Assembly: GCA_963819815.1 (NCBI GenBank)
Contig: CAWFXL010000001.1
Location: forward strand, 1,504,001 to 1,568,000
DNA from: an uncultured bacterium
Lineage (GTDB): Bacteria > Babelota > Babeliae > Babelales > Babelaceae
Length of the DNA: 64,000 bases
Reading direction: 5' to 3'
The number at the start of each line of letters is the position of its first letter. Within the stretch, counting starts at the first letter, position 1. The notes below the pieces were generated by a model that was not told where the DNA came from, searched no databases, and was given only the letters and a program-made list of their open reading frames with translations. Positions 1-64,000 of this stretch are shown here, piece by piece. The translations under genes were made by a program, and so were the position numbers.

Positions 1-185
1 CGTTTACACTATTTGGCATGGCTCATTTCCAGGCATCTTTACGAGGACCATGCAATTAAAGCCACAAAGCCCTTGCTTTCTTCTTAGCTATTTTGCTAGC
101 ATGTGCCATGTAGTTTCTCAAAGTTGAGTACTGCGTAGGATATGAGCTGTCCAATTTTACTGACTTAACAAAAGGAGATAGTCGG

Positions 186-1301
186 ATGAATATTTTTTAT
201 CGCTTATTGGCTGTAACGTTACTTTTAAGTAATGTACCTTGCCTGCTTGGCTGCCAAAGCCCTTCAGCAAATACCAGCTTATTTGTAAATTCTGATTTTG
301 CACCAACAACAGCTTTCGGATATACTCCGTTTGAATTTGTTGTTCCACCAGTTGATTCTGCTACCCTTGTGCAAGGATTTGATGCTCAGTTAGCAGCACA
401 AATTGCACGTAGACTCGGATTTAATGGAGCTGAGTTTAATCAGACAGCATTTGGTATTAATGAAACTGGAAATACGGTAATTGAAAATTTGCTGCTAGAT
501 GTTGAAAATGGAACACCTCAATCAAATATCGGTATTTCCGCAATCTCTATTACACCAAATAGAATCAAAAATTTTCCAGAGTTAGCATTTATACCGTATA
601 ATGATGATGATATGTCGATTATCTTGCAATCTGCATTAGTTGCCGGTGACCCCCTACTTCAAAAGGGTGCGACTGTGCTCGCAAGGTTAAATACTCTGGC
701 ATTCACTCTGGTCGACCTTCAAACGGTATTTACCTTATTCGGTTCTCGTCAGGCGAGTACGGCAACTGGATTTGGTTCTGGCATCATTGCACAGTCTATC
801 AATACTATTGGATCTCCATACAACCGTTTAGAAAGTGCACCCAATGGGAGTGACAAAGCTCAATTTGATAATATTCAGGATGCAGTTACGGCTCTTCTCG
901 CTGCTCTTAAGGCGGGGAATAGACGAAGTCTTTTCATCGATACGCCAACTGCACTTGCCCTTCAGAAACAAGGCCTTATCCCAGGATTTACCGTCGTTAC
1001 GGGTGTGATAATTGATCCTTCTCTTAACGCTTTTAGTTCCTTAGGACTTGGCATTGCCATCCCAGCAGAATGCTGCCAACTGTATGCAAATATTGCGAAA
1101 GCGATACAAGATATGGAAGATGAAGGTGTTCTTGCTGCAATGCGTGCTAAATGGGGAACTGGCTCGTTCACGCCTCCTGCAGTGAACTTAGTACCTTCAG
1201 GTTGTGCGAATACTACCGCAAACATTAACAGCAATGCGATTGCTAATTATATCTTCACGAAGTACTGTCCTCAGGTAGCAACAATTGTTTCTCCTGAATA
1301 A
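186..1301 (+). CDS. Secreted solute-binding-protein family 3 (polar amino acid type) homolog with C-terminal 'NAIANYIFTKYC' motif
   Basis: Signal peptide; SBP3-like motifs GFDAQLAAQIARRLG, ISAISITPNR and LGIAIP...NIAKAIQDMEDEGVLAAMRAKW; extra C-terminal extension; no permease or ATPase downstream (upstream lies outside the window). Confidence 0.75.
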   Translation: MNIFYRLLAVTLLLSNVPCLLGCQSPSANTSLFVNSDFAPTTAFGYTPFEFVVPPVDSATLVQGFDAQLAAQIARRLGFNGAEFNQTAFGINETGNTVIENLLLDVENGTPQSNIGISAISITPNRIKNFPELAFIPYNDDDMSIILQSALVAGDPLLQKGATVLARLNTLAFTLVDLQTVFTLFGSRQASTATGFGSGIIAQSINTIGSPYNRLESAPNGSDKAQFDNIQDAVTALLAALKAGNRRSLFIDTPTALALQKQGLIPGFTVVTGVIIDPSLNAFSSLGLGIAIPAECCQLYANIAKAIQDMEDEGVLAAMRAKWGTGSFTPPAVNLVPSGCANTTANINSNAIANYIFTKYCPQVATIVSPE

Positions 1302-1324
1302 GTATCATTAGTTGATGTATACAA

Positions 1325-1346
1325 AGGGAGTGCGTAAGCACTCCCT
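1325..1346 (+). terminator. Hairpin, probable terminator of 186-1301
   Basis: AGGGAGTGC-GTAA-GCACTCCCT, a perfect 9-bp stem with GNRA loop just after the stop; weak U-tract. Confidence 0.55.
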
Positions 1347-1608
1347 GCCAATCTCCGCTCCTTTAAATGTTTCATAGCTATCCCTGAACATTCAACTATT
1401 AAGGACAAAATCGCTAAGCCTAAGATTAATTTTGGGGCATTTCTGTGTTGCTCGAATTGATTAAAGGGTGATGCTTCTGGAAAAGTAGGCATCTATACGG
1501 TTCTACTGGCTGACTAATTCAAGTTGTTGCTCAATATTTGCTTTGGACAGACTCAATTGATTTATTGGCCATCCTATTTAGCCTTTTGATCGACATTATT
1601 GATCTGTT

Positions 1609-1823
1609 AAAAATTTGGCGCATTATAGGAATTTATAATGCGCCAAATTTTTGAATCTTTTTGAAAATTTGGCGCATTATAAAAAATTTTCATGATTAAT
1701 CCTAATGATCCAACTTTTCATCCAGATCGTTATATCAGAGGGGTTGAAAAAATTTGGCGCATTATAGAGTTTTATAGCGCGCCAAATTTATCTATTGACT
1801 AAAGAATTTTGGCGCATTATAAT
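1609..1823. repeat. Six copies of AAATTTGGCGCATTATA: two 17-6-17 palindromes and two half sites; putative operator array
   Basis: Palindromes at 1611-1650 (perfect) and 1750-1789; half sites at 1665-1681 and about 1805-1821. Confidence 0.9.
1795..1823 (+). promoter_or_regulatory. sigma70-type promoter of the AAA ATPase gene
   Basis: TTGACT (1795-1800), 17 bp spacer, TATAAT (1818-1823); the last repeat copy overlaps the spacer and -10 box. Confidence 0.8.
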
Positions 1824-1840
1824 AAGGGGAGCAAGCAAAA

Positions 1841-3289
1841 ATGAGGGAGTCTATGATTATCGGAAGAAAAAGGGAAATAAGGCAGCTTGAAAGAGCATAC
1901 ACTGACAAGAAAGCACATTTTATAACGGTGTATGGTCGAAGGCGGGTTGGAAAAACCTTTCTCGTAAGGGAGTTTTTTTCAGAAAAAGAATGTACTTTTT
2001 TTCATGTAACCGGCGTGCACAAGGAAAAATTAGCAGCACAACTTGAAAATTTTGCTCGCTCAATGAGTAAGACTTTTTTTGCACAGGGTCCTTTGAGGGA
2101 GCTTTCTAATTGGAAGGATGCTTTTGATCTTCTTGATAGAGAAATTGCGCAAAGGCAAGGTAAGATAGTTCTTTTCTTTGATGAGCTGCCCTGGCTTGCT
2201 ACACCTCGGTCGAATATAATGGGGCAGATCGATTTTTTCTGGAATAATCGTTGGTCGGGCATGCCGAATGTTATTCTTATTGTGTGTGGTTCATCGGCAT
2301 CTTGGCTACTTAATAATATCATATACCACAAGGGCGGATTATATAATCGTACGACCACAGAAATACAATTAATGCCATTTGATTTGCACGAGACCGCTGA
2401 GTTTTTGCTCAGCAAGAAAATAAAGCTTGCTCATGAACAGGTTCTGAAGTTGTATATGGCTGTAGGTGGTATTCCCTTTTATTTGGATTATGCGGAGAAG
2501 GGATATACAATCCAGCAAATTATTCAGCAACTTTTTTTTGATGTTCGGGCACCTTTAAAAAACGAATATAGAAAATTGTTTGAATCTCTTTTTAACACAG
2601 CTGAAGCCTATCGGGAGCTTGTGGAGATTGTTGCTCGAAAAAAAGATGGTCTAGAGCGTTCTGAAATTATTAAGGAAGCGCAGTTTTCCACTGGAGGCCA
2701 TTTGACCCGTAGACTCAAGAGTCTCTGTGATGCAGGTTTCTTAAAAGAGTTCACTCCCTGGGGGAAACAGTACCAGACCTACTATAAAGTTATCGATGAA
2801 TTCTGTCTTTTCTATCTACGTTGGATAAAAGATGAGAACCATACTTTTGATCCAGATCATTGGATATTGCAGAGTCGGAGTCCTGCATATTATGCCTGGG
2901 CAGGGTATGCCTTTGAGTCGGTGTGTATGAAGCATATCTATCAGATCTCAAGGGCACTTGGCATAAAAACGGGGATAAAAATAGGGTCCTGGAAATATAT
3001 TCCTTCGGGGAATGAAGACCACGGCGCACAAATTGACCTGGTTATAGAGCGCGTAGATGATGGGATAAATCTTTGCGAAATTAAATATACGGAAAAACCA
3101 TTTTCCATTGATAAAAAATATGCAACAGAGCTTACCCATAAAGTAGAGCTCTTTACAAAAAAAGAACATAGTAAGAAACAAGTATTTCTTTCGATGGTTT
3201 CTGCAGGTGGACTAGCGAAAACAATGTACTCTGAAGAACTTGTGAGTGGAGTGGTAACACTTGACGATCTATTTAGATCACTTGGATAA
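1841..3289 (+). CDS. AAA+ ATPase (archaeal-ATPase/ATPase_2-like) with winged helix and C-terminal PD-(D/E)XK nuclease-like domain
   Basis: Walker A GRRRVGKT, Walker B FFDELPW, CGSS, GGIPFYL, wHTH-like segment, C-terminal QIDLV...LCEIKY. Confidence 0.85.
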   Translation: MRESMIIGRKREIRQLERAYTDKKAHFITVYGRRRVGKTFLVREFFSEKECTFFHVTGVHKEKLAAQLENFARSMSKTFFAQGPLRELSNWKDAFDLLDREIAQRQGKIVLFFDELPWLATPRSNIMGQIDFFWNNRWSGMPNVILIVCGSSASWLLNNIIYHKGGLYNRTTTEIQLMPFDLHETAEFLLSKKIKLAHEQVLKLYMAVGGIPFYLDYAEKGYTIQQIIQQLFFDVRAPLKNEYRKLFESLFNTAEAYRELVEIVARKKDGLERSEIIKEAQFSTGGHLTRRLKSLCDAGFLKEFTPWGKQYQTYYKVIDEFCLFYLRWIKDENHTFDPDHWILQSRSPAYYAWAGYAFESVCMKHIYQISRALGIKTGIKIGSWKYIPSGNEDHGAQIDLVIERVDDGINLCEIKYTEKPFSIDKKYATELTHKVELFTKKEHSKKQVFLSMVSAGGLAKTMYSEELVSGVVTLDDLFRSLG

Positions 3290-3395
3290 TCTGAGCCCTT
3301 TCTATCATCTGGTATCATGCAGGATGAGCATGGCATGTTTTCTTTCATAGCTTCACATTCAGGCGCAATTTCAGTAGACTATCATAAAGAATTAG

Positions 3396-3471
3396 GGGCC
3401 CATAGCTCAGCGGTTAGAGCAATCGGCTCATAACCGAGAGGTCCCAGGTTCAAATCCTGGTGGGCCCACCA
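3396..3471 (+). tRNA. tRNA with CAT anticodon, probably tRNA-Ile2 (lysidine)
   Basis: Cloverleaf with GGGCCCA/TGGGCCC acceptor, loop CTCATAA, TTCAAAT T-loop and encoded CCA; anticodon arm TCGG-CTCATAA-CCGA resembles Ile2. Confidence 0.9.
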
Positions 3472-3492
3472 AAACCTCGGCGGTACAAAAGC

Positions 3493-4209
3493 ATGCAAAA
3501 TGAACAGGTGGCAGCTTTTATTGAGCTTGTTGAATTAGATCAACGGCTTAGTCGCCTTTCGCGGCAGCAGGAAGAAGATGTTGCAAAAAAGGATACGCTA
3601 CTTAAGGAGATCGAACAGATCGACAAAGATGTTGCGCATGCTGATAAGGTCGTTCATGATACCCAAAAAAAGATGCATGAGCTTGAGCTTGATCTAAAAA
3701 CTATCGATCGCAACCTTGCCCGAACACAGGAAAAACTTTTGAGCGCACATTCTCAAAAAGAGCTCGATTCATTGGAGCATGAGAAAACCGATCTTGAAAA
3801 CAAGCGAGAATTACGGGATGAGCAAGGACTCGTGCTGCTTGAAGAATTAGAGCAGGCTCGAGCACAAGCTGTAAAGCTTCGTGCCAAAGCACCCGAAGCC
3901 CATCAAGAAAAAAAACAGGAACTTACAGCGCTTACTGAGCAGATGGACAAGCTAGAAATATCTCGATCAAATCTTAGTGCTCGCCGTGATGAGCTGGAAT
4001 TAACCGTCGATCAAGAGCTTTTGAGCCGTTATGAAACGATGAAGAAAAAAATTCCCAACCCGGCAGTTCCCCTACTTAACGAAAGCTGTTCTGGTTGCTT
4101 CTATTCCTTAACACCGGCTGAATTGAATCCACTTCGACAAGTAAAGCTTGGTGTCTGTAAAGGTTGTTATCGTACCATCTATATAACAAAGGGAACTGAT
4201 GGAGAATAA
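3493..4209 (+). CDS. Coiled-coil protein with C4-type zinc ribbon (DUF164/CT398-like)
   Basis: Long coiled coil, then CSGC...CKGCYR; start moved to ATG 3493 because the longer ORF overlaps the tRNA. Confidence 0.85.
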   Translation: MQNEQVAAFIELVELDQRLSRLSRQQEEDVAKKDTLLKEIEQIDKDVAHADKVVHDTQKKMHELELDLKTIDRNLARTQEKLLSAHSQKELDSLEHEKTDLENKRELRDEQGLVLLEELEQARAQAVKLRAKAPEAHQEKKQELTALTEQMDKLEISRSNLSARRDELELTVDQELLSRYETMKKKIPNPAVPLLNESCSGCFYSLTPAELNPLRQVKLGVCKGCYRTIYITKGTDGE

Positions 4210-4678
4210 TGTGTTCCCAGAGCCAGGAAGGTGGGAGCTGTACGTAGATGGTGCCGCCCGAAATAATCCCGGACCTGCAGGCGCTGGATTTTATTTGTTG
4301 AAAAATGGCGTGTCAGTTGAAGAACAGGGAATGTTCTTAGGTAAAAAAACGAATAACCAAGCAGAATATTTGGCACTGTTACTGGGAATCTATTACGCTC
4401 AGCAACATATGGGGCCACGTGATACGCTTGTCATAAAAGCAGATTCGCAGCTTATGGTCAGACAGGTGCAGGGGATCTATAAAATAAAAAACAAGGAGCT
4501 AGCAAGAATACATGATGCGATTCGCTCTATGCTCAATGCCTTAAATTTTAAGATACAACATGTACCACGTGAAGAAAATAAAGTAGCTGATAAACTAGCG
4601 AATATAGGAATTGATAAAAAAATAAGAGTTCCCCATGAACTTCTCCTCGTTTGGCCGATATATGAAGATGCTTGGTAA
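4199..4678 (+). CDS. rnhA: Ribonuclease HI (archaeal/actinobacterial type)
   Basis: YVDGAARNNPGPAGAG, TNNQAEY, DSQL and HVPREENKVADKLAN motifs. Confidence 0.92.
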   Translation: MENNVFPEPGRWELYVDGAARNNPGPAGAGFYLLKNGVSVEEQGMFLGKKTNNQAEYLALLLGIYYAQQHMGPRDTLVIKADSQLMVRQVQGIYKIKNKELARIHDAIRSMLNALNFKIQHVPREENKVADKLANIGIDKKIRVPHELLLVWPIYEDAW

Positions 4679-5873
4679 CCTCTATGCAGGTATTCTGATT
4701 GCAGGAGCACTGGGCATGCAGGGTCTCCTTGCAGTACCACCTAAAAAACAGAAATTTGATTACTCCTTTAAGAAGTTAGCACAGGGTATCCCTGTTCGCG
4801 TGCTTCTTGAAGAAAGTGCCGCTAAGGATGTTGCATGGGAGCTGAATTCTGATGAAGGATTTGTGCTCTATGCGCCCACTTCAAAAGAGAAAACGGTACT
4901 CAAAAAGACCAAACTTCTGGTGACTCATAAAAAGGGTACTTTTTATTTGAATGGTCAGAAGATACATGATGCGCATATCTTTGTGCTTCCACTGCGAGGC
5001 TTGATTCGTCATGGAACGATTCCATATGACGGAGTTTTTTCTCTTACCAAGAGTAAAGAAGTTGCCTACTTAGTAAATCATCTTGATCTTGAAGAGTATC
5101 TTATGTCGGTGCTCCCCTATGAGAGTATGCCCGGTTGGCCCGATGAGGTTCAGAAAGCACAGTGTGTTGCGTCGCGTACCTATGCTATTCATAAAGTTTT
5201 AGAGCAACGTGAGCAAAAAAAGAATAATAGAGTAACGCATCCCTATGATATAAAAAGTACTCCGGCACACCAGGTGTACCGCGGTTATGAAAAAACGGCC
5301 TGTTTTAAGCATATTGTAGAAGCAACTCGTGATATTGTACTAGCCTATAATAACAAGCCGATTCTTGCCATGTTTGATACTGCCTGTGGTGGGGTTATTC
5401 CAGGGAAGAAAAAGGGCATTCACTTTGGTAAGGCGCCCTATTTAAAGCGCACCTATGCATGTAATTATTGTAATGAGCATCCTTACTATCGGTGGGAAGC
5501 ACAGCTTTCCTTTGCTGAGCTAGGAAAAAGTTTAGCAACGCTTTTGCCCGATCTTGGGCAGGTTCGTGATATTAAGATCGAATCGCATGATCCAGCCGGG
5601 ATTGTTCAAGCCATTAAAATTAGAGGGAGTCATGGGTGGGTTACGATTAAACCTTCCCAGTTGCGGTCGGTCTGCAAGAATTTAAGAAGCCTCTGCTTTA
5701 CGTTCTCAAAAAAAGGAAGATCGGTGCAAGTTTCTGGAAAAGGATACGGATATCACATGGGGCTCTGCCAATGGGGCGCCTATAATCTCGTAAAAAAAGG
5801 GTGGAACTATAAAAAGGTATTACAGTTCTACTATCCAAATACTACTTTTATGAAACTGAAAAGGTCAGAGTAA
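4662..5873 (+). CDS. SpoIID/LytB domain lytic transglycosylase
   Basis: VNHLDLEEYLMSVLPYE, KAQCVASRTYA, QVYRG, GYGYHMGLCQWGA and LQFYYP motifs; N-terminal hydrophobic segment. Confidence 0.9.
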   Translation: MKMLGNLYAGILIAGALGMQGLLAVPPKKQKFDYSFKKLAQGIPVRVLLEESAAKDVAWELNSDEGFVLYAPTSKEKTVLKKTKLLVTHKKGTFYLNGQKIHDAHIFVLPLRGLIRHGTIPYDGVFSLTKSKEVAYLVNHLDLEEYLMSVLPYESMPGWPDEVQKAQCVASRTYAIHKVLEQREQKKNNRVTHPYDIKSTPAHQVYRGYEKTACFKHIVEATRDIVLAYNNKPILAMFDTACGGVIPGKKKGIHFGKAPYLKRTYACNYCNEHPYYRWEAQLSFAELGKSLATLLPDLGQVRDIKIESHDPAGIVQAIKIRGSHGWVTIKPSQLRSVCKNLRSLCFTFSKKGRSVQVSGKGYGYHMGLCQWGAYNLVKKGWNYKKVLQFYYPNTTFMKLKRSE

Positions 5874-6334
5874 TGTCTCTCTATCGTGGCCACTTAGTAG
5901 GGGGTCTTGTTTCATATGTTATAGTTACGGTGCTCGCGAGCGTTTTTCAAAACGGTTTGGTATTTAGCATACCGGGCCTCATCGCAACACTTGCGGGCTC
6001 TTTATTTCCCGATATCGATGTGCGAAGTAATGGACAGAACCTTTTTCTGAAGGTGCTTTTTCTTATGATCGTACTCTGTCTCTTTTTACAGGCATCAGTA
6101 CCCCTCATTCTGTTGCTTATTTTTTCAGTGCTGCCGCTTATTTTCCCCCATAGGGGGTTATTTCATGATCTTTATTTTATTGTGGCACTGGTTGCTCTTT
6201 TTTCAGGAGCAATGATCTATAGTATGCCCTCAAGTTGGCGTACTATCGTAACCATAGCATTCTTTTTTATGGTTGGTGTGCTTTCACATTTAGTGCTTGA
6301 TAAAGGGATGAAAAAGACTTTTCAACATGATTAA
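5873..6334 (+). CDS. Membrane-bound metal-dependent hydrolase (YdjM-like)
   Basis: GH, GSLFPDID, HRGLFHD and SHLVLD motifs in a multi-TM protein. Confidence 0.8.
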   Translation: MSLYRGHLVGGLVSYVIVTVLASVFQNGLVFSIPGLIATLAGSLFPDIDVRSNGQNLFLKVLFLMIVLCLFLQASVPLILLLIFSVLPLIFPHRGLFHDLYFIVALVALFSGAMIYSMPSSWRTIVTIAFFFMVGVLSHLVLDKGMKKTFQHD

Positions 6335-6352
6335 GTGTTTCTGCCTACATCT

Positions 6353-7111
6353 CTAAAAAGGATTCTCGGTTTTAATGAAGGTGCAGGGAATTTCACATGT
6401 TTCTTGGATGTGTTGCGCAAGCGCTTTAACGCCTACCGTTTCAGTTGCATAATGGCCAAGACCAAGAAACGAGATATTTTCTTCATGCGCTGCATCGTAG
6501 ACAGGTTCATCGAAACGACCGGTAATAAAGCAATCGGCACCTGCATAGGCTGCATCGTGTATATATTTGTCAGCACCACCGGAAATGATAGCAACTGACC
6601 TGATGGGATTCTTTACAACTACAGCTGCAGCGGTGTTTCCATAGTAGGCTTCTACCCGGTTACGGAATTCTTCAAAAGAAAGTGGAGCAATTGTGCCTAT
6701 GACACCTATGGGTATATCACTAAGAACTCCAAATGGCTTGAGATCAGCAAGTCCTAAATCTTTTGCAGCTTTCCAATTATTTCCCAGCTCTTGATGGGCA
6801 TCTAACGGAAGATGATAGGCGAGCAGCGCAATGTTATGCTCTATGAGTACTCTGACTTTTTTATAGCGCGTTTCTATGAGGGGATGGGTATCGTTTTTTC
6901 TAAAGAGGCCATGATGCACGATGAGTATCTGTGCTTTTAGGGCAGCAGCTTTTTCAATTGCTTCAAGACTTGCGCTTACCGCTGTTGCAACCTTTTTAAT
7001 AGGTGCTGTGTTTGCTACTTGTATTCCATTATAGGTATTTTCATTGAATGATGAGACATCTAATAGTTCATCGAGATAGCGAGCAAGCTCTTGGGTGCTG
7101 AGTGTCTTCAT
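6353..7111 (-). CDS. Nif3-like dinuclear metal center protein (YbgI family)
   Basis: NGIQV, VHHGLF, YHLPLDAH..GNN and GHYATE motifs. Confidence 0.92.
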   Translation of the reverse strand: MKTLSTQELARYLDELLDVSSFNENTYNGIQVANTAPIKKVATAVSASLEAIEKAAALKAQILIVHHGLFRKNDTHPLIETRYKKVRVLIEHNIALLAYHLPLDAHQELGNNWKAAKDLGLADLKPFGVLSDIPIGVIGTIAPLSFEEFRNRVEAYYGNTAAAVVVKNPIRSVAIISGGADKYIHDAAYAGADCFITGRFDEPVYDAAHEENISFLGLGHYATETVGVKALAQHIQETCEIPCTFIKTENPF

Positions 7112-7186
7112 TGGTCGATTCTTTCAATGTAATGTAGACCAAACTAGTATTTTCTTGCGTACTTACTGAACACAATGTAGATGATT

Positions 7187-7996
7187 CTATTCCATTCTCA
7201 ATAGTCGAAATGCATTAGCTGTTGTTTGCTCTGCAACTTTTTCATAAGGGACTCCTAAAAGCTCAGCAAGGTAGTACGCGACTGTTTGCGTATACCGTGG
7301 ATGGTTCTTTTTTCCTCGTATGATCTGCGGTGGTAAGAAGGGTGCATCAGTTTCTAAGATGATATGCTCAAGTCCCACCGTTTGCGCAACCTCTCTGAGA
7401 ATCTTATTTTTAGGATAGGTCAGAGTTCCTCCAATACCTAGCACACATCCATAGGAGATTGCCTCTTGTGCAAACGCAAGATCTTCAGAGAAGCAATGAA
7501 TGGTGGCTCGAAGGCCCTGTTTTTTATAAGGTTCTAAACAGCGTAGCGTAGCTTCACCGGCATCCCGGGTATGTACAACCAAGGCCAGATCATGCTTAAG
7601 CGCAAGCTCTATATGTTGGGCAAAAGCTTCTTTTTGGCGTGGTAGGTTATAATCTGGGTAATGCATATCAAGCCCTGTTTCACCGATAGCAAGAATTTTG
7701 AGTTCTTCTTTTTGTTCAAGAAGCTTTGCTAGTGTAGCAAGATCATCTTTCCAAGTATCGGTGAGATCATTTGGATGAATGCCGATACTTGCATATACCT
7801 GTGGGTAATTCTTTGCGAGTTCGATACTATTGAGACTTTCAATAAGACTTGTTCCCACATTGAGTATGTGTGTAACATCATAGTGTGCTGCTTCTTCGAT
7901 GAATGCACGAGCATTGGCTATATCAGTGGGTGATAGAGGAACGTCAAATGAATATTCGACAAGGAGATTAAGGTGACAATGGGTATCAACTAGCAT
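7187..7996 (-). CDS. tatD: TatD family DNase
   Basis: DTHCHL, GIHP, IGETGLD, VHTR, HCFS and ETDAPFL motifs. Confidence 0.93.
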   Translation of the reverse strand: MLVDTHCHLNLLVEYSFDVPLSPTDIANARAFIEEAAHYDVTHILNVGTSLIESLNSIELAKNYPQVYASIGIHPNDLTDTWKDDLATLAKLLEQKEELKILAIGETGLDMHYPDYNLPRQKEAFAQHIELALKHDLALVVHTRDAGEATLRCLEPYKKQGLRATIHCFSEDLAFAQEAISYGCVLGIGGTLTYPKNKILREVAQTVGLEHIILETDAPFLPPQIIRGKKNHPRYTQTVAYYLAELLGVPYEKVAEQTTANAFRLLRME

Positions 7997-8357
7997 GGCT
8001 TCTCTCTGCGGTTTTTTTAAAGTATATCAAAGATGGTGAGAATCGATACTTCTCTTTGCCAAGGTACCAGGGATGTTGCAAAGCAACAAGCAGTTTTGCA
8101 AGACCTGCTTTTTTTGTTGCAGCATAGCATAGATACGTTGTAAGGATATTCCTTAAGAATCAAAGTTTCTAGGCATAAGTGCTCCCATCTGCATCGTAAT
8201 ACGAACGCTCTGAGCGCTTGTGGAGGCCTTAAAGCTTATCTAGGAGGAAACTTTGGAGATTCATATTGACAAAGCACAAAATCCCAGTAACCTTTACCAT
8301 CAGTGGCTACAAGCAGTCCTCATTATTATATAATAACTAACTACAGAAGGGGTTCTC

Positions 8358-8648
8358 ATGAATAAGACTGAGCTTATTAATTCATTAAGCGAAGAGACAA
8401 CATTTAGTAAGAAGGATGTTGCTCGCTTTCTTGATACGTTGACACGTATTTTTGAGCGTACACTTGTGCGCGGTGATAAAGTTCAGTGGGCCGGATTTGG
8501 TACATTCTCAGTTACACGACGCCAAGCTCGGATTGGTATTAACCCATCGACTAAAGAGCGTATTAACTTACCAGCCACTGTTGTTGCTAAATTTAAACCA
8601 GCTAAAAACTTAAAGGACGTTGTCCGAGGTGCAGGCAAAAGTGCCTGA
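8358..8648 (+). CDS. hup: HU family DNA-binding protein
   Basis: MNKTELI, GFGTF, ARIGINPST and FKPAKNLK motifs. Confidence 0.93.
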   Translation: MNKTELINSLSEETTFSKKDVARFLDTLTRIFERTLVRGDKVQWAGFGTFSVTRRQARIGINPSTKERINLPATVVAKFKPAKNLKDVVRGAGKSA

Positions 8649-8664
8649 TGCATGGTTATTAGTG

Positions 8665-8688
8665 AGGGCCGCACAAGCGGCCCTTTTT
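8665..8688 (+). terminator. Rho-independent terminator after hup
   Basis: AGGGCCGC-ACAA-GCGGCCCT followed by TTTT. Confidence 0.8.
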
Positions 8689-8890
8689 AATGCTCATTGA
8701 TATGCTCGCAGTCTGTTTTGCAGCTATTTCTCTCACATTCATAACCCTTTTGAAATTCGTCTGTACTGAGCTAAGTTCTTGCCACGTAACTAAGAGTGTG
8801 AGAATGCTCTTAATTCCTATTCAAATGATCTATTTTTTTGTATCTTATACTGAGACAATTCTTTCTTAGACTCTTTTGTGGAGTGTATAC

Positions 8891-10126
8891 ATGATAGACC
8901 TTCATAGATTGCGTACTGAACCTGACAAGGTACTTGCCTTATTAAAGAAAAAGGACCCCTCTTTTGATGGTAAGAAGCTTCTAGAACTTGATAAGCAGAC
9001 TCGAGATCTTAAACAGATAGTTGATGAGCTTCGATGTGAGAAAAATGATCTTGCTAAGAAGGGCCAAGCTGGCGTATCTGCTGAGTTGCGTGAGCGCTCA
9101 AAAATTCTCACGACTGAACTTAAGGAAAAAGAGGCTGAGCTGTTCGAAAAAAATGAGGCATTCAGGGCTCTGTATCTACGGTGCCCTAATCTTCTTATGG
9201 AAAGCATTCAAGAGGGGGGCAAAGAGCAGAATCTCGTAGTCAAAGTGTTCGGTGAAAAACCCTCATTTCGCTTTACACCGCGAAATCATGTTGAACTGGG
9301 CCACATGAATGGTTGGTTTGATTTTGAGGCAGCCGCACGCATGGCGGGAAGTAACTTTGCTTTGTATAAGGGCGATGGTGCTCTGGTTGTCTATAAGCTT
9401 ATGCTTATGATGCTTACCCATAATGTTCGGCGGGGATTTCTTCCCCTAGTACCTCCCTTCTTAGTCAATGAAAAGGCCTTGGAAGGAGCCGGTAACTGGC
9501 CTCGTTTTAAGGAGGAAGTTTATCGTATCGAGGGCGAAGATCTGTTTCTTACTCCAACCTCAGAGGTGAATCTTACCAGTATGTATCGTGATCAGATTAT
9601 CCCAATCCAAGAATTGCCGATTCGCATGACCGCATGGACAAGCTGTTTCCGTCGAGAAGCTGGTGGTTATGGTGCAACAGAACGCGGCCTTATTCGAATT
9701 CATCAATTTGATAAAACTGAAATTTACTCATTGTGTGAACCTGAAAGGGCAGAGCTTGAGCAGGACTATATGCTAGCTACTGCAGAAGGTATTTTACAGG
9801 CACTGGGGTTACATTACCGAGTCTCTTTATTAGCTGCCCAAGATTGTTCTTTTTCTTCAGCAAAAACCTATGATATTGAAGTGTGGATGCCTGGCCAAAA
9901 TGACTATAAGGAAGTCTCATCAGTAAGTAACTGTACTGATTTTCAGGCTCGTCGTAGTGAGATACGCTATAGAGAGGAGCCGGGTGCAAAGCCGAAACTT
10001 ATCAATACGCTTAATGGCTCATCTCTTGCTTTGCCACGACTGCTAGTTGCTCTCATGGAAACGTATCAGCAAGCTGATGGATCAATACAACTTCCTACCG
10101 TACTAGATACGGTGACACTCACCTAG
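8891..10126 (+). CDS. serS: Serine--tRNA ligase
   Basis: N-terminal coiled arm; PTSEV, CFRREAG, GLIRIHQF, EVSSVSNCTDFQARR and TLNGS motifs. Confidence 0.97.
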   Translation: MIDLHRLRTEPDKVLALLKKKDPSFDGKKLLELDKQTRDLKQIVDELRCEKNDLAKKGQAGVSAELRERSKILTTELKEKEAELFEKNEAFRALYLRCPNLLMESIQEGGKEQNLVVKVFGEKPSFRFTPRNHVELGHMNGWFDFEAAARMAGSNFALYKGDGALVVYKLMLMMLTHNVRRGFLPLVPPFLVNEKALEGAGNWPRFKEEVYRIEGEDLFLTPTSEVNLTSMYRDQIIPIQELPIRMTAWTSCFRREAGGYGATERGLIRIHQFDKTEIYSLCEPERAELEQDYMLATAEGILQALGLHYRVSLLAAQDCSFSSAKTYDIEVWMPGQNDYKEVSSVSNCTDFQARRSEIRYREEPGAKPKLINTLNGSSLALPRLLVALMETYQQADGSIQLPTVLDTVTLT

Positions 10127-10133
10127 GGATACT

Positions 10134-11021
10134 ATGATTTCACAAGAGCTCTATGCGCTTATTTCTCGCCTTGAGATAACTGCTAAAAAGCAGGTATCAG
10201 GTCCTTTACTTGGCGAATCTCGCAGTGCTCGTATAGGATCAGGTTTTGAATTTAATCAGTTGCGTGACTATATACCGGGTGACGATATCCGCTTTATTGA
10301 TTGGAAAGCTTCGGCTCGGTCAAGTAAGATGCTTGTAAGGCAGTACCTTGAAGATCGCAACAGGACGCTCTATCTTGTTGTGGATCTTTCAGAGTCAACC
10401 TCCTTTGGTACAACAAGTCAAGATGCTCATCTGGTAACCAAGAGTGATCTGATGAAGCAACTGGCAGGGGTTCTTGCCTTTGTATCCTTGCACTGTAAAG
10501 ATTCGGTAGGGCTCGTCATCTTTACTGATACCGTTGAGAAAATTATTCCCCCTCGCCAGTCGAGAAATCATACGATCTCTTTACTTAATACACTCTTTAC
10601 TTATGAACCAAAAAGTAAGCGGACAAATTTTGAAGCGCCTGTAGAGTACCTTTCTCGCCTGAAAGGTCAGAAAGCGCTAGTCTGTTTTCTCTCAGATTTT
10701 ATCGCTCCCTTGGAGCATTACGAGCGAAGGTTAGCAAGCCTTGCGCGACGTCATGATATTATGGCATTTCGGTGCTTAGATCCAAAAGAACGTCACTTTC
10801 CCCAAGTTGGGACCCTTATTTTTGAAGATGCAGAGCTTGATGTGCAGACGACGATAGCAGGTCAAAAAGAACGAGTATTTAACCAATCGCTTACTGAGTG
10901 GCATACTGCACAGAGAGATCGTTTGAATGCTGCACGAATCGACTGCCTTGATATTGAGGTGGGCACACCTTTTACAGGACCTTTGGTATCATTTTTGCGG
11001 TACCGTGCTTTTAGAGACTAA
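10134..11021 (+). CDS. DUF58 domain protein (MoxR-associated)
   Basis: GSGFEFNQLRDYIPGDDIRFIDWKASAR, VDLSES and FLSDF motifs. Confidence 0.9.
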   Translation: MISQELYALISRLEITAKKQVSGPLLGESRSARIGSGFEFNQLRDYIPGDDIRFIDWKASARSSKMLVRQYLEDRNRTLYLVVDLSESTSFGTTSQDAHLVTKSDLMKQLAGVLAFVSLHCKDSVGLVIFTDTVEKIIPPRQSRNHTISLLNTLFTYEPKSKRTNFEAPVEYLSRLKGQKALVCFLSDFIAPLEHYERRLASLARRHDIMAFRCLDPKERHFPQVGTLIFEDAELDVQTTIAGQKERVFNQSLTEWHTAQRDRLNAARIDCLDIEVGTPFTGPLVSFLRYRAFRD

Positions 11022-11030
11022 GGAGATAGT

Positions 11031-11522
11031 ATGGAAGAAATCACTTTGAATGAAGTTTATGGAATTTGGCATACTTCTTTTTGGCAAACCTTGCCCGGTT
11101 ATGCTATACTTAGTACACTTGCCCTCATTGTTTTTTGTCTCGGTTATCTGATAGTGCGTTCAGTACTGAGATACCGGCGGGGAACCACGAAAGATGAAGC
11201 CTTACGAAACTTACGAGTTCTTGCAGGTCAGGTATCAAAAGGGCAAGTAGAGCTACGAAAGGTGTACCAGGAGTTGACCGACATTGTAAAAAGTTATGCT
11301 CAATGGCGTTATGCAATGCCTCAAGGGATGACCGATTATGAGTTGATTATCTGGTTGAAAGAAGTTGGCTGTGAAGATATGTTGCGTAAGAGTATTGAAC
11401 ATATTATTGCTGATGCTCAAGCAGTCAAGTTTGGACGATTCGATGCGCCTAAAGAGCAGGTTCTCAAAGATATAGCTCAAACAACTTCGTTTATTGAAGT
11501 TGCGGGTGAGCCGACTAAGTAA
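11031..11522 (+). CDS. Single-TM membrane protein, BatD/DUF4381-like companion of DUF58
   Basis: N-terminal TM helix; ELTDIVKSY...MTDYE...ADAQAVKFG pattern; follows DUF58. Confidence 0.6.
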   Translation: MEEITLNEVYGIWHTSFWQTLPGYAILSTLALIVFCLGYLIVRSVLRYRRGTTKDEALRNLRVLAGQVSKGQVELRKVYQELTDIVKSYAQWRYAMPQGMTDYELIIWLKEVGCEDMLRKSIEHIIADAQAVKFGRFDAPKEQVLKDIAQTTSFIEVAGEPTK

Positions 11523-11533
11523 CTGAGGCGAAT

Positions 11534-12718
11534 GTGCACCACTCAAATGACCATACCTTGAGGCCTGTATCAAAGGACACTGGTCCGGTCTCTTCCTTTT
11601 ATATTCATTGGCCATTTTGTCCCTATCGGTGTCATTTCTGTCCGTTTGTTGCTCTTGCTGGTCAAGATGAACATATGCCTGAATATCATAAAATTCTTAT
11701 ACAAGAGATAGAGACCTATCTTAAGACTCATCCTACAGGACCTCTCAAAACAATATTCTTTGGTGGGGGAACGCCAAGTACGTATCCTCCAGAGCTCTTA
11801 ACTCAAACACTGGAGGTTTTGGCGGACCGCTGCGGCTTTGAACAGGACCATGAAATAACCCTTGAGGTAAATCCAGGAACAGTAAGTCCAACTAAGTTAG
11901 CTGCTTGGAAGAATGCGGGTATTAATAGACTCTCCATAGGGGTTCAAAGTCTGAAAGATGACGTGCTGAGAAAACTTAATAGACACCAAAAAGCTGAAGA
12001 GGTTCGTTGGCTTATTACCCATGCGGCACCACTTTTTGATAATGTATCTGTCGATCTTATCGTGGGGCTTCCTGGAGTTTCTCCAACTGAGTGGAGGGAG
12101 ATGATAGCATCTGTTGTAACTTGGCCAATTCAGCATGTATCGATGTATTTTCTGACGGTTCATGAAGATACGCAGCTCTATTACGGAGTTACCTCGAAGA
12201 CGGTAACCTTACCCTGTGATGATGAGGTTGTGGATCTCTATCACGAGACGATTGAAACTTTTGCCAAAGCAGGCTTTGATCAGTATGAAATCTCTAATTT
12301 TAGTCGGGCTGGTTGGCATTCAAAACATAATTCAGTGTATTGGCAAAGAAAACCCTATAAGGGCTTTGGGTTGGGTGCTTGCTCATTTGATGGTAAGCAA
12401 CGTACACAAAATACTAAGAATCTCTTGAAATATTTTGAGGAAATACGTAATACTGGTATAAGTGTCCTGTTTTCTGAAGATTTATCGGATAAACAGGTGT
12501 GGCTCGAGCAGCTTATGCTCGGTCTACGGCAACGAAGAGGCATCGTTGTCGCTGATATTCTAGAGCCACTTACTGAAAAAGAAAAAAAGGAGTTTAGTAA
12601 GAAGTCCCAGGAGCTTCTGAATGCACGCTTGGTGTCTGCATCTGAGGGAAAGATGATGCTTACGCCTGCAGGGCTTTCAGTGGCTAACGAAGTAATTGTG
12701 AAACTTTCGTGCATATGA
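11534..12718 (+). CDS. hemW: Radical SAM heme chaperone HemW (HemN-like)
   Basis: YIHWPFCPYRCHFC, FFGGGTPS, EVNP, RLSIGVQS, YEISNF and HNSVYW motifs; start uncertain. Confidence 0.9.
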   Translation: MHHSNDHTLRPVSKDTGPVSSFYIHWPFCPYRCHFCPFVALAGQDEHMPEYHKILIQEIETYLKTHPTGPLKTIFFGGGTPSTYPPELLTQTLEVLADRCGFEQDHEITLEVNPGTVSPTKLAAWKNAGINRLSIGVQSLKDDVLRKLNRHQKAEEVRWLITHAAPLFDNVSVDLIVGLPGVSPTEWREMIASVVTWPIQHVSMYFLTVHEDTQLYYGVTSKTVTLPCDDEVVDLYHETIETFAKAGFDQYEISNFSRAGWHSKHNSVYWQRKPYKGFGLGACSFDGKQRTQNTKNLLKYFEEIRNTGISVLFSEDLSDKQVWLEQLMLGLRQRRGIVVADILEPLTEKEKKEFSKKSQELLNARLVSASEGKMMLTPAGLSVANEVIVKLSCI

Positions 12719-12740
12719 CCATATCAACCGAGGGAACAAT

Positions 12741-13202
12741 ATGGCTAAACATGTCGGCGTAAAATTACCTGAGGATTTAAAGGCTCTGCTGCTCACAGAA
12801 AATGTGATCTGTGTGTTAGCGACCTTTTCTGAGAAAGGGTTGCCCAATACTACTCCTATACAGTGCGTCTATCCAAAGGGTGCTGAAAGCATCCTGATGA
12901 CCATTCATAAGGATCATACTGGCTACCATAATATGGTATGGCAGAAAAAAGTGATGCTATGCTTCTTAGATAAGGGCAACATTGCCTATAGTATCTTGGG
13001 GCGCGCTGGTGTCGTGCGAGCACCTTCGTTAATTCATCCTTTGATGAACGTAGTACGTATTGATATTATCGATATCAAAAGTGACCGCTCAGTGCTTTCA
13101 CGCGTAGAGTCGGGGGTAACCTGGAGTTATACCTCTGCTGAAGCTGAAGAGCTGAGTCAGGCCCTCATGAATGAGCTTAAGGAGTTATCACGCACTTTGT
13201 AA
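12741..13202 (+). CDS. Pyridoxamine 5'-phosphate oxidase-like (split barrel) protein
   Basis: VLATFSEKGLPNTTP...TGYHN pattern and size typical of the family. Confidence 0.65.
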   Translation: MAKHVGVKLPEDLKALLLTENVICVLATFSEKGLPNTTPIQCVYPKGAESILMTIHKDHTGYHNMVWQKKVMLCFLDKGNIAYSILGRAGVVRAPSLIHPLMNVVRIDIIDIKSDRSVLSRVESGVTWSYTSAEAEELSQALMNELKELSRTL

Positions 13203-13273
13203 GGGTAATACTTGCAATTATCAGAACGAGCGTTCATACTAGCAGGTGAACTTACAGGGTCATCGGGTGTATT

Positions 13274-14797
13274 ATGTGCAGATATCTCTTTACCATCTTA
13301 GCAATAGCATGTTTCCTACAGGGGAACACCTATGGGCAGCATCTTGATAGCTTATCGGATGATGAGACGTCATTAGAAGGCTCGCATGCTTTTACCGGTA
13401 TACCATCGGTAGCTCTTGCGGATGATTCTGAAGATCCTGATTCAGGTAACTGGTATGAAAAGCTTCGCTGGTGGAAAGAAGCCAAAGCACTCTATACCGT
13501 CGACATTCGCTCAGCGATGGATGAACTTGAGGTTATCTATGAGGAGCTTGAAAGCAAGAAGAATGATATTCTCTCAGCTCTTGATAGCTATTCAGCTTCG
13601 CTGCCTTTAAAAAGACAAGCTGCTATACATGTTATTGACGATCTTCTGAATGACCTAACTAAACGACAAGAAGCCTTAGCTCAAGAGCGCACACGCACCC
13701 AAACGCGAAAGAATCCTGAAGAAACGACCGAGCTTGAAGATCATCAGAAGATGCTCAATGAGCTCAAGAAGGAATTTGAGGATTTTAATACGCTCTATCA
13801 GCGGTTAAAGCAAGTATTTGAAGTGGTTATTCCTGCACAGATGCAAACTGCTCATAACTACAGTGAGGAAGCGCTTGCAGCTTATGAAGGAATCGAAGAA
13901 ACACTTGACGATAAGAAGGCTCATGGATTATTTAATCAGGTTCAAAATGGTCTTGAAAATATCCAAGCTATAAGTATGTACCTCAGAGAATCATTATGGA
14001 ACTTTATCGATAAAGCCTGGAATAGCTCTGAGCAGCTGATGCCCAAAATTACCAAAAGTATTACCGACCTTGAAGAAAAAGGTGTGGTGGTGCGTCCTTT
14101 GTCTGCCCAAGAAAAGGCGCAGATGGCCAAACTAGAAGAGGAACGTAAGGCAAAACGGGCTCAAAAAGAGGCTGAACTTAAGGCGCAGAAAGAATGGGAA
14201 GCTCTCCCTTGGTGGCAGAAAGCCTATATGTCAGTTGGGTACTTCTTTTCAAAGATAGGATCAGTTCTCTGGCAGGGAATATCGAAACCATTTACTTGGT
14301 TGGCCGGATTATTTACCGCGCAAGAGGCTGAGAAACCTGAGACGGGCAAGGCTGCAAAAACAAAAAATGGCGTGGCGACTGCTGAAACTGCAGTACCCCA
14401 ACCTCCTCTTCCCACCAAATTACCCGTTGTGGTATCGGGAGCATTAGCACCGCAGAATGGCGCTCAAAAGAATGCGGGTACTGAAAAGGTACAATTCCCT
14501 GAATCAAAAGCACCGATTCAGCCGGTGGGGCGTTCGATATCTCGCAATGAACAACGGCTAGAAAAGCCGGCAAATTCCTCAGAATCGCACAAATCCCGCG
14601 ATGCTGAAGAGCTTGAAGGTGAGGAGCCGACTATCGAGGATGAAGATATTGAAGGTGAAGAATCTGATGATGAGAGTGAGGAAGCTGATGAAGAAGAGGG
14701 TTCTGAGCTTGAATCTGAAGAGGAAGAGTCTCCTGAAGCTGAGCCTGAGAATGCAAAGCCAGACCAAAAAAATCAAAACAATAACTCCAAAGGTTAA
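13274..14797 (+). CDS. Hypothetical exported coiled-coil protein with aromatic amphipathic segment and acidic disordered tail
   Basis: 507-aa ORF with signal peptide, helical core, Trp-rich segment and E/D-rich C terminus. Confidence 0.75.
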   Translation: MCRYLFTILAIACFLQGNTYGQHLDSLSDDETSLEGSHAFTGIPSVALADDSEDPDSGNWYEKLRWWKEAKALYTVDIRSAMDELEVIYEELESKKNDILSALDSYSASLPLKRQAAIHVIDDLLNDLTKRQEALAQERTRTQTRKNPEETTELEDHQKMLNELKKEFEDFNTLYQRLKQVFEVVIPAQMQTAHNYSEEALAAYEGIEETLDDKKAHGLFNQVQNGLENIQAISMYLRESLWNFIDKAWNSSEQLMPKITKSITDLEEKGVVVRPLSAQEKAQMAKLEEERKAKRAQKEAELKAQKEWEALPWWQKAYMSVGYFFSKIGSVLWQGISKPFTWLAGLFTAQEAEKPETGKAAKTKNGVATAETAVPQPPLPTKLPVVVSGALAPQNGAQKNAGTEKVQFPESKAPIQPVGRSISRNEQRLEKPANSSESHKSRDAEELEGEEPTIEDEDIEGEESDDESEEADEEEGSELESEEEESPEAEPENAKPDQKNQNNNSKG

Positions 14798-15094
14798 GTA
14801 GAAACACACTACGAGCCTTGTCTGGTAACGAGAAAGCTTTCTTGCGATCTCTAAAAAAATCCTAGCGTAAAGAGCAAAAGTATCGTCCGAAGCATTCTGT
14901 CGCAGTCGCTCTTGCCCGCATTTGGCAAGTTGATGAGCGCATGGTGCGCCAGTAATTAATAGGTCGCTTTTTCCCCTAGACAGAGTTAATGATCAGCTTC
15001 GGTATGAGACCCGCTCATAGGGCTCTCCAGGGGGTTAACGAGGTAAAGATAAAGTTTGCGAGCTTTTTCTTCTTATGGTACCCTAATTACGAAG

Positions 15095-15181
15095 GCGGAA
15101 GTGGTGAAACTGGTAGACACGCAGCCTTGAGGTGGCTGTGGGAGAAATCCCGTGGGGGTTCAAGTCCTCTCTTCCGCACCA
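15095..15181 (+). tRNA. tRNA-Leu(GAG)
   Basis: GCGGAAG/CTTCCGC acceptor, CAGCC-TTGAGGT-GGCTG anticodon arm, long variable arm, CCA. Confidence 0.95.
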
Positions 15182-15218
15182 GAAATATCATCCGGAACTT
15201 TTTAAAAAAAGGAATATT

Positions 15219-16807
15219 ATGACACAATCGCGTACTGGGCTTATCGTAAGTTCTCTTCTCTGGCTTGGGGTAACCCTATTTGGGGCCTATTTCTTGAAAC
15301 AGGTGTTACAGCCTCCTAAAAATGAGCGGGGTTATATAAACTTTGGTATCGATCTTGTGGGAGGTACCTATTTAACGCTTGACGTAAAGGTCAATGATGC
15401 CGTTAAGAATGACCTCATGGAAGTAATGCACTCATTTGTTGACGTTCTTAAAAAAGAGAACAAACCGGTTCCGAGTGTTCCTACGGTCGATGAAAATAGC
15501 CTTCATGGGCTTCTGAGCTTTGAAAGTGCTGCTGATGCATCATCTGTCTTAAGCTTATATCGCCATGATGTTGCTTTTCCCAAAGTAACTCAAGAGGGGA
15601 AAAATCTCATTTTTGCCTATAGTTCAACCCAGCTTGGTGATATTCAGAAAGAAGCAATTGAAAGTAACATAGCTATCTTGCGTACTCGCTTGGATGCCTT
15701 TGGTGCAGGTGAAGTAGGTATTGTTCCTCAAGGTGAGCGTCGCATTGGGATCGAGTTGCCTAACGTAAGTGACCCTGAAAAAGCAAAAGCGCGTGTAGGT
15801 AAGGCTGCTATTTTGGAGTTAAAACCGGTATTTGATACGGCACGAACCGAAGAAGAGCTTATTAATCGTTCAGGGGGAAACGTGCCTGAAGGAACGATGA
15901 TTGTACCAGGCAGACAAGTTTCAGATGGGTTCTACCTCGTTCCAAACTATGCAAAAATTACCGGTAAACAACTTAAATCTGCAAGCTATCAATTTATACA
16001 GGAAGGGATGAGTAGTAAAAGTCCCCATGCTGTAGGCATTGAATTTAAGGGTGAGGGGATTCCTCGCTTTGCTGATATGACAGCTGATAGTGTGGGTAAA
16101 CAGATCGCAATCATTCTTGATAATATTGTCGTATCTGCTCCAGTTGTGCATGTTCCGATTGAAGACGGAAGTGGGAATATTACTGGAAGTTTTTCTCGTG
16201 AAGAGGCTGACGAAGAGCTTGTTTCATTCCTCAAATCTGGTGCTTTCTCGGCTCCTGTGGAAGTTATTGAAGAACGTCATATCGGGCCTATCGTTCGGGG
16301 CATGAATCGATTCATAAAGGACTCGCTCTCGTGTGGAATTGCTCTGACACTTCTGTTTTTTTTAGTGCTCTTTGTGTACAAAGTAGCTGGTTTATTTGCC
16401 TTTATCGTATTACTCTATAACTTGCTCTTGATCCTCATTGGCCTTGCAATGGTACCTGAAGCGACGTTAACGCTTACCTGGTATTGCGGGTATGATCTTA
16501 CCATCGGAATGGCGATCGACTCATCCATTTTGATTTATGAACGTATTCGAGAGGAGATCTATGAAGGATCCTCATTACGCAAAGCGGTAGATTCTGGCTT
16601 TGGAGGAGCATTGACCGTTATTTTAGATGCGAATATAACCACCTTTATTGTTGGCGCAGTGCTCTATTATCTAGGTTCGCATCGATACAAGGTTTTGCAT
16701 TGACGATGATGATCGGTATCGTGGCAACCTTAATTACCGGTCTTGTGCTCTTGAAGACGATATTCAATCTCTATATTGCTTCTGGAGCAACTTCGATCAA
16801 GATCTAA
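15219..16807 (+). CDS. secD: Protein translocase subunit SecD, with several apparent indels; full-length frame reconstructed to the stop at 16807
   Basis: GIDLVGG, IAIILDN..VSAP, LKSGA, IGMAIDSSILIYERIREE and DANITT motifs; the last TM helix (SIQGFALTMMIGIVATLITG) is in another frame after about 16680. Confidence 0.88.
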
Positions 16808-16857
16808 GAGGTCGCGATCTCACCGATCAAAGATCTCACAGATCGCGATCTAATACT

Positions 16858-16934
16858 GGCGACGTAGCTCAGCTGGTTAGAGCGGCGGAATCATAATCCG
16901 TAGGTCCGGGGTTCGAGTCCCTGCGTCGCCACCA
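16858..16934 (+). tRNA. tRNA-Met(CAT), elongator type
   Basis: GGCGACG/CGTCGCC acceptor (paired 1:72), GCGGA-ATCATAA-TCCGT anticodon arm, CCA. Confidence 0.92.
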
Positions 16935-16998
16935 TAGATAAGAAAAGTAAAGGTGCTGGGATAACAACTGGCACTTTTGCATGAGATAAAGGATCACC

Positions 16999-18741
16999 AT
17001 GAAATTCTCAACGGTAGCTCAAGCATTTTTAGCGCTCGGGCAAGAGTCTTCTCGTACGGCGATGACCGAGCTGTTAGCAGCCTTGTTAAAAGAGGCCACC
17101 CCTCATGAGGCACAACTTATAAGTTACCTGACCTTAGGAAGCTTACGTCCTGCATATCAGGGATATCAGTTTAATCTTGCTGAAAAAAGTATGATTAAAG
17201 TCATTGCCCAGATCCAAGGAGCAGAACTTGCTGAGTTTACTAAGCTCGTTAAATCTGCAGGAGATATTGGTAAGGCGATGAGAGAAGGTTCATGGCAGTT
17301 TACAGACCAAGGACTCTCACTGGAAGAAGTCTATACTCAGCTAGAGAGGGTACGAGCAATCTCAGGTACTGGATCTCAGGAAGAAAAAGCTGCTGCACTT
17401 ATAGAACTTTTAACGAAAGTTGATCAGGTATCTGCTTCCTTCATTACCCAAATAGTTATCGGAACCATGCGCTTAGGGTTCTCGGATATGACCCTATTGG
17501 ATGCACTTTCTTGGATGGTAACGGGAACTAAATCGCTTAAGAAGACTCTTGAAGATGCGTATAATTTGCGTGCTGATTGTGGCCTTATTGCTTACACCTT
17601 AAAGAAAGATGGAATAGAAGCCGTTGCCGCTATGCAACCGACGTTAGGTATTCCTATTCGGTTAGCAGCAGCAGAGCGCGCTGAGAGTCCACAAGCTATT
17701 ATTGAGCGGTTAGGAACCTGTGTAGCACAGCCAAAGCTAGATGGGTTTCGCTTACAGATCCACATCCAAAAAACTGGATCTAAGGTGCATATGTGGTTCT
17801 TCTCACGGAACCTCTTAGATATGTCCTACATGTTTCCCGATTTAGAGAAAGCTCTCGAGCCGGTGAAAGCAACATCACTTATTGTTGAGGGTGAAGCAAT
17901 TGTCTACGATGAGGAAACAGAACGCTTTCTCCCTTTCCAGGAGACCGTAAAAAGAAAACGTAAGCATGATATTGAGGAAGTAGCGCAATCGCTTCCCTTG
18001 AGGCTCTATCTTTTTGATATTCTCTATCTTAATGGGCAGCCAGTGATCAACCTTGGGCATGAGGAACGGAGAGCACACCTTATAAATCTTTTTGGTAGCT
18101 ATCCAAATGAGACCGTTCAGGTTATTGCAGAGAAGATCTGCCATACGACAAAAGAGCTCAGTGACTATTTTAATGAGCAGATAACCCAGGGCTTAGAAGG
18201 TCTAGTTGTAAAGCGGCCAGATGCTTCCTATCAGGCTGGTAAGCGTAATTTTAATTGGATTAAACTCAAACGACATCATGAAGGTCAGTTAACCGATACC
18301 TTAGATGCGGTAATTCTTGGGTACTATACCGGTCGGGGAAAGCGCGGTGCCTTTGGTATAGGAGCATTCCTTGTGGGAGTCTATAACGAAGAGACTGATC
18401 GCTATGAAACGATAGCAAAGGTAGGAACGGGCCTTACTGATGCAGAATGGCTTGACCTTAAGAAAAAATGTGATGTCTACAGAGTCCCTGAAAAACCTTC
18501 AAATGTGAGCTGTGCTCAAGAGCTTACTCCAGATGTCTGGGTAGCTCCACAAATCGTAGCGGTAATTCTAGCAGATGAGATCACTCAATCTCCGATGCAT
18601 CGGGCAGGATCTACAGAAACTACACCGGGATTAGCCTTACGGTTTCCTCGATTCATGGGCTTTGCTCTCGATAAGAAACCTGAGCAAGCGACAACAGTTA
18701 AGGAGTGTCGTCGGCTCTATGAGTTGCAATTCAAGGGGTGA
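16999..18741 (+). CDS. ATP-dependent DNA ligase (DNA-binding, adenylation and OB domains; archaeal/eukaryotic ligase I-like)
   Basis: Motif I QPKLDGFR, EGEAI, FDILYLNG, EGLVVK, WIKLK and ALRFPRF. Confidence 0.93.
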   Translation: MKFSTVAQAFLALGQESSRTAMTELLAALLKEATPHEAQLISYLTLGSLRPAYQGYQFNLAEKSMIKVIAQIQGAELAEFTKLVKSAGDIGKAMREGSWQFTDQGLSLEEVYTQLERVRAISGTGSQEEKAAALIELLTKVDQVSASFITQIVIGTMRLGFSDMTLLDALSWMVTGTKSLKKTLEDAYNLRADCGLIAYTLKKDGIEAVAAMQPTLGIPIRLAAAERAESPQAIIERLGTCVAQPKLDGFRLQIHIQKTGSKVHMWFFSRNLLDMSYMFPDLEKALEPVKATSLIVEGEAIVYDEETERFLPFQETVKRKRKHDIEEVAQSLPLRLYLFDILYLNGQPVINLGHEERRAHLINLFGSYPNETVQVIAEKICHTTKELSDYFNEQITQGLEGLVVKRPDASYQAGKRNFNWIKLKRHHEGQLTDTLDAVILGYYTGRGKRGAFGIGAFLVGVYNEETDRYETIAKVGTGLTDAEWLDLKKKCDVYRVPEKPSNVSCAQELTPDVWVAPQIVAVILADEITQSPMHRAGSTETTPGLALRFPRFMGFALDKKPEQATTVKECRRLYELQFKG

Positions 18742-18821
18742 GGAATTCTTAGAGGTGCGTGCTTCTCAAGTATCCCTACAGTTGTTCTGAATTGTGCTTA
18801 CATTTTTTCGGTAGTAAGAAA

Positions 18822-18847
18822 GGTGGAAGCACAAAAGTGCTCCCACC
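18822..18847 (-). terminator. Terminator of PstS-like gene 1
   Basis: Minus strand GGTGGGAGCAC-TTTT-GTGCTTCCACC then TTTCTT. Confidence 0.7.
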
Positions 18848-18877
18848 AATCAAATCAGAAATACAGTTCTCTAAGAA

Positions 18878-20209
18878 TTACCTGCATTTATCTTTGCATT
18901 TGTCTTTGCATCGGTCCCTATCTGGGCACGGTTTTTCATTACTTGGACATGTTCCTCCTGTGCAGCAGCTGTTTAGACCGGTGGTTTTGTCTACACAACA
19001 TGGGCATACTTTTGCGCTTATACAGCTTTCTGATGATGCTAAGCAGTCTAGTTGTTTAATAAATTGTGCAACAACCGATGATGGCAATGCTCCAAAACCG
19101 AGTGTAGTACCATTATTTTGTGCATAGGTTATGTAGAAGTTAAGGAACTTCTTCAACTCAATTGCTTGGCAATCAGACACTTGACAAGCAAGAGTTACAA
19201 GATTTGTAGGACTGGCAATAGGATATGCACCGGTAACTTTGCTATTAATAGTGCTATAGCGTAGTTGCGGGTCGCTCATTACATTCTGCATTGCAAGTGC
19301 AAAGGTGTTTGTATTTGGTGGTATGAATGTTCCTGATCCGTGGGGATTTTCTACGTTTCCTACCTCATTGGTTGGGAAAGGAGTCGAAGTAGGAATTTGC
19401 AATGGATATACTGATATGAGGTTATTATAGCCTACATAGCCTATCGCACCAGTAGTACCGTGAACGGTGTTTATTACAGCCTGTGTTCCGGTTTGTATAC
19501 TATAATTATTATTTGTACCGACAGGTGTACCATAAGCTTTTTGCCAATCAGTTGCTAAGAACGGACCGAAACCCTGAAGCGTCCAAGCTGGACTTGCGGT
19601 TCCGAGAACATCATTGAGGTAGGTAGTAAAGTCATTTGTTGAACCACTAGCGTCCGCGCGTACAACTATATGGATCGTCCTATTCTTATCAGTAGTAGTT
19701 GTCACATTCAAACCTGGTACCGCACCCCAGGTAGCATAGTGTCCAGCAAAAATCCCTGCAAGCATTTCAGCAGTAAAATGTAAGGGCTCGGTTTGACCTG
19801 GAAGATTATAGTAAGGTACTATGCCTGCAACTGCTACGGGCCAGTTGAGTAAAGGACCATTTGGACAGGTTTGAGCTGCTGTTGGTGGTACATCAGTTCC
19901 CCCAAATTGTTGAAATATAGGCTTGAGAATAGTATTCGTTATCCCAGCAAGAGAATTATTTGGAGTATTATTAGCAGGGGTACCGGTTGTGTTGTTATAC
20001 GTAAGCGTTAGAGCTGGGTCCTCATTATCATAAAAATTATCTACGACAAAATTGCTGAGAGAATAATTAGCTGTTCCAGTTTGACCTTGAACCGTTGATC
20101 CAAAGCCTGCAATGGTGTCATTTTTAAAGCAAGTGGATGTTGTAGTCTGTGCTGTCAGAGAAGCGCAGGCTACTGTTGAAAGTAATACTAAACTTAAAAA
20201 TTTCTTCAT
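18878..20209 (-). CDS. pstS: PstS-like phosphate-binding protein homolog with Cys-rich C-terminal tail (paralog 1)
   Basis: Signal peptide; GFGST, FGGTDVP, IVPYYNLP, VVRADASGSTNDFTTYL, GAIGYV and YPI motifs; 12 Cys in the last 55 aa. Confidence 0.8.
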   Translation of the reverse strand: MKKFLSLVLLSTVACASLTAQTTTSTCFKNDTIAGFGSTVQGQTGTANYSLSNFVVDNFYDNEDPALTLTYNNTTGTPANNTPNNSLAGITNTILKPIFQQFGGTDVPPTAAQTCPNGPLLNWPVAVAGIVPYYNLPGQTEPLHFTAEMLAGIFAGHYATWGAVPGLNVTTTTDKNRTIHIVVRADASGSTNDFTTYLNDVLGTASPAWTLQGFGPFLATDWQKAYGTPVGTNNNYSIQTGTQAVINTVHGTTGAIGYVGYNNLISVYPLQIPTSTPFPTNEVGNVENPHGSGTFIPPNTNTFALAMQNVMSDPQLRYSTINSKVTGAYPIASPTNLVTLACQVSDCQAIELKKFLNFYITYAQNNGTTLGFGALPSSVVAQFIKQLDCLASSESCISAKVCPCCVDKTTGLNSCCTGGTCPSNEKPCPDRDRCKDKCKDKCR

Positions 20210-20342
20210 TTGATTTTCCTTTTTAAAAAAAAGATTGTTGTGTGTTTTTTACGATTTTGCAAGATCGGTTCTTGCTTTCTTTGGTCTAAAATGTGTTACT
20301 CGCCTTTCGTTTTAAGAGTTTCCAAATTAGTTTGCAGTTTTA

Positions 20343-20368
20343 GGTGGAAGCACCGAAGCGCTCCCACC
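20343..20368 (-). terminator. Hairpin after PstS-like gene 2
   Basis: Minus strand GGTGGGAGCGC-TTCG-GTGCTTCCACC, homologous to 18822-18847. Confidence 0.65.
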
Positions 20369-20375
20369 AATCACA

Positions 20376-21725
20376 TTAGGAATACAGTTCTCTGAATCTG
20401 CATTTATCGTAGGTTCTTTCTTTGCAAGGGCATGGCTTTGCGTTGCTTGGACATGTTCCTCCTGTGCAGCAGGTGCTTAGACCAGTCTTTTGGTCGACAC
20501 AGCATGCACATACTTTTGTGCTGATACAGCTTTCTGAAGATGCTAAGCAGTCAAGTTGTTTGATGAATTGGGCAACAACTGATGCTGGTAATGCTCCAAC
20601 ACCAAAGTTGACTCCAAGTCTTTGCACGAGTGTTATATAGAAGTAAAGGAATTTCTTTAATTCAATTGCTTGGCAATCAGAAAATTGACAGGCAAGAGTT
20701 ACGAGGTTAGTAGGACTAGCTATTGGATATGCACTAGTTACAGGGCTATTGATCGTGTTATAGAGTAATTGCGGGTTACTTGGTACGTTCTGCATGGCAA
20801 GCGCAATAGTTGCTGACGATGGCGTTATAAAAAAACCTGTCCCATTTCCTGTATGGGGGTTCTCTACATTTCCTGCTGCTGTAGGGCCGACGGCGCTCAA
20901 CAGGCCCTGCATCAATGCATTATTATAGCCTACATACCCTATTGCGCCTACATGGGTTGGGCTTGAGATGGTTGTAAGCATCTGTTCTGTACCAATGGCG
21001 GTAAGATACGTACCGTCTACTGCTGGACCATAAGCCTGCATCCATTGAAAAGGACTGAATGGGCCGAAACCAGTAACGGTAGGACTCCAAGCAGGAGTTG
21101 CGGGAGCTTTAAGATTATCAAAGAGATAAGCAGTAAAGTCAGCTGTTGAGCCGCTCTGGTCACCGCGTACGACGATAGTGAGACTCTGATGACCAGGCTG
21201 GCTATCAGTAGCGTTAAGCCCTAAAAATTTGTATTTAGTCTGTACCTGATCCCAAGTCTTGAAATGGCCAGCAAAAATATCTGCGAGTGCTTCAGCAGTA
21301 AAATTTAATGGAGTTTTTTGGTTTGGGAGATTATAGAAGGGGACTATGCCGATAACTGCTACTGGCCAGTTGAGTAAAGGACCATTTGGACAGACTTGCG
21401 CTAGCGTTGGCGGTACATCGGTTCCTCCAAATAATTGGGTTACTGGGGAGATTATTGTTTCTATTATCCCAGCAGCAGAATTTTGGAACGATACACCGTC
21501 AGCATTATAGGTGAACGTTGGGCACTCATTAACACCTGCATACTGGGTTACAGCATACACACTGAGAGATCTATTACTCATATTAGCTGCATCCGATTGC
21601 CCTTGGACTGAAGAGCCATTCCCTTTAAAGATGGTTGGGAAGCAACAGGTAGTAGAAGTTTGCGCTATCAAGTGTGAAGAGATAGCAAAGGTTGAAAGTA
21701 CTAGTAAACGTAAAAATTTCTTCAT
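20376..21725 (-). CDS. pstS: PstS-like phosphate-binding protein homolog with Cys-rich C-terminal tail (paralog 2)
   Basis: GNGSS, FGGTDVP, VVRGDQSGSTADFTAYL, GAIGYV and YPIASP motifs; tail nearly identical to paralog 1. Confidence 0.8.
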   Translation of the reverse strand: MKKFLRLLVLSTFAISSHLIAQTSTTCCFPTIFKGNGSSVQGQSDAANMSNRSLSVYAVTQYAGVNECPTFTYNADGVSFQNSAAGIIETIISPVTQLFGGTDVPPTLAQVCPNGPLLNWPVAVIGIVPFYNLPNQKTPLNFTAEALADIFAGHFKTWDQVQTKYKFLGLNATDSQPGHQSLTIVVRGDQSGSTADFTAYLFDNLKAPATPAWSPTVTGFGPFSPFQWMQAYGPAVDGTYLTAIGTEQMLTTISSPTHVGAIGYVGYNNALMQGLLSAVGPTAAGNVENPHTGNGTGFFITPSSATIALAMQNVPSNPQLLYNTINSPVTSAYPIASPTNLVTLACQFSDCQAIELKKFLYFYITLVQRLGVNFGVGALPASVVAQFIKQLDCLASSESCISTKVCACCVDQKTGLSTCCTGGTCPSNAKPCPCKERTYDKCRFRELYS

Positions 21726-22225
21726 TGAATGACCCTTTTTTTGAAAAAAGATTGTTTATTATGTGATGCATGATCTTCTAGCTTTTCGTTAGTCTGATAC
21801 GTGTTAGGCGCCTTTCGCTTATTAAGAGTTCTACAAACTAATCTCAGTACATGGTAGATGGTTATCTCAATTGGATTGAAAGATATACGCTAACACTATA
21901 GCTTATTCAGTTGAGCAAAAACAAGGATTTTGTACCTTATTTTTAAGAGAGCTCAATGCAAGGTATCTGCTACCTATAGCTCTCATCTAAGAGAATCATA
22001 CAGTATGCATACCAAGTGAATTCTATGATTCTTTAACGGGGTGCACTCAGTTTTGCTTATTGGTAGTTTCTCAGGCAGTATATTTTTTTTTGCCTAACCT
22101 TTACCTGAGTAGTAACTTCTTGGCTATTATGTTGCGTGTGCAATATGGTCTATGCTATTCTGATCCAGCACGGTATCCTTAGGTACCTCTTACAAGATCC
22201 TGAGGATCATTTACGAAGGAAAACA

Positions 22226-23611
22226 ATGTCAGTAAAGAAAATGTTTGTCTTAGATAGCAACGTATTACTCTATGACCCCGATGCCCTGTTTGCCTATGCA
22301 GATGCAGTGGTAGGGATACCGATTATGGTTCTTGAAGAGCTTGATATCTTTAAAGGCGAGTCGACTGAGCGTGGCTATAATTGTCGAGAGGTTATAAGGC
22401 GTTTAGATGCCTTACGAGAGAGAGGCTCCTTAAAAGAAGGGGTCCAGCTTGATAATGGAGGGATCCTTAGGATTCTCTTTTTCTCGCAATCGGGAGCCTG
22501 TGATCCTTCTCCTTTACCTCTTGAGGTGATCGATAATCGGATACTCTATCTTGCCTATTGTGAGCAAACTCGTGGGTACGAAGTACACTTTGTGACGAAA
22601 GACCTTAATGCACGTGTAAAAGCTGAGGTTATTGGCCTGACTGCTGAAAACTATACCACCGAAGTAGTATCTCAAGATGTGCTCTTTAAAGGATGGGTCA
22701 AAGTAACGGTTCCCTCTATTCAGTTAAAGCAAGGAATTCCTGAAGGGCTTCTTGAGTTCGCAAAAGACTATACCTTTTCAATGAATGAGTTTGCATTGGT
22801 TGAAAGCAGAAACAACCCCTTTAACTATGAGGTGTTTCGCTATGTGGGGCGCGACAAGTTCGTGCCTGTTGTAACACCAAAGATTAACTGGCCGGTAGAA
22901 CCTCGTAATCCTCAGCAGCTTATGGCGCTTGATCTCTTATTTGATAACTCGATTCAGTTTGTATCACTCATCGGTCCTGCAGGGACCGGTAAGACCTTTC
23001 TTATCCTGTTAGCAGCGCTTCATAAGGCCCTTATTGAGCAAGAATATGAAAAGATTCTCATTACTCGCCCTGTAGTTCCCTTGGGTCCTGATATTGGGTA
23101 CCTACCTGGCGATATCCAAGAAAAGCTTCATAGTTGGATGCAGCCCATTTATGATAATATGGACTTTATTTCCCACGCAGTAAATGCAGCAAGCCAGATG
23201 GCTTTATACAAAGAAGAAGGACTGCCTTCGCGCATGAAAAAACAGCGTATTAAGCAGCCCCGAACTGCCCAGATTCCTGGTATTCAGGAGCTTATTGAAG
23301 AGGGGCGCATCAGCTTAGAGGCCATTACCTATATGCGTGGTCGTTCAATTCCCTATCAGTTTATTTTTATAGATGAGGTGCAGAACCTCACACCGCATGA
23401 GGTGAAAACTTTAATCAGTAGGGTGGGCGAAGGAAGTAAGATTATTCTCGCAGGGGATCCTTATCAAATCGATTCACCATACCTTGATTTTACGAGCAAT
23501 GGCCTTGTAGTCGCAAGCTCGAAGTTTAGAGGACAGCCACTGTTTGGATCAGTGTTTCTAGAATCAAGCGAGCGAAGTGAGTTAAGTAGGTTAGCAGGGC
23601 AACTCCTTTAA
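22226..23611 (+). CDS. phoH: PIN domain-PhoH fusion (PhoH2/YlaK-like)
   Basis: PIN motifs VLDSNVLL, VLEELD, DNRIL and TKDLN; PhoH motifs GPAGTGKT, GYLPG, YMRGRS, DEVQN and GDPYQID; ATG 22226 follows an AAGGA RBS. Confidence 0.92.
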   Translation: MSVKKMFVLDSNVLLYDPDALFAYADAVVGIPIMVLEELDIFKGESTERGYNCREVIRRLDALRERGSLKEGVQLDNGGILRILFFSQSGACDPSPLPLEVIDNRILYLAYCEQTRGYEVHFVTKDLNARVKAEVIGLTAENYTTEVVSQDVLFKGWVKVTVPSIQLKQGIPEGLLEFAKDYTFSMNEFALVESRNNPFNYEVFRYVGRDKFVPVVTPKINWPVEPRNPQQLMALDLLFDNSIQFVSLIGPAGTGKTFLILLAALHKALIEQEYEKILITRPVVPLGPDIGYLPGDIQEKLHSWMQPIYDNMDFISHAVNAASQMALYKEEGLPSRMKKQRIKQPRTAQIPGIQELIEEGRISLEAITYMRGRSIPYQFIFIDEVQNLTPHEVKTLISRVGEGSKIILAGDPYQIDSPYLDFTSNGLVVASSKFRGQPLFGSVFLESSERSELSRLAGQLL

Positions 23612-24441
23612 GGGATAACCCCTAATGAGCGTAAATCACTGCGCAGTTGCTGGTAATCTTTGTTATGTATGAGTACGGCTTGCATATTGCATTTGCGTGC
23701 TGCACGGACATTGACCGCTTGGTCGTCGATGAGAACGCATTCTTGAGGATTCAGGTGATAGGTCTCAATAAGATACTCAAAGGCGTTTTGGTTTGGCTTA
23801 ATGCGTTTAATATGGCCTGAAATGACTATCTCTTCAAAGTACCTAAATACAGCCATATGCTGTCCTTTAAAGATATCAAAGGAGATCTGGTCCCAGTTTG
23901 AAAACACAAATTGACGATGAGCCTTCGTACCATCCTTATTTTTCATACGATACGATTCCTGTAGGAGTTTGATTCCTTCTTCTGCCGGATGAATGTTGCG
24001 TGCAAGTACCACGGGATCAAACATGGCTTTGATGCATCGCCAAATAAGGTTCATCTGAGCTTTGCTGTCAAAGTAATCGCAGGCATAGAGCTTCTTGATC
24101 AAAGGACGACTTTGTTGAACAATCTCTTCACCCGTAACGGTTCCTGCTTGCCATTTGCACATGATGGGGGGTAAGCACAAGCCGTGCGAAGATCCTGCAA
24201 CGTCCTTTCTTTGCGTCTCGTCTTGATCAAGATGATTAATCACATCAAAAAGTACCGGCTGGATGTTTGGAGAGCGGAAGTCGAAGATGGCGTGACTTAA
24301 GAAGTTTTCAAGGCCAACCTCAAGAGCAACTCCGATTTTGTCAGGCTCAAAGAGTACACCACCAAGGTCCCAAAGGATGACCTTAGCAGGTAAACTAAAG
24401 AAGGTGCAGAGCATTATACAGAGAATTACTTTTCTGGGCAT
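23608..24441 (-). CDS. HAD-superfamily phosphatase with N-terminal signal or hydrophobic segment
   Basis: WDLGGVL, FSN, KP and IDD..VNV motifs. Confidence 0.85.
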   Translation of the reverse strand: MPRKVILCIMLCTFFSLPAKVILWDLGGVLFEPDKIGVALEVGLENFLSHAIFDFRSPNIQPVLFDVINHLDQDETQRKDVAGSSHGLCLPPIMCKWQAGTVTGEEIVQQSRPLIKKLYACDYFDSKAQMNLIWRCIKAMFDPVVLARNIHPAEEGIKLLQESYRMKNKDGTKAHRQFVFSNWDQISFDIFKGQHMAVFRYFEEIVISGHIKRIKPNQNAFEYLIETYHLNPQECVLIDDQAVNVRAARKCNMQAVLIHNKDYQQLRSDLRSLGVIP

Positions 24442-24543
24442 TCGACTCCTTTTTTTGCCATTAGCTCTAGTATACCCTTGCAATGGTATTTTTTGGAAGA
24501 GAATACCTGCTCAGTTGAGTGACATTGTTAAGCTACAACAAAA

Positions 24544-24569
24544 CCCCTGCAACCAGAAAGCTGCAGGGG
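24544..24569 (-). terminator. Probable terminator after the small acidic protein
   Basis: CCCCTGCA...TGCAGGGG stem followed by a T run on the minus strand. Confidence 0.55.
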
Positions 24570-24594
24570 CTCATTATTCTTAGAGTTTAACTAC

Positions 24595-24816
24595 TTACTC
24601 GTCGTCATCCTCATCTTCATCGTCGAAGTCATCATCGTCATCATCATCGTCGTCGTCATCATCGTCGTCATCTTCTTCATCTTCGTCATCGACTTTAGCT
24701 GAAAAAAATTGCTTACCAGGATGCTCTCCTCGAGTATCTTTTCTGGTTTCCGCAATAAGCGGAGTCATCTGTTTGCTTACCGAAGCAAGTAACGTTATAG
24801 GTAGCGCCATAGACAA
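24595..24816 (-). CDS. Small hypothetical protein with poly-Asp/Glu tail
   Basis: AAAGGA RBS; tail of about 30 acidic residues encoded by mixed GAT/GAC/GAA codons; directly downstream of dnaE. Confidence 0.65.
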   Translation of the reverse strand: MSMALPITLLASVSKQMTPLIAETRKDTRGEHPGKQFFSAKVDDEDEEDDDDDDDDDDDDDDDFDDEDEDDDE

Positions 24817-24843
24817 TCCTTTTAGGTGAAAGTGGTGGTTTTT

Positions 24844-27800
24844 TTAAATATGAATATGAGCAAGTATATTATATTCTTTCAGCTCTTTCAAAAATTTCTC
24901 AGTTACCGTAATTCGTTCCTTTGCCAGGAGCGAGAATCGTCGCTCCTGTTCAGTAAACTGAAGCTCTAAAGGCACCGTACCCGGTTGAGCAGTTCTTTTA
25001 AGAGTTGCAAGAATATCGGTGGTCACTGCTGCGGGAAGCTGCAGAACTACTTTTGTTGCAAGCTTAAGCTCAAATAAAAGATCGAGAGGAATAATAGTTT
25101 GGGCTTTTATCTTGATGATGTCTGATGAGGCGTCGACCGCTCCTTTGACGATAAATACGCTATAGGATTTCAGGTGCTCTTCGCTTTGCGCAAATGTTTT
25201 TGGGAAGATCACGATTTCTGCTTTGCTCTGATAATCCTCAAAGAGGGCGAATGCCATTTTATCCCCCTTTTTGGTGGTTATAACTTTATGGCTTTTAAGG
25301 GTTCCACAGGTGATAACGAGTGTTTCAGCAGGTAGCTGAGCAGCTTGCTCAAAGCTCAGTGCATTAATCCATTGTATATGGTGCACATAACTATCAAGGG
25401 GCTGAGCACTGATATAGAGACCAAGGACCTCTTTTTCCTTCTCAAGCTTCTCACTGTCGGACCATTCTGCAAGAGGATGAAACGTGTACTCAACATGTTT
25501 TTCAATGTTTGTTTGGGGCAGATCAAAAAGGCCCATTTGACCCGTTTGTTCTGACTTTTTCTTCTCAAGGGCTTTCTCAATAACCTTAGGAAGCTCTTCA
25601 TGCTTTTGAGCACGATTACCAGGAAGGGAATCAAAAGCTCCTGCGCTAATCAGATTTTCGATGACACGCTTATTGCAGGTTCGTAAATCGATACGCTTAC
25701 AAAAATCTAAGAGATCTTTAAAAGGACCACCTTCAGTACGATGAGCAAGCATAGAATCAAGAGCTGCCATGCCCACATTCTTAATACCTCTCAGTCCAAA
25801 ACGAATGACTCCATTAACCACGGTAAAGTCTGTCTGTGATTCATTAATATCAGGTGGTAGTACCTTAAGTCCTCTATCTCGTGCTTCATATACATATTTT
25901 GCCATCGACTCTGCATTACCCATCTCAAGAGAGATTAAGCAGGCGAGGAACTCTGCAGGATAGTTTGCCTTTAAGTAAGCAGTTTGATAGGCAATGAGCG
26001 CATATGCTGCTGAGTGTGACTTATTAAATCCGTATCCTGCAAAGTAGGCCATGAGGTCAAAGAGCTCTTTTGCCTTCTCTGTATCAAAGTTACGAGCGGT
26101 TGCTTTGTCCATGAAGATCTTGCGCTGCTCATCCATAACCTCAACTTTCTTTTTTCCCATGGCGCGTCGAAGAATGTCAGCTTCCCCGAGGCTGTAGCCA
26201 CCTATCGTAGAAGCGATTTTAATGACCTGCTCCTGATAAACAATAACCCCATAGGTTTCTGAAAGCAGGGGCTCAAGCTCAGGAAAGAGATAAATAATTT
26301 CTTGGCGTCCATGCTTTCGTTCAATAAAGTCGTCGACCATTCCAGATCCAAGTGGACCTGGTCGGTACAGTGCGTTTACTGCAATAATATCTTCAAAACA
26401 GGCAGGCTGGAGTTTGCGTAGAACTTCTTTAAGACCGCTCGACTCTAATTGGAATACCCCCGATGTTTCGCCTTTACCAAGTAGCACAAAGGTTTTGGGG
26501 TCATCAAGAGGGATACGGGTAATATCGATCACCGTACCATGGAGCTTCTTAATAAGGTCCGTAGTATGTTTGATCAGCGTGAGATTCTTAAGTCCCAAAA
26601 AGTCCATCTTCAAGAAACCCAGAGTTTCAAGTTCGGTCATCGCATATTGGGTTACCAAGTCAGATGTCTTTGGCGGCACAAATACGGGGAGCATATCACT
26701 AATCGGTTCAGGTGCGATAACAATACCCGCAGCATGCTTAGAGGCATGCCGAGTAACTCCTTCAAGCCGTTTTGCAAGATCAAAGAGCTTGGCAACTTGA
26801 GGGTTGGTATCGATCATCTCTTGGAGCTTAGGCTCTTGCTTAATGGCCTCATCAAGCGTTATTTTAAGCTGATCAGGGATAAAGTTAGTAAGCGTATTTG
26901 AGTCTTCAAAAGGGAAGCCCAACGCTCGAGCAACATCTTTGATAACCCCTTTTGCAAGCATAGTACCAAATGTAATAATCTGACAGACCTTATCGTGTCC
27001 ATACCGATCCTTTACGTAGTTAATAACCGCATCGCGGCCATTAATACAAAAGTCGATATCGATATCTGGCATCGATACCCGCTCTGGATTTAAAAAACGC
27101 TCAAAGAGGAGATTGTACTTTAAAGGATCAATATCAGTAATTTGCAAAGACCAGGCAACAAGACTCCCGGCTGCAGAGCCCCTACCTGGGCCTACAGGAA
27201 TATCATTGGCACGAGCCCATGCAATAAAGTCGCTCACCACAAGGAAGTATCCGACGAAGCCCATCTTGATAATAAGCTGCACTTCAAGCTCAAGTCGATC
27301 GCGATATTCTTGCTCTTTTATCCGTTCAATTCTTTCAGAATCGAGCAATTTATTGAGCCCTTCGAAACATATCTTATGAAAGTAGGTATCTTCCGTATAA
27401 TCGGGGGGCAGCTCAAACTTAGGGAAAAAGAGTTTACCCGTTTCAAACTGGAAGTTGCAGCTATCTGCTATTTTACCACTATTCCATACGGCATCTTCGT
27501 GATCCTTAAAGCTGACAAGCATCTCATCGGGTGTGCGAATATACGCTCTACAGTCGCCAAACGTAAACCGGTCAGTATCTGAGACTTTTGCATGAGTTTG
27601 GATGGCGAGCATCGTTTCATGAGCTTCATGATCATCTTGCGATACATAGTGACAGTCTCCTGCTGCAACCAGCTGGATACCACGGCGCTTACTCACTTCA
27701 TACAGACGATTATTAAGTATGACCTGCTCCTGCTGGTCTGCTGGTTGTACCTCTAAATAGAAGCGCTCTTCACCAAATACCCGTAAAAACCAGTCAATTC

Positions 27801-28266
27801 GTTCATCAGCCTTGGTATACTGCTCCTGCATAAGAAGAGACGGTATATGGCCTCCCAAGCAGGCAGTAGTGACAATGAGACCTTCATTATACTGTTCAAG
27901 GAGTTTGTAATCGATCCGTGGCTTAAAGTAAAACCCTTCTTGGTAGGCATAAGAAATAAGTTTACAGAGATTTTTGTAGCCGGTGGCATTTTGAACGAGA
28001 ATAATGAGGTGATAGTACTTATTTTCACTGAGTTTAAGTCGTGCATCTTCAGTAAAGTATGCTTCCATGCCAAGAACAGGCTTGATACCAGCTTGATTTG
28101 CAGCTTCAAAGAACTTAACCGCCCCAAATATGTTCCCATGATCAGTAATGGCGAGTGCTTTAAGCTTGTGCTCTTTCCCAAACTTAATAAGCTTCTTGAT
28201 GGTAATAGCACCATCGAGGAGCGAATAGTCAGAGTGAAGATGCAGATGCGTAAAGTGTTTTTCCAT
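24844..28266 (-). CDS. dnaE: DNA polymerase III alpha subunit
   Basis: PHP motif HLHLHSDYSLLDG, GPGRGSAAGS, RVSMPDIDIDF, KMDFLGL, YGFNKSH and OB fold. Confidence 0.98.
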   Translation of the reverse strand: MEKHFTHLHLHSDYSLLDGAITIKKLIKFGKEHKLKALAITDHGNIFGAVKFFEAANQAGIKPVLGMEAYFTEDARLKLSENKYYHLIILVQNATGYKNLCKLISYAYQEGFYFKPRIDYKLLEQYNEGLIVTTACLGGHIPSLLMQEQYTKADERIDWFLRVFGEERFYLEVQPADQQEQVILNNRLYEVSKRRGIQLVAAGDCHYVSQDDHEAHETMLAIQTHAKVSDTDRFTFGDCRAYIRTPDEMLVSFKDHEDAVWNSGKIADSCNFQFETGKLFFPKFELPPDYTEDTYFHKICFEGLNKLLDSERIERIKEQEYRDRLELEVQLIIKMGFVGYFLVVSDFIAWARANDIPVGPGRGSAAGSLVAWSLQITDIDPLKYNLLFERFLNPERVSMPDIDIDFCINGRDAVINYVKDRYGHDKVCQIITFGTMLAKGVIKDVARALGFPFEDSNTLTNFIPDQLKITLDEAIKQEPKLQEMIDTNPQVAKLFDLAKRLEGVTRHASKHAAGIVIAPEPISDMLPVFVPPKTSDLVTQYAMTELETLGFLKMDFLGLKNLTLIKHTTDLIKKLHGTVIDITRIPLDDPKTFVLLGKGETSGVFQLESSGLKEVLRKLQPACFEDIIAVNALYRPGPLGSGMVDDFIERKHGRQEIIYLFPELEPLLSETYGVIVYQEQVIKIASTIGGYSLGEADILRRAMGKKKVEVMDEQRKIFMDKATARNFDTEKAKELFDLMAYFAGYGFNKSHSAAYALIAYQTAYLKANYPAEFLACLISLEMGNAESMAKYVYEARDRGLKVLPPDINESQTDFTVVNGVIRFGLRGIKNVGMAALDSMLAHRTEGGPFKDLLDFCKRIDLRTCNKRVIENLISAGAFDSLPGNRAQKHEELPKVIEKALEKKKSEQTGQMGLFDLPQTNIEKHVEYTFHPLAEWSDSEKLEKEKEVLGLYISAQPLDSYVHHIQWINALSFEQAAQLPAETLVITCGTLKSHKVITTKKGDKMAFALFEDYQSKAEIVIFPKTFAQSEEHLKSYSVFIVKGAVDASSDIIKIKAQTIIPLDLLFELKLATKVVLQLPAAVTTDILATLKRTAQPGTVPLELQFTEQERRFSLLAKERITVTEKFLKELKEYNILAHIHI

Positions 28267-28447
28267 GGCCCACATAGTAGCAGGGATTTATCAGTAGTGC
28301 GTACTTTTAGTATACCACACTGGTGATATTTGGGTAAGGGCAAACGTGTTACGAAAATATAGTTGGTTAATGCATCAATGTGAGGAGATTGGTTTAAGAA
28401 AGGGCTACTTTAGAGAGTATTTATATGATTTCATAATCAGAAGAGCT

Positions 28448-28657
28448 CTATTTAATAAATAAGCGTTTTACTTCATCTTGGGAACGATACTCTTTTTCTT
28501 GTTCGAATGCTTTTTCAGCCACCGAACCAAAATACATGTCTTCGATTTCTTCAATCAATTTCTCATACTGGTCTAGGCTCAAGATGACGCCGGTTTTTTT
28601 TCCAGAAGCATCAATAATGTATTGTGGCTCGAACTCTTCTAGTGTGTTTTTTTTCAT
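28448..28657 (-). CDS. Small antitoxin-like protein with no adjacent toxin
   Basis: YIIDASGKKTGVILSLDQYEKLIEEIED pattern, as in Phd-like/RelB-type antitoxins. Confidence 0.6.
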   Translation of the reverse strand: MKKNTLEEFEPQYIIDASGKKTGVILSLDQYEKLIEEIEDMYFGSVAEKAFEQEKEYRSQDEVKRLFIK

Positions 28658-28742
28658 AATTATTTCCTTTTTAGGTAGATGCGCATATTATATCTATGAT
28701 TAATCATAATATCGCAATCAGATAAAGAGCGCTATTGCTATT

Positions 28743-29939
28743 TTAATTTCTCTTTTCCTCTAAGATGTCGTGAATCAAGTGTCCTGAAGATTGCCAGCTT
28801 AAAACCGAAGCCTGTGGCCAGTGCTGGGTATCTGAACCACCATAGATAACGTAATTAGAAGAGTTTGATGTTTGAGTGATTGAGTTCCAGAATTGAATGC
28901 TCTTGAAAAAGTCTGGCGCAATCGTTTTGCTTGATTTAATTTCAACTGCAAGTGGATGGGGCTTTATATCAATAATCGCATCAATTTCATGACCTGTATG
29001 ATCACGCCAAAAGTACAGGTTTGGTGTTCGGTCGAGATTGAAAAATTGCTTATTCAAATCACTCATAATACAGGTTTCGATTAATGAGCCACGAAGATAG
29101 CTATGGGAAACATCGTCTACCGTGTTTAAACCAAGTAATGAACAGGCAAGTCCCGTATCTACAAAATATAATTTGGGTGTTTTGACTAGACGCTTTCCGT
29201 ATTTTTCATAGTAAGGCTGCACAAGAAATACGATATAGGAAGATACAAGTAATGAAAGCCATGCATTGACTGTATGATAGGAGATTCCAAGATCTTCAGC
29301 AATGGATGATAAGTTTAATAATTGGCCCGATCGGGCAGCACAAGTTATGATAAACTTTTTAAAGAGCAATAGATCCGTTATGTATTTAATCTGTCGTATG
29401 TCTTGCTCAACATAGGTTTCTATATAATTTTTATAGAGAATGCTTATAGGAACGTCCTGGCCATAGAGTTTTGGATAGCTACCCTTTAAGACATAATCCT
29501 CAATTCGATCAGCCAGTAGACTGGCTTCTCGGAGCTCCTGAATTGAAAGAGGGAAAAGCGTAAGCTTCGCTACTCTACCGGCGAGGCTTTGAGTAATCCG
29601 CTCATCGAGAGCGAAATTCTGCGAACCGGTTAAAATATAGCGACCATTCTTTGGATCTTCATCAGCAAGGACCTGGACATAGGAAAAAAGGTCCGGAGCA
29701 TGCTGTGCTTCGTCAATAATAATGCCAGTTTTACCCAAGAAGTCCTTTAGGAATCTTTTTGGATCGGCTGATGCAAGGCTCCGCAAGGTAAGGTCTTCAA
29801 GATTGACATAGGCGTGATCAGGAAATACGAGACGTGCAAGTGTTGTTTTTCCTGATTGCCGCGGTCCAAGTATGGCTACCACAGGGAAGTGCTTTGCTGC
29901 TTCTACCAACTGTTGATGCAAACTGCGTTTTATTATCAT
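28743..29939 (-). CDS. ATP-binding protein (AAA_14 plus DUF4143)
   Basis: GPRQSGKTT, IIDEAQ, LTGSQ, SLAGR, TPKLYFVDTGL and FWRD...EID...EIKS motifs. Confidence 0.9.
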   Translation of the reverse strand: MIIKRSLHQQLVEAAKHFPVVAILGPRQSGKTTLARLVFPDHAYVNLEDLTLRSLASADPKRFLKDFLGKTGIIIDEAQHAPDLFSYVQVLADEDPKNGRYILTGSQNFALDERITQSLAGRVAKLTLFPLSIQELREASLLADRIEDYVLKGSYPKLYGQDVPISILYKNYIETYVEQDIRQIKYITDLLLFKKFIITCAARSGQLLNLSSIAEDLGISYHTVNAWLSLLVSSYIVFLVQPYYEKYGKRLVKTPKLYFVDTGLACSLLGLNTVDDVSHSYLRGSLIETCIMSDLNKQFFNLDRTPNLYFWRDHTGHEIDAIIDIKPHPLAVEIKSSKTIAPDFFKSIQFWNSITQTSNSSNYVIYGGSDTQHWPQASVLSWQSSGHLIHDILEEKRN

Positions 29940-29995
29940 ATTTGTCCTCTCCCAGAATGTGTATGCACTTATGTATGTAACTTTCTTGCCTGCGT

Positions 29996-30144
29996 TTCTA
30001 AATTTACATGGTTATTGGGGAAGTTGCAATGATTTTAAGGAAAAATTCCTAAAAAAACAATGGCAAAACATCTTCTAAAATTTCCTATGGATCAACATTT
30101 CTAACTTTTCAAGTAACATTAGCAATCAAACTTCTAATTTTACA
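29996..30144. repeat. Degenerate direct repeats TTCTAA(A/C/T)TTT(A/T)CA upstream of the DUF4143 ATPase
   Basis: Copies at 29996, 30073 (weak), 30099 and 30132. Confidence 0.45.
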
Positions 30145-30198
30145 AATTTAGATCGTTGGTAATGCCCTAATACTGACAACCCACCAGTAGCCGTCAAG

Positions 30199-30312
30199 GC
30201 AATATTCCTTAGGAAAACGTGCTGATTTTCACGTTTTTCCAACGAATAACGTGTGAGGTGACTACGTTTTTCTAAGGAATATTGCGAGTTTCGACACGTT
30301 TTCCTAACAAAT
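30199..30312. repeat. Repeats of ACGTTTTYCTAAGGAATA: three direct copies at 33/32-bp spacing and one inverted copy
   Basis: Direct copies start at 30231, 30264 and 30296; inverted copy 30199-30220 matches 30264-30285 at 21 of 22 positions. Confidence 0.8.
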
Positions 30313-30319
30313 CCATCTT

Positions 30320-30795
30320 GTGGAGGCACCAAAATTTCCTCTATCTGCCTATGCAGACACTGATACGTTTAAGGTTTTTCTCTTAGATGTAGGCTTGCTC
30401 GGGGCCCAAAGCTCACTTTCTGCCCGTACTATCATTGAGGGCGATCGCCTATTTACAGAGTTTAAAGGGGCATTAACTGAAAATTTCATTGCACAGGAAT
30501 TAATCGCGACCTCATCCAAGAAGCTGTATTATTGGAAAAGTGCGGGAACGGCAGAATTTGATTTTCTTCTTGAATTAGATCATGAAATTTACCCGCTAGA
30601 GGTTAAGTCTGGGGAAAGTACGAAAAAAAAGAGTCTGGTCATCTATGGCCAAAAAACCATTCATCCTTGCTTCTGCGCACTACACTGATGAATTTAAAGG
30701 CCGATGGCAAGATCATAAACTATCCTCTCTATCTTATAAGTCTTATACAGAAAAGTGTTCCCGATGAGAGAGTCAGGGAGTCGGTGAAAGATTAA
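30320..30795 (+). pseudogene. C-terminal fragment of an AAA_14/DUF4143 ATPase, N-terminally truncated and frameshifted
   Basis: FKVFLLDVGLL, FKGALTENFIAQEL and YYW...AEFDF...PLEVKSG motifs; after a frameshift near 30655 another frame reads LLLRTTLMNLKADGKIINYPLYLI to a stop at 30795; no Walker A. Confidence 0.8.
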
Positions 30796-30840
30796 GAGTA
30801 TCTTTCGTTCGACTTCTACTTTTTCAAATAGGGGCGATCT

Positions 30841-32646
30841 CTAAATTTCTTCGACCTTTTCACCGGTGATGCGTATGCGGATACCGTCAAGCGTAGTTAA
30901 CTCAAACCCTTTGAATGTGTGCTCGCAGTAGCAGCATGCATGGTCCTGTAGATAGGTAATAGCAATATATTCACCGAGGCGCATACCATAATCAGCATCG
31001 GCGCGATAATGAATACCCGCAAAGTTCCTTCCAAAGGCAATATTTGAAGCAAGCTTGTTAAGCTCTCCGCCGATTGTCATCTGATCTTCGCCTTCGTTTG
31101 AGAGAGGGATGAGCTTTGAAGGATCTTTAGGATCAGGTTTTACCGGTGCAAGTACTGAGGAGAATAATGCCGTGTCGTTAAACATTGCTTTTAATATAGT
31201 GATATAAGCTCCTGCAAAAGTAGCATGACCTGATGGATAGCTTGGGTGTAGAGGAGAACCTTCAGGGTAGGCTAAGGGCATCAGGCAGGTTGCCGCACCT
31301 TGGTGTTTGTTGGCACGTTCTACCCATTTAAGAAGATCTATGCCACCATGGCACTTAAAAAGCTCCTTAGCGACATAGGTACATTCGGTGTCACGTTTCT
31401 TACCAAGATAAACAAGGTTTGCGTATTCTTCAGGACGAAGTACACGCTGAGCACGCCATTTGTGAGCCCATGCAGCTTTTCCTGCAGCAGAGCATACAGC
31501 GCCAACCATTGCTGATACATCTACAAAGCCTAACGTCGCGAATGGATCTTCATGAGGCATACTGCCATTTACGTAGGGGTTTGCTGGAGATCCAGGAAAT
31601 CGGAGAGCATATAGAATACGGAGTGCATTGTACGCCCATTCGTAGGGATAATCGAAATGCACTATACTTGCGAGATCTCTCCCGGTTGTTATATAGCGTT
31701 TAGAATGGCTCTTGTAATCATCCTTTTCGTAAGGCTCAGGTATTTGGCCATTTTGTATAGTACTATAATCTGATACAGAGATACCAAAATTTCGGTCGCG
31801 AGCTATTGGATAGAGCTGCTCGATTTTAAAGATGTCTTGAGGTAAGTTAGCAAACCCAACTGCAGGTGGAAAGGTTGCTTCGGGAATCGACATAGGCTGA
31901 AACAAAAATTGTGAAACATACGGTCCTACAAGGGTTCCCGCTACGTTGCCTCTAAAAAGTGTAGATGAGTCGACCTTGTATTTAGCATTCAAAGGCCCTT
32001 CAAATGCACTGTCGTAATCGTTTAAAATATGTGCTGCCATAAGGGTGATAGAATCTCCACCGTGGTCTTGATCGGTTTTTTTTCCTGTACCATAATCTTC
32101 AAATGCAACGTCTCGTGCAAGAGCTAATAGATAGATTTCCGTGAGCTGAGCGGCACCCTTTTTGCTTGAAATACTTGGAAATAGCGGTAACTGAGTAAGC
32201 GATGAATCGATTCCTTCAAAGCTAAAAGCTGCCGACGCTTGTGGGTTGGTAAGCTTTCTTACAGATCCTTGAGCCAGTGCTAGGGCATTATAGTCATTCT
32301 GTTCTCCAGAAGCGATTGCTTTAAGAAGCAGTTCATAATTTCTTTGGCCATTTTTGGTGAGGAGACCTGTTTTAGGATCATGTTCAAGCCCTTTTGAGTA
32401 CATAGCTTGATAGCAAGGGATTTTCTTTTCATCTCGATTGTGCTCTTTGGTAATATCATAGTTTTTTTCAAGCATGGTGCGCATGCAGGCGCCACCTTCT
32501 CGACGAGCAAAAGCTGGTTTGCGTTCATCTTCGGCGGTAAAACGGGAGGCAAGCACTCCACATTTACCTTTTTCACAATATTCATTCGATTTTGCTTCGA
32601 TCAGATTTGTTATGCAGAGCATTGCTATCATTAATATGCGTTTCAT
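30841..32646 (-). CDS. Vanadium-dependent haloperoxidase, secreted
   Basis: Vanadate-binding motifs AWAHKW...LRPE, HPSYPSGHAT and GRNFAGIHYRAD; GPYVSQFL and ELNKLASNI; signal peptide. Confidence 0.9.
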   Translation of the reverse strand: MKRILMIAMLCITNLIEAKSNEYCEKGKCGVLASRFTAEDERKPAFARREGGACMRTMLEKNYDITKEHNRDEKKIPCYQAMYSKGLEHDPKTGLLTKNGQRNYELLLKAIASGEQNDYNALALAQGSVRKLTNPQASAAFSFEGIDSSLTQLPLFPSISSKKGAAQLTEIYLLALARDVAFEDYGTGKKTDQDHGGDSITLMAAHILNDYDSAFEGPLNAKYKVDSSTLFRGNVAGTLVGPYVSQFLFQPMSIPEATFPPAVGFANLPQDIFKIEQLYPIARDRNFGISVSDYSTIQNGQIPEPYEKDDYKSHSKRYITTGRDLASIVHFDYPYEWAYNALRILYALRFPGSPANPYVNGSMPHEDPFATLGFVDVSAMVGAVCSAAGKAAWAHKWRAQRVLRPEEYANLVYLGKKRDTECTYVAKELFKCHGGIDLLKWVERANKHQGAATCLMPLAYPEGSPLHPSYPSGHATFAGAYITILKAMFNDTALFSSVLAPVKPDPKDPSKLIPLSNEGEDQMTIGGELNKLASNIAFGRNFAGIHYRADADYGMRLGEYIAITYLQDHACCYCEHTFKGFELTTLDGIRIRITGEKVEEI

Positions 32647-32757
32647 TGATCTCCCTTTTAGCTGGTATAAAAAATATCATGTCCTAGCTTATTCAAAAAG
32701 CTGCCCCAAGTGTCAAGGGTTGAGCAATGAATTCAAAATGGATTCTGAATAAGGGTT

Positions 32758-32955
32758 CTAGGAATGAGTTGAGGAGTCTGAATTTTGGGGAGAGTATGCT
32801 AACTGCACGCTGGTGAGATTCTTGTGCAGAACGTCGATAACTAATTTTTTGTCTTTCGTATTGAATGACATACCCACAAGAGTTATTGGCTCAGCACTGT
32901 CGAGATATTTTTGCCTATATTGGCGATCGAGTATTTGTGTGATCTCTTTATGCAC
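32758..32955 (-). pseudogene. Remnant C terminus of a PD-(D/E)XK (PDDEXK_9-like) AAA-ATPase-associated nuclease
   Basis: QILDRQYRQKY...ITLVGMSFN matches the typical QI..K.Y...(L/I)VG(I/L).F ending; the rest of the gene is absent. Confidence 0.55.
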
Positions 32956-32982
32956 TTGTGCTAAGAGAAGTGTATCAAAACT

Positions 32983-33897
32983 CTAGATAATATTTTGAGC
33001 TTGTTCACGAGCCTTTTCAAGCTCTACCTTTATTGAAATAGCGAGGCCGCTAATAATTGCATCGGAGCATTTCGAGGCAATAGTATTAGTTTCTCTAAAG
33101 AGTTCTTGTAGCGTAAAATCAAGCTTTTTCCCATGCGCTATTTCTTGTGAGGTGAGTATCTCATCGAGTGTTGCAAGATGTGTATTAAAACGGACGATTT
33201 CTTCATGGATGTCCATCCGTTCCATCTGATTATAAATAGCAGAGATTTGAGATTCTGCAGTAAGCTCAGATGAAACGTCACTAAGCAGTGTGCGTAAATT
33301 ATCAAGAAGTTGTTTTTTCTTGAGAGCCATAGCCTCGAGGGCACGTGGCTCAAGAATATTAATAAGATTTCGAATGAGCCGCACTCGCTCTCTCAGATCG
33401 TTCTCAAGGGATTTTCCTTCGAGATTTCGAGCTTCGGTGCATTTTTTTGTCAGTGCTCGAATCTCTTTCCACAGCTGCTCAAGAGTTTCTTCTGTAAGTG
33501 GTGCTTCTTTCATTTCAAAGATATTGTTAAGAGAAATAAGATCTCGTAACGTTACCTCTCCCTGCACATGGCATTCTTTTTTTATTTTCTCAAGAGCCGT
33601 CAGATAGCCTCTGACTGTTGAAATCGCAGGTTCAATGATTCCAGTTAAGGCTGAAGGTGAGCTCATGTAGATGGTAAATTGGATAGTGCCTCTATGAAAT
33701 TCATTTTTGAAGTACCGAATAAGCTCGGTCTCTAGGAATGAAAGGCTCGTAGGGAGACGGCAACTTGCCTCGAAGAAGCGCGAATTTAAGCTTTTAAGAG
33801 TTAAGGATACTTGCACATCGTGCGCACTACCGGTAGCTGTATCGGCAATGGGTAGGGTGATTATTGCCGAGCTGAACCCGGTCATGCTTATGATCAT
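32983..33897 (-). CDS. yicC: YicC family endoribonuclease
   Basis: SMTGF, KSLNSRF, DIHEEIVRF, GKKLDFTLQELFRETNTIASK and REQAQNI motifs. Confidence 0.93.
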   Translation of the reverse strand: MIISMTGFSSAIITLPIADTATGSAHDVQVSLTLKSLNSRFFEASCRLPTSLSFLETELIRYFKNEFHRGTIQFTIYMSSPSALTGIIEPAISTVRGYLTALEKIKKECHVQGEVTLRDLISLNNIFEMKEAPLTEETLEQLWKEIRALTKKCTEARNLEGKSLENDLRERVRLIRNLINILEPRALEAMALKKKQLLDNLRTLLSDVSSELTAESQISAIYNQMERMDIHEEIVRFNTHLATLDEILTSQEIAHGKKLDFTLQELFRETNTIASKCSDAIISGLAISIKVELEKAREQAQNII

Positions 33898-33900
33898 GCT

Positions 33901-34617
33901 TTATCCAATGTTAGTATAGACGTTTTGTACATCGTCAAGATCTTCAAGGGCCTGTAGGAATTCATACGCTCTTTCTTCTGTAGCATCATCAAGAGGGATT
34001 GTTGATTTGGGTACATACTCAAGTTCAGCACTTTCAATTTTATAGGAAAGCTTCTCAAGGGCATGCTTTACTTGATCAAGTTGCGTCATCTCGCAGGTAA
34101 TGACAAACATGCTATCATCAAGATAGATGTCTTTAACATCATATTCAAGTAATTTCTCAATTAGATCTTCTTCTGTAGCTCCGTCCTTTGGAATCCTTAT
34201 GACGCCGAGCTTATCAAACATCCAGCTTACTGCGCCACTTTCGGCAAGGATACCACCTTGCTTACCAAAGAAGTTTCGCACGGTTGAGATAGCACGATTT
34301 TTGTTGTCGGTAAGCATATCGATAATAACGGCACATTGGCCTGGGCCGTATCCTTCATAATGATATGATTCATAGGCTACTCCGGGCATTTCTCCCGTAC
34401 CGCGCTTAATTGCACGCATCATATTATCTTGCGGCATATTAATTTCTTTAGCTTTATCCATTAACAGTCGAAGTCGTGGATTTGCAGAGGGATCCCCTCC
34501 ACCATCGCGTGCAGCAATAGTGATTTCTTTTATCAGCTTCGTAAATTTTTTGCCACGAGTAGCATCCTCTTTTGCTTTTTTATGCTTAATCGTGGACCAC
34601 TTGGAGTGCCCTGACAT
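33901..34617 (-). CDS. yebC: YebC/PmpR family protein
   Basis: MSGHSKWSTIKHKK, YEGYGPG, TDNKNR and DDVQNVYTN motifs. Confidence 0.96.
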   Translation of the reverse strand: MSGHSKWSTIKHKKAKEDATRGKKFTKLIKEITIAARDGGGDPSANPRLRLLMDKAKEINMPQDNMMRAIKRGTGEMPGVAYESYHYEGYGPGQCAVIIDMLTDNKNRAISTVRNFFGKQGGILAESGAVSWMFDKLGVIRIPKDGATEEDLIEKLLEYDVKDIYLDDSMFVITCEMTQLDQVKHALEKLSYKIESAELEYVPKSTIPLDDATEERAYEFLQALEDLDDVQNVYTNIG

Positions 34618-34629
34618 GCTTTTTCTCCT

Positions 34630-35640
34630 TTAAATAGCGTGTTGACCAAGATACTTTGCTTGTAAAGAGACTATCTTTTTTGGCGAAATCTGTCGACCCC
34701 TGGGTGTTTTTTCAAGGAACCCTTTACGTAATAGAAAAGGTTCGTAAACATCTTCCAGTGTATCGACATCTTCTCCGATAATTGATGCAAGGGTTTCAAT
34801 ACCTGCAGGACCCCCATCAAACCGTTCAAGAAGTACCTTCAGGAGCATATGATCAATATGGGTAAGCCCTTCTTCATCGATTTGTAATACCCTAAGCGAT
34901 TCTTTTACTAACTCATCGGTAGCTGCAACCTCTTTTACTTGGGCAAAGTCCCGAATTCTACGTACAATCTTTTTAGCGATGCGGGGTGTTTCTCGTGATG
35001 CTTGGGCTATGAGAAGTGCAGCAGAATCAGATAATCGTAAACCAAGATAGCGCGCATTTTGAAGGACAATTAAGGCAAGGTCCTCATCATCATAAAAGTT
35101 AAGTCGTTCTGTGATTCCAAAGCGGCTTCGCAAAGGGGCTGAAATCATGCCAGCTTTGGTAGTAGCTCCCATGAGGGTAAAAGGATTAAGAGGTAAATTA
35201 ATCGACTGAGCTCCTGCTCCTTGGCCAATAATGACATCAACCCTAAAATGTTCCATAGCGCTGTAGAGCACCTCTTCAACACTTGTTGGCATTCTATGAA
35301 TTTCGTCGATAAACAGAATATCGCGTGATTCTAAAGAGGTAAGCAGTGCAACTACATCGCCGGTTCTTTCAAGCATAGGACCCGAGCAAATCTTAATGCC
35401 CACCTGCATGGTCTCAGCCATAATTTGAGCAAGAGTAGTTTTTCCAAGCCCTGGAGGTCCGAAGAGTAATAGATGATCTAGAGGCTCATTACGTTGCATT
35501 GCAGCGATGGTATAGATAGCAAGTTTTTCTTTGAGCTCTTTTTGTCCAAGATAGTCTTGAAACGTCTTAGGATGAAAGTCTAAGGACGTTTCTTCAGGAG
35601 TATCAGGTTTTAAGAGTACGAGTGGCTCAAGTTGTTTCAT
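34630..35640 (-). CDS. ruvB: Holliday junction branch migration helicase RuvB
   Basis: LDHLLLFGPPGLGKTTLA, FIDEIHR, GATT, PLRSRFG, EDVYEPFL and TPRGR motifs. Confidence 0.96.
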   Translation of the reverse strand: MKQLEPLVLLKPDTPEETSLDFHPKTFQDYLGQKELKEKLAIYTIAAMQRNEPLDHLLLFGPPGLGKTTLAQIMAETMQVGIKICSGPMLERTGDVVALLTSLESRDILFIDEIHRMPTSVEEVLYSAMEHFRVDVIIGQGAGAQSINLPLNPFTLMGATTKAGMISAPLRSRFGITERLNFYDDEDLALIVLQNARYLGLRLSDSAALLIAQASRETPRIAKKIVRRIRDFAQVKEVAATDELVKESLRVLQIDEEGLTHIDHMLLKVLLERFDGGPAGIETLASIIGEDVDTLEDVYEPFLLRKGFLEKTPRGRQISPKKIVSLQAKYLGQHAI

Positions 35641-35803
35641 CGTGTTTCCTTGCAATGTCCTTAAGTGTACGGAAAAATCATGTATTGGGCAAGATGCTAT
35701 CTGGCGGCAATGCTGTGAAAATCTCTATACTAAAGAATGTATGAAGTGAACTGACGTAACATAATTAAAAAATAGTAGAACGCTTGGGTAGATTTCTTGC
35801 AAA

Positions 35804-36115
35804 TTACTCCTCATTTTCAATGTCTACACCATCTAAAAGTTCTTCTACGCCTTCCCAAACTTCCTCTGAACTCAGAAGTTTCTCAGGATGAGCCATAGCA
35901 TCCTCATAGAATGCTTGTATTACATGCATAAACTCTGGATCATCTTCACTGGGGAAAAAATCACTGATGGGCGTTATGATAACTTGAGGCCGATTGTTCG
36001 TATCTATTCGCCATTGGAAAGTATACCTACTCGGATCAAAACGTTTGGCCTGTCCAGCAGGAAGGACGAAGGAAGTGCCTTTGAACATCTTTAGTTTTTT
36101 CTTGCTTGCTTCCAT
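35804..36115 (-). CDS. Small hypothetical protein with an antitoxin-like acidic C terminus
   Basis: 103-aa ORF with AAAGGA RBS; ends LLSSEEVWEGVEELL. Confidence 0.55.
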   Translation of the reverse strand: MEASKKKLKMFKGTSFVLPAGQAKRFDPSRYTFQWRIDTNNRPQVIITPISDFFPSEDDPEFMHVIQAFYEDAMAHPEKLLSSEEVWEGVEELLDGVDIENEE

Positions 36116-36260
36116 ACTGTTTCCTTTGAGCTACTTGCAAAAGCTTTCATGAGAAATTATAGAGGATAGTGCGAAATTGAAAAGAGATAGGTGCTTGTTC
36201 GGACGTCAGGACTGGCTTTAGGAAACTTACAACATGGTACTAATGAAGCAATTCATAAGA

Positions 36261-37382
36261 CTACGTTTTTGCCGACAAACTGAGGTAAAAGCGTCTCATA
36301 GCAATGCTATTAAACCAGCCAAGACTTGCAAAACTAATCCAAAGATTGCTTACTCCATAGCTTAGAAATGGCAGCGGGATCCCGACAATCGGCATGAGTC
36401 CCATGACCATACAGATATTAATTATGGTCGAAAGGATGATATGAATAATAAGACCAAGCGCAAGAAGCTGTGCAAAGAAGTTCTTAATGCTACCTATGAC
36501 AGTAAAAAGACGCATAAAAAGGACCGTATATAAAAAAAGTATAATGAGAGCTCCAAGAAAGCCCCATTCTTCGCAGATAACAGCAAAAATAAAGTCGGTT
36601 CTACTTTCAGGAAGGAAGTTAAAGGTGTTTTGTGTGCCATTAAGAAGCCCTTTCCCTTCAAAGCCACCAGAGCCGATAGCAATACGAGATTGTTCAATCT
36701 GGTAGCGCTCTTTTTTGCTATCACCAGCCCCGAAAAAGACCATGATACGTGTCTTTTGATATGGCTTAAGAGACTTATATACGATGGGTGCCGTGAGACA
36801 TAAAAGGAGCAGGACGCCAGCAAAGAACTTTCTGCTCAGCCCGGCTAGCCATAGCAGTATAGCACCTGAAAAAAGGACAATAAGCGATGTTCCTAAGTCT
36901 GGTTGCATGCGTATAAGGATAAAGCTGCATCCAAGCACCATAAGGACGGGAACAAAATTCTGAAACTTAAGGGTACCGACATCCTGCTGCTCTGTAGCGA
37001 GGTAATAGGTAACAAAAGCGGGGAAAAAGAGCTTGGCAAGTTCAGCAGGCTGAAACTTTGTAAAGCCCATATTAATCCAGCGCTGTGCTCCCATTCCTAT
37101 GCTACCTTTTACGATGGTAACTACCAGAAGGATGATAGTGACAAAATACATAAAGAAGCCGGCACGCTCAAGAGTTCTATAGTCTAATGAGCAGACTACA
37201 AGGTAGATGATTATGCCGGTAAGAATGCCAAAAAGCTGCTTCTTAAAATAGAGAGAATAGGGGACCAGCGGCGTGTAGGTAGCACTGAAGACAAAGAGGA
37301 GCCCAATGGCAGAGAGGACCAGCATGACAAAAAAGCTAATCCAATCAAAGGAATGCAGATACCTGCGATCAATGAGCCACAT
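36261..37382 (-). CDS. rodA: Rod shape-determining protein RodA (SEDS family)
   Basis: GAQRWI, FQPAELAK, QPDLGT, AIGSGG.EGKG, FLPESRTDFIF and GIPLPFLSYG motifs; start moved to ATG 37382 to avoid the tRNA. Confidence 0.92.
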   Translation of the reverse strand: MWLIDRRYLHSFDWISFFVMLVLSAIGLLFVFSATYTPLVPYSLYFKKQLFGILTGIIIYLVVCSLDYRTLERAGFFMYFVTIILLVVTIVKGSIGMGAQRWINMGFTKFQPAELAKLFFPAFVTYYLATEQQDVGTLKFQNFVPVLMVLGCSFILIRMQPDLGTSLIVLFSGAILLWLAGLSRKFFAGVLLLLCLTAPIVYKSLKPYQKTRIMVFFGAGDSKKERYQIEQSRIAIGSGGFEGKGLLNGTQNTFNFLPESRTDFIFAVICEEWGFLGALIILFLYTVLFMRLFTVIGSIKNFFAQLLALGLIIHIILSTIINICMVMGLMPIVGIPLPFLSYGVSNLWISFASLGWFNSIAMRRFYLSLSAKT

Positions 37383-37415
37383 AGCCTGTACGTTTAGTAG
37401 GGTAGATGAAGAATA

Positions 37416-37491
37416 TGGTCGGGGCGGCCAGACTCGAACTGACAACCCCTCGCTCCCAAAGCGAGTGCGCTACCAATTGCGCCACGCCCCG
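37416..37491 (-). tRNA. tRNA-Pro(TGG)
   Basis: Minus strand CGGGGCG/CGCCCCG acceptor, CTCGC-TTTGGGA-GCGAG anticodon arm, CCA. Confidence 0.95.
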
Positions 37492-37565
37492 ACATGTGAT
37501 CCTTAGTCTATACTAAAATTGAGAAGGTACTCAATCTTTTTTAGTATGATGTCAAAAAAAAAGCT

Positions 37566-37642
37566 TGGGGTGAATGGTGGGACTCGAACCCACGGCCACC
37601 AGAGCCACAATCTGGTGCTCTACCAACTGAGCTACATTCACC
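37566..37642 (-). tRNA. tRNA-His(GTG)
   Basis: Minus strand G-1 GTGAATG/CATTCAC-C acceptor, CCAGA-TTGTGGC-TCTGG anticodon arm, CCA. Confidence 0.95.
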
Positions 37643-37801
37643 ATGCATTATTCAAGTATACGCAAGTTCTAAAAAACAATCAAAAAAGGGTCAATTCAGT
37701 TATAAAATAATACCTTTAAGGATTTAATTTTTTATAGTATACTGTATGGTTGGTGACTAGGATACACAAAGATATCCTCTATTTTGAGAAGAATCAAGCA
37801 C

Positions 37802-40357
37802 ATGACAAAGAAAACAAATCATTGGATCAAGGTTGTAGGTGCTCGGGAACACAATCTTAAGAATATTTCGATCGATATTCCTAAAGACTCATTAACGGTT
37901 ATTACCGGGCCTTCAGGGTCAGGGAAAAGCTCTCTAGCACTTGATATCCTCTATACTGAAGGCAAAAGAAGATACATAGAATCATTGTCTTCCTATGCAC
38001 GACAGTTTCTTGGATTGCCTAAGAAGCCTGATGTTGATCGTATCGATGGACTTTGCCCTGCTATAGCTATAGATCAGAAGACGGTGGGTCATAACCCCCG
38101 TTCAACGGTAGGGACTATTACAGAGATTTATGATTATTTGCGAGTGCTCTTTGCACGCATTGGCTTCCTCGCATGCCCTGACTGCCAGATTCCCATAGCA
38201 GCAACCCAACCGGATAAGATTGCCGATTTATTGCATAAGCAGCTTAAAGGTCAGACTGTACTGATAGCGGCTCCTATAGCCATGTATAAGAAGGGCGAGT
38301 TTGTTAATGAGCTTGATAAGCTATTTACTGCAGGGTATTACCGCTTTATTATTGACGGTAAGCAGTACCATTTTAAGCGGCTTGAAGACATCTATATGTT
38401 AAAGCTCAAAAAAAGTGAGCGACATACGATCGATCTGCTCTTAGATTCGGTTGATGTAGCTACGGAGGATATTTCTCGGTTACAGGAATCTATTGAGCGT
38501 GCATTCTCCCTTGCTGGAGGTATGTGTAAGGTGATAGTTGGAGAGGAAGAGCATATGTATGCGGCAGCACGCATGTGCTTACGCTGTGCGTATTCATTTC
38601 CCGAGCTTGAGCCTCGCCTTTTTTCTTTCAATTCCCCAATAGGGGCCTGTAAGCGATGCCATGGCCTTGGTAGTTTCTATGAAAGCTATGAGCATGAGGA
38701 TGAAGAGGGTGAATCGTATAAACATGTAGTTTGCTCAAGCTGTGAAGGTAGGCGGTTACATAAGGCGGCATTAGCCGTTAAAGTTGGTGGAAAGAACATC
38801 TATGAGCTGGGAGAGCTTTCTATCAGAGATCTTCTAGAGTTCTTTGCCAAGCTTGAGCTTGATGAAGAGCAAACGATCCTTTCAGAAAGGCTTAATCAAG
38901 AAATATCCTCCCGATTGACCTTTTTATGCGATGTAGGACTTGAGTATCTGTCATTAAATCGGACGTCAAGAACGTTATCGGGCGGAGAAGGACAACGTAT
39001 TCGGTTGGCTACCCAAATAGGATCAGCCTTAAGTGGCGTGCTTTATATTCTGGATGAGCCAAGTGTTGGACTGCATCAGCGTGATAATGATCGCCTTATT
39101 AAGACGCTTCATAAGTTACGAGATTTGGGGAACACGATTTTAGTGGTTGAGCATGATACCGATACGATGATGAGCTCAGATTATATTATAGATATGGGCC
39201 CTGCAGCAGGAATCTTCGGGGGATCGGTGGTTGCCGTAGGAACTCCTCAAGAGATCGCAGCGAATCCTCTTTCACTAACTGGTGATTATTTAAGTGGTCG
39301 ACGTGGTATACATGCCGCGAAAACAGTACGTGAGCCTAAAGGATATTTAGTGCTGAGTGATGTTTCTACCCATAACTTGAAACATATAACCGTTAAGTTC
39401 CCCCTCGGGGTACTATGCGGGATCTCAGGAGTTTCGGGTTCTGGTAAGAGTACGCTTATTATGGAAGAGCTGGTACCAGCTGTAGCTCGATCATTGACCC
39501 GTTCTTCAACGGCAGTTCCTGAATGGATGAAGGAGATGTTTGCAGGAAAAAATAAACTTGAAGGTGTCGAAGCTCTTGAAAATTTGGTGGTTATCGACCA
39601 AGCCCCTATCGGACGAAGCTCCCGGTCAACGCCAGCAACATACCTTGGCTTATTCGATGAGGTGAGGTCATTGTTTGCTTCACTCCCTGAAAGTACTATT
39701 CGTGGGTATAAAGTAGGCAGATTTAGTTTTAACGTTCCTGAAGGGCGCTGTTCCCACTGTAAAGGGGATGGTATTGTGACCGTCTCTATGCACTTTTTAG
39801 CCGACGTTACCTTGACCTGTAGCGTCTGTAAGGGTACACGGTATAATTCTCAAACCCGAGAAATTCTTTTTAAAGGGAAAAACATAGCGGAAGTCCTTTC
39901 AATGACTGCGGGTGAAGCGGTTGAGTTCTTCCAAGCGCATAAGCGGCTTCATAAGAAGTTACAGCTTTTGTGTGAGGTTGGTCTTGATTACCTTCAGCTA
40001 GGGCAATCTTCAACAACATTGTCAGGAGGAGAAGCACAGCGCATTAAGCTGGCAAGTGAGCTTGCTAAAAGGGGTACAAAGACGCTCTATGTGCTTGATG
40101 AACCAACAACAGGACTTCATGCAAGTGATATTGAGAAACTACTGAAAGTACTGCAAAATCTTGTTGATAAGGGAAACTCTCTTCTTGTGATAGAACATAA
40201 TCTTGATGTTCTTAAAACGGTTGACTATATCATAGATATGGGACCAGAGGGTGGCGATAAAGGCGGCCTAGTGGTTGCAGAAGGCGCACCTTTGGATGTT
40301 GCTCAGAATCCAAAAAGTCATACGGGTAGATATTTAAAGAAGATTCTTGAAAGATGA
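37802..40357 (+). CDS. uvrA: Excinuclease ABC subunit A lacking most of the insertion domain
   Basis: GAREHNLKNI, two Walker A (GPSGSGKS, GVSGSGKS), two LSGGE signatures and Zn fingers. Confidence 0.95.
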   Translation: MTKKTNHWIKVVGAREHNLKNISIDIPKDSLTVITGPSGSGKSSLALDILYTEGKRRYIESLSSYARQFLGLPKKPDVDRIDGLCPAIAIDQKTVGHNPRSTVGTITEIYDYLRVLFARIGFLACPDCQIPIAATQPDKIADLLHKQLKGQTVLIAAPIAMYKKGEFVNELDKLFTAGYYRFIIDGKQYHFKRLEDIYMLKLKKSERHTIDLLLDSVDVATEDISRLQESIERAFSLAGGMCKVIVGEEEHMYAAARMCLRCAYSFPELEPRLFSFNSPIGACKRCHGLGSFYESYEHEDEEGESYKHVVCSSCEGRRLHKAALAVKVGGKNIYELGELSIRDLLEFFAKLELDEEQTILSERLNQEISSRLTFLCDVGLEYLSLNRTSRTLSGGEGQRIRLATQIGSALSGVLYILDEPSVGLHQRDNDRLIKTLHKLRDLGNTILVVEHDTDTMMSSDYIIDMGPAAGIFGGSVVAVGTPQEIAANPLSLTGDYLSGRRGIHAAKTVREPKGYLVLSDVSTHNLKHITVKFPLGVLCGISGVSGSGKSTLIMEELVPAVARSLTRSSTAVPEWMKEMFAGKNKLEGVEALENLVVIDQAPIGRSSRSTPATYLGLFDEVRSLFASLPESTIRGYKVGRFSFNVPEGRCSHCKGDGIVTVSMHFLADVTLTCSVCKGTRYNSQTREILFKGKNIAEVLSMTAGEAVEFFQAHKRLHKKLQLLCEVGLDYLQLGQSSTTLSGGEAQRIKLASELAKRGTKTLYVLDEPTTGLHASDIEKLLKVLQNLVDKGNSLLVIEHNLDVLKTVDYIIDMGPEGGDKGGLVVAEGAPLDVAQNPKSHTGRYLKKILER

Positions 40358-40467
40358 TGGCAGCGAGCCATTTGCATCATTGGGTCTCTTTGAGTAGACT
40401 ATAAAAATAGATAAGGCATTTTAAGAAGGAATGTCTCGTGAATCGTATTTTAGTCAAGGAATATACT

Positions 40468-41586
40468 ATGAAAAAAATTATACTGTGTATGCTTGTAGGT
40501 GCAGGAGCTTTCTGTAGCGCGTCTCAGAAAGAAGAATTTAATCTGCTTGCTGTACCTCAGCTTAAATCTGAAAATGTGGTTGCTTTTAAAGAATCCCTGG
40601 CAAGTCAAATGAGCAGGGTGCGTATGACGAAGTACGTGGTCTATGGAGCATTGGCATTCGGGACTTTTGAGATGATTCGACGATCATTCTTTTCAGAAGA
40701 TACGAGTCCCGTTACTCAAAAAGATCATGCTGAGCTTGCTAAAAAAGTTGGTGATGTAGAGAAGTTTAAGGGGCGTATAGATGCCTTAGAAAGAAATGCA
40801 CATATACCTGGAATCCAAACCCAGTGGCTTCCTTGGATTACTGATAAAGTAACATCTGCAGGGCAAAAAGTTGGAGAATGGCTTCCCTCAATTGTTAAGG
40901 CCTATTTGTACTCACAAGCTGGATCCATAGTGCTACGCCATGTACCTCAGATTGATGGGTATATTGCTCTTAACCCAACGATTAATTGGTGTATGCTCAG
41001 CGGAACACCGTTCATTGATGCAATCGGAAGTTTTATGGGCTGGTTCCAAGCACTGCAATTAGAGCCGGGCAAGTACCTTGATCCACATAATCCTGAAGCT
41101 CCTCTTAAGAATCTTGATAAAAGAAGTCTTGCGATCTCTTGCCATGACTTAGTCTCTGCGATGGAGCAGGTACTTGGATACATGGACTATGTTACCGAAA
41201 GCCTTAATCCCAAAGATGAAAAATATCTCATACAGAAGAGCCGTGCTGAAATATGCAGAGAAACGATAGCCACTGAAATGAAGGCCTTCATCGTTATGAT
41301 GAATGCGTTCTTACAGGAAGAGTCTATAACAGCTGAGATCTTTGATGGTATGATGAGCTTCTGGCATGCTAAGATGTTCTTAATTGTTCAGCAGCTTGAA
41401 AACTTTGAGCCGGTGACCATCGCCGCAGGGTTTAAGGAACGAGATGGCAAAGGTAATTTTAATCTCATTAAGAAGTACCTTCTTCCTAATTTGGAGAGAA
41501 AGCCTGAACCAGCTCCAACCGTAGGACCATTGCAACAATTGGGTGGTGATATCATTGGACAGGTTGCCCAGACAGTCTTTTCCTAA
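40468..41586 (+). CDS. Hypothetical exported or membrane protein
   Basis: MKKIIL signal peptide after an AAGGA RBS; helical ORF. Confidence 0.75.
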   Translation: MKKIILCMLVGAGAFCSASQKEEFNLLAVPQLKSENVVAFKESLASQMSRVRMTKYVVYGALAFGTFEMIRRSFFSEDTSPVTQKDHAELAKKVGDVEKFKGRIDALERNAHIPGIQTQWLPWITDKVTSAGQKVGEWLPSIVKAYLYSQAGSIVLRHVPQIDGYIALNPTINWCMLSGTPFIDAIGSFMGWFQALQLEPGKYLDPHNPEAPLKNLDKRSLAISCHDLVSAMEQVLGYMDYVTESLNPKDEKYLIQKSRAEICRETIATEMKAFIVMMNAFLQEESITAEIFDGMMSFWHAKMFLIVQQLENFEPVTIAAGFKERDGKGNFNLIKKYLLPNLERKPEPAPTVGPLQQLGGDIIGQVAQTVFS

Positions 41587-41599
41587 ATAGAGCTACAAA

Positions 41600-41638
41600 A
41601 AACTCCCCCTTGCCTGGTCAACGGGTAAGGGGGAGTTT
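41600..41638 (+). terminator. Rho-independent terminator
   Basis: AAACTCCCCCTTGCC...GGTAAGGGGGAGTTT long stem just after the stop. Confidence 0.75.
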
Positions 41639-41770
41639 GCATTTGATGTTCCCCCCATGCTTTTACGCGCTAATAGACTAAAGATAAGCTCCTCCACTTG
41701 ACGGGAACTGTGATATTTTATATACTAAAAAATACATTTAGAAAATCGTTAATATGATAATTGGAGTCCT

Positions 41771-42607
41771 ATGAAATTTCTAAGAATGGCACTTTTTGCT
41801 GCACTCCTGAGTTCAGGAAGTTTGGTTTCACTGTATGGTATGTTCCCGCAATTTAATATCGCGATCATTAATTCTTTATGCGTGCCCTTGGAGGTTAATT
41901 ATTGTATTACAGGTAACCAGAAGATATCTCGAGTTATTGTTCCGGGGCAAGTTAAAATAATAGGGTCTGAGGATATTATTATGCCAGATTCGATGATTGC
42001 TTTTTCTGGATATGGTGTGGTGAACGGCTATCTCGTTAATACTACCGAATTATTCCACAATGTGCTACGCGCTACATGGGAGAGTCTACAACCAATTAAG
42101 GGAGACCCTTTAATTATTACCGTTTCTTCAAAGGGGTTACTTGCTCCAAGTGAAGTTACTTTTGAGTTTTCAAAGAACCTACCTGGTGCAATAAGGGAAA
42201 GCTATGATAATATTGTCAAATCAGGAAAAGGCAAACCGCTGGCAGCATTTGTACCTCTTAGCCGCTACGATTTAGTGGAAGCATTAACTTTGAAGCAGCT
42301 TTTAAGGATCAGGCACAGTAACCAATTGAATACAGTACTTGTTCCTGCGCGTTGGTGGGAATGGAATTCTACAACTGGAGAAGATGCATTTAGATATATT
42401 TTAGGTCTTAATAAAGATTATAGAGAGGCTGATGTCAAAAGAGCCTATAGCGATATTGAAACCGAATGGGATACGGGTAATATCATAGGTCATGAGGCGC
42501 AAGGCTACGCTACAACTGTCATATCGGTTGCAAAGCAAGCACATGATCTGTTGCTAGAAAGCCTTAAAGACAGGGGACTTATGGATGAGTGGCAGCTCCT
42601 TCGATAA
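41771..42607 (+). CDS. Hypothetical exported protein with degenerate C-terminal J-domain-like segment
   Basis: Signal peptide; C-terminal FRYILGL...DVKRAY...AKQAHDLL. Confidence 0.7.
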   Translation: MKFLRMALFAALLSSGSLVSLYGMFPQFNIAIINSLCVPLEVNYCITGNQKISRVIVPGQVKIIGSEDIIMPDSMIAFSGYGVVNGYLVNTTELFHNVLRATWESLQPIKGDPLIITVSSKGLLAPSEVTFEFSKNLPGAIRESYDNIVKSGKGKPLAAFVPLSRYDLVEALTLKQLLRIRHSNQLNTVLVPARWWEWNSTTGEDAFRYILGLNKDYREADVKRAYSDIETEWDTGNIIGHEAQGYATTVISVAKQAHDLLLESLKDRGLMDEWQLLR

Positions 42608-42760
42608 GAGGGCTGCAGATAGAACTTAGAAAACTCACCTCTTTTTTCTCAGATCCCACGTCCCGAGTATGCTCATTGTTACGATGTTAAAAGATGCGAT
42701 TTTTTTGAAGGTGCGGTAGACTGAGTTGGGTAACTTTCTCACCCTAGTGCGGGAGATCCC

Positions 42761-45397
42761 ATGTCTGAAAAGCCGCTCACTCCTTTAATGCAGCAGTACT
42801 TTTCTTTGAAGGCTGCCTATCCTGATACCATCTTGCTCTTTCAAGTGGGAGACTTTTATGAGCTCTTTTTTGAAGATGCTCAAGTAGCTGCGTCTATTTT
42901 AGGTATCGCGCTTACCAAACGTGGATCTCATGGGGGTGAACCGATACCTTTATGCGGAGTTCCCTTGCACGTTCGTGATCATTATCTGACGAAGTTAGTT
43001 AAAGCGGGCTTTAAGGTTGCGCTCTGTGACCAACTTGAAGAGCCGCGCCCAGGAAAATTAGTGGAGCGTGGTATTACCGCTGTGCTTACTCCAGGGACGC
43101 TCACTGACTCAAAACTGCTCGAAGAAAAGTCAGCGTCCTATTTAGCGGTATTCTATGCGACTGAGAACTCATGGACCTTTCTCTGTGCTGAGCTTCTGAC
43201 GGGACAGCTTTTTGTGACCCTTTTTTCTGAACGTACATTGACCGCTTTAGAGGCTGAGCTTACCCGGTTTATGCCCGACGAGATGGTAGTCTTAAAAACG
43301 AAAGCTCCGAGTCCCTATGTGACCTTTTTCCAGCGACAGGGTGTGGTGGTCTCTGTGCAGGAAGCTCCCACGCCACAGGAGCAGTTTGATGCACAGGCAT
43401 GGGTAGCACAACGACTCGCCGAGCCGATATCCTCTGAAAGCTTTCAGGGTGCTATAGAGCTTTTATACACCTATTTAAAAAGGACACATGAGCAGGGACT
43501 CAATGAACTAAAGCAGCTCTCATTCTACCGACCTGAGGATTATTTACTGATTGATGCAGCAACGCAAAGGAACCTTGAGCTTGTAAAAAACAACCAAGAT
43601 GGATCTTTAAAGCATACTCTTTTTTCGGTGCTCGATAAGGCAGTAACACCTATGGGTTCGCGCATGCTTAAGAAGTGGATACTTCGCCCCTTGATAAACA
43701 AAAAACATATTGAAGAGCGTCAGGATGCAGTTGAGCTGTTGGTAAAAGATCATTCATTTAAAACAGCACTCAGAACATCTTGTAAGTCCCTTGGAGATCT
43801 TGAGCGTATTATTGGTCGTATTGCGCTTCGACGGGCACATCTTCACGATTATCAAGCACTCTATGCCGCATTAACCATAGTTCCAACTATTCGGCAGCTG
43901 TTAGCAACGAAGATCTCAGAAAGTAACGTAAGCTTACTCAAGTCTTTAACGAGCCAAATTGGTGATTATGCAGCGGTTACGGCCTTGTTAGCAGATTCTA
44001 TTAACGATGATACCTCAAGTGAGTGGCTTATTAAAAAAGGGTATAATGCTGAGCTTGATCGCTTACGTATGTTAGTTGAGCAGGGAGCTCAGGCAGTAGC
44101 AGCCTTTGAACAGCGGGAGCAGGAGCGAACAGGCATAACCTCTTTGAAAGTAAAATATAATCAGGTACATGGGTATGGTATTGAAGTTACCAAACCAAAT
44201 CTTCATCTTGTTCCAAGCGGGTATCTCAGGATCCAGACTCTTGCAAATCGTGAGCGGTTTACGACACAGGAGCTCAAAGACCTTGAGTATGATCTAAAAA
44301 GGGCACGTGCAGATATAGCACAGGTAGAGAAAGATCTATATGAATCGGTAAAGCAGCAGATTGAGCACCACATTCCTGCATTGAAAAAGGGTGTCTATGC
44401 ACTTGCCTATGCCGATTGCCTGGAAGCTCTTGCCGAGGTTGCCTATGGAATGAGCTATGTTAAACCTGTCATGCTTACTGAACAAACCATTAGCATTAAA
44501 GACGGAAGGCATCCAGTCGTAGAAAGTCGTATACAAGAGCGCTTTATTCCCAACAGTGTCGAATTGACAGATGAGGCTTCTTTATGGATTATTACCGGTC
44601 CCAATATGGGAGGTAAGTCGACGTTTCTTAGACAAGTCGCTTTAATCTGTATTATGGCTCAGATAGGATCATTTGTACCGGCAGCTGAGGCGCATCTTGG
44701 TATTGTTGATAGAGTATTTACGCGTATTGGAGCTTCAGATAATGTTGCTGAAGGCAAAAGTACCTTTCTTGTTGAGATGGAAGAAACGGCCCTTATTTGT
44801 AAACAGGCTACTCAGAAAAGCTTGGTTATCTTAGATGAAGTAGGCAGAGGCACGAGTACGTTTGACGGGTTAGCGATAGCACAGGCAGTTGTTGAGCATC
44901 TCTATGCGACCATACAGGCCCGCTGTCTATTTGCGACCCATTACCATGAGCTGACCGTGTTATGTACCGCGATGCCCGGAATTAAGCCCTATTATGCGGC
45001 AAGTATGAAAGCTGATCAGACCATGGTACTTCTTCATAAAATTTTGCCGGGAGTGGCTGATGGAAGTTTTGGATTAGAAGCAGCAGCGCTTGCTCAGGTG
45101 CCTCCAAGTATTGTGGCACGTGCGCGTGACATCGTTGCCGAGCTTACTCTCTTAGAAGGAACACGGACGCATGCTGTACCTCATACAGATGTCGGCGGCA
45201 CTGTTGGAGGAGAGACTCAACATCTTAAGGCTCTGCAATTACGCAACCAAGAACTTGAGGCCTATGTGGTGCATCTTGATAAAGAGCGAGAAAAAGGGCA
45301 GTATATTGCGGCACAGCTTGCGCAGCTCGATTATGATAACCTTAGTCCAAAGCAGGCGCTCGACCTACTGTGGCAGCTTAAACAGAGGAATCTATGA
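42761..45397 (+). CDS. mutS: DNA mismatch repair protein MutS
   Basis: TPLMQQY, GDFYELF, GRHPVVE, TGPNMGGKST, STFLVEM, DEVGRGT and FATHYHEL motifs. Confidence 0.97.
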   Translation: MSEKPLTPLMQQYFSLKAAYPDTILLFQVGDFYELFFEDAQVAASILGIALTKRGSHGGEPIPLCGVPLHVRDHYLTKLVKAGFKVALCDQLEEPRPGKLVERGITAVLTPGTLTDSKLLEEKSASYLAVFYATENSWTFLCAELLTGQLFVTLFSERTLTALEAELTRFMPDEMVVLKTKAPSPYVTFFQRQGVVVSVQEAPTPQEQFDAQAWVAQRLAEPISSESFQGAIELLYTYLKRTHEQGLNELKQLSFYRPEDYLLIDAATQRNLELVKNNQDGSLKHTLFSVLDKAVTPMGSRMLKKWILRPLINKKHIEERQDAVELLVKDHSFKTALRTSCKSLGDLERIIGRIALRRAHLHDYQALYAALTIVPTIRQLLATKISESNVSLLKSLTSQIGDYAAVTALLADSINDDTSSEWLIKKGYNAELDRLRMLVEQGAQAVAAFEQREQERTGITSLKVKYNQVHGYGIEVTKPNLHLVPSGYLRIQTLANRERFTTQELKDLEYDLKRARADIAQVEKDLYESVKQQIEHHIPALKKGVYALAYADCLEALAEVAYGMSYVKPVMLTEQTISIKDGRHPVVESRIQERFIPNSVELTDEASLWIITGPNMGGKSTFLRQVALICIMAQIGSFVPAAEAHLGIVDRVFTRIGASDNVAEGKSTFLVEMEETALICKQATQKSLVILDEVGRGTSTFDGLAIAQAVVEHLYATIQARCLFATHYHELTVLCTAMPGIKPYYAASMKADQTMVLLHKILPGVADGSFGLEAAALAQVPPSIVARARDIVAELTLLEGTRTHAVPHTDVGGTVGGETQHLKALQLRNQELEAYVVHLDKEREKGQYIAAQLAQLDYDNLSPKQALDLLWQLKQRNL

Positions 45398-46155
45398 TAT
45401 TCAAGTATCCGATCAAAAGAACTTTCAAAGTGTGTTGCTATGCTCTTATGGTGCTCTGTGTGAGTGGCATGATACCTACTGAAGCACGCAAAAGTAAGAG
45501 CCTCCCCAGTGGTACGATTGTGATCGATCCGGGTCATGGAGGACCCTATATCGGATCTGCAAGTCCGTCACAGCAGGTGATTGAAAAACATGCTGTACTT
45601 GAGTTAGCATTGCTCCTTGCTGATCGGTTGCGAGCGAAGGGCTTTACGGTAGTGCTTACCCGTACAGGAGATTATGCACTCGACCCTCGAGACTTGATCA
45701 ATGATTTGAAAATGAGGGCGTATGTAGCTCGCGAGGTGAAAGCTGATATTTTAGTGTCGCTCCATTTAAACTCTTCGCCGAATGAAAAGATTCGGGGCTA
45801 TGAAGTATATGTCCCTTACGAAGATAAGTTCCCCCTAAAGTCCTATGCGTTAGCGAGTGCTATCCATTATGACTTGAGCCATGAGGTAAAGCCTGAATTT
45901 GGTGGTGGTACTCTTGGGAACGTTAATACTATTGATTTGGGTATTCGTGCTTCAAAATTTAACGTGCTCGTACACTCAGTATGTCCTTCGGTGCTTGTTG
46001 AACTTGCCTACCTCTCTCATAAGGAGACGGAAAAACAGCTTCTTACCAAAGCATATAAAGACACCCTAGTTGATGCTCTTTATTTAGGAATACAACGCTA
46101 TTTTGTTCATGCAAAGACGTCTATACATACAATCAAAGCGCTACCAACTCTTTAA
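45394..46155 (+). CDS. N-acetylmuramoyl-L-alanine amidase (Amidase_3)
   Basis: IDPGHGG, EK, LTR, SLHLN and VLVELAY Zn-ligand motifs; signal segment. Confidence 0.92.
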   Translation: MIFKYPIKRTFKVCCYALMVLCVSGMIPTEARKSKSLPSGTIVIDPGHGGPYIGSASPSQQVIEKHAVLELALLLADRLRAKGFTVVLTRTGDYALDPRDLINDLKMRAYVAREVKADILVSLHLNSSPNEKIRGYEVYVPYEDKFPLKSYALASAIHYDLSHEVKPEFGGGTLGNVNTIDLGIRASKFNVLVHSVCPSVLVELAYLSHKETEKQLLTKAYKDTLVDALYLGIQRYFVHAKTSIHTIKALPTL

Positions 46156-47376
46156 AACTCTTCCCTTTTTAAGCTGAGTCAGCAGCGTGCTTGGATAAAA
46201 GAAGCTGAGGATCGTTTTGTACGAGTGTCCTTGGAGATCCATCGCATAGGCTCCCCATTGACAGAGCCCAATATGATGGCCGTAGCCCTTGCCCTTCATT
46301 TGGAGCATGTGTGTATGCGGAATTATTTCACAACAGGCGCTTCGCATATGCTTATAGAAGAGCATTCTAAAATCATGAGCCATCATGCGAAATGTTTTGT
46401 TTTCAGTGTCGGTTATCAGAATATTCTGGGCAATGCCTGCAAGATCGAAGCCATCGATTGCTACTGATGCAACACCCTTAAGCTCGGGGAATTCTTTTTT
46501 TAGGGGGCCTTCTACTTCAGCAAAGGGTAGTGCATTTTCCCATCTGAAGTATTTATTGTCTTTGCAATGGGTGCATGCATAGGTTCTTTTGAGATAGGGA
46601 GCTAGCTCAAACACATCAGTTTTCTTTTCCCCCGGGATGACTCCACCACAGACAGCACTAAACATGGCAAGGATAGGTTTCCTGTTATGAGTGATGATGA
46701 GGCCTTTTGTTGCATCAATTATTCTTTTAAGACTGACTCCTGATTCATAGCCTCTATAGACTTGGTCTTCTACGCCTGAGTATAGGTCAAAAGGATAGGG
46801 CCAGTCTCTTCCAAGTGCTCTTTTATCTGATACACGCGCTACAGCATAGGTTCTGCAGGCAATACACATGGCTTTTTGCACTTCATCGGGCCAGCTTGGG
46901 ACCCCTTCATAGGGAAGTACACATTCAATATAGGGTTCAAGTCCTACGTGGTTCACAAGGTAGGTAGCATCAGACGTTCTTTCAAGAGAAACTATTCCCG
47001 GATAGCCGATGCCATTACATTGAAGGACCCCACTTCTTGGGAGAAAAAAGAGCTGAGATCGATCGATCTTTTTGGTGTTGTAGTATAAGGAGGTGCCTTC
47101 TGAAGAGAGTTCGAGTACCTTATCATCAAGAGGTCTTGTACGACCTGTGATAGGATCATAGAGGGAAATGCCGCCTTCGCATGAAATCTTCCAGTGCACG
47201 TTTGAAGGGAGACTTTCGCAAAGAAGAATTCGAACAGGGTGTTCAAGAGCAAGCTTTTTGTATAAGGATGCATGTTTCTGCAGAGGGAAATAAGCGTGAG
47301 CTGTTTGTGGGAGACACATCATGTCAGAGGTCATGAAGCTTATCATCGCGAAAATATATACGTACGTACCATTCAT
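46141..47376 (-). CDS. SpoIID/LytB domain lytic transglycosylase
   Basis: VNHVGLEPYIECVLPYE, KAMCIACRTYA, DQVYRG and GHHIGLCQWGA motifs. Confidence 0.9.
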   Translation of the reverse strand: MNGTYVYIFAMISFMTSDMMCLPQTAHAYFPLQKHASLYKKLALEHPVRILLCESLPSNVHWKISCEGGISLYDPITGRTRPLDDKVLELSSEGTSLYYNTKKIDRSQLFFLPRSGVLQCNGIGYPGIVSLERTSDATYLVNHVGLEPYIECVLPYEGVPSWPDEVQKAMCIACRTYAVARVSDKRALGRDWPYPFDLYSGVEDQVYRGYESGVSLKRIIDATKGLIITHNRKPILAMFSAVCGGVIPGEKKTDVFELAPYLKRTYACTHCKDNKYFRWENALPFAEVEGPLKKEFPELKGVASVAIDGFDLAGIAQNILITDTENKTFRMMAHDFRMLFYKHMRSACCEIIPHTHMLQMKGKGYGHHIGLCQWGAYAMDLQGHSYKTILSFFYPSTLLTQLKKGRVLKSW

Positions 47377-47680
47377 GGTTATTTCCTTCAAAATACTATC
47401 TTAGCTCTCTCGGTTTTCATAAGTTAGTTTTTTTAAAGAGCTTTGCACGTACTCTACTGCGAGGGCCCACAAATGTCAAAGGGAGGTGTCAGCCGTTACG
47501 CATGAATAGAGAACATTCACCGACTTACTAGCTGCAGATTCGCTTCATGCAGAGCTTCCTTGGAAAGGGCAATGGGATGGAGGTGATTTTGGACGTATCA
47601 AATTTCTTTTATGGTTGGATATTCATTTTTTTCAAACTCTGTGGTGTACGTCGCTTTTTTTGAATTGCCTTTCATGAAGA

Positions 47681-47700
47681 AGGGGCGCCTAAGCGCCCCT
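47681..47700 (-). terminator. Representative terminator hairpin of the array units
   Basis: AGGGGCGC-CTAA-GCGCCCCT with a pyrimidine/T tract on the minus strand; repeated after every paralog. Confidence 0.8.
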
Positions 47701-47730
47701 ATAAATACTTATCAAAATACGATTATGATC

Positions 47731-48501
47731 CTATACAGGTTCGATAAATATGGTGTTGCTCTGTAAAGCGCAGCTACAATATTTGTTAAATATATAGGCT
47801 TTCAGTGCATTCGCTATTCCCTGAGGAAATGGAAATTGGATGGAGAAACTACTTTCATCATCTGACGGAGTACAATCACCGTGAACGTTTATAAAAGCTG
47901 TAAATGTAGTGGTGCTTCGGAAAGCCGAAAATGTCTGCTGAAAGGGAGTTTTAGACACTTCTTTGAAGGTAGCTGTACTAACTTCAGGTGTGGGTACAAT
48001 TGCAAACTCAACGGGACCAGTATTTGTGGGGCTGCCACCTGGATTAACCACATCTAATGTGATGCATCCTTTCCCACCGCCAAGTGGCAATGAAGTAATG
48101 GTCATGCTTATTGTCTGGTTTGGGTTAGCTTCAGTAAAAGCCACTTCATATTCTATCCCTGGTGTGCCGCTAGAATCGGTTACAGTTAAATTAAATGAAA
48201 CACTATCACCTCCTGCATTTGTAGGTACATCGGTAAAGTTCGCTGTTACTCCAGTTTGGGGTGCTAAATCTGTGACAGGCGTGCCGTTGGCATTGGTTAT
48301 ATTATAGGTATATTGACCTGAAGAAGTAGGTATACCACCAGAGGCAGTTACTGATATATTTGCTGTTGGTACTAGAGCGTCCGGATTACTACACCCATTA
48401 GGACTGATAGTTATATTTTGGATAAATAGCGGCTGAGGACCGGTCGTTTGAGCAGCTATGCTGATAGGCATTGCGAGTAAGGTGAGTAAGAGTTTCTTCA
48501 T
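47731..48501 (-). CDS. Secreted Thr/Pro/Gly-rich beta-sandwich-like protein, array copy 1
   Basis: MKKLLLTLL signal; SGG.P...YTY...TVTDS (SprB/Ig-like pattern); ends NALKAYIFNKYCSC. Confidence 0.85.
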   Translation of the reverse strand: MKKLLLTLLAMPISIAAQTTGPQPLFIQNITISPNGCSNPDALVPTANISVTASGGIPTSSGQYTYNITNANGTPVTDLAPQTGVTANFTDVPTNAGGDSVSFNLTVTDSSGTPGIEYEVAFTEANPNQTISMTITSLPLGGGKGCITLDVVNPGGSPTNTGPVEFAIVPTPEVSTATFKEVSKTPFQQTFSAFRSTTTFTAFINVHGDCTPSDDESSFSIQFPFPQGIANALKAYIFNKYCSCALQSNTIFIEPV

Positions 48502-48555
48502 ACACTTCCTTTGAGTGAAATTATGGATTTTGATACATATTAATGCGTGTAAACT

Positions 48556-48585
48556 AACTTACCATAGGTATTTTTTGAAAAGCAA
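48556..48585 (-). promoter_or_regulatory. Representative conserved promoter of the array units (TTGCTT, 18 bp, extended -10 TGG-TAAGTT)
   Basis: Same element at 49575-49604, 50609-50638, 51641-51670, 52665-52694, 53619-53648 and 54806-54835. Confidence 0.65.
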
Positions 48586-48753
48586 CAATTTGTCCCTTAA
48601 GCTATCAGCCTTTCGTTGTATGAATCTCCCAAATATGTAAATCCTATTCCTAGGCTTGTTATTGATGCAATAGATGCTGGTGTCCTCTCTCAGGGAAAGA
48701 GGGGCGCTATAAGCACCCCTCCTAACAGATTCAAAAGTTACATTAAGCGTGCG

Positions 48754-49518
48754 CTAGGCAGCTGTAGGTGTTACTACCTTAACCGTACCGCTCTGTAAGG
48801 TGCAGCTGCAATATTTGTTAAAAACATAGGCCTTCAATGCATTAGATAGTCCTTGCGGAAACGGAAAATTGATTTTGAAGTCAGAAAAATCATGAGGGCA
48901 ATCACCTATAACAGTAACTTCAGCAGTGAGCTCTGTGCTCCCTGGGGTTGGGAAAGCAGAAAACGTCTGTTGGAAAGGCTCTTTGGTTATTGGTGTAGAA
49001 GCAGGTTCATCTTCGGTCGATGGGAAAATTGCAAAATGAACTTCGCCGGTACCTGTTGTGTTGCCAGCAGGATTAGTAACGAGTAAGGTAATGCAACCTG
49101 GACCAGAACCAAGAGGTAATGAGGTAATAGTCATACTAACTGATTTTGTGCCAGATTCAGTAAAAGTCACTTCATATTCTACTGGTGAGCCACTGTTTGA
49201 AGAATCGGTTACGGTTAAATTATAACTTGTACTGGTATCATCAAGACCTGTAGCGACGTCAGTAAAGTTCGCTGTTACTCCAGTTTGGGGTGAGCCTGTG
49301 ACAGCTGTGCCGCCGAGAGTAGCTAAATTATAGGTATATTGACCTTTAGAATCAGGAGTTCCACCTGTGGCGGTCACTGATATATTTGCAGTTGGTGTAC
49401 CAGTTGCTGGACACCCATTAGGACTGATAGTTATATTTTGGATAAATAACGGCTGAGGACCTACTTGGGCCCCAAGGCTAATATGCATTGCTAGTAATGT
49501 GAGTAAGAGTTTTTTCAT
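48754..49518 (-). CDS. Secreted array protein, copy 2
   Basis: Paralog; start at MKKLLL after an AAAGGAAG RBS; ends NALKAYVFNKYCSC. Confidence 0.85.
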   Translation of the reverse strand: MKKLLLTLLAMHISLGAQVGPQPLFIQNITISPNGCPATGTPTANISVTATGGTPDSKGQYTYNLATLGGTAVTGSPQTGVTANFTDVATGLDDTSTSYNLTVTDSSNSGSPVEYEVTFTESGTKSVSMTITSLPLGSGPGCITLLVTNPAGNTTGTGEVHFAIFPSTEDEPASTPITKEPFQQTFSAFPTPGSTELTAEVTVIGDCPHDFSDFKINFPFPQGLSNALKAYVFNKYCSCTLQSGTVKVVTPTAA

Positions 49519-49772
49519 ATACTTCCTTTGAGTACGATGGTGGGTTGTTTGATAGTTAGTAACGCTTTCACAGTAACTTACCATAGACATTTTTAAGAAA
49601 GCAACAATTTGTCATTTAAGATGGCAGGTTTTTGTTGTATGAATTAGCCACAGCTGCAAACCATTTTCCTAGGCTTGTGATTGACACAATGTATGCCGGT
49701 GTTCTTTCGCATGCAAAGAGGGGCGCTTATAGCGCCCCTCCTGACAGATTCAAAAATTACATTAAGCGTGCA

Positions 49773-50552
49773 CTAAACTGTAGGTGTTACTACCTTGACC
49801 GTACTGCTCTGCAAGGTGCAGCTACAATATTTGTTAAAAACATAGGCCTTCAATGCATTAGATAGTCCTTGCGGAAATGGAAATACGATTTTGAAGTCAG
49901 AGCCGCCAACAATATCTTCACAATCACCGACAACGGTAACTTCAGCCGTAAGTTCTGTGTTCCCTGGGGTTGGGAAAGCAGAAAACGTCTGTTGGAAAGG
50001 CTCTTTGGTTACTATTGCAGGAGTGGGTTCATCTTCGGTTGATGGGAAAATTGCAAATTGAACGTCACCGGTACCCGTTGTGTCGCCTGCAGGGTTAGTA
50101 ACGAGTAAGGTAATGCAGCCTGCATCACTGCCAAGTGGCAATGAATTAATGGTCATGCTTACTGATTTTGTTGCGGATTGGTTAAAAGTCACTTCATATT
50201 CTACTGGCGAGCCACTGTTTGAAGAGTCGGTTACGGTTACATTATAATTTATCGAAGCTCCTAATTTACCAGTAGGGACATCAACAAAGTTCGCTGTTAC
50301 GGCAGTTTGAGATGGGAAATCTGCAACAGGCGTACCGTTGAGATTGGTTAAAGTATAGGTATATTGACCTGAAGAATTAGGAGTACCACCTGAAGCGGTT
50401 ACCGATATAGTTGATCCGGAGAATGGATTTATTTCTCCATCAAAACACCCATTCGGGCTGAAAGTTATATTTTGGATGAACAACGGCTGAGGACCCACTT
50501 GTGCAGCAAGACTGATGGGCATTACGAGTAATGTGAGTAAGAGTTTCTTCAT
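49773..50552 (-). CDS. Secreted array protein, copy 3
   Basis: Paralog; same signal peptide and C-terminal motif. Confidence 0.85.
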   Translation of the reverse strand: MKKLLLTLLVMPISLAAQVGPQPLFIQNITFSPNGCFDGEINPFSGSTISVTASGGTPNSSGQYTYTLTNLNGTPVADFPSQTAVTANFVDVPTGKLGASINYNVTVTDSSNSGSPVEYEVTFNQSATKSVSMTINSLPLGSDAGCITLLVTNPAGDTTGTGDVQFAIFPSTEDEPTPAIVTKEPFQQTFSAFPTPGNTELTAEVTVVGDCEDIVGGSDFKIVFPFPQGLSNALKAYVFNKYCSCTLQSSTVKVVTPTV

Positions 50553-50805
50553 ACACTTCCTTTGAGTGAAATTGTGGATTCTGATACATATATTAACGTG
50601 TCTAAACTAACTTACCATAGACATTTTTTGAAAAGCAACAATTTGTCCTTTAAGATATCTGGTTATCATTTTATGAATTACCCACAACTGCGAACGATTC
50701 TCCAGGCTTGTTATTGGTGCACTATTAGTAGTGCATTTTTCTCATGCAAAAAGGGGCGCCGAAGCGCCCCTTTACTATCAAAAGAAATTAAATTATGCAG
50801 ATGCA

Positions 50806-51585
50806 CTAGGCTGTAGGTGTTACTACCTTAACGGTACTGCTCTGTAATGTGCAGTTGCAATATTTGTTAAAAATATAAGCCTTCAGTGCATTAGATAATC
50901 CTTGAGGAAATGGAAATACGATTTTGAAGTCAGCGACGCCATCGCCATTGTCACAATCACCGTCAATCGTAACTTCAGCGGTGAGCTCTGTGCTCCCTGG
51001 GGTTGGGAAAGCAGAAAACGTCTGTTGGAAAGGGACCTCGGTTAATGTCGTAGGAGTAGGCTCGTCCTCAGTAGATGGAAAAATTGCGAATTGAACTGGG
51101 TTAGGATTCGTTGTGTTGCCTGCAGGGTTAATAACGAGTAAGGTAATGCAGCCTGCACCACTGCCAAGTGGCAATGAATTAATGGTCATGCTTACTGATT
51201 TTGTTGCGGATTGATTAAAAGTCACTTCATATTCTACTGGCGCGCCACTGTTTGAAGAGTCGGTTACGGTTAAATTATAACTTGTAGGGTCTTCGTTAAT
51301 AGCTGTAGGGACATCAATAAAGTTTGCTGTTACTCCAGTTTGGGGCGAGCCCGTGACAGCATCGCCACTCAGGTCAGCTAAGTTATAGGTATATTGACCT
51401 TTAGAATCAGGAGTTCCACCTGTGGCGGTTACCGATATAGTTGATGCGGGGTGTGGATTTGTAGTTGCATTAAAACACCCATTAGGACTGATAGTTATAT
51501 TTTGGATAAACAACGGCTGAGGACCCGTCGTCTGAGCAACAATGCTGATAGGCATTGCGAGTAATGTGAGTAAGAGTTTCTTCAT
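50806..51585 (-). CDS. Secreted array protein, copy 4
   Basis: Paralog; start at MKKLLL; ends NALKAYIFNKYCNC. Confidence 0.85.
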   Translation of the reverse strand: MKKLLLTLLAMPISIVAQTTGPQPLFIQNITISPNGCFNATTNPHPASTISVTATGGTPDSKGQYTYNLADLSGDAVTGSPQTGVTANFIDVPTAINEDPTSYNLTVTDSSNSGAPVEYEVTFNQSATKSVSMTINSLPLGSGAGCITLLVINPAGNTTNPNPVQFAIFPSTEDEPTPTTLTEVPFQQTFSAFPTPGSTELTAEVTIDGDCDNGDGVADFKIVFPFPQGLSNALKAYIFNKYCNCTLQSSTVKVVTPTA

Positions 51586-51837
51586 ACACTTCCTTTGAGT
51601 GAAATTGTGGATTTTGAACATATATTAACGCGTTTAAACTAACTTACCATAGACATTTTTTCAAAAGCAACAATTTGTCCTTTAAGATATCAGATTTTTG
51701 TTGTATGAATCGCTCACAGCTGCAAACCATTTCCCTGGGCTTGTGATTGGTCAATATATGCAGCGGTCCTGTCTCATGCAAAGAGGGGCGCTTATAGCGC
51801 CCCTCCTAACAGATTCAAAAATTACATTAAGTGTGCA

Positions 51838-52608
51838 CTAGGCTGTAGGTGTTACTACCTTGACCGTACTGCTCTGCAAGGTGCAGCTGCAATATTTGTT
51901 AAAAATATAGGCTTTCAGTGCATTCGATAGTCCCTGAGGAAAGGGAAATACGATTTTATAGTCAGCAATTCCATCTTCGTCCGTACAATCGCCGTGAACC
52001 GTAACTTCAGCCGTAAGTTCTGTGCTCCCCGGAGTTGGGAAGGCAGAAAAGATTTGCTGGAAAGGCGCTTTGGTCAGTGTTGTAGGAGTAGGCTCGTCAT
52101 CGGTAGATGGGAAAATTGCAAAGTCAACTGTGCCAGTACCCGTAGTATTGCCTGCAGGATTAGTAACGAGTAAGGTAATGCAGCCTGCACCACTGCCAAG
52201 TGGCAATGAAGTAATGGTCATGCTTATTGTCTGGTTTGAGTTAGCTTCACCAAGAGTCACCTCATATTCTACTGGTGACCCAGTGCTTGAAGAATCGGTT
52301 ACGGTTACATTAAAACTTCTGGAGTCCCCGTCATTATCTAAAGGGAGATCAGTAAAGTTTGCCGTTACAGCAGTTTGGGGCTCTGGAGCAAATGGGCCAT
52401 CCAGTTCAACTAACGTATAGGTATATTGCCCTGAAGAACTAGGAGTACCACCTGAGGCGGTCACTGATATATTTGCCGTTGGTGTACCAGTTGTAAGACA
52501 CCCATTAGGACTGATAGTTATATTTTGGATAAACAGCGGCTGAGGACCCGTCGTCTGAGCAACAATGCTGATAGGCATTGCCAGTAATGTGAGTAAGAGT
52601 TTCTTCAT
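51838..52608 (-). CDS. Secreted array protein, copy 5
   Basis: Paralog; start at MKKLLL; ends NALKAYIFNKYCSC. Confidence 0.85.
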   Translation of the reverse strand: MKKLLLTLLAMPISIVAQTTGPQPLFIQNITISPNGCLTTGTPTANISVTASGGTPSSSGQYTYTLVELDGPFAPEPQTAVTANFTDLPLDNDGDSRSFNVTVTDSSSTGSPVEYEVTLGEANSNQTISMTITSLPLGSGAGCITLLVTNPAGNTTGTGTVDFAIFPSTDDEPTPTTLTKAPFQQIFSAFPTPGSTELTAEVTVHGDCTDEDGIADYKIVFPFPQGLSNALKAYIFNKYCSCTLQSSTVKVVTPTA

Positions 52609-52847
52609 TAACTTCCTTTGAGTAAAATTGTGGATTTTGAACATATATTAACGCGTCTATGGTAACTTTACCATAAGTGTTTTTAAAAAAGCAATCTTTT
52701 TTAACCTTTTGTTTGTGATTTCTTTTCTACAACCTCCCTCATATTCTTGAACTATTAAGATAATTTATATAGTTGCTAACCCAAAAGGGGCGCTTAAGCG
52801 CCCCCTACTTTTCAAAAATTAAATATGAATCCAAGCATACCAGTATT

Positions 52848-53567
52848 TCAGGATACCGGTATTGTATTACTGCTTAGATTGCAATTGCAATATTTGTTAA
52901 AAATGTACGCTTTCAAATCATTAGCATTTCCTTGCGGAAAAGGGAATTGTATTTCAAAGAAGCTTGTTTCGTTAGGAGCGCAGTCATTCTGGACTTCAAC
53001 TACTGCTGTAAGTGTCGATGTTCCGGGAGTGCGGAATGCAGCAAATTGTTGAGTGAATGGAGCAGGTATTTCTTTCCCATTTTGTGTGGCAATTACTTGA
53101 GAGGACCCAATGCCAACTATGGCCGAACCAGTTAGCTTTCCTCCGGGTCCGAAGACTTGCAAGGATATGCATCCTGGTGCATTGCCAAGTGGTAATGAAA
53201 TTATATTCATGGCTATTTGCAGAGTTTGAGAAACAGGAAGCACGAGCATAGTTGTTACAGTATTATTCGCTGAATCTGTTACTTGCAACGTTGTAGGCTC
53301 TTCTACAGGAACGTTTGCAAAACTGGCAGTTGGCACCGTTAATGGAGAACCACCGAAGGGTTTGTTTTCTACGAGTAATGTATACGTATAGGGAGGTTGA
53401 CCACCTGCAGCCGTTGCTAAGATGTTTGCCGTCGCTGCAATTCCTGGATTGGGATTGGCACACCCTTGAGGATTGATGGTAATATTTGAGAAATATAATG
53501 GTTGCGGACCCGACAGAGCAGCAAGGCTAGCAGGGAGCATAAGTAATGTAAGTAAAAGTTTCTTCAT
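52848..53567 (-). CDS. Secreted array protein, copy 6 (subfamily B)
   Basis: Paralog with AGGQPPYTY; ends NDLKAYIFNKYCNC. Confidence 0.85.
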   Translation of the reverse strand: MKKLLLTLLMLPASLAALSGPQPLYFSNITINPQGCANPNPGIAATANILATAAGGQPPYTYTLLVENKPFGGSPLTVPTASFANVPVEEPTTLQVTDSANNTVTTMLVLPVSQTLQIAMNIISLPLGNAPGCISLQVFGPGGKLTGSAIVGIGSSQVIATQNGKEIPAPFTQQFAAFRTPGTSTLTAVVEVQNDCAPNETSFFEIQFPFPQGNANDLKAYIFNKYCNCNLSSNTIPVS

Positions 53568-53739
53568 GAGTTTCCTTTTTGGTAAAATATGTTTGGCATG
53601 TAATACGCGTCATAAGCTAAATTACCATAAGCCTTTTTAAAAAAGCAACGATTTGCCTTTTTTTTTTACGAGCATTCTGTTGAAAGACTCAAAGCACATT
53701 TCGGTATGACCAGTGATAATACTAGATTTCTTGCTAACA

Positions 53740-53870
53740 CGAGGGACGCTAAAAATCCCTACCTATCTAAAAAAATATGATTAATCTATAGATGCTGAAC
53801 ACCTGACGATAAGTTGTATGGTAATTCTGTAAGGTGCTACCATACCACTTGTTACCTATATAAGCCTTCT
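53740..53870 (-). pseudogene. Degenerate remnant of an eighth array unit (C-terminal motif and terminator only)
   Basis: Minus strand 53868-53824 translates KAYIGNKWYGSTLQN (compare KAYIFNKYCSCTLQS); decayed hairpin at 53742-53760 with flanks homologous to 52770-52830. Confidence 0.65.
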
Positions 53871-54033
53871 GGGGCACAAGGAATGACTTTTGATTTTTCG
53901 TTCGTAATTTCTTTTTTAACCGCCATTGCACTCTTGAACTAGTAAGAGAGTTTCATAGAGTTGCGTAGCATAGGGGCGCTTAAACGCCCCTATGCTACGC
54001 AGAAAGAATGTAATGCAAGCAGGCGCAGTACTT

Positions 54034-54753
54034 TTAGGATACTGGTATTGTGTTTTTGCTTAGAGCACAGCTGCAATATTTGTTAAAGACGTATGCTTTT
54101 AAGGCATTAGAGATTCCTTGGGGAAAAGGAAATGTGATACTAAAAACGCTACTTGAACCAGTTGTGCAATCATTTTCGACTATTACTACTGCTGTAAGTG
54201 TCGATGTCCCTGGCGTTCTGAATGCGGCAAATTGCTGAATAAAAGGCGCGGGGAATAATTTCGCATTCGTTTCGGCAATTGGCAAAGAAGATCCAATGCC
54301 AACAAAAGCTGAGCCAGTAAGTTTTCCTCCAGGTCCGACAACTTGCAAGGTAAAGCAGCCTGGAGCATTGCCAAGTGGCAATGAGGTAATATTCATGCTT
54401 ACTTGCAGAGTTTGAGAAGTAGGAAGTGTAATGGTATTGGTTACAGAATTATTTGCAGAATCTGTTACCGTCAAAATCACAAGCGAGTTAACGGGGATAC
54501 CGGCAAAATTTGCAGTTGCCGTTGTTAACGGAGAACCACCGAAAGGCTTGCCTTCTACGAGTAATGTGTACGTATAGGGAGGTTGCCCACCTGCAGCCGT
54601 TGCTAAGATATTTGCCGTTGGTGCAAGTGCCGGGTTGGGATTGGTGCATCCTTGGGGGTTGATGGTAAGATTTGAAATATATAAGGGTTGAGGACCTGCC
54701 AGAGCAGCAAGGCTCATAGGCATGATGAGTAATGTGAGCAAAAGCTTCTTCAT
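54034..54753 (-). CDS. Secreted array protein, copy 7 (subfamily B)
   Basis: Paralog most similar to copy 6; ends NALKAYVFNKYCSC. Confidence 0.85.
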   Translation of the reverse strand: MKKLLLTLLIMPMSLAALAGPQPLYISNLTINPQGCTNPNPALAPTANILATAAGGQPPYTYTLLVEGKPFGGSPLTTATANFAGIPVNSLVILTVTDSANNSVTNTITLPTSQTLQVSMNITSLPLGNAPGCFTLQVVGPGGKLTGSAFVGIGSSLPIAETNAKLFPAPFIQQFAAFRTPGTSTLTAVVIVENDCTTGSSSVFSITFPFPQGISNALKAYVFNKYCSCALSKNTIPVS

Positions 54754-54839
54754 GAGCATCCTTTTTAGTAAAAACGTTTTTTAACAGAGAATAACTCGTT
54801 TAACCAAACTACCATAAGCATTTTTACAAAGACAAGACT

Positions 54840-56042
54840 TTATCTCTTATGTGTTACTGTACCTAAACTCTCGTAGGCCGCGAGGCTCGTCTCTGGATAG
54901 TAAAACTCTAGAATCTCCTGATGCGAGTAGCCCAGGTTTGCCATCACATAAGCTCCCCATTGGCATAACCCTATATGATGCCCATGACCTTTTCCATGTG
55001 CGTTAAGGATGCCATTCTGTGTAGAAATGCTGCAGCAGAGGCTCCGTATTTTAGGGAACAGCATTCTAAAGTCATGTGCACACATGAGGACGGTCTTTTT
55101 TGAACCGGTAAGCACTAGTTGTTGAGCAATACCCGCTTGATCAAATGACTTGATATGGATCTCTTTGAGCTGTCCAAGCGCCGGAAAAACTTTTTGCAAA
55201 GGACCTTCAAGCTCTTTGAGCGTATAGGTTGTTTTCCAGGTATACAAGGGTTGGTCTTTGCAGTGAGTACAGGCATAGGGCCTTTTTAAATAGGGAGCTT
55301 TTGTGTAGATCGATGATTTTTTTTCGGCAGGGATGATGCCGCCACATACGGCGCTATACATAGCAAGAATTGGCTTTCCGTCTTGCGTGATAATAATACC
55401 CTTGGTTTCATCTACGATTTTTTTAAGAGATGTTTTACATGCCTGGCCACGATAGACTTGGTCAAGTACGGTATTCTTGAGGTCGTAGGGCAGTGAGTCA
55501 TTTCGTTCTGATTGAATTTTGTAGACAGCATAGGTCCGACAGGCTATGCAGAGTGCTTTCTGCACCACATCGGGCCAACTTGGAATACTCTCGTAAGGAA
55601 GTACTGCAGCAATATAGTCTTCAAGGCCGATATGGTTTACTAGAGAAGCTCTTCCCTCATGATCATGGAGTGCACATGTTCCCTCATAGGGTATCGATTC
55701 AAAACTAATGAGTCCCTTACTCGGAATAAGGAAAAGCTGCTCACAGGGATATCGTTTTCCATTGGCGATAAAAGCTCCCGACGTACGAGTTACCAGAAGC
55801 TCTTTGTCATGTATGCGCTGTACCATCTTTGTGTGTGGATTATAGAGAAAGAATCCATGAGGGCTTGAAAAGGTCCAAGCGATTTCTCCAGAAGGCTTCT
55901 CTTGTAAAAGTACGCGTACCGGGTTGTCTAGATGCATCTTTTCAAGAGCCGATGCTCGAGTGCTTTTTTCTAGCGCATTTGTAGTTGTATATGAAATGGT
56001 CAGTAAAAGCAGGCATGCAATGTGAGCATGTGATAGCTTCAT
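54840..56042 (-). CDS. SpoIID/LytB domain lytic transglycosylase
   Basis: VNHIGLEDYIAAVLPYE, KALCIACRTYA, DQVYRG and GHHIGLCQWGA motifs; signal peptide. Confidence 0.9.
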   Translation of the reverse strand: MKLSHAHIACLLLLTISYTTTNALEKSTRASALEKMHLDNPVRVLLQEKPSGEIAWTFSSPHGFFLYNPHTKMVQRIHDKELLVTRTSGAFIANGKRYPCEQLFLIPSKGLISFESIPYEGTCALHDHEGRASLVNHIGLEDYIAAVLPYESIPSWPDVVQKALCIACRTYAVYKIQSERNDSLPYDLKNTVLDQVYRGQACKTSLKKIVDETKGIIITQDGKPILAMYSAVCGGIIPAEKKSSIYTKAPYLKRPYACTHCKDQPLYTWKTTYTLKELEGPLQKVFPALGQLKEIHIKSFDQAGIAQQLVLTGSKKTVLMCAHDFRMLFPKIRSLCCSISTQNGILNAHGKGHGHHIGLCQWGAYVMANLGYSHQEILEFYYPETSLAAYESLGTVTHKR

Positions 56043-56481
56043 AGTCTCTCCCCCCCAGAAGTACCTATGATGTTCGTTTGCATCGGCCTTCTACAAGCCG
56101 ATGATTTTGAGAAAGCAGAAGCAGCAAGTGCCCTGTGACGAACGTATGCTGTTTCTGCTTTCGTCCCCAGCTACGAGCATACTACGAGGAGGCTTTAAAA
56201 TTCAATACTTTTAGAGATTGTTTTTTTTAATCAAGCGATAAATAATTAAAAATGAAATTGAAAAAGTTCGTCAAGGTACGATGTGCCGTACTGATTATTT
56301 AAGGAGTTGAGCACCATCTGCTTCTGCAAAAAAGTCTTACTTTCACGTGCTTCTTGGGTTTATTGGTATTGCGGATATGAGTGCAACTTGAGTGATGTTT
56401 CAAGGTAAGACGGCAAAAGAATGCAGGTGAGAGACCAGAAGGTTGATCGTCTTCAAAGTAGATGTTGTTTGCGGATATGAG

Positions 56482-56949
56482 TTAGCGAATTTCAACCGGG
56501 CTTTTCCACCCGATTTCTCCAAAACGGGTGCCTTGTAGCGCATGAGCTATAGCCACTTTGACAAAGGGCAGAGTTTCCTCAGGTAAGTTGGAGAGTGGAA
56601 AGAAGCCAAGATCTTTGTGCTTATGCGGCTCATTATTGGTAATTTCTCCTTCCCAGCGGGTAGCAATGAAATAGAAGTCTATACAGTCTGTACCGCGACC
56701 GATAATGTGAGCATCCATGACACAACCAAACGTGAGCCATTCTGGTCGTACAGTAATATTTGCTTCTTCGTGCGCTTCTCGGATTACCGCATCAACGATG
56801 CTCTCATTATCATCTACGCACCCAGCCACCGGGGCAAAGTAGCCATCTGCCCAGCCTGTGCTGTGCCGTTTTAAAAGGAGAACATGGTTATCCTTAAGGA
56901 GGATAAGACTTACGGTTGCTTCTTTGCGGTGTGTTGATCGAATTGCCAT
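56482..56949 (-). CDS. NUDIX hydrolase
   Basis: Nudix box GCVDDNESIVDAVIREAHEEANI and WEGEITNNEPHK; start at ATG 56949 after a GGAGG RBS. Confidence 0.88.
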   Translation of the reverse strand: MAIRSTHRKEATVSLILLKDNHVLLLKRHSTGWADGYFAPVAGCVDDNESIVDAVIREAHEEANITVRPEWLTFGCVMDAHIIGRGTDCIDFYFIATRWEGEITNNEPHKHKDLGFFPLSNLPEETLPFVKVAIAHALQGTRFGEIGWKSPVEIR

Positions 56950-56962
56950 GCTTTTTCCTCCG

Positions 56963-58612
56963 TTACATTTTTTCAGGAGCACTGATTCCCAATAAATCGA
57001 AGCATGTTTTGAGGGTATGCTCAACAAGTTCAATAAGTATGAGACGTGCTCTGCTTTGTGCGACCTGATCGGTATCGATTACTTTGTTATGGGTGTAGTA
57101 GGCATGGAATGCCTGCGCAAGTTCTATCGTATAGTAAGCTAGCTGATGAGTTTGATAACTCTGCTGGATGCTTTCAAGGTGCTCCTTGAGTGATGCGATT
57201 TTCTTAAGAAGGAGCTGATCTGCAGGTTGAAGATTGTGTATATCTTCCGCTGATAGCTTATGGAATAGCTCGTGCTGGAGTGCTTTTTCACGGATGCTTT
57301 TTATTCGAACATAGGCATATTGTATATAATAGACCGGATTTTCATCGGTGTGCTTGAGTGCTAAATCAAGATCAAAATCAAGATGGGCATCCGCTTTTTT
57401 ATGCAGATAAAAAAAGCGTGCAACGTCAGTTCCTACTGTTTTAATAATATCTTCAAGGTTGACTATACGCCCTGCTCGTTTAGAGAGCTTCAGTGCGAGC
57501 CCGCTTTCTTTGACGGTTACTAATTGGTACAAGATCACATCTAATCGTTTTGGATCATAGCCAAGGACCTGCATAACCACTTTAAGTCTCGTAACATAGC
57601 TATGATGATCTTGCCCAAGCACGAAGATAAGATGATCAAATCCTCGAGCCACTTTGTCTTGTACATAGGCAATATCGGCAGCAATGTAGGTGAGCTCGCC
57701 CGTCTTTTTTCTGACCACACGATCTTTATCATCACCAAAAGTAGTTGATCGTAACCAGACGGTACCATCTTCTGTATAGAGGTACCCTGATGAGGTAAGC
57801 TGCTCAAGAACCTGATCTATGGCGCCGGTATCATGAAGAGTTTTTTCTGAAAACCATATATCGAAGGTAATACCATACTCAGCAAGGGTAGTAGTAATAT
57901 TTTTAAGAAGATGCTCTTTTGCATAGGAGCTAAAAAACTCATCAGTCTTTGAGAGAAGCTCAGTTCCATACGTATCATAACACTCTTGTGCTAATGCCAC
58001 TAAATATTCTCCTTGATAGCCATCTTCAGGAACTGCCATGTCATAGCCTGATACTTGCATGCAGCGTGCTTTAAATGAGAGACCAAGTTTGTGTATCTGG
58101 GCACCCGCATCGTTGACATAAAACTCTTTAACTACGGTGTGGCCAAGAAATGAGAGAATTCGTGAAAGGACATCACCAATGATGCCGCCGCGTCCATGCC
58201 CCACATGTAAAGGACCGGTAGGGTTAGCACTGACAAACTCAACGGAGTAGGACTGCTTAGGAGCTGGATTGCGAGAAAAAAAGAGTGCTCTGTCTTCATA
58301 CAGCTCTGTTGCGAGCTTCTTGAAAGCCTCTGGTGAAAGAAAGATATTCAAAAAGCCAGGACCTGCTATGTCTGCCCGCTCGATGTACGGATGTTTGAGT
58401 GCAGTGAGAATCTTTTGAGCAACAGCGCGAGGATTTTCGCCAAGCTCTTTGGCTATGATTAGAGCAGCATTTGAACTCAGGTCACCAAATTCAGACTTCT
58501 GCTTATCGGTATTAATCGTGAGCTGAGCTTTTTTAATGAGTTGAGCCTGGCTGCTAAAAAGGCTCTGTAGCGTATCGTGTAGGTGTTGACCGATCGTTTC
58601 GATGACATTCAT
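56963..58612 (-). CDS. argS: Arginine--tRNA ligase
   Basis: EFVSANPTGPLHVGHGR, NDAGAQ, KLSKRAG, NPVYYIQYAYVR and GISAPEKM motifs. Confidence 0.97.
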   Translation of the reverse strand: MNVIETIGQHLHDTLQSLFSSQAQLIKKAQLTINTDKQKSEFGDLSSNAALIIAKELGENPRAVAQKILTALKHPYIERADIAGPGFLNIFLSPEAFKKLATELYEDRALFFSRNPAPKQSYSVEFVSANPTGPLHVGHGRGGIIGDVLSRILSFLGHTVVKEFYVNDAGAQIHKLGLSFKARCMQVSGYDMAVPEDGYQGEYLVALAQECYDTYGTELLSKTDEFFSSYAKEHLLKNITTTLAEYGITFDIWFSEKTLHDTGAIDQVLEQLTSSGYLYTEDGTVWLRSTTFGDDKDRVVRKKTGELTYIAADIAYVQDKVARGFDHLIFVLGQDHHSYVTRLKVVMQVLGYDPKRLDVILYQLVTVKESGLALKLSKRAGRIVNLEDIIKTVGTDVARFFYLHKKADAHLDFDLDLALKHTDENPVYYIQYAYVRIKSIREKALQHELFHKLSAEDIHNLQPADQLLLKKIASLKEHLESIQQSYQTHQLAYYTIELAQAFHAYYTHNKVIDTDQVAQSRARLILIELVEHTLKTCFDLLGISAPEKM

Positions 58613-58777
58613 AGCATTTTCCTTTTGAATGGTACCTCTTAAGTGTATCGGTATTTATGCACTGGAGCAAGTGAACGTCTCTTTAAAACTTGGCTCATGC
58701 TCTTGTGTATGGTACAGTAGCGTACCATCTATGATGCTCACGTGTGCATGCAAAGGGATGGTTAGAGAAGGTGCGGC

Positions 58778-61258
58778 ATGAACTCACAATCATTATCATT
58801 TACGAATAAACCTACGCAACAGCTTGAGAAAGAGTTAGCAACCTCCTCGGTACAAGGACTCTCACAGAAGCAGGTTGACGCACTTAAAAAAACAGTTGGG
58901 CTCAATGTTCTTGCAACGAGACAACTTAAGTGGCCTACGTTATTGCTCCGCCAATTTACTTCAATGTTTATTCTGCTGCTCATAGCATCGGCCATAGCCC
59001 TATTTTTCCTTGAAAGCAAAATTAACGCCCTGATTATCCTTGGCATCGTACTCGTAAATGGGCTCCTCACCTTTTTTCAAGAGTATAGGGCTTCGCGAGC
59101 ACTTGAGCTGCTTAAACAACATTTACAACTTATTTGCCCTACTATTCGTGATGGAGAGGTGCATCTTATCCCTCATGATGCCTTATTACCGGGCGATCTT
59201 GTTATCCTTGAGCAGGGTAACTACGTACCTGCAGATGTGAGGATTATCTCTGGAAAGCTGCGCATTGATGAATCCTTACTTACCGGTGAGTCTACTCATA
59301 GTGAAAAAACGAGTGAGGTACTTCCAGCCGTTGCAAAAGATATTTACGAAGCGCGCAATATCGCCTTTTTCGGTACGATTATTGCCCAAGGCACTGCTCG
59401 CGGTATCGTGATTGAAACAGGTCCCCAGACTATATTTGGCGAGGTTAGCAGAGAAACCCTTGAGAATTTCCAGCAAAGCGGCTTTCAAGAGCGGCTCAAT
59501 TCGTTGAGTCGATTTCTCTTAATTGTTGTGGGCTTAACACTTCCGTGCGTAATCTTTTCTCATCTCCTGGTAAAAGGGTGGGATACCGATCTTCTTGAGT
59601 TATTTATCTTCGCTATCGCCTTGGTTATTGGATTGACTCCTGAAATGTTACCGACGGTAACTACCTTTGCTCTTTCAAAAGGAGCAGTATTATTGGCTCA
59701 GCATAATGTCATTGTAAAAAGACTCTCAGCTATTGAAGATATAGGAAGCATTACGATGCTTCTTACCGATAAAACGGGTACCCTGACAGAAAATAAACTT
59801 GCCGTTGCCTCATGGTATGAACAGCCTGGAGTACCCTTACGCCAATTTGCCCAGCTGATCTCTCGCCATCCTTTAACTGATGCCTTTGACCATGCGACCT
59901 TGTTGGCACTTGCATCTGCCGAGAAAGATACAGGACAGTACAAGGTGCTCGATGAGCAACCTTTTGATCCTGAAAAAAGAACGAGTGCGCTGCTCGTTGA
60001 ACAAAAGGGCGTTACTACGCTTATCGTGAGGGGCACGGTTGAAGAGACCTGTCCTCAGGACATTACTCCTGAAGCACAATCTTGGATAGCAACCCAAACG
60101 TCTCAAGGTAACCGAATACTTGCCTTTGGCTATAGAGAGCAGGCAAAAGTACTTGCTGACAGGCCGCTCAAATTAGCCGGCTTTATTGCCTATACAGATC
60201 CCATAAAAACGACTGCAGCCCCAGCACTTATGAAAGCCCGTAAATTAGGCATAGGCATTAAGGTGGTTACGGGAGATAGCAAAGAAGTAGGTGGTTATGT
60301 TGCGAAGATGATCGGTCTTTCAGATACGTTAGATTGTGCCATCTCAGGAGCTGAATTTGAGGAGCTTTCTGATGAGCAGAAAAAAGAGGCCTTGGGGCGC
60401 TATGTGGTGTTTGCGCGCTTTTTACCAGCACAAAAGTATGAACTTGTGGAACTCTTTCGTAAACAATATACCGTGGGGTTTTTAGGGGATGGTATCAATG
60501 ATGCACCTGCACTCAAGGCTGCTCATGTGGGTATTGTCGTACAAACAGGAAGTGATCTTGCAAAAGATGCTGCTGATATTATTATGTTACGAAAGAGCCT
60601 CTTTGATGTGGTGTATGGTATTGGGATTGGACGTAATATCTTTGCTAATACCATAAAATATATTACCACTTCGATCTCTTCCAACTTTGGAAACTTTTAT
60701 TCACTTGCCATAGCTTCGCTCTTTTTAGATTTCTTACCACTTCTTCCACGACAAATTCTTTTGGTGAACATGCTCTCAGACTTTCCTATGGTGGCTATTG
60801 CGAGTGATACGGTAGATTTTGAGGAATTAAACCATCCGCCACGATTTGTCATGAAAGATATTGCCTTAAGCTCTATCATATTTGGCCTGACCGGCTCACT
60901 CTTTGATTTTATATTCTTTTCTTTCTTTTATACCTTTCCAGCTGCCCGTCTGCAAACTGCTTGGTTCATTGAGAGTATCCTCACGGAAATTGTCATTATC
61001 TACTCGTTACGTACACGGCTTCCTTTTTATAAAGCGCGACGTCCTTCAGGTGTTCTCATATCACTGAGCCTCTTAGTTGTGTTCATTACAATAGCCTTAC
61101 CGATGCTTCCCATCGGCAGGTTTTTCCATTTTGCCCAACCTCCGCTACGGGATATTCTCGTGATTGGGGGGGTAGTACTCGGTTATTTCCTTGCAAATGA
61201 TGCGATAAAATTAGCTTACTATAGGACCATCCAGGCAGTCTATCCATCCAAGAGCTGA
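58778..61258 (+). CDS. mgtA: P-type ATPase, MgtA-like Mg2+ importer
   Basis: LTGES, GLTPEMLP (P3B-type), DKTGTLT, TGD, GDGINDAPAL and SSNFGN motifs. Confidence 0.82.
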   Translation: MNSQSLSFTNKPTQQLEKELATSSVQGLSQKQVDALKKTVGLNVLATRQLKWPTLLLRQFTSMFILLLIASAIALFFLESKINALIILGIVLVNGLLTFFQEYRASRALELLKQHLQLICPTIRDGEVHLIPHDALLPGDLVILEQGNYVPADVRIISGKLRIDESLLTGESTHSEKTSEVLPAVAKDIYEARNIAFFGTIIAQGTARGIVIETGPQTIFGEVSRETLENFQQSGFQERLNSLSRFLLIVVGLTLPCVIFSHLLVKGWDTDLLELFIFAIALVIGLTPEMLPTVTTFALSKGAVLLAQHNVIVKRLSAIEDIGSITMLLTDKTGTLTENKLAVASWYEQPGVPLRQFAQLISRHPLTDAFDHATLLALASAEKDTGQYKVLDEQPFDPEKRTSALLVEQKGVTTLIVRGTVEETCPQDITPEAQSWIATQTSQGNRILAFGYREQAKVLADRPLKLAGFIAYTDPIKTTAAPALMKARKLGIGIKVVTGDSKEVGGYVAKMIGLSDTLDCAISGAEFEELSDEQKKEALGRYVVFARFLPAQKYELVELFRKQYTVGFLGDGINDAPALKAAHVGIVVQTGSDLAKDAADIIMLRKSLFDVVYGIGIGRNIFANTIKYITTSISSNFGNFYSLAIASLFLDFLPLLPRQILLVNMLSDFPMVAIASDTVDFEELNHPPRFVMKDIALSSIIFGLTGSLFDFIFFSFFYTFPAARLQTAWFIESILTEIVIIYSLRTRLPFYKARRPSGVLISLSLLVVFITIALPMLPIGRFFHFAQPPLRDILVIGGVVLGYFLANDAIKLAYYRTIQAVYPSKS

Positions 61259-61284
61259 GAAGAGTCTATTGGTACGGTTTATTT

Positions 61285-62727
61285 CTAAATTCTTTTAAAG
61301 AGGTCTTTTAACGTAACAACACCCGTGATCATTTTTTCGCTATAGATATTCTTCTTAACACCGCTAGCGCTAACCATAGCAAGAAATAGTTGTTTTTTAG
61401 AACCGGTTTGCTGCTGAAAGATTTTGAGTACGTTTTCGAGCTTCTCAGCATAACGCTTATCGATAATAAATGGCTCTTCGGTATATTTTATCTCGCACAG
61501 AGTAAGAGCATTGTCAGTTCTATCAATAATTAAATCGACCTGAGCACCATGCTCATTAACATTTGTTGGTACATAGCGCCACCAACCATAATACAGGGCC
61601 GGTTCGATATCGAGTACATCAAGTATAGTATCGATATGCTTCATACAAACTGCTTCGAAGGCATATCCTGACCAGGCGTAATAAGCTGGCTTTTGACTTT
61701 GCTTAAGCCAGTGCTGTGGCACAGCCTTTCTTCGACCATCTTGCGCGACCCATCTAAGATAAAATAAAGAAAATTCATCAATTACCCGATAGAATTCTCC
61801 CTGTTTTTTCTCCCACGAGAGGGCAGGTTCAATAAATCCTGCAGCACTTAAATCACGCAATCTTTGAGTAAGTCTCCCCCCGCCTCCTTCAGGAGTTTTC
61901 GTTTTCTTAGCCAAATCAGCTCTTTCAACGCCATCTTTTTTTTCAGCCAAAATTTTTATTATTTCCTTGTAGGGTTCAGCATCGTTAAATAATGATTCAA
62001 AGAGTTTATCAAACTCTCCTAGCAAGGGAGAGATGGGGTCAAAGAAAAGTTTCTGAATTGTTTGGTGTGCGCTTTTCCCCCGATCTACATAATTGAGATA
62101 ATAAGGAACCCCTCCAACAGCCATATAGAGCGATAACACCTGACTTTCGTTTAACGGCACTCCCTTATTTTCAAGAAACTCTTTGGTTTCAGATAAGCTA
62201 AATGGGTTAAGCTTAATCTCTACGGTCGTTCGATTGTGGAGACCTCCTGTGTTAAACAAAATTTTTTGTATGATCCAGGATGCGGAAGAGCCGCATACAA
62301 TTAATATAACATTGTGCATCTTGGACCAATAATGGTTCCAGTAATAATCTATTTCTTGTATCAGCCGGGATCTTTTTGCTGCTAACCAGGGAAGCTCATC
62401 CAAAAAAATGACAACTTTCCCCTCATTCTTAAGAATTTGTTCGTGTAGAAACCGAAATGCCAGAAACCAGTTAGCTGCAGGGATTAATGGAGCTCGCTCA
62501 AAAAAAGTATCCGATAATGCCTGGTAAAAGCCCTCAAGTTGCCGTTGCATATTTCCATGCTGAAGACCCGTCACCTCAAAGAAACGACACTCCTTTTGGC
62601 TAAAGAATTGACGGATAAGAAATGTCTTTCCTATGCGCCGACGCCCGTACATCGTAATAAATTGCGCCTTATCCGATTCAAAAGCCTTTTCAAGAAGCTT
62701 CCGCTCTTTTTTTCTGCCAACAATCAT
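61285..62727 (-). CDS. AAA+ ATPase with wHTH and PD-(D/E)XK domain, paralog of 1841-3289
   Basis: GRRRIGKT, FLDELPW, CGSSASW, GGVPYYL and QVDLI...LCEIKY motifs; colinear with 1841-3289. Confidence 0.87.
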   Translation of the reverse strand: MIVGRKKERKLLEKAFESDKAQFITMYGRRRIGKTFLIRQFFSQKECRFFEVTGLQHGNMQRQLEGFYQALSDTFFERAPLIPAANWFLAFRFLHEQILKNEGKVVIFLDELPWLAAKRSRLIQEIDYYWNHYWSKMHNVILIVCGSSASWIIQKILFNTGGLHNRTTVEIKLNPFSLSETKEFLENKGVPLNESQVLSLYMAVGGVPYYLNYVDRGKSAHQTIQKLFFDPISPLLGEFDKLFESLFNDAEPYKEIIKILAEKKDGVERADLAKKTKTPEGGGGRLTQRLRDLSAAGFIEPALSWEKKQGEFYRVIDEFSLFYLRWVAQDGRRKAVPQHWLKQSQKPAYYAWSGYAFEAVCMKHIDTILDVLDIEPALYYGWWRYVPTNVNEHGAQVDLIIDRTDNALTLCEIKYTEEPFIIDKRYAEKLENVLKIFQQQTGSKKQLFLAMVSASGVKKNIYSEKMITGVVTLKDLFKRI

Positions 62728-62757
62728 TGCACACTCCTCAACATGCTCAGTGGTTGA

Positions 62758-62786
62758 AGGATAAAGAAATCTCAAGGTGTAGTCAA
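62758..62786 (-). promoter_or_regulatory. sigma70-type promoter of the second AAA ATPase
   Basis: Minus strand TTGACT (62786-62781), 17 bp spacer, TATCCT (62763-62758). Confidence 0.6.
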
Positions 62787-62790
62787 GGGA

Positions 62791-62953
62791 AAACTAGGAC
62801 AAATATAAAAAATTATAATTGTCCTAGTTTAAAAAATCGTGAGAAAATAGGGACTTAGATTCTTTATAAATGGCTTACTAGTAAGGGTTTTTAAAGATAT
62901 GCGATCCGCTCCTCTTTGGGGACAAATATAAAAAATTATAATTGTCCTAGTTT
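62791..62953. repeat. Two 17-6-17 palindromes AAACTAGGACAAATATA-AAAAAT-TATAATTGTCCTAGTTT; putative operators
   Basis: Copies at 62791-62830 and 62914-62953, with 34 identical bp; the first abuts the -35 box. Confidence 0.88.
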
Positions 62954-63297
62954 CGAATCGCGTGCTTGTGATTTTTAAATATGCGATCCAAAGTACACAT
63001 CAGATTTTTCATAGGTGTTATAGGCCCATCTGAAGGGATTTTTAACATAAGGCTTCGAAGGAGGCTGCAACTCTTTTGGATTGCGGAGGAAGATTAGAAT
63101 AAGGGATACTTTACGACGATAATTACGCTCATACTGGAGAAGAAAGACGGTGCTCGCAGGTTTTTTTTATGTGTGTAGTGGGTTTATGGTTGGTAATGAA
63201 TACCAGCTATAGAGAATGATTTTGCGCGCCAGGAGTAAATCGCGAATGTGGTTCTTTTTTTTAGTGTCTGTGTTATGATACTAGCCATAGAAGCATC

Positions 63298-63930
63298 GTG
63301 CCAATTGGTAATGGGTACAGCTGTAGTAACAAATACAAACGACATAAACTCTGCAAGGCCTTAAGGTTAAACTTGAAGTTAGTCCCAAAATCTTTTTACT
63401 TTGTGCGTCATGGCCAAACGGATTGGAACAGAGAGAATCGTTTACAAGGCCAGATAGATATTCCACTGAACGATACGGGCAGAGCGCAAGCTGAAACATT
63501 GCAGCCTTTAGTGACCAAGCTAGATATTACGCATGTGTTTTATAGTCCACTTTTACGTGCACAAGAAACTATGCATATTGCTTGTAAAGATTTGAGCGTT
63601 CCAAAGGTTGCATTAGAAGAGCTTAAGGAGCGCCATTTTGGGCAATGGGAGGGGACTGTTTGGGATCAGGACAAAAAAAATATACTGTTTCATCTTGCTG
63701 TTCCTGAAAATGGTGAGACATACCCAATCTTTCATGAGCGCGTGATTGGCGGTGTCAATACTGTACTTGGGAATATTGAAGGTCAAGTGTTGTTTATAGG
63801 GCATGGTGGTAGCTTTCGAGCGTTCTGTAGAGCGATTGAGACAACCTACGACTCAGCTCACAATTGCGGACTCTTCTATTTTATAGCACCTGGTGAGAAT
63901 GATGACCAATGGCGCATCATTGAATTGTAA
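63298..63930 (+). CDS. Histidine phosphatase family protein (start uncertain, possibly about 63373)
   Basis: VRHGQTDWN, SPLLRAQET, LKERHFGQWEG and GHGG motifs. Confidence 0.88.
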   Translation: MPIGNGYSCSNKYKRHKLCKALRLNLKLVPKSFYFVRHGQTDWNRENRLQGQIDIPLNDTGRAQAETLQPLVTKLDITHVFYSPLLRAQETMHIACKDLSVPKVALEELKERHFGQWEGTVWDQDKKNILFHLAVPENGETYPIFHERVIGGVNTVLGNIEGQVLFIGHGGSFRAFCRAIETTYDSAHNCGLFYFIAPGENDDQWRIIEL

Positions 63931-64000
63931 TTATTGGCTTCTACAGTAAACAGAAGCAGAAGCTCGTATTACTGTAGGACTGAACACCCGTACAAAAGCA

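Follow-up and report, generated by a model that had tools for sequence, protein, structure and literature searches.

Otherwise unrelated exported proteins can share a short portable motif, as they do in MYXO-CTERM, PEP-CTERM, GlyGly-CTERM and LPXTG. In the dockerin-cohesin system, a position-tolerant module docks a range of enzymes onto a shared surface receptor. In Type XI secretion (T11SS; Slam/DUF560), barrel and cargo genes are typically paired, and the signal of the cargo is a barrel domain. Anchoring has been described for type-B CTD proteins of the T9SS, which are held by PorP/SprF-like barrels, the pairs SprB-SprF and PG1035-PorP being named in an excerpt of PMC9143113. Members of the FapF/COG4313 family (PF13557) appear in excerpts of PMC5557850 and PMC9581022 as 12-stranded barrels, and FapF itself carries P-T-G at the base of the loop between its fifth and sixth strands (PMC5557850, same excerpt).

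A different combination of short signal and barrel emerges from a Dependentiae genome (G000), where a 12-residue helix with the consensus [NS]-x-[IL]-x-x-[YFA]-I-x-x-K-Y-(C) marks 22 genes, compared with no match in reversed frames. The window, meaning the whole stretch of 64,000 nucleotides analysed, contains eight of them (Table 1). A relaxed pattern used in a six-frame search of the genome matched 20 segments versus none in reversed sequence, and a motif HMM scored 19 seed proteins, which match by construction, at 35-53 bits versus at most 6.3 bits for reversed proteins. Across the Babeliales, at least seven mutually unrelated passenger folds bear the tag, and the cargo types are adhesin-like Ig/SprB proteins, beta-helix proteins, propellers, orphan binding proteins and flavin oxidases. 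The motif is genuine and portable between unrelated exported proteins, whose signal peptides were called by eye and with a crude script rather than a dedicated predictor. The first-pass annotation had described it as portable and lineage-specific, a tag carried by exported passengers of varied kinds, and this description holds.

Table 1. Tagged genes of the window and candidate partner barrels encoded elsewhere in the same genome
Feature	Coordinates	Strand	Evidence
Orphan SBP3-like secreted protein, 371 aa, tagged	186..1301	+	ORF, Pfam SBP_bac_3, structure model, fold matches
Tag helix of SBP3-like protein, residues 350-361	1233..1268	+	motif; modelled helix 351-360, pLDDT ~56
Array protein 1, two Ig/FnIII-like sandwiches and tag (tag 47776-47811)	47731..48501	-	ORF, motif, structure model, fold matches
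Array protein 2 (likely start 49518; tag 48808-48843)	48754..49590	-	ORF, motif
Array protein 3 (tag 49824-49859)	49773..50552	-	ORF, motif
Array protein 4 (likely start 51585; tag 50857-50892)	50806..51621	-	ORF, motif
Array protein 5 (likely start 52608; tag 51889-51924)	51838..52644	-	ORF, motif
Array protein 6 (tag 52887-52922)	52848..53567	-	ORF, motif
Array protein 7 (tag 54073-54108)	54034..54759	-	ORF, motif
Candidate partner barrel 1 of G000, outside window	G000:C1:153113-154594
Candidate partner barrel 2 of G000, outside window	C1:1603552 to contig end

The first-pass annotation of the ORFs and their ends holds for all eight genes, with a small correction: the last ORF ends at 54759 when its first Met is used. 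The tag of the SBP3-like protein ends 10 residues before the C-terminus and has one Cys, while in the seven array ORFs (47731-54759, minus strand), whose products have an odd Cys count, it lies 12-17 residues before the end and is followed by a second Cys. The passengers are unrelated, as had been claimed: the SBP3-like protein matches Pfam SBP_bac_3 and, by Foldseek, amino-acid-binding proteins, whereas the modelled array protein consists of two Ig/FnIII-like sandwiches. In both models, the tag is a low-confidence helix outside the fold. An amphipathic character, also proposed for this helix, found no support, with a hydrophobic moment of 0.31 not differing significantly from that of shuffled sequences (0.27 +/- 0.13). 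The signal of the SBP3-like protein ends in a lipobox-like L-L-G-C, so this protein may be a lipoprotein.

Early profiles confined the tag to one genus, a sensitivity artefact that later searches overturned. Weak genome matches were dismissed as chance where the frame was short or non-coding, as were internal matches in a conserved protein of 544-568 aa. One internal match of doubtful status occurs in a 75% complete genome (G094), where the type-A barrel discussed below was not found. A search of 1.84 billion proteins returned 27 matches, 24 of them in the array, SprB-like or SBP3-like families; the other three are multi-repeat proteins and were set aside after one had been inspected. A second protein search returned 26 matches, in the same families plus one beta-helix protein. 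Neither search reached the divergent variants. Within the same genus, the tag is missing from many SprB-like proteins. The openly accessible literature, supplements excluded, yielded nothing relevant on tag or barrel in this phylum.

Evidence on the nature of the signal comes from its position and its Cys. The first-pass annotation had put the tag forward as a C-terminal sorting signal that might attach proteins through its Cys, and neither idea is supported in that form. In four genomes (G000, G001, G003 and G006), the tag is a 25-30 residue insertion in one and the same beta-helix loop, where 9 of 13 aligned homologues have no such insertion; in a fifth (G005), the beta-helix protein carries the tag N-terminally instead. 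At least three proteins have it at the (mature) N-terminus, and the same four genomes share a locus of stand-alone mini-genes composed of signal plus tag. The Cys has been lost in several lineages, and in many barrel-linked variants it is replaced by G, S, A or L. This loss makes cleavage or lipidation unlikely as the core function of the tag. A processed and lipidated C-terminal signal, either MYXO-CTERM-like or a helix palmitoylated by the host, is accordingly a very improbable explanation, even though most copies have a Cys near the C-terminus and both Lgt and two Rce1-like proteases are encoded in G000. Some copies are internal, N-terminal or Cys-less, the tails of 2-17 residues have neither membrane helix nor basic tail, none of 30 tag instances matches an NCBIfam or Pfam sorting signal, and the linkage to barrels would be left unexplained. 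The tag thus differs from MYXO-CTERM and its kin in lacking both elements and in not being bound to the C-terminus, and the earlier statement that LPXTG, PEP-CTERM and GlyGly-CTERM do not fit is borne out. Neither sortase nor exosortase was found in the 88% complete G000 genome. The tag resembles dockerin in being a position-tolerant module with a common receptor for varied passengers, but it is much shorter and without calcium loops, and its receptor would be a membrane barrel.

A search for a co-occurring outer membrane partner, suggested in the first-pass annotation, pointed through genome co-occurrence and gene linkage to the type-A barrel, one subfamily of Cys-rich FapF/COG4313-like outer membrane barrels. 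All 25 genomes whose tagged proteins were verified before barrels were examined have a type-A barrel (8 of them lie outside the barrel training set), compared with 62 of 261 genomes in the phylum. Tag genes are linked to type-A barrels specifically, as seen in two neighbour tests with loci picked by barrel and not by tag. In the first (PSSM >=12), 9 of 73 direct neighbours were tagged, versus 0 of 42 for paralogous barrels and 2 of 308 for distant genes; in the second, on metagenome loci, the counts were 11 of 56 versus 1 of 61. A Fisher test run alongside the second was discarded, since its counts had been made by hand and its data overlapped with the training set. Beside most type-A barrels no tagged gene is detectable (nothing scoring >=8 at 26 of 38 loci), and no such barrel adjoins any of the window's eight tagged genes. 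The whole barrel family (41/41 relatives) was first dismissed as the partner; only the type-A subfamily tracks the tag.

Support for direct contact came from a structure prediction that paired a barrel of another genome (G235), rather than G000 proteins, with the tag of its own neighbour. The complex scored 0.85 and the best of three controls, none of them a paralogous barrel, 0.07; the score mark, which 116 of 157 solved complexes pass against 2 of 215 mismatched pairs, can also be passed by close cousins of true partners. Runs share at least 83% of contacts, with a partner pLDDT of at least 62. Only residues 24-38 of the 40-residue partner, which correspond to the motif, touch the barrel, and they sit in its long loops, placed on the extracellular side by our own strand reading and FapF homology rather than by coordinates. 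The tag helix is predicted to bind the type-A barrel via motif positions 3, 6, 7 and 10. It has also to be considered that the helix self-associates to bundle cargo, a role compatible with the stand-alone mini-peptides, and that barrel linkage is mere clustering of envelope genes; the specificity of the linkage, absent from paralogues, and the passing score of the predicted complex render this extremely improbable.

While the evidence leaves room for other readings, we somewhat favour one in which the motif is a short surface-docking helix held, uncleaved, by the type-A barrel. Tagged proteins would cross the inner membrane by Sec and reach the surface by another route, G000 having four secretins. 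A pocket built from the barrel's extracellular loops would receive the helix, and the barrel would retain the protein with its tag uncleaved. Where the tag Cys is kept, docking may be locked by a disulfide bond with a Cys in a loop of the barrel; covariation of the two (16/8/3/7, p=0.068, in lineages that are not independent) fell short of the preset significance rule and is stronger only in a post hoc count that treats four shorter variants as Cys-bearing. In G000, a pair of barrels would act in trans on the products of all 22 tagged genes, making the tagged proteins interchangeable surface caps.

By analogy, the tag-barrel pair is best read as working like type-B CTD/PorP anchoring, without membership in the T9SS. 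The two would share Sec-exported adhesin-type cargo that includes SprB repeats, a cognate outer membrane barrel that holds this cargo on the surface, an attached signal, and linked genes. The signal here, however, is a 12-residue helix that may be internal or N-terminal, not a folded CTD, and the partner is PF13557-like rather than PorP/SprF. No folded T9SS CTD was matched by Pfam on 29 tagged or neighbouring proteins or on 20 in a separate scan, and a PF18962 (T9SS CTD) search gave no match in G000, or in the control genomes either. A Pfam scan of three type-A barrels and one paralogue gave no match at E<=0.01, PorP/SprF included.

Given its fold, the barrel might also do the exporting, acting as a FapF-like channel gated by a plug: tagged cargo would be threaded through it unfolded, and the tag would then decide whether the cargo is retained or let go. 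The nearest named family is PF13557 (TM 0.62-0.67 to its models; features 0.93), our strand reading gives 12 strands, and P-T-G stands at the same loop base as in FapF, with P229 invariant and T230 near-invariant; an N-terminal plug is probable. PF13557 gave no sequence match above the Pfam cut-off, and no solved relative was found by sequence. Type-A barrels differ from FapF/COG4313 in their much longer loops and many Cys, and their linkage is to folded cargo of diverse kinds, not to amyloid subunits or small-molecule uptake. Their gene pairs with cargo resemble the T11SS arrangement, in which one outer membrane protein is likewise paired with adjoining, functionally varied cargo genes, but the barrel family is another one (no DUF560 match among the type-A barrels scanned) and the signal a short helix. 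Export by the barrel seems to us possible but rather unlikely. The cargo is disulfide-rich or FAD-binding and reaches 2700 aa, whereas a 12-stranded pore admits only unfolded chains; a tag in an internal loop fits threading poorly; the helix is predicted to bind among the long loops rather than inside the lumen; and the secretins offer an alternative route. Were the barrel the exporter, it would represent a new kind of secretion system, made of one protein and serving diverse cargo. We similarly hold it doubtful that barrel and helix form a stand-alone secretion-and-display system with position-independent recognition and exchangeable caps, in which signal-plus-tag mini-peptides serve as blanks or competitors. 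Of the options first proposed, recognition by a dedicated exporter comes closest: the evidence favours a dedicated envelope protein, the candidate being the type-A barrel, which may export tagged proteins or only anchor them.

The chlamydial envelope offers a further precedent, a periplasmic disulfide mesh. Tagged proteins might likewise stay periplasmic, their tag Cys cross-linked to Cys-rich barrel turns. Each barrel holds 11-28 Cys, many in short turns, the Cys count of the array proteins is odd, and G000 encodes VKOR as well as small secreted proteins rich in Cys; searches for DsbB and DsbA-like families found neither. Also consistent with a mesh are the absence of most LPS genes from Babeliales (per an excerpt of PMC4776705) and the dark appearance of periplasmic material in Chromulinavorax (per an excerpt of PMC6561590). 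Nevertheless, many barrel-linked tags do without the Cys, the predicted interface lies in the long loops, and the passengers are of surface-protein type, which makes a mesh improbable.

Babelota (Dependentiae), widespread as intracellular parasites of protists, have an outer membrane poor in LPS, and to our knowledge almost nothing of their surface biology has been characterised. The tag provides a sequence handle on their surface proteome of adhesins, binding proteins and oxidases, and with a candidate receptor named, host attachment becomes testable. Together, the tag and its putative dedicated barrel suggest an undescribed way to display interchangeable proteins on the cell surface, and a position-independent 12-residue peptide with a single barrel receptor would rank among the simplest surface-display modules known.

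The 12-residue helix carried by secreted proteins of this Babelaceae genome (two contigs, C1 and C2, 1.64 Mb in total) is a real tag. The eight tagged ORFs of the window and their ends, when re-read, were all as the first-pass annotation had described them. A six-frame scan of the whole genome found 20 segments matching the motif pattern, and none in reversed frames. Profile searching gave 22 matches: 14 in the array family (seven inside the window; two of the remaining seven partial), four SBP3-like proteins and one fragment, a 1415-aa SprB-repeat protein, a beta-helix protein, and a 41-aa peptide in which the signal peptide is followed by nothing but the motif. Named relatives of the array protein are solely "Candidatus Dependentiae bacterium".

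The passengers are unrelated, as proposed: their folds differ in structural models, with the motif outside both. The array protein is modelled as two Ig/FnIII-like sandwiches (mean pLDDT 78), its motif helix beginning within residues 229-241, a stretch with pLDDT <50. The model of the window's SBP3-like protein has an amino-acid-binding protein fold (mean pLDDT 79), to which the motif adds a further helix (pLDDT ~56). Neither the five canonical SBP3 relatives read nor the three further SBP3 paralogues of the genome carry the motif; those paralogues seem to be anchored at the N-terminus. In both the SBP3-like protein and its closest relative, P0002, the signal has a lipobox-like end and the Cys that paralogues retain near residue 70 is missing, so the window copy is possibly a lipoprotein; the genome encodes Lgt.

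Evidence for portability came from iterated profiles run on 261 genomes of the phylum, with hits checked by reading ORFs and retained if the protein was apparently exported. The tag was found throughout the genus (10 of 10 genomes) and, beyond it, in other families, bearing out the idea of a portable tag on varied exported passengers. Additional passengers include lactonase-type and DUF5122 propellers, BBE/FAD oxidases, a GMC oxidoreductase, DUF11 repeats, and Ig/PKD giants reaching 2700 aa in length. As a consensus, the tag reads [NS]-[APS]-[IL]-x-x-[FYA]-I-x-x-K-Y-C, its Cys column being invariant by construction, and no Pfam or NCBIfam model meaningfully matched any of 30 tag instances. Barrel-flanking Ig giants at three loci (L201, L291 and L321, in G187, G185 and G184) end in paired Cys; in some of them an aromatic-rich helix lacking K-Y follows, which may be a divergent version of the tag.

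The proposal of a strictly C-terminal signal did not hold, since internal, mature N-terminal and stand-alone copies exist. Among 13 aligned beta-helix homologues, the tag is a 25-30 residue insertion in a single loop in four (G000, which is this genome, G001, G003 and G006) and is absent from that loop in nine, one of which (G005) carries it at the mature N-terminus. Two more proteins, a GMC oxidoreductase and one of 201 aa, also have the tag at the N-terminus. A holB-adjacent locus holds signal-plus-tag mini-genes in G000, G001, G003 and G006, and tagged SprB-like genes instead in G004, G005, G007 and G008; across 42 codons, the G000 and G001 mini-genes show 5 silent changes and 3 replacements.

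Coordinates of tagged genes and other features
Location	Coordinates	Strand	Feature
Window	186-1301	+	Tagged SBP3-like protein
Window	186-260	+	Its signal region, with lipobox-like end
Window	4635-5873		Third SpoIID gene
Window	13274-14797	+	Secreted coiled-coil protein, acidic tail, upstream of secD; no Pfam/NCBIfam match
Window	18878-20209, 20376-21725	-	Tandem PstS-like proteins, Cys-rich tails (17 Cys in all), no K-Y-C tag
Window	30841-32646	-	601-aa secreted protein, weak PAP2 match; resembles a vanadium haloperoxidase
Window	45394-46155		Amidase adjoining array
Window	46141-47391, 54840-56042		SpoIID/LytB genes flanking array
Window	47731-54759	-	Seven tagged array genes
C1	860631-860834		L011, 67-aa secreted peptide, Cys-less motif version directly after signal; kept in G001
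C1	885466, 836637, 1146268-1147995, 724531, 360080-374871		Examples of several Cys-rich secreted families, some small
G003, L242	3121-7329		Beta-helix protein
G004, C3	369177-370472		L090, type-A barrel broken by stops, beside tagged SBP3-like gene

The tails of the tandem PstS-like proteins are possibly another cross-linking or anchoring module, and the genome's Cys-rich secreted families include one of 16 members, ~525 aa each. VKOR is encoded in the genome; a search for DsbB and DsbA-like proteins found neither. The beta-helix proteins of L242 and L124-L137 have N-terminal coiled-coil-like paired-Cys repeats (up to 90 Cys), and their genes are usually followed by one for a conserved 500-530 aa secreted protein without a Pfam match.

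Tagged genes repeatedly adjoin a gene for a 490-550 aa Cys-rich protein with an outer-membrane-type aromatic final residue. The broad barrel family to which it belongs is present in 41 of 41 relatives. The adjoining barrels form a subfamily, type A (>440 bits; paralogues ≤221). A co-occurring outer-membrane protein had been anticipated, and the type-A barrel fits: it occurs in 25 of 25 genomes with verified tags, 17 of which contributed training barrels, versus 62 of 261 overall, and the other eight have a type-A match at E≤1e-134. In a barrel-first test, 40 regions new to the analysis, from 96 type-A matches listed, and 20 paralogue regions were used, two regions being dropped because their tags were in the training set; C-termini were scored with a matrix blind to Cys. 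The threshold of 12 was passed by 9/73 direct neighbours of type-A barrels, 0/42 paralogue neighbours and 2/308 distant genes. At 45 metagenome loci (three dropped for low type-A score and three as repeats), 11/56 neighbours passed versus 1/61 distant genes; these linkage counts include kin and hence are not independent. Counting against the link, most type-A barrels show no tagged neighbour. The same threshold was passed by 17 of this genome's 1416 genes, every one already known to be tagged. The window's tagged genes are unlinked to barrels; one type-A barrel is found two genes away from an array paralogue, and the other, running off the end of C1, probably precedes two tagged SBP3-like genes at the C2 end, given synteny with G002, G005, G007, G008 and G009. 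Besides its broken copy, G004 has a second, intact type-A barrel.

Many of the barrel-linked new tags end in K-Y-G, K-Y-S, K-Y-A or K-Y-L. Lipidation of the tag fits less well and is very improbable. A periplasmic disulfide mesh also fits less well and seems distinctly unlikely.

Direct contact was modelled between a G235 barrel, represented by an 18-row alignment, and the C-terminal 40 residues of the tagged protein encoded next to it. The complex scored 0.85, against 0.07 for the best of three controls; the score mark, reached by 116/157 solved complexes and 2/215 mismatched pairs, is only roughly applicable to a pair with its own alignment. Runs agreed on at least 83% of contacts, with partner pLDDT of at least 62, and contacts came only from partner residues 24-38, chiefly motif positions 3, 6, 7 and 10. 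The model supports a predicted binding of the tag helix to the type-A barrel. Self-association of the helix fits less well and is barely plausible.

In the Atlas, the type-A barrel lies near PF13557 (TM 0.62-0.67), which the available part of PMC9581022 gives as the family of COG4313 channels; a sequence search found no solved relative. FapF, according to the accessible portion of PMC5557850, is structurally closest to those channels and is a plugged barrel of 12 strands in which P-T-G marks the base of loop 5-6. The type-A barrel resembles it in having 12 strands, by our reading, and a conserved P-T-G at the equivalent place. Given a FapF-like topology, the predicted interface segments (100-109, 169-171, 302-313 and 379-400) would be long extracellular loops, with most conserved Cys in short periplasmic turns. 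The interface residue Cys383 is common, and its covariation with the tag Cys (p=0.068) is only suggestive.

With VKOR and four secretin genes, the genome has the means for periplasmic oxidation and for a type II-like exit. The main rival, in which the type-A barrel exports its cargo as well, is possible but doubtful. Docking on the type-A barrel would work like the anchoring of type-B CTDs on PorP/SprF, as far as the available part of PMC9143113 describes it, but the tag system falls outside that class, as it does outside membrane-helix sorting signals. A literature search covering the main text of open-access papers turned up neither the tag nor the barrel as described for this phylum. In the passages available from PMC4776705 and PMC6561590, the envelope is said to be poor in LPS and signal-peptide proteins to be numerous, and no tag-barrel system is described. 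On balance, and with modest confidence, we favor the helix as a docking signal: uncleaved, it would dock on the type-A barrel and retain surface proteins there, and a disulfide would optionally lock the docked tag.

Follow-up and report, generated by a model that had tools for sequence, protein, structure and literature searches.

PDC-S27 ATPase-nuclease genes carry long upstream palindromes that may act as private autoregulatory operators

Introduction

Two paralogous ATPase genes lie 60 kb apart on one chromosome, and each is preceded by long palindromes that share their geometry and differ in their core. What reads these palindromes, and why should each gene have its own version? Both genes belong to the window, by which we mean the whole 64-kb stretch of DNA analysed here. 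The original prediction saw in them an uncharacterised ATPase-nuclease family that travels as self-contained, co-diverging modules with cognate DNA sites. The family is in fact already listed, as PADLOC candidate defence gene PDC-S27, and it is among the most frequent candidate defence genes.

One survey counts 4562 bacterial and 3503 archaeal PDC-S27 instances and, in its available text, presents the family by abundance, phylogeny and domain content, as a single gene encoding an ATPase and a PD-(D/E)xK domain (PMC12988326). According to the available text of a preprint, a PDC-S27 representative in E. coli B challenged with T7, T5 and T4 was outside the four systems reported as protective (bioRxiv 10.1101/2024.09.26.614923). 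In our literature search on the family, we found no mention of upstream operators or of a DNA-reading winged helix.

Results

Both window proteins are members of PDC-S27. The PADLOC HMM PDLC04984 matches paralog 2 over residues 3–478 (profile 4–473 of 474, E 3e-165) and paralog 1 from end to end (E 3.7e-169), while an NCBIfam search returned no family for either. Paralog 2 (61285–62727, minus strand) translates to a 480-aa protein with an AAA+ ATPase at residues ~1–175, a lid at 179–247, a winged helix-turn-helix at 252–316 and a C-terminal PD-(D/E)xK-like domain at ~340–480; paralog 1 (1841–3289, plus strand) is 53% identical to it. The two paralogs score 71.5 and 77.5 bits against Pfam ATPase_2 (PF01637; cut-off 33.2), with E 1.2e-19 for paralog 2. 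Walker A is intact, with invariant G29, R30, R31, R32, G34, K35 and T36, and Walker B is formed by D111 and E112. At the C terminus, DUF234 (PF03008) is matched above its 22.5-bit cut-off by paralog 1 (23.4 bits) and below it by paralog 2 (16.9 bits), and some close relatives also carry PF03008. In the AlphaFold model (pLDDT 88, pTM 0.87), residues D399, E413 and K415, invariant in 24 sequences, lie on strands of the C-terminal alpha/beta domain, and this D...E-x-K signature fits a PD-(D/E)xK-like putative nuclease fold. Helix 284–297 is the third helix of the winged helix-turn-helix in the same model; it holds GGRLTQRLRDL in paralog 2 and GGHLTRRLKSL in paralog 1, the two putative recognition helices named in the original prediction. 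A two-copy homodimer prediction gave no answer (score 0.00) and is evidence neither way.

The best structural matches in Foldseek are the archaeal ATPase_2 proteins PAB2304 (2qen, E 3.3e-12) and SSO1545 (2fna, E 3.2e-9), with TM-scores normalised to the target of 0.62 and 0.63, respectively. These proteins, of ~350 aa, are without the C-terminal nuclease-like domain, and their entry titles mention neither a function nor a DNA site; 2qen is, in addition, the one clear match in the PDB by sequence (E 5.4e-4). Foldseek further recovers the Orc1/Cdc6 chains 2qby_B, 2v1u_A (both DNA-bound) and 1fnn_A at E 6e-9 to 1e-8, with TM-scores of 0.31–0.33 normalised to the query and 0.40–0.41 normalised to the target. 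The window proteins match no Cdc6/ORC Pfam family, and a sequence search of the PDB to E 0.01 recovers no Orc/Cdc6 chain. Matches of STAND type are also present (8bob_C, 2a5y_B and 8dgc_A). The window proteins share the NTPase-helical-winged-helix core of STAND NTPases such as MalT, CED-4/Apaf-1, plant NLRs and Avs3, but lack their repeat-type sensor domain: no C-terminal TPR, WD40 or LRR domain was matched, and the C terminus is instead the 140-aa alpha/beta nuclease-like domain.

The start of paralog 2 is most likely the ATG at 62727 rather than the TTG at 62775, because an RBS (GAGGAG) is present and homologues begin MI[IV]GR. Upstream of it lies a predicted proximal operator (62791–62830), a palindrome of two 17-nt arms around a 6-bp spacer (left arm AAACTAGGACAAATATA, right arm TATAATTGTCCTAGTTT) in which 16/17 positions are complementary. 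Its centre falls at about −60 relative to the inferred start site. Four base pairs separate it from a TTGACT box (62786–62781, minus strand), which opens a predicted sigma-70-type promoter (62758–62786, minus strand; TTGACT-N17-TATCCT) with 9/12 matches, a consensus match only. The operator thus abuts the predicted core promoter of paralog 2 without overlapping it, and the −60 position is one that activators use too.

A second palindrome of the same kind had been described 123 bp further upstream, at 62914–62953. The distance is correct, and this predicted distal operator contains a perfect half-site (62937–62953); its left arm, however, pairs only over the inner 11/17 bases (GGACAAATATA), the outer six (CTTTGG) being unpaired. 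The element repeats the proximal one, in that 62797–62841 and 62920–62964 form a 45-nt direct repeat at 89% identity, and it is better described as part of this direct repeat than as a full palindrome. A further repeat noted earlier is real. Its 11-mer is not significant alone, since two or more copies occur in 24/100 shuffles. The 18-nt segments at 62890–62907 and 62972–62989 (GGATCGCATATCTTTAAA on the minus strand at the former) agree at 83%, and they are the 5′ ends of the proximal and distal copies of a tandemly duplicated, operator-bearing unit of ~82 nt with a 41-nt indel.

Paralog 1, which may really begin at the second ATG (1853), the start position of its homologues, has two palindromes and two lone half-sites built on the arm AAATTTGGCGCATTATA with a 6-bp spacer. 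The predicted distal operator (1611–1650) is a perfect 17-6-17 palindrome whose arms extend to 19 nt, and a perfect lone half-site (1665–1681, plus strand) follows 54 bp after its first arm. The proximal palindrome (1750–1789; 15/17), 139 bp from the distal one, sits 5 bp upstream of the TTGACT −35 box (1795–1800) of a predicted promoter (1795–1823, plus strand; TTGACT-N17-TATAAT, 11/12 matches), and the second lone half-site (1805–1821, 1 mismatch) makes up the spacer and −10 of that promoter. The distances to TTGACT and between elements that had been proposed for the two loci are confirmed. The shared consensus AAAYTWGGNNNATTATA has 8 matches with at most 1 mismatch in the 64 kb, compared with 0.20 expected; all 8 fall within the two upstream regions, and 0/100 shuffled sequences reach that number.

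These palindromes are a property of the family. Sampling 80 of at least 578 relatives found, a subfamily at ~34–56% identity, we scored as positive any locus with a palindrome complementary at ≥13/17 of positions 4–20 from the dyad, within 300 bp upstream of the gene. By this test 60/77 homologous loci from other genomes are positive and 17/77 have no palindrome at threshold, compared with 1–2 of 68–80 windows in four control sets (2/80, 1/80, 1/68 and 1/70) and 8/74 in a fifth. With a best palindrome score of ≥12 within 200 bp upstream as the measure, 45/78 homologue loci qualify. The control counts are 0/78 in each of two sets within the gene, 6/74 downstream, 0/68 far upstream and 0/78 for shuffled sequences. 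Four distant plasmid-borne relatives (Haloferax, Bacteroides, Vescimonas and Mesorhizobium; 21–26% identity) have no family-type palindrome at threshold, and the claim is therefore limited to the sampled subfamily.

Arrays are usual, with a period of 50–56 bp and up to four palindromes (locus L011). This spacing suggests side-by-side binding rather than the DNA loops that had been entertained for the two window loci. Searching each locus for its own 13-nt half-site core, with up to one mismatch allowed, gives 154 hits in 13,348 bp of upstream DNA and 9 in the other 347,515 bp; these 9 all belong to extensions of the arrays or to a duplicated copy. The repeated sites are thus confined to the gene's own promoter region, where they overlap core promoter elements at paralog 1 and at homologous loci L001, L004 and L006: in these four the only strong forward promoter (11/12) takes the arm's TATAAT as its −10. 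As a means of telling proximal from distal palindromes, promoter-in-arm scoring was rejected, for it gave no difference (≥9/12 in 11/50 proximal and 5/26 distal palindromes), in part since the arm itself contains TATAAT.

Every locus has its own site sequence. Arms within one locus differ at 2.0/13 positions, while consensus sites differ between loci at 7.1/13. Against this variation, G13 is conserved in 42/49 loci and C12 in 46/50, as is the inner TTATA, the conservation of the TATA columns being partly imposed by site selection. Co-resident paralogues in four genomes differ at 5/12, 5/10, 5/11 and 3/8 core positions; in the window, core GGCGCA goes with His286 in paralog 1 and core GGACAA with Arg286 in paralog 2, which points to private and probably orthogonal specificities. 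Single-linkage clustering of site specificities was dropped, as it chained 36/50 loci into one cluster.

Covariation between core bases and winged-helix residues, expected if protein and site diverge together, centres on residue 286, where the predicted recognition helix begins; this residue tracks half-site base 11. Arg286 occurs with C11 in 14/14 loci and Thr286 with T11 in 6/7, a pairing that recurs in several separate clades, and paralog 1 combines His286 with G11. Plain mutual information over 31 loci was set aside because clade effects dominate it, many AAA+ columns being correlated with base 19; nor are the columns of the winged helix enriched overall (5 of the top 25 versus 61/374 tested). 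Independent-pair tests on the tree took its place. Here 286R against C11 gives 7 pairs, 5.5 the same way and 0 opposite (median p 0.031), and the phylogeny-aware scan ranks 286R first of 1017 protein states for C11 (5.5 versus 3.9 for the next) and 286T first of 1016 for T11, a covariation based on 44–47 loci and essentially one strong pair. The top-8 lists of the scan place 12/72 states in the winged-helix region. A second pairing, 270R with G14 (4 pairs, 3 the same way, 0 opposite), is not significant and ranks 7th, and the scan found no protein partner for the outer half-site bases 15–20. The plasmid homologue L081, which was outside the fit, has Arg with TTGCCAC sites.

Sites that recur throughout the family and almost only in front of their own gene, together with this covariation, support the proposal of co-diverging modules with cognate sites. 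A separate transcription factor linked to the gene is not apparent: among ORFs of ≥80 aa the largest cluster of conserved neighbours covers 2/77 loci upstream and 3/77 downstream, and among ORFs of 35–110 aa at most 4/82 loci. Of the window's own neighbouring genes, a CT398-like one hints at a chlamydial host; that reading was rejected, as the named relatives of ArgS, at 56–61% identity, are Candidatus Dependentiae / Babeliales.

Discussion

We favour, at a probability of about 0.7, the reading that the palindromes are operators of self-contained single-gene modules which autoregulate through private sites read by their own winged helix. In this model, the AAA+ ATPase-winged helix-PD-(D/E)xK-like protein would use its winged helix to bind the palindromes in front of its gene, each subunit occupying a single half-site of ~17–20 bp. 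A half-site combines the conserved inner TTATA and G13-C12 with variable bases that would give private specificity. In most members, two or more palindromes lie 50–56 bp apart and the proximal one would cover the −10 box and start site, so binding would repress transcription in a negative autoregulatory circuit. In the window, each paralogue keeps a palindrome centred ~60 bp upstream of its inferred start site, paralog 1 also keeping a half-site inside the core promoter, and the different cores (GGCGCA/His286 and GGACAA/Arg286) would prevent cross-regulation of the co-resident copies. What we infer in this model is that the protein itself binds the sites, that binding represses and does not activate, and that the specificities are orthogonal. 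The ATPase-nuclease itself would be a candidate for anti-phage defence; the window genes lie among housekeeping genes and outside any defence island.

The fold, whose nearest structural neighbours are archaeal ATPase_2 and Orc1/Cdc6 proteins, suggests a different role for the arrays. Orc1/Cdc6 proteins bind inverted repeats adjoining their own gene, in the ORB arrangement. The palindromes could correspondingly be iteron- or origin-like platforms on which an ORC/Cdc6-like AAA+ oligomer assembles or is loaded, for replication or maintenance of a small mobile module or for parking and controlling the nuclease, any effect on transcription being a by-product. The regular 50–56 bp period with up to four palindromes, the AT-rich dyad centres, the varying neighbours expected of a mobile cassette and the ParA, ParB or ParM genes adjoining the distant plasmid relatives are all in keeping with such a platform. 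We nonetheless consider it unlikely, since the sites adjoin the promoter of the gene or overlap it, no repeats flank the gene's 3′ side, no Cdc6/ORC Pfam family is matched, and two copies occupy one chromosome, both amid housekeeping genes (argS, a P-type ATPase, dnaE and SpoIID) in a neighbourhood free of integrase and replication genes.

Comparison with Orc1/Cdc6 cuts both ways. The two groups share an AAA+ base and lid that lead into a winged helix of one fold, and long polar inverted-repeat sites of ~20 bp with an AT-rich centre beside the protein's own gene. The TM-scores of ~0.3, the missing Cdc6/ORC Pfam match and the extra C-terminal nuclease-like domain set the window proteins apart, as do sites that overlap the gene's promoter, the presence of two copies on a chromosome and the lack of any sign of origin function. 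Plasmid Rep proteins offer a related precedent, in which regularly spaced binding sites (iterons) in front of rep give autorepression. Iterons, however, are direct repeats that double as the replication origin, whereas here inverted pairs are found in chromosomal, non-replicon contexts.

That the palindromes belong to a separate, unlinked transcription factor, with an ATPase that does not bind DNA specifically, is in our judgement very improbable. It would draw on the fact that DNA binding by the ATPase is itself a deduction, and on its STAND and Apaf-like relatives, in which the equivalent winged helix is an oligomerisation element and internal switch rather than a DNA reader; MalT reads DNA by a separate LuxR-type HTH. 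Yet no conserved neighbour gene of any size was found, each co-resident paralogue has its own site and each would need its own unlinked factor, base 11 covaries with ATPase residue 286 (rank 1 of ~1017), and the sites accompany the gene in different phyla and on a plasmid. Least credible of all are nucleic-acid hairpins (an upstream-gene terminator, an attenuator or a cruciform) in place of protein sites. In their favour, arm-to-arm complementarity is kept while the sequence changes, and a T-run at the end of the arm gives a terminator-like flag to the distal palindrome of paralog 1 and to the palindromes of L004 and L006. Against them, half-sites without partners are conserved (1665–1681, 1805–1821 and L005), specific bases are conserved beyond pairing (G13, C12 and inner TTATA), the sites are on the upstream side of the predicted −35 box and most would therefore not be transcribed with the gene, upstream neighbours run in either orientation (49 plus, 28 minus), and no Rfam family is matched, the scan giving only five tRNAs, none at the sites.

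The autoregulatory reading has its closest functional parallel in the C proteins of restriction-modification systems, which autoregulate a potentially toxic nuclease gene through paired palindromic operators (C-boxes) at their own promoter, and whose specificity groups diverge to give systems without cross-talk. C proteins are small stand-alone HTH proteins that act as operon regulators, whereas in the window family the putative DNA-reading domain is built into the ATPase-nuclease, and the operators are much longer than C-boxes (~40–45 bp, with an array period of ~55 bp). Among STAND NTPases, Avs proteins likewise pair their core with a nuclease effector.

The data suggest that PDC-S27 members are sequence-specific DNA binders, each with its own long operator array. 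Autoregulation would predict tight self-limitation of a potentially toxic ATPase-nuclease; should native self-regulation matter, the outcome of heterologous phage tests could depend on the expression context. The pairing of residue 286 with base 11 gives a recognition rule, and the dozens of apparently orthogonal protein-operator pairs could serve as genetic parts. It would also extend the ORC/Cdc6-type AAA+/winged-helix reading of inverted repeats beside the protein's own gene to bacterial single-gene modules.

A more speculative extension, which we regard as doubtful, is that the private specificity of the winged helix serves more than self-regulation and that the array is a decoy copy of the protein's target DNA, or an ORC-like platform holding an inactive, promoter-bound ATPase-nuclease oligomer. 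Titration by matching invader DNA, or loss of the bound state at infection, would then induce the gene and release an ATP-driven, sequence-directed nuclease. A blastn search with the two window operators, run against collections of phages and plasmids that probably lack phages of this host group, returned AT-rich chance matches only (best E 0.09), and the decoy idea is therefore unsupported. If it were true, the family would consist of diversifying, programmable, site-specific ATP-dependent nucleases, and their recognition code (Arg286/C11, Thr286/T11) would be readable from each gene's upstream DNA.

Architecture of the protein

In the window proteins, Pfam finds an N-terminal ATPase_2 domain alone and NCBIfam matches no family, while the PADLOC model for the candidate defence gene PDC-S27 (HMM PDLC04984) matches over their full length (E about 1e-165). 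An AlphaFold model made with 24 homologues (pLDDT 88, pTM 0.87) divides the protein into an AAA+ base, a lid of helices, a winged helix-turn-helix and a C-terminal alpha/beta domain. The winged helix-turn-helix comprises helices 252–262, 270–276 and 284–297 followed by a beta wing, and the recognition helices of the original prediction correspond to helix 284–297. D399, E413 and K415 are invariant in the homologue alignment. A C-terminal match to DUF234, which a published survey lists as a PD-(D/E)xK family (PMC3424549), lies above the cut-off in paralog 1 and below it in paralog 2. The best Foldseek matches are the archaeal ATPase_2 proteins 2qen and 2fna, followed by Orc1/Cdc6 (including the DNA-bound 2qby_B and 2v1u_A) and STAND NTPases. 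The family holds at least 5967 proteins at E ≤1e-3 among 8000 candidates; among the matches listed, most are 52–60% identical to the query and three are closer, at 83–95%.

Upstream elements of the two paralogs

Paralog 2 (62727–61285, minus strand) starts at an ATG preceded by GAGGAG and encodes 480 aa; paralog 1 (1841–3289, plus strand) is 53% identical to it. Of the two palindromes predicted upstream of paralog 2, the one at 62791–62830 is well formed (17-6-17, that is, two 17-nt arms and a 6-bp spacer, with 16/17 positions complementary), whereas the second element (62914–62953) is degenerate: its right arm is perfect, only the inner 11/17 bases of its left arm remain, and the whole is in fact a direct repeat (45 nt) of the proximal element, lying 123 bp from it. 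The further repeat described at this locus is present, and is recast here as the 5′ end of a ~82-nt unit, tandemly duplicated with a 41-nt indel. Paralog 1 is preceded by a perfect palindrome (1611–1650), a 15/17 palindrome (1750–1789) and two lone half-sites (single arms), at 1665–1681 and, as the fourth element, 1805–1821. A consensus scan predicts the promoter TTGACT-N17-TATCCT (9/12) 4 bp downstream of the paralog 2 palindrome and TTGACT-N17-TATAAT (11/12) for paralog 1, where half-site 1805–1821 forms the spacer and −10.

The consensus common to both loci, AAAYTWGGNNNATTATA, has 8 matches with ≤1 mismatch in 64 kb against 0.2 expected, all at the two paralog loci. A 17-6-17 scan of the whole window returned seven centres at ≥14/17, four at these loci and the rest unrelated hairpins. 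A GC-rich perfect hairpin (53957–54002; 17/17 in the scan), downstream of the minus-strand ORF 54034–54759, looks like an ordinary terminator with no relation to the operators. Owing to the A/T tract at the end of the half-site, the distal palindrome of paralog 1 was also flagged as terminator-like (1607–1654; 20 stem pairs, of which only 5 are G-C, and a T-run after them), and it may additionally serve as a weak terminator of the solute-binding-protein gene upstream (186–1301).

Palindromes across the family

A reference-genome scan gave 578 relatives, of which the best 80 loci (36–56% identity) were kept, from Gammaproteobacteria, Legionellales, Chlamydiota, Rickettsiales, Bacteroidota, Bdellovibrionota, Myxococcota and others. 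Among the 78 loci with ≥200 bp of upstream DNA (two were excluded), 45 reach a palindrome score ≥12 upstream; the two controls within the gene and the shuffles each gave 0/78, far-upstream DNA 0/68 and downstream DNA 6/74. With the geometry fixed (positions 4–20 from the dyad, ≥13/17 complementary), a palindrome lies upstream in 60/77 loci, against 2/80, 1/80, 1/68 and 1/70 in controls and 8/74 in downstream windows, so that homologues do generally carry such palindromes. It is absent at this threshold in 17/77 loci, and repeated words are still seen in several of these.

Half-sites could be set in a common register in 50/82 loci, 42 through a TATA rule and eight placed manually on the strength of a matching dyad register and G13-C12. 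From the outside in, and numbered from the dyad, the half-site reads A/T-rich outer bases, T17, three variable positions, G13 (42/49), C12 (46/50), three variable positions and T8-TATA, the TATA columns being partly imposed by the selection of 42/50 loci; the palindrome centre is 6 or 7 bp. Neighbouring palindromes, up to four at one locus (L011), are mostly 50–56 bp apart. This ~55-bp spacing, about five helical turns, suggests that neighbouring palindromes are occupied side by side along one DNA face rather than looped together as originally proposed. The window's clade is the exception, with 139 bp at paralog 1, 141 bp at its sister L005 and 123 bp at paralog 2. At three homologue loci (L001, L004 and L006) the sole strong forward promoter (11/12) takes its −10 from the TATAAT at the inner end of the proximal left arm, and the putative operator therefore spans the start site; statistically, this placement does not set proximal sites apart (11/50 proximal versus 5/26 distal).

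Linkage of the sites to the gene

Upstream DNA totalling 13.3 kb contains 154 occurrences of the respective locus's own 13-nt core, and 347.5 kb elsewhere contains nine, all of them array extensions (L017, L040) or part of a duplicated array before a truncated gene copy (L015). No conserved flanking gene was found (largest cluster 2/77 upstream, 3/77 downstream), and small ORFs of 35–110 aa near the gene form no cluster larger than 4/82 loci. Both window copies sit among housekeeping genes (argS, P-type ATPase, histidine phosphatase, SpoIID, dnaE). Gene and sites fit the self-contained module originally proposed. Arms differ at 2.0/13 positions within a locus and 7.1/13 between loci, and for the sites of co-resident paralogues, compared in four genomes, the figures are 5/12, 5/10, 5/11 and 3/8.

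In L015 (1370–2160), a second array with a 54-bp period sits ~1 kb upstream, with a 203-aa ORF after it; the order 75-aa ORF then main ORF occurs twice, which suggests a tandem duplicate of the operators and the 5′ part of the gene. The homologue ORFs of L076, L040 and L027 stop after 125, 243 and 410 aa and may be pseudogenes or assembly frameshifts; L076 and L040 still hold well-formed arrays.

Covariation of residue 286 and base 11

For the covariation set, one spurious centre and the interrupted-ORF loci L027, L040 and L076 were removed, leaving 47 rows, and the tree was built with the winged-helix columns left out. Plain mutual information was dropped as a measure, as clade effects swamp the signal. 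Residue 286, the first after the invariant G284-G285, lies at the start of the predicted recognition helix. Arg286 occurs with C at base 11 in 14/14 cases of the first set, Thr286 with T in 6/7, a pairing that recurs in several separate clades, and His286 with G in paralog 1. Independent pairs gave 5.5 of 7 the same way and 0 opposite for 286R and C11 (median p 0.031), 4.4 of 6 and 0 opposite for 286T and T11 (p 0.125), and a non-significant 3 of 4 with 0 opposite for 270R and G14. When every sufficiently variable protein state was scanned (about 1017 per DNA trait), 286R ranked first for C11 (5.5, next 3.9) and 286T first for T11 (4.4, next 4.3); 270R came 7th for G14, and the outer half-site bases had no convincing protein partner. 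A Paracaedimonas plasmid homologue outside the fit carries Arg286, TTGCCAC half-sites and TATA-N7-TATA. For the proposed co-diverging protein–DNA code, the covariation is supportive rather than conclusive: it amounts to essentially one strong residue–base pair in fewer than 50 loci.

A model of autoregulation and its alternatives

We infer, with a probability of roughly 0.7, that the protein uses its winged helix to bind its own palindromes, with two subunits on each, and so limits its own transcription. Occupancy of the palindromes would lower transcription of the adjacent gene, and the variable half-site core would give each copy a private operator, so that co-resident paralogues would not interfere. 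The one full operator surviving at paralog 2 is centred at about −60 relative to the inferred start, from where activation is also possible. The original interpretation is supported at the computational level.

R-M controller proteins are paired with C-boxes, Rep proteins with iterons, and archaeal Orc1/Cdc6 with ORB repeats. The PDC-S27 arrangement would resemble the first two in function and echoes the third in architecture, with the Orc1/Cdc6 fold matches coming from Foldseek. An ORC- or iteron-like assembly platform, its main role non-regulatory, is conceivable, if unlikely. We see still less room for an unlinked transcription factor as the binder of the palindromes. That the palindromes act as hairpins is the least probable reading, because lone half-sites exist, conservation is base-specific and the palindromes sit upstream of the −35 box.

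Autoregulation through these palindromes would give this widespread and unexplained family of ATPases with a predicted nuclease a form of regulation new to it. PDC-S27 is known as a bioinformatic candidate, for which abundance, phylogeny and an ATPase plus PD-(D/E)xK make-up are given (PMC12988326), and one heterologous test does not name it among the protective systems (bioRxiv 10.1101/2024.09.26.614923). The main text of the preprint introducing the embedded-candidate approach mentions neither S27, DUF234 nor a winged helix, and literature searches on PDC-S27, DUF234, PF01637/PF03008/COG1672 and DUF4143 turned up no operators or autoregulation for the PDC-S27 family. In a 2026 preprint on ParA-linked immunity, ORC/Cdc6-clade NTPases and fast-evolving winged helices are proposed as sensors of invader DNA (10.64898/2026.10.19.760177); this is context, distinct from the operator finding.

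Surroundings and host range

A tRNA gene (3396–3468) lies 107 bp downstream of paralog 1. The window holds two SpoIID-domain genes, 4635–5873 (plus strand), which an RNase H-like gene (4199–4678) overlaps, and 54840–56042 (minus strand). Seven tandem minus-strand ORFs of 239–278 aa (47731–54759) have no Pfam family, two showing sub-threshold SprB-repeat matches, and look like a lineage-specific paralogue array.

Four plasmid relatives (L082–L085), 34% identical in Malaciobacter and 22–26% in the other three, adjoin partition genes: ParB in Malaciobacter (pAMYT), ParA in Haloferax and Bacteroides, and ParM in Vescimonas. This could be coincidence or a tie to plasmid maintenance or anti-plasmid functions. 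The Malaciobacter homologue (L082), whose helix starts GAK and not GGR/T, has GTGAAATCTTATA half-sites at 1240–1500 with a centre of ~10 bp rather than 6–7, and its array is the same kind of arrangement with a different spacing. The host of the window is most likely a Dependentiae/Babeliales-like bacterium, the named relatives of its ArgS being 56–61% identical. Lineages that dwell in protists stand out among the carriers of the subfamily (Legionellales, Chlamydiota, Rickettsiales, Holosporales through the Paracaedimonas plasmid, and the window's probable Dependentiae/Babeliales-like host), which hints at exchange among amoeba-associated bacteria.
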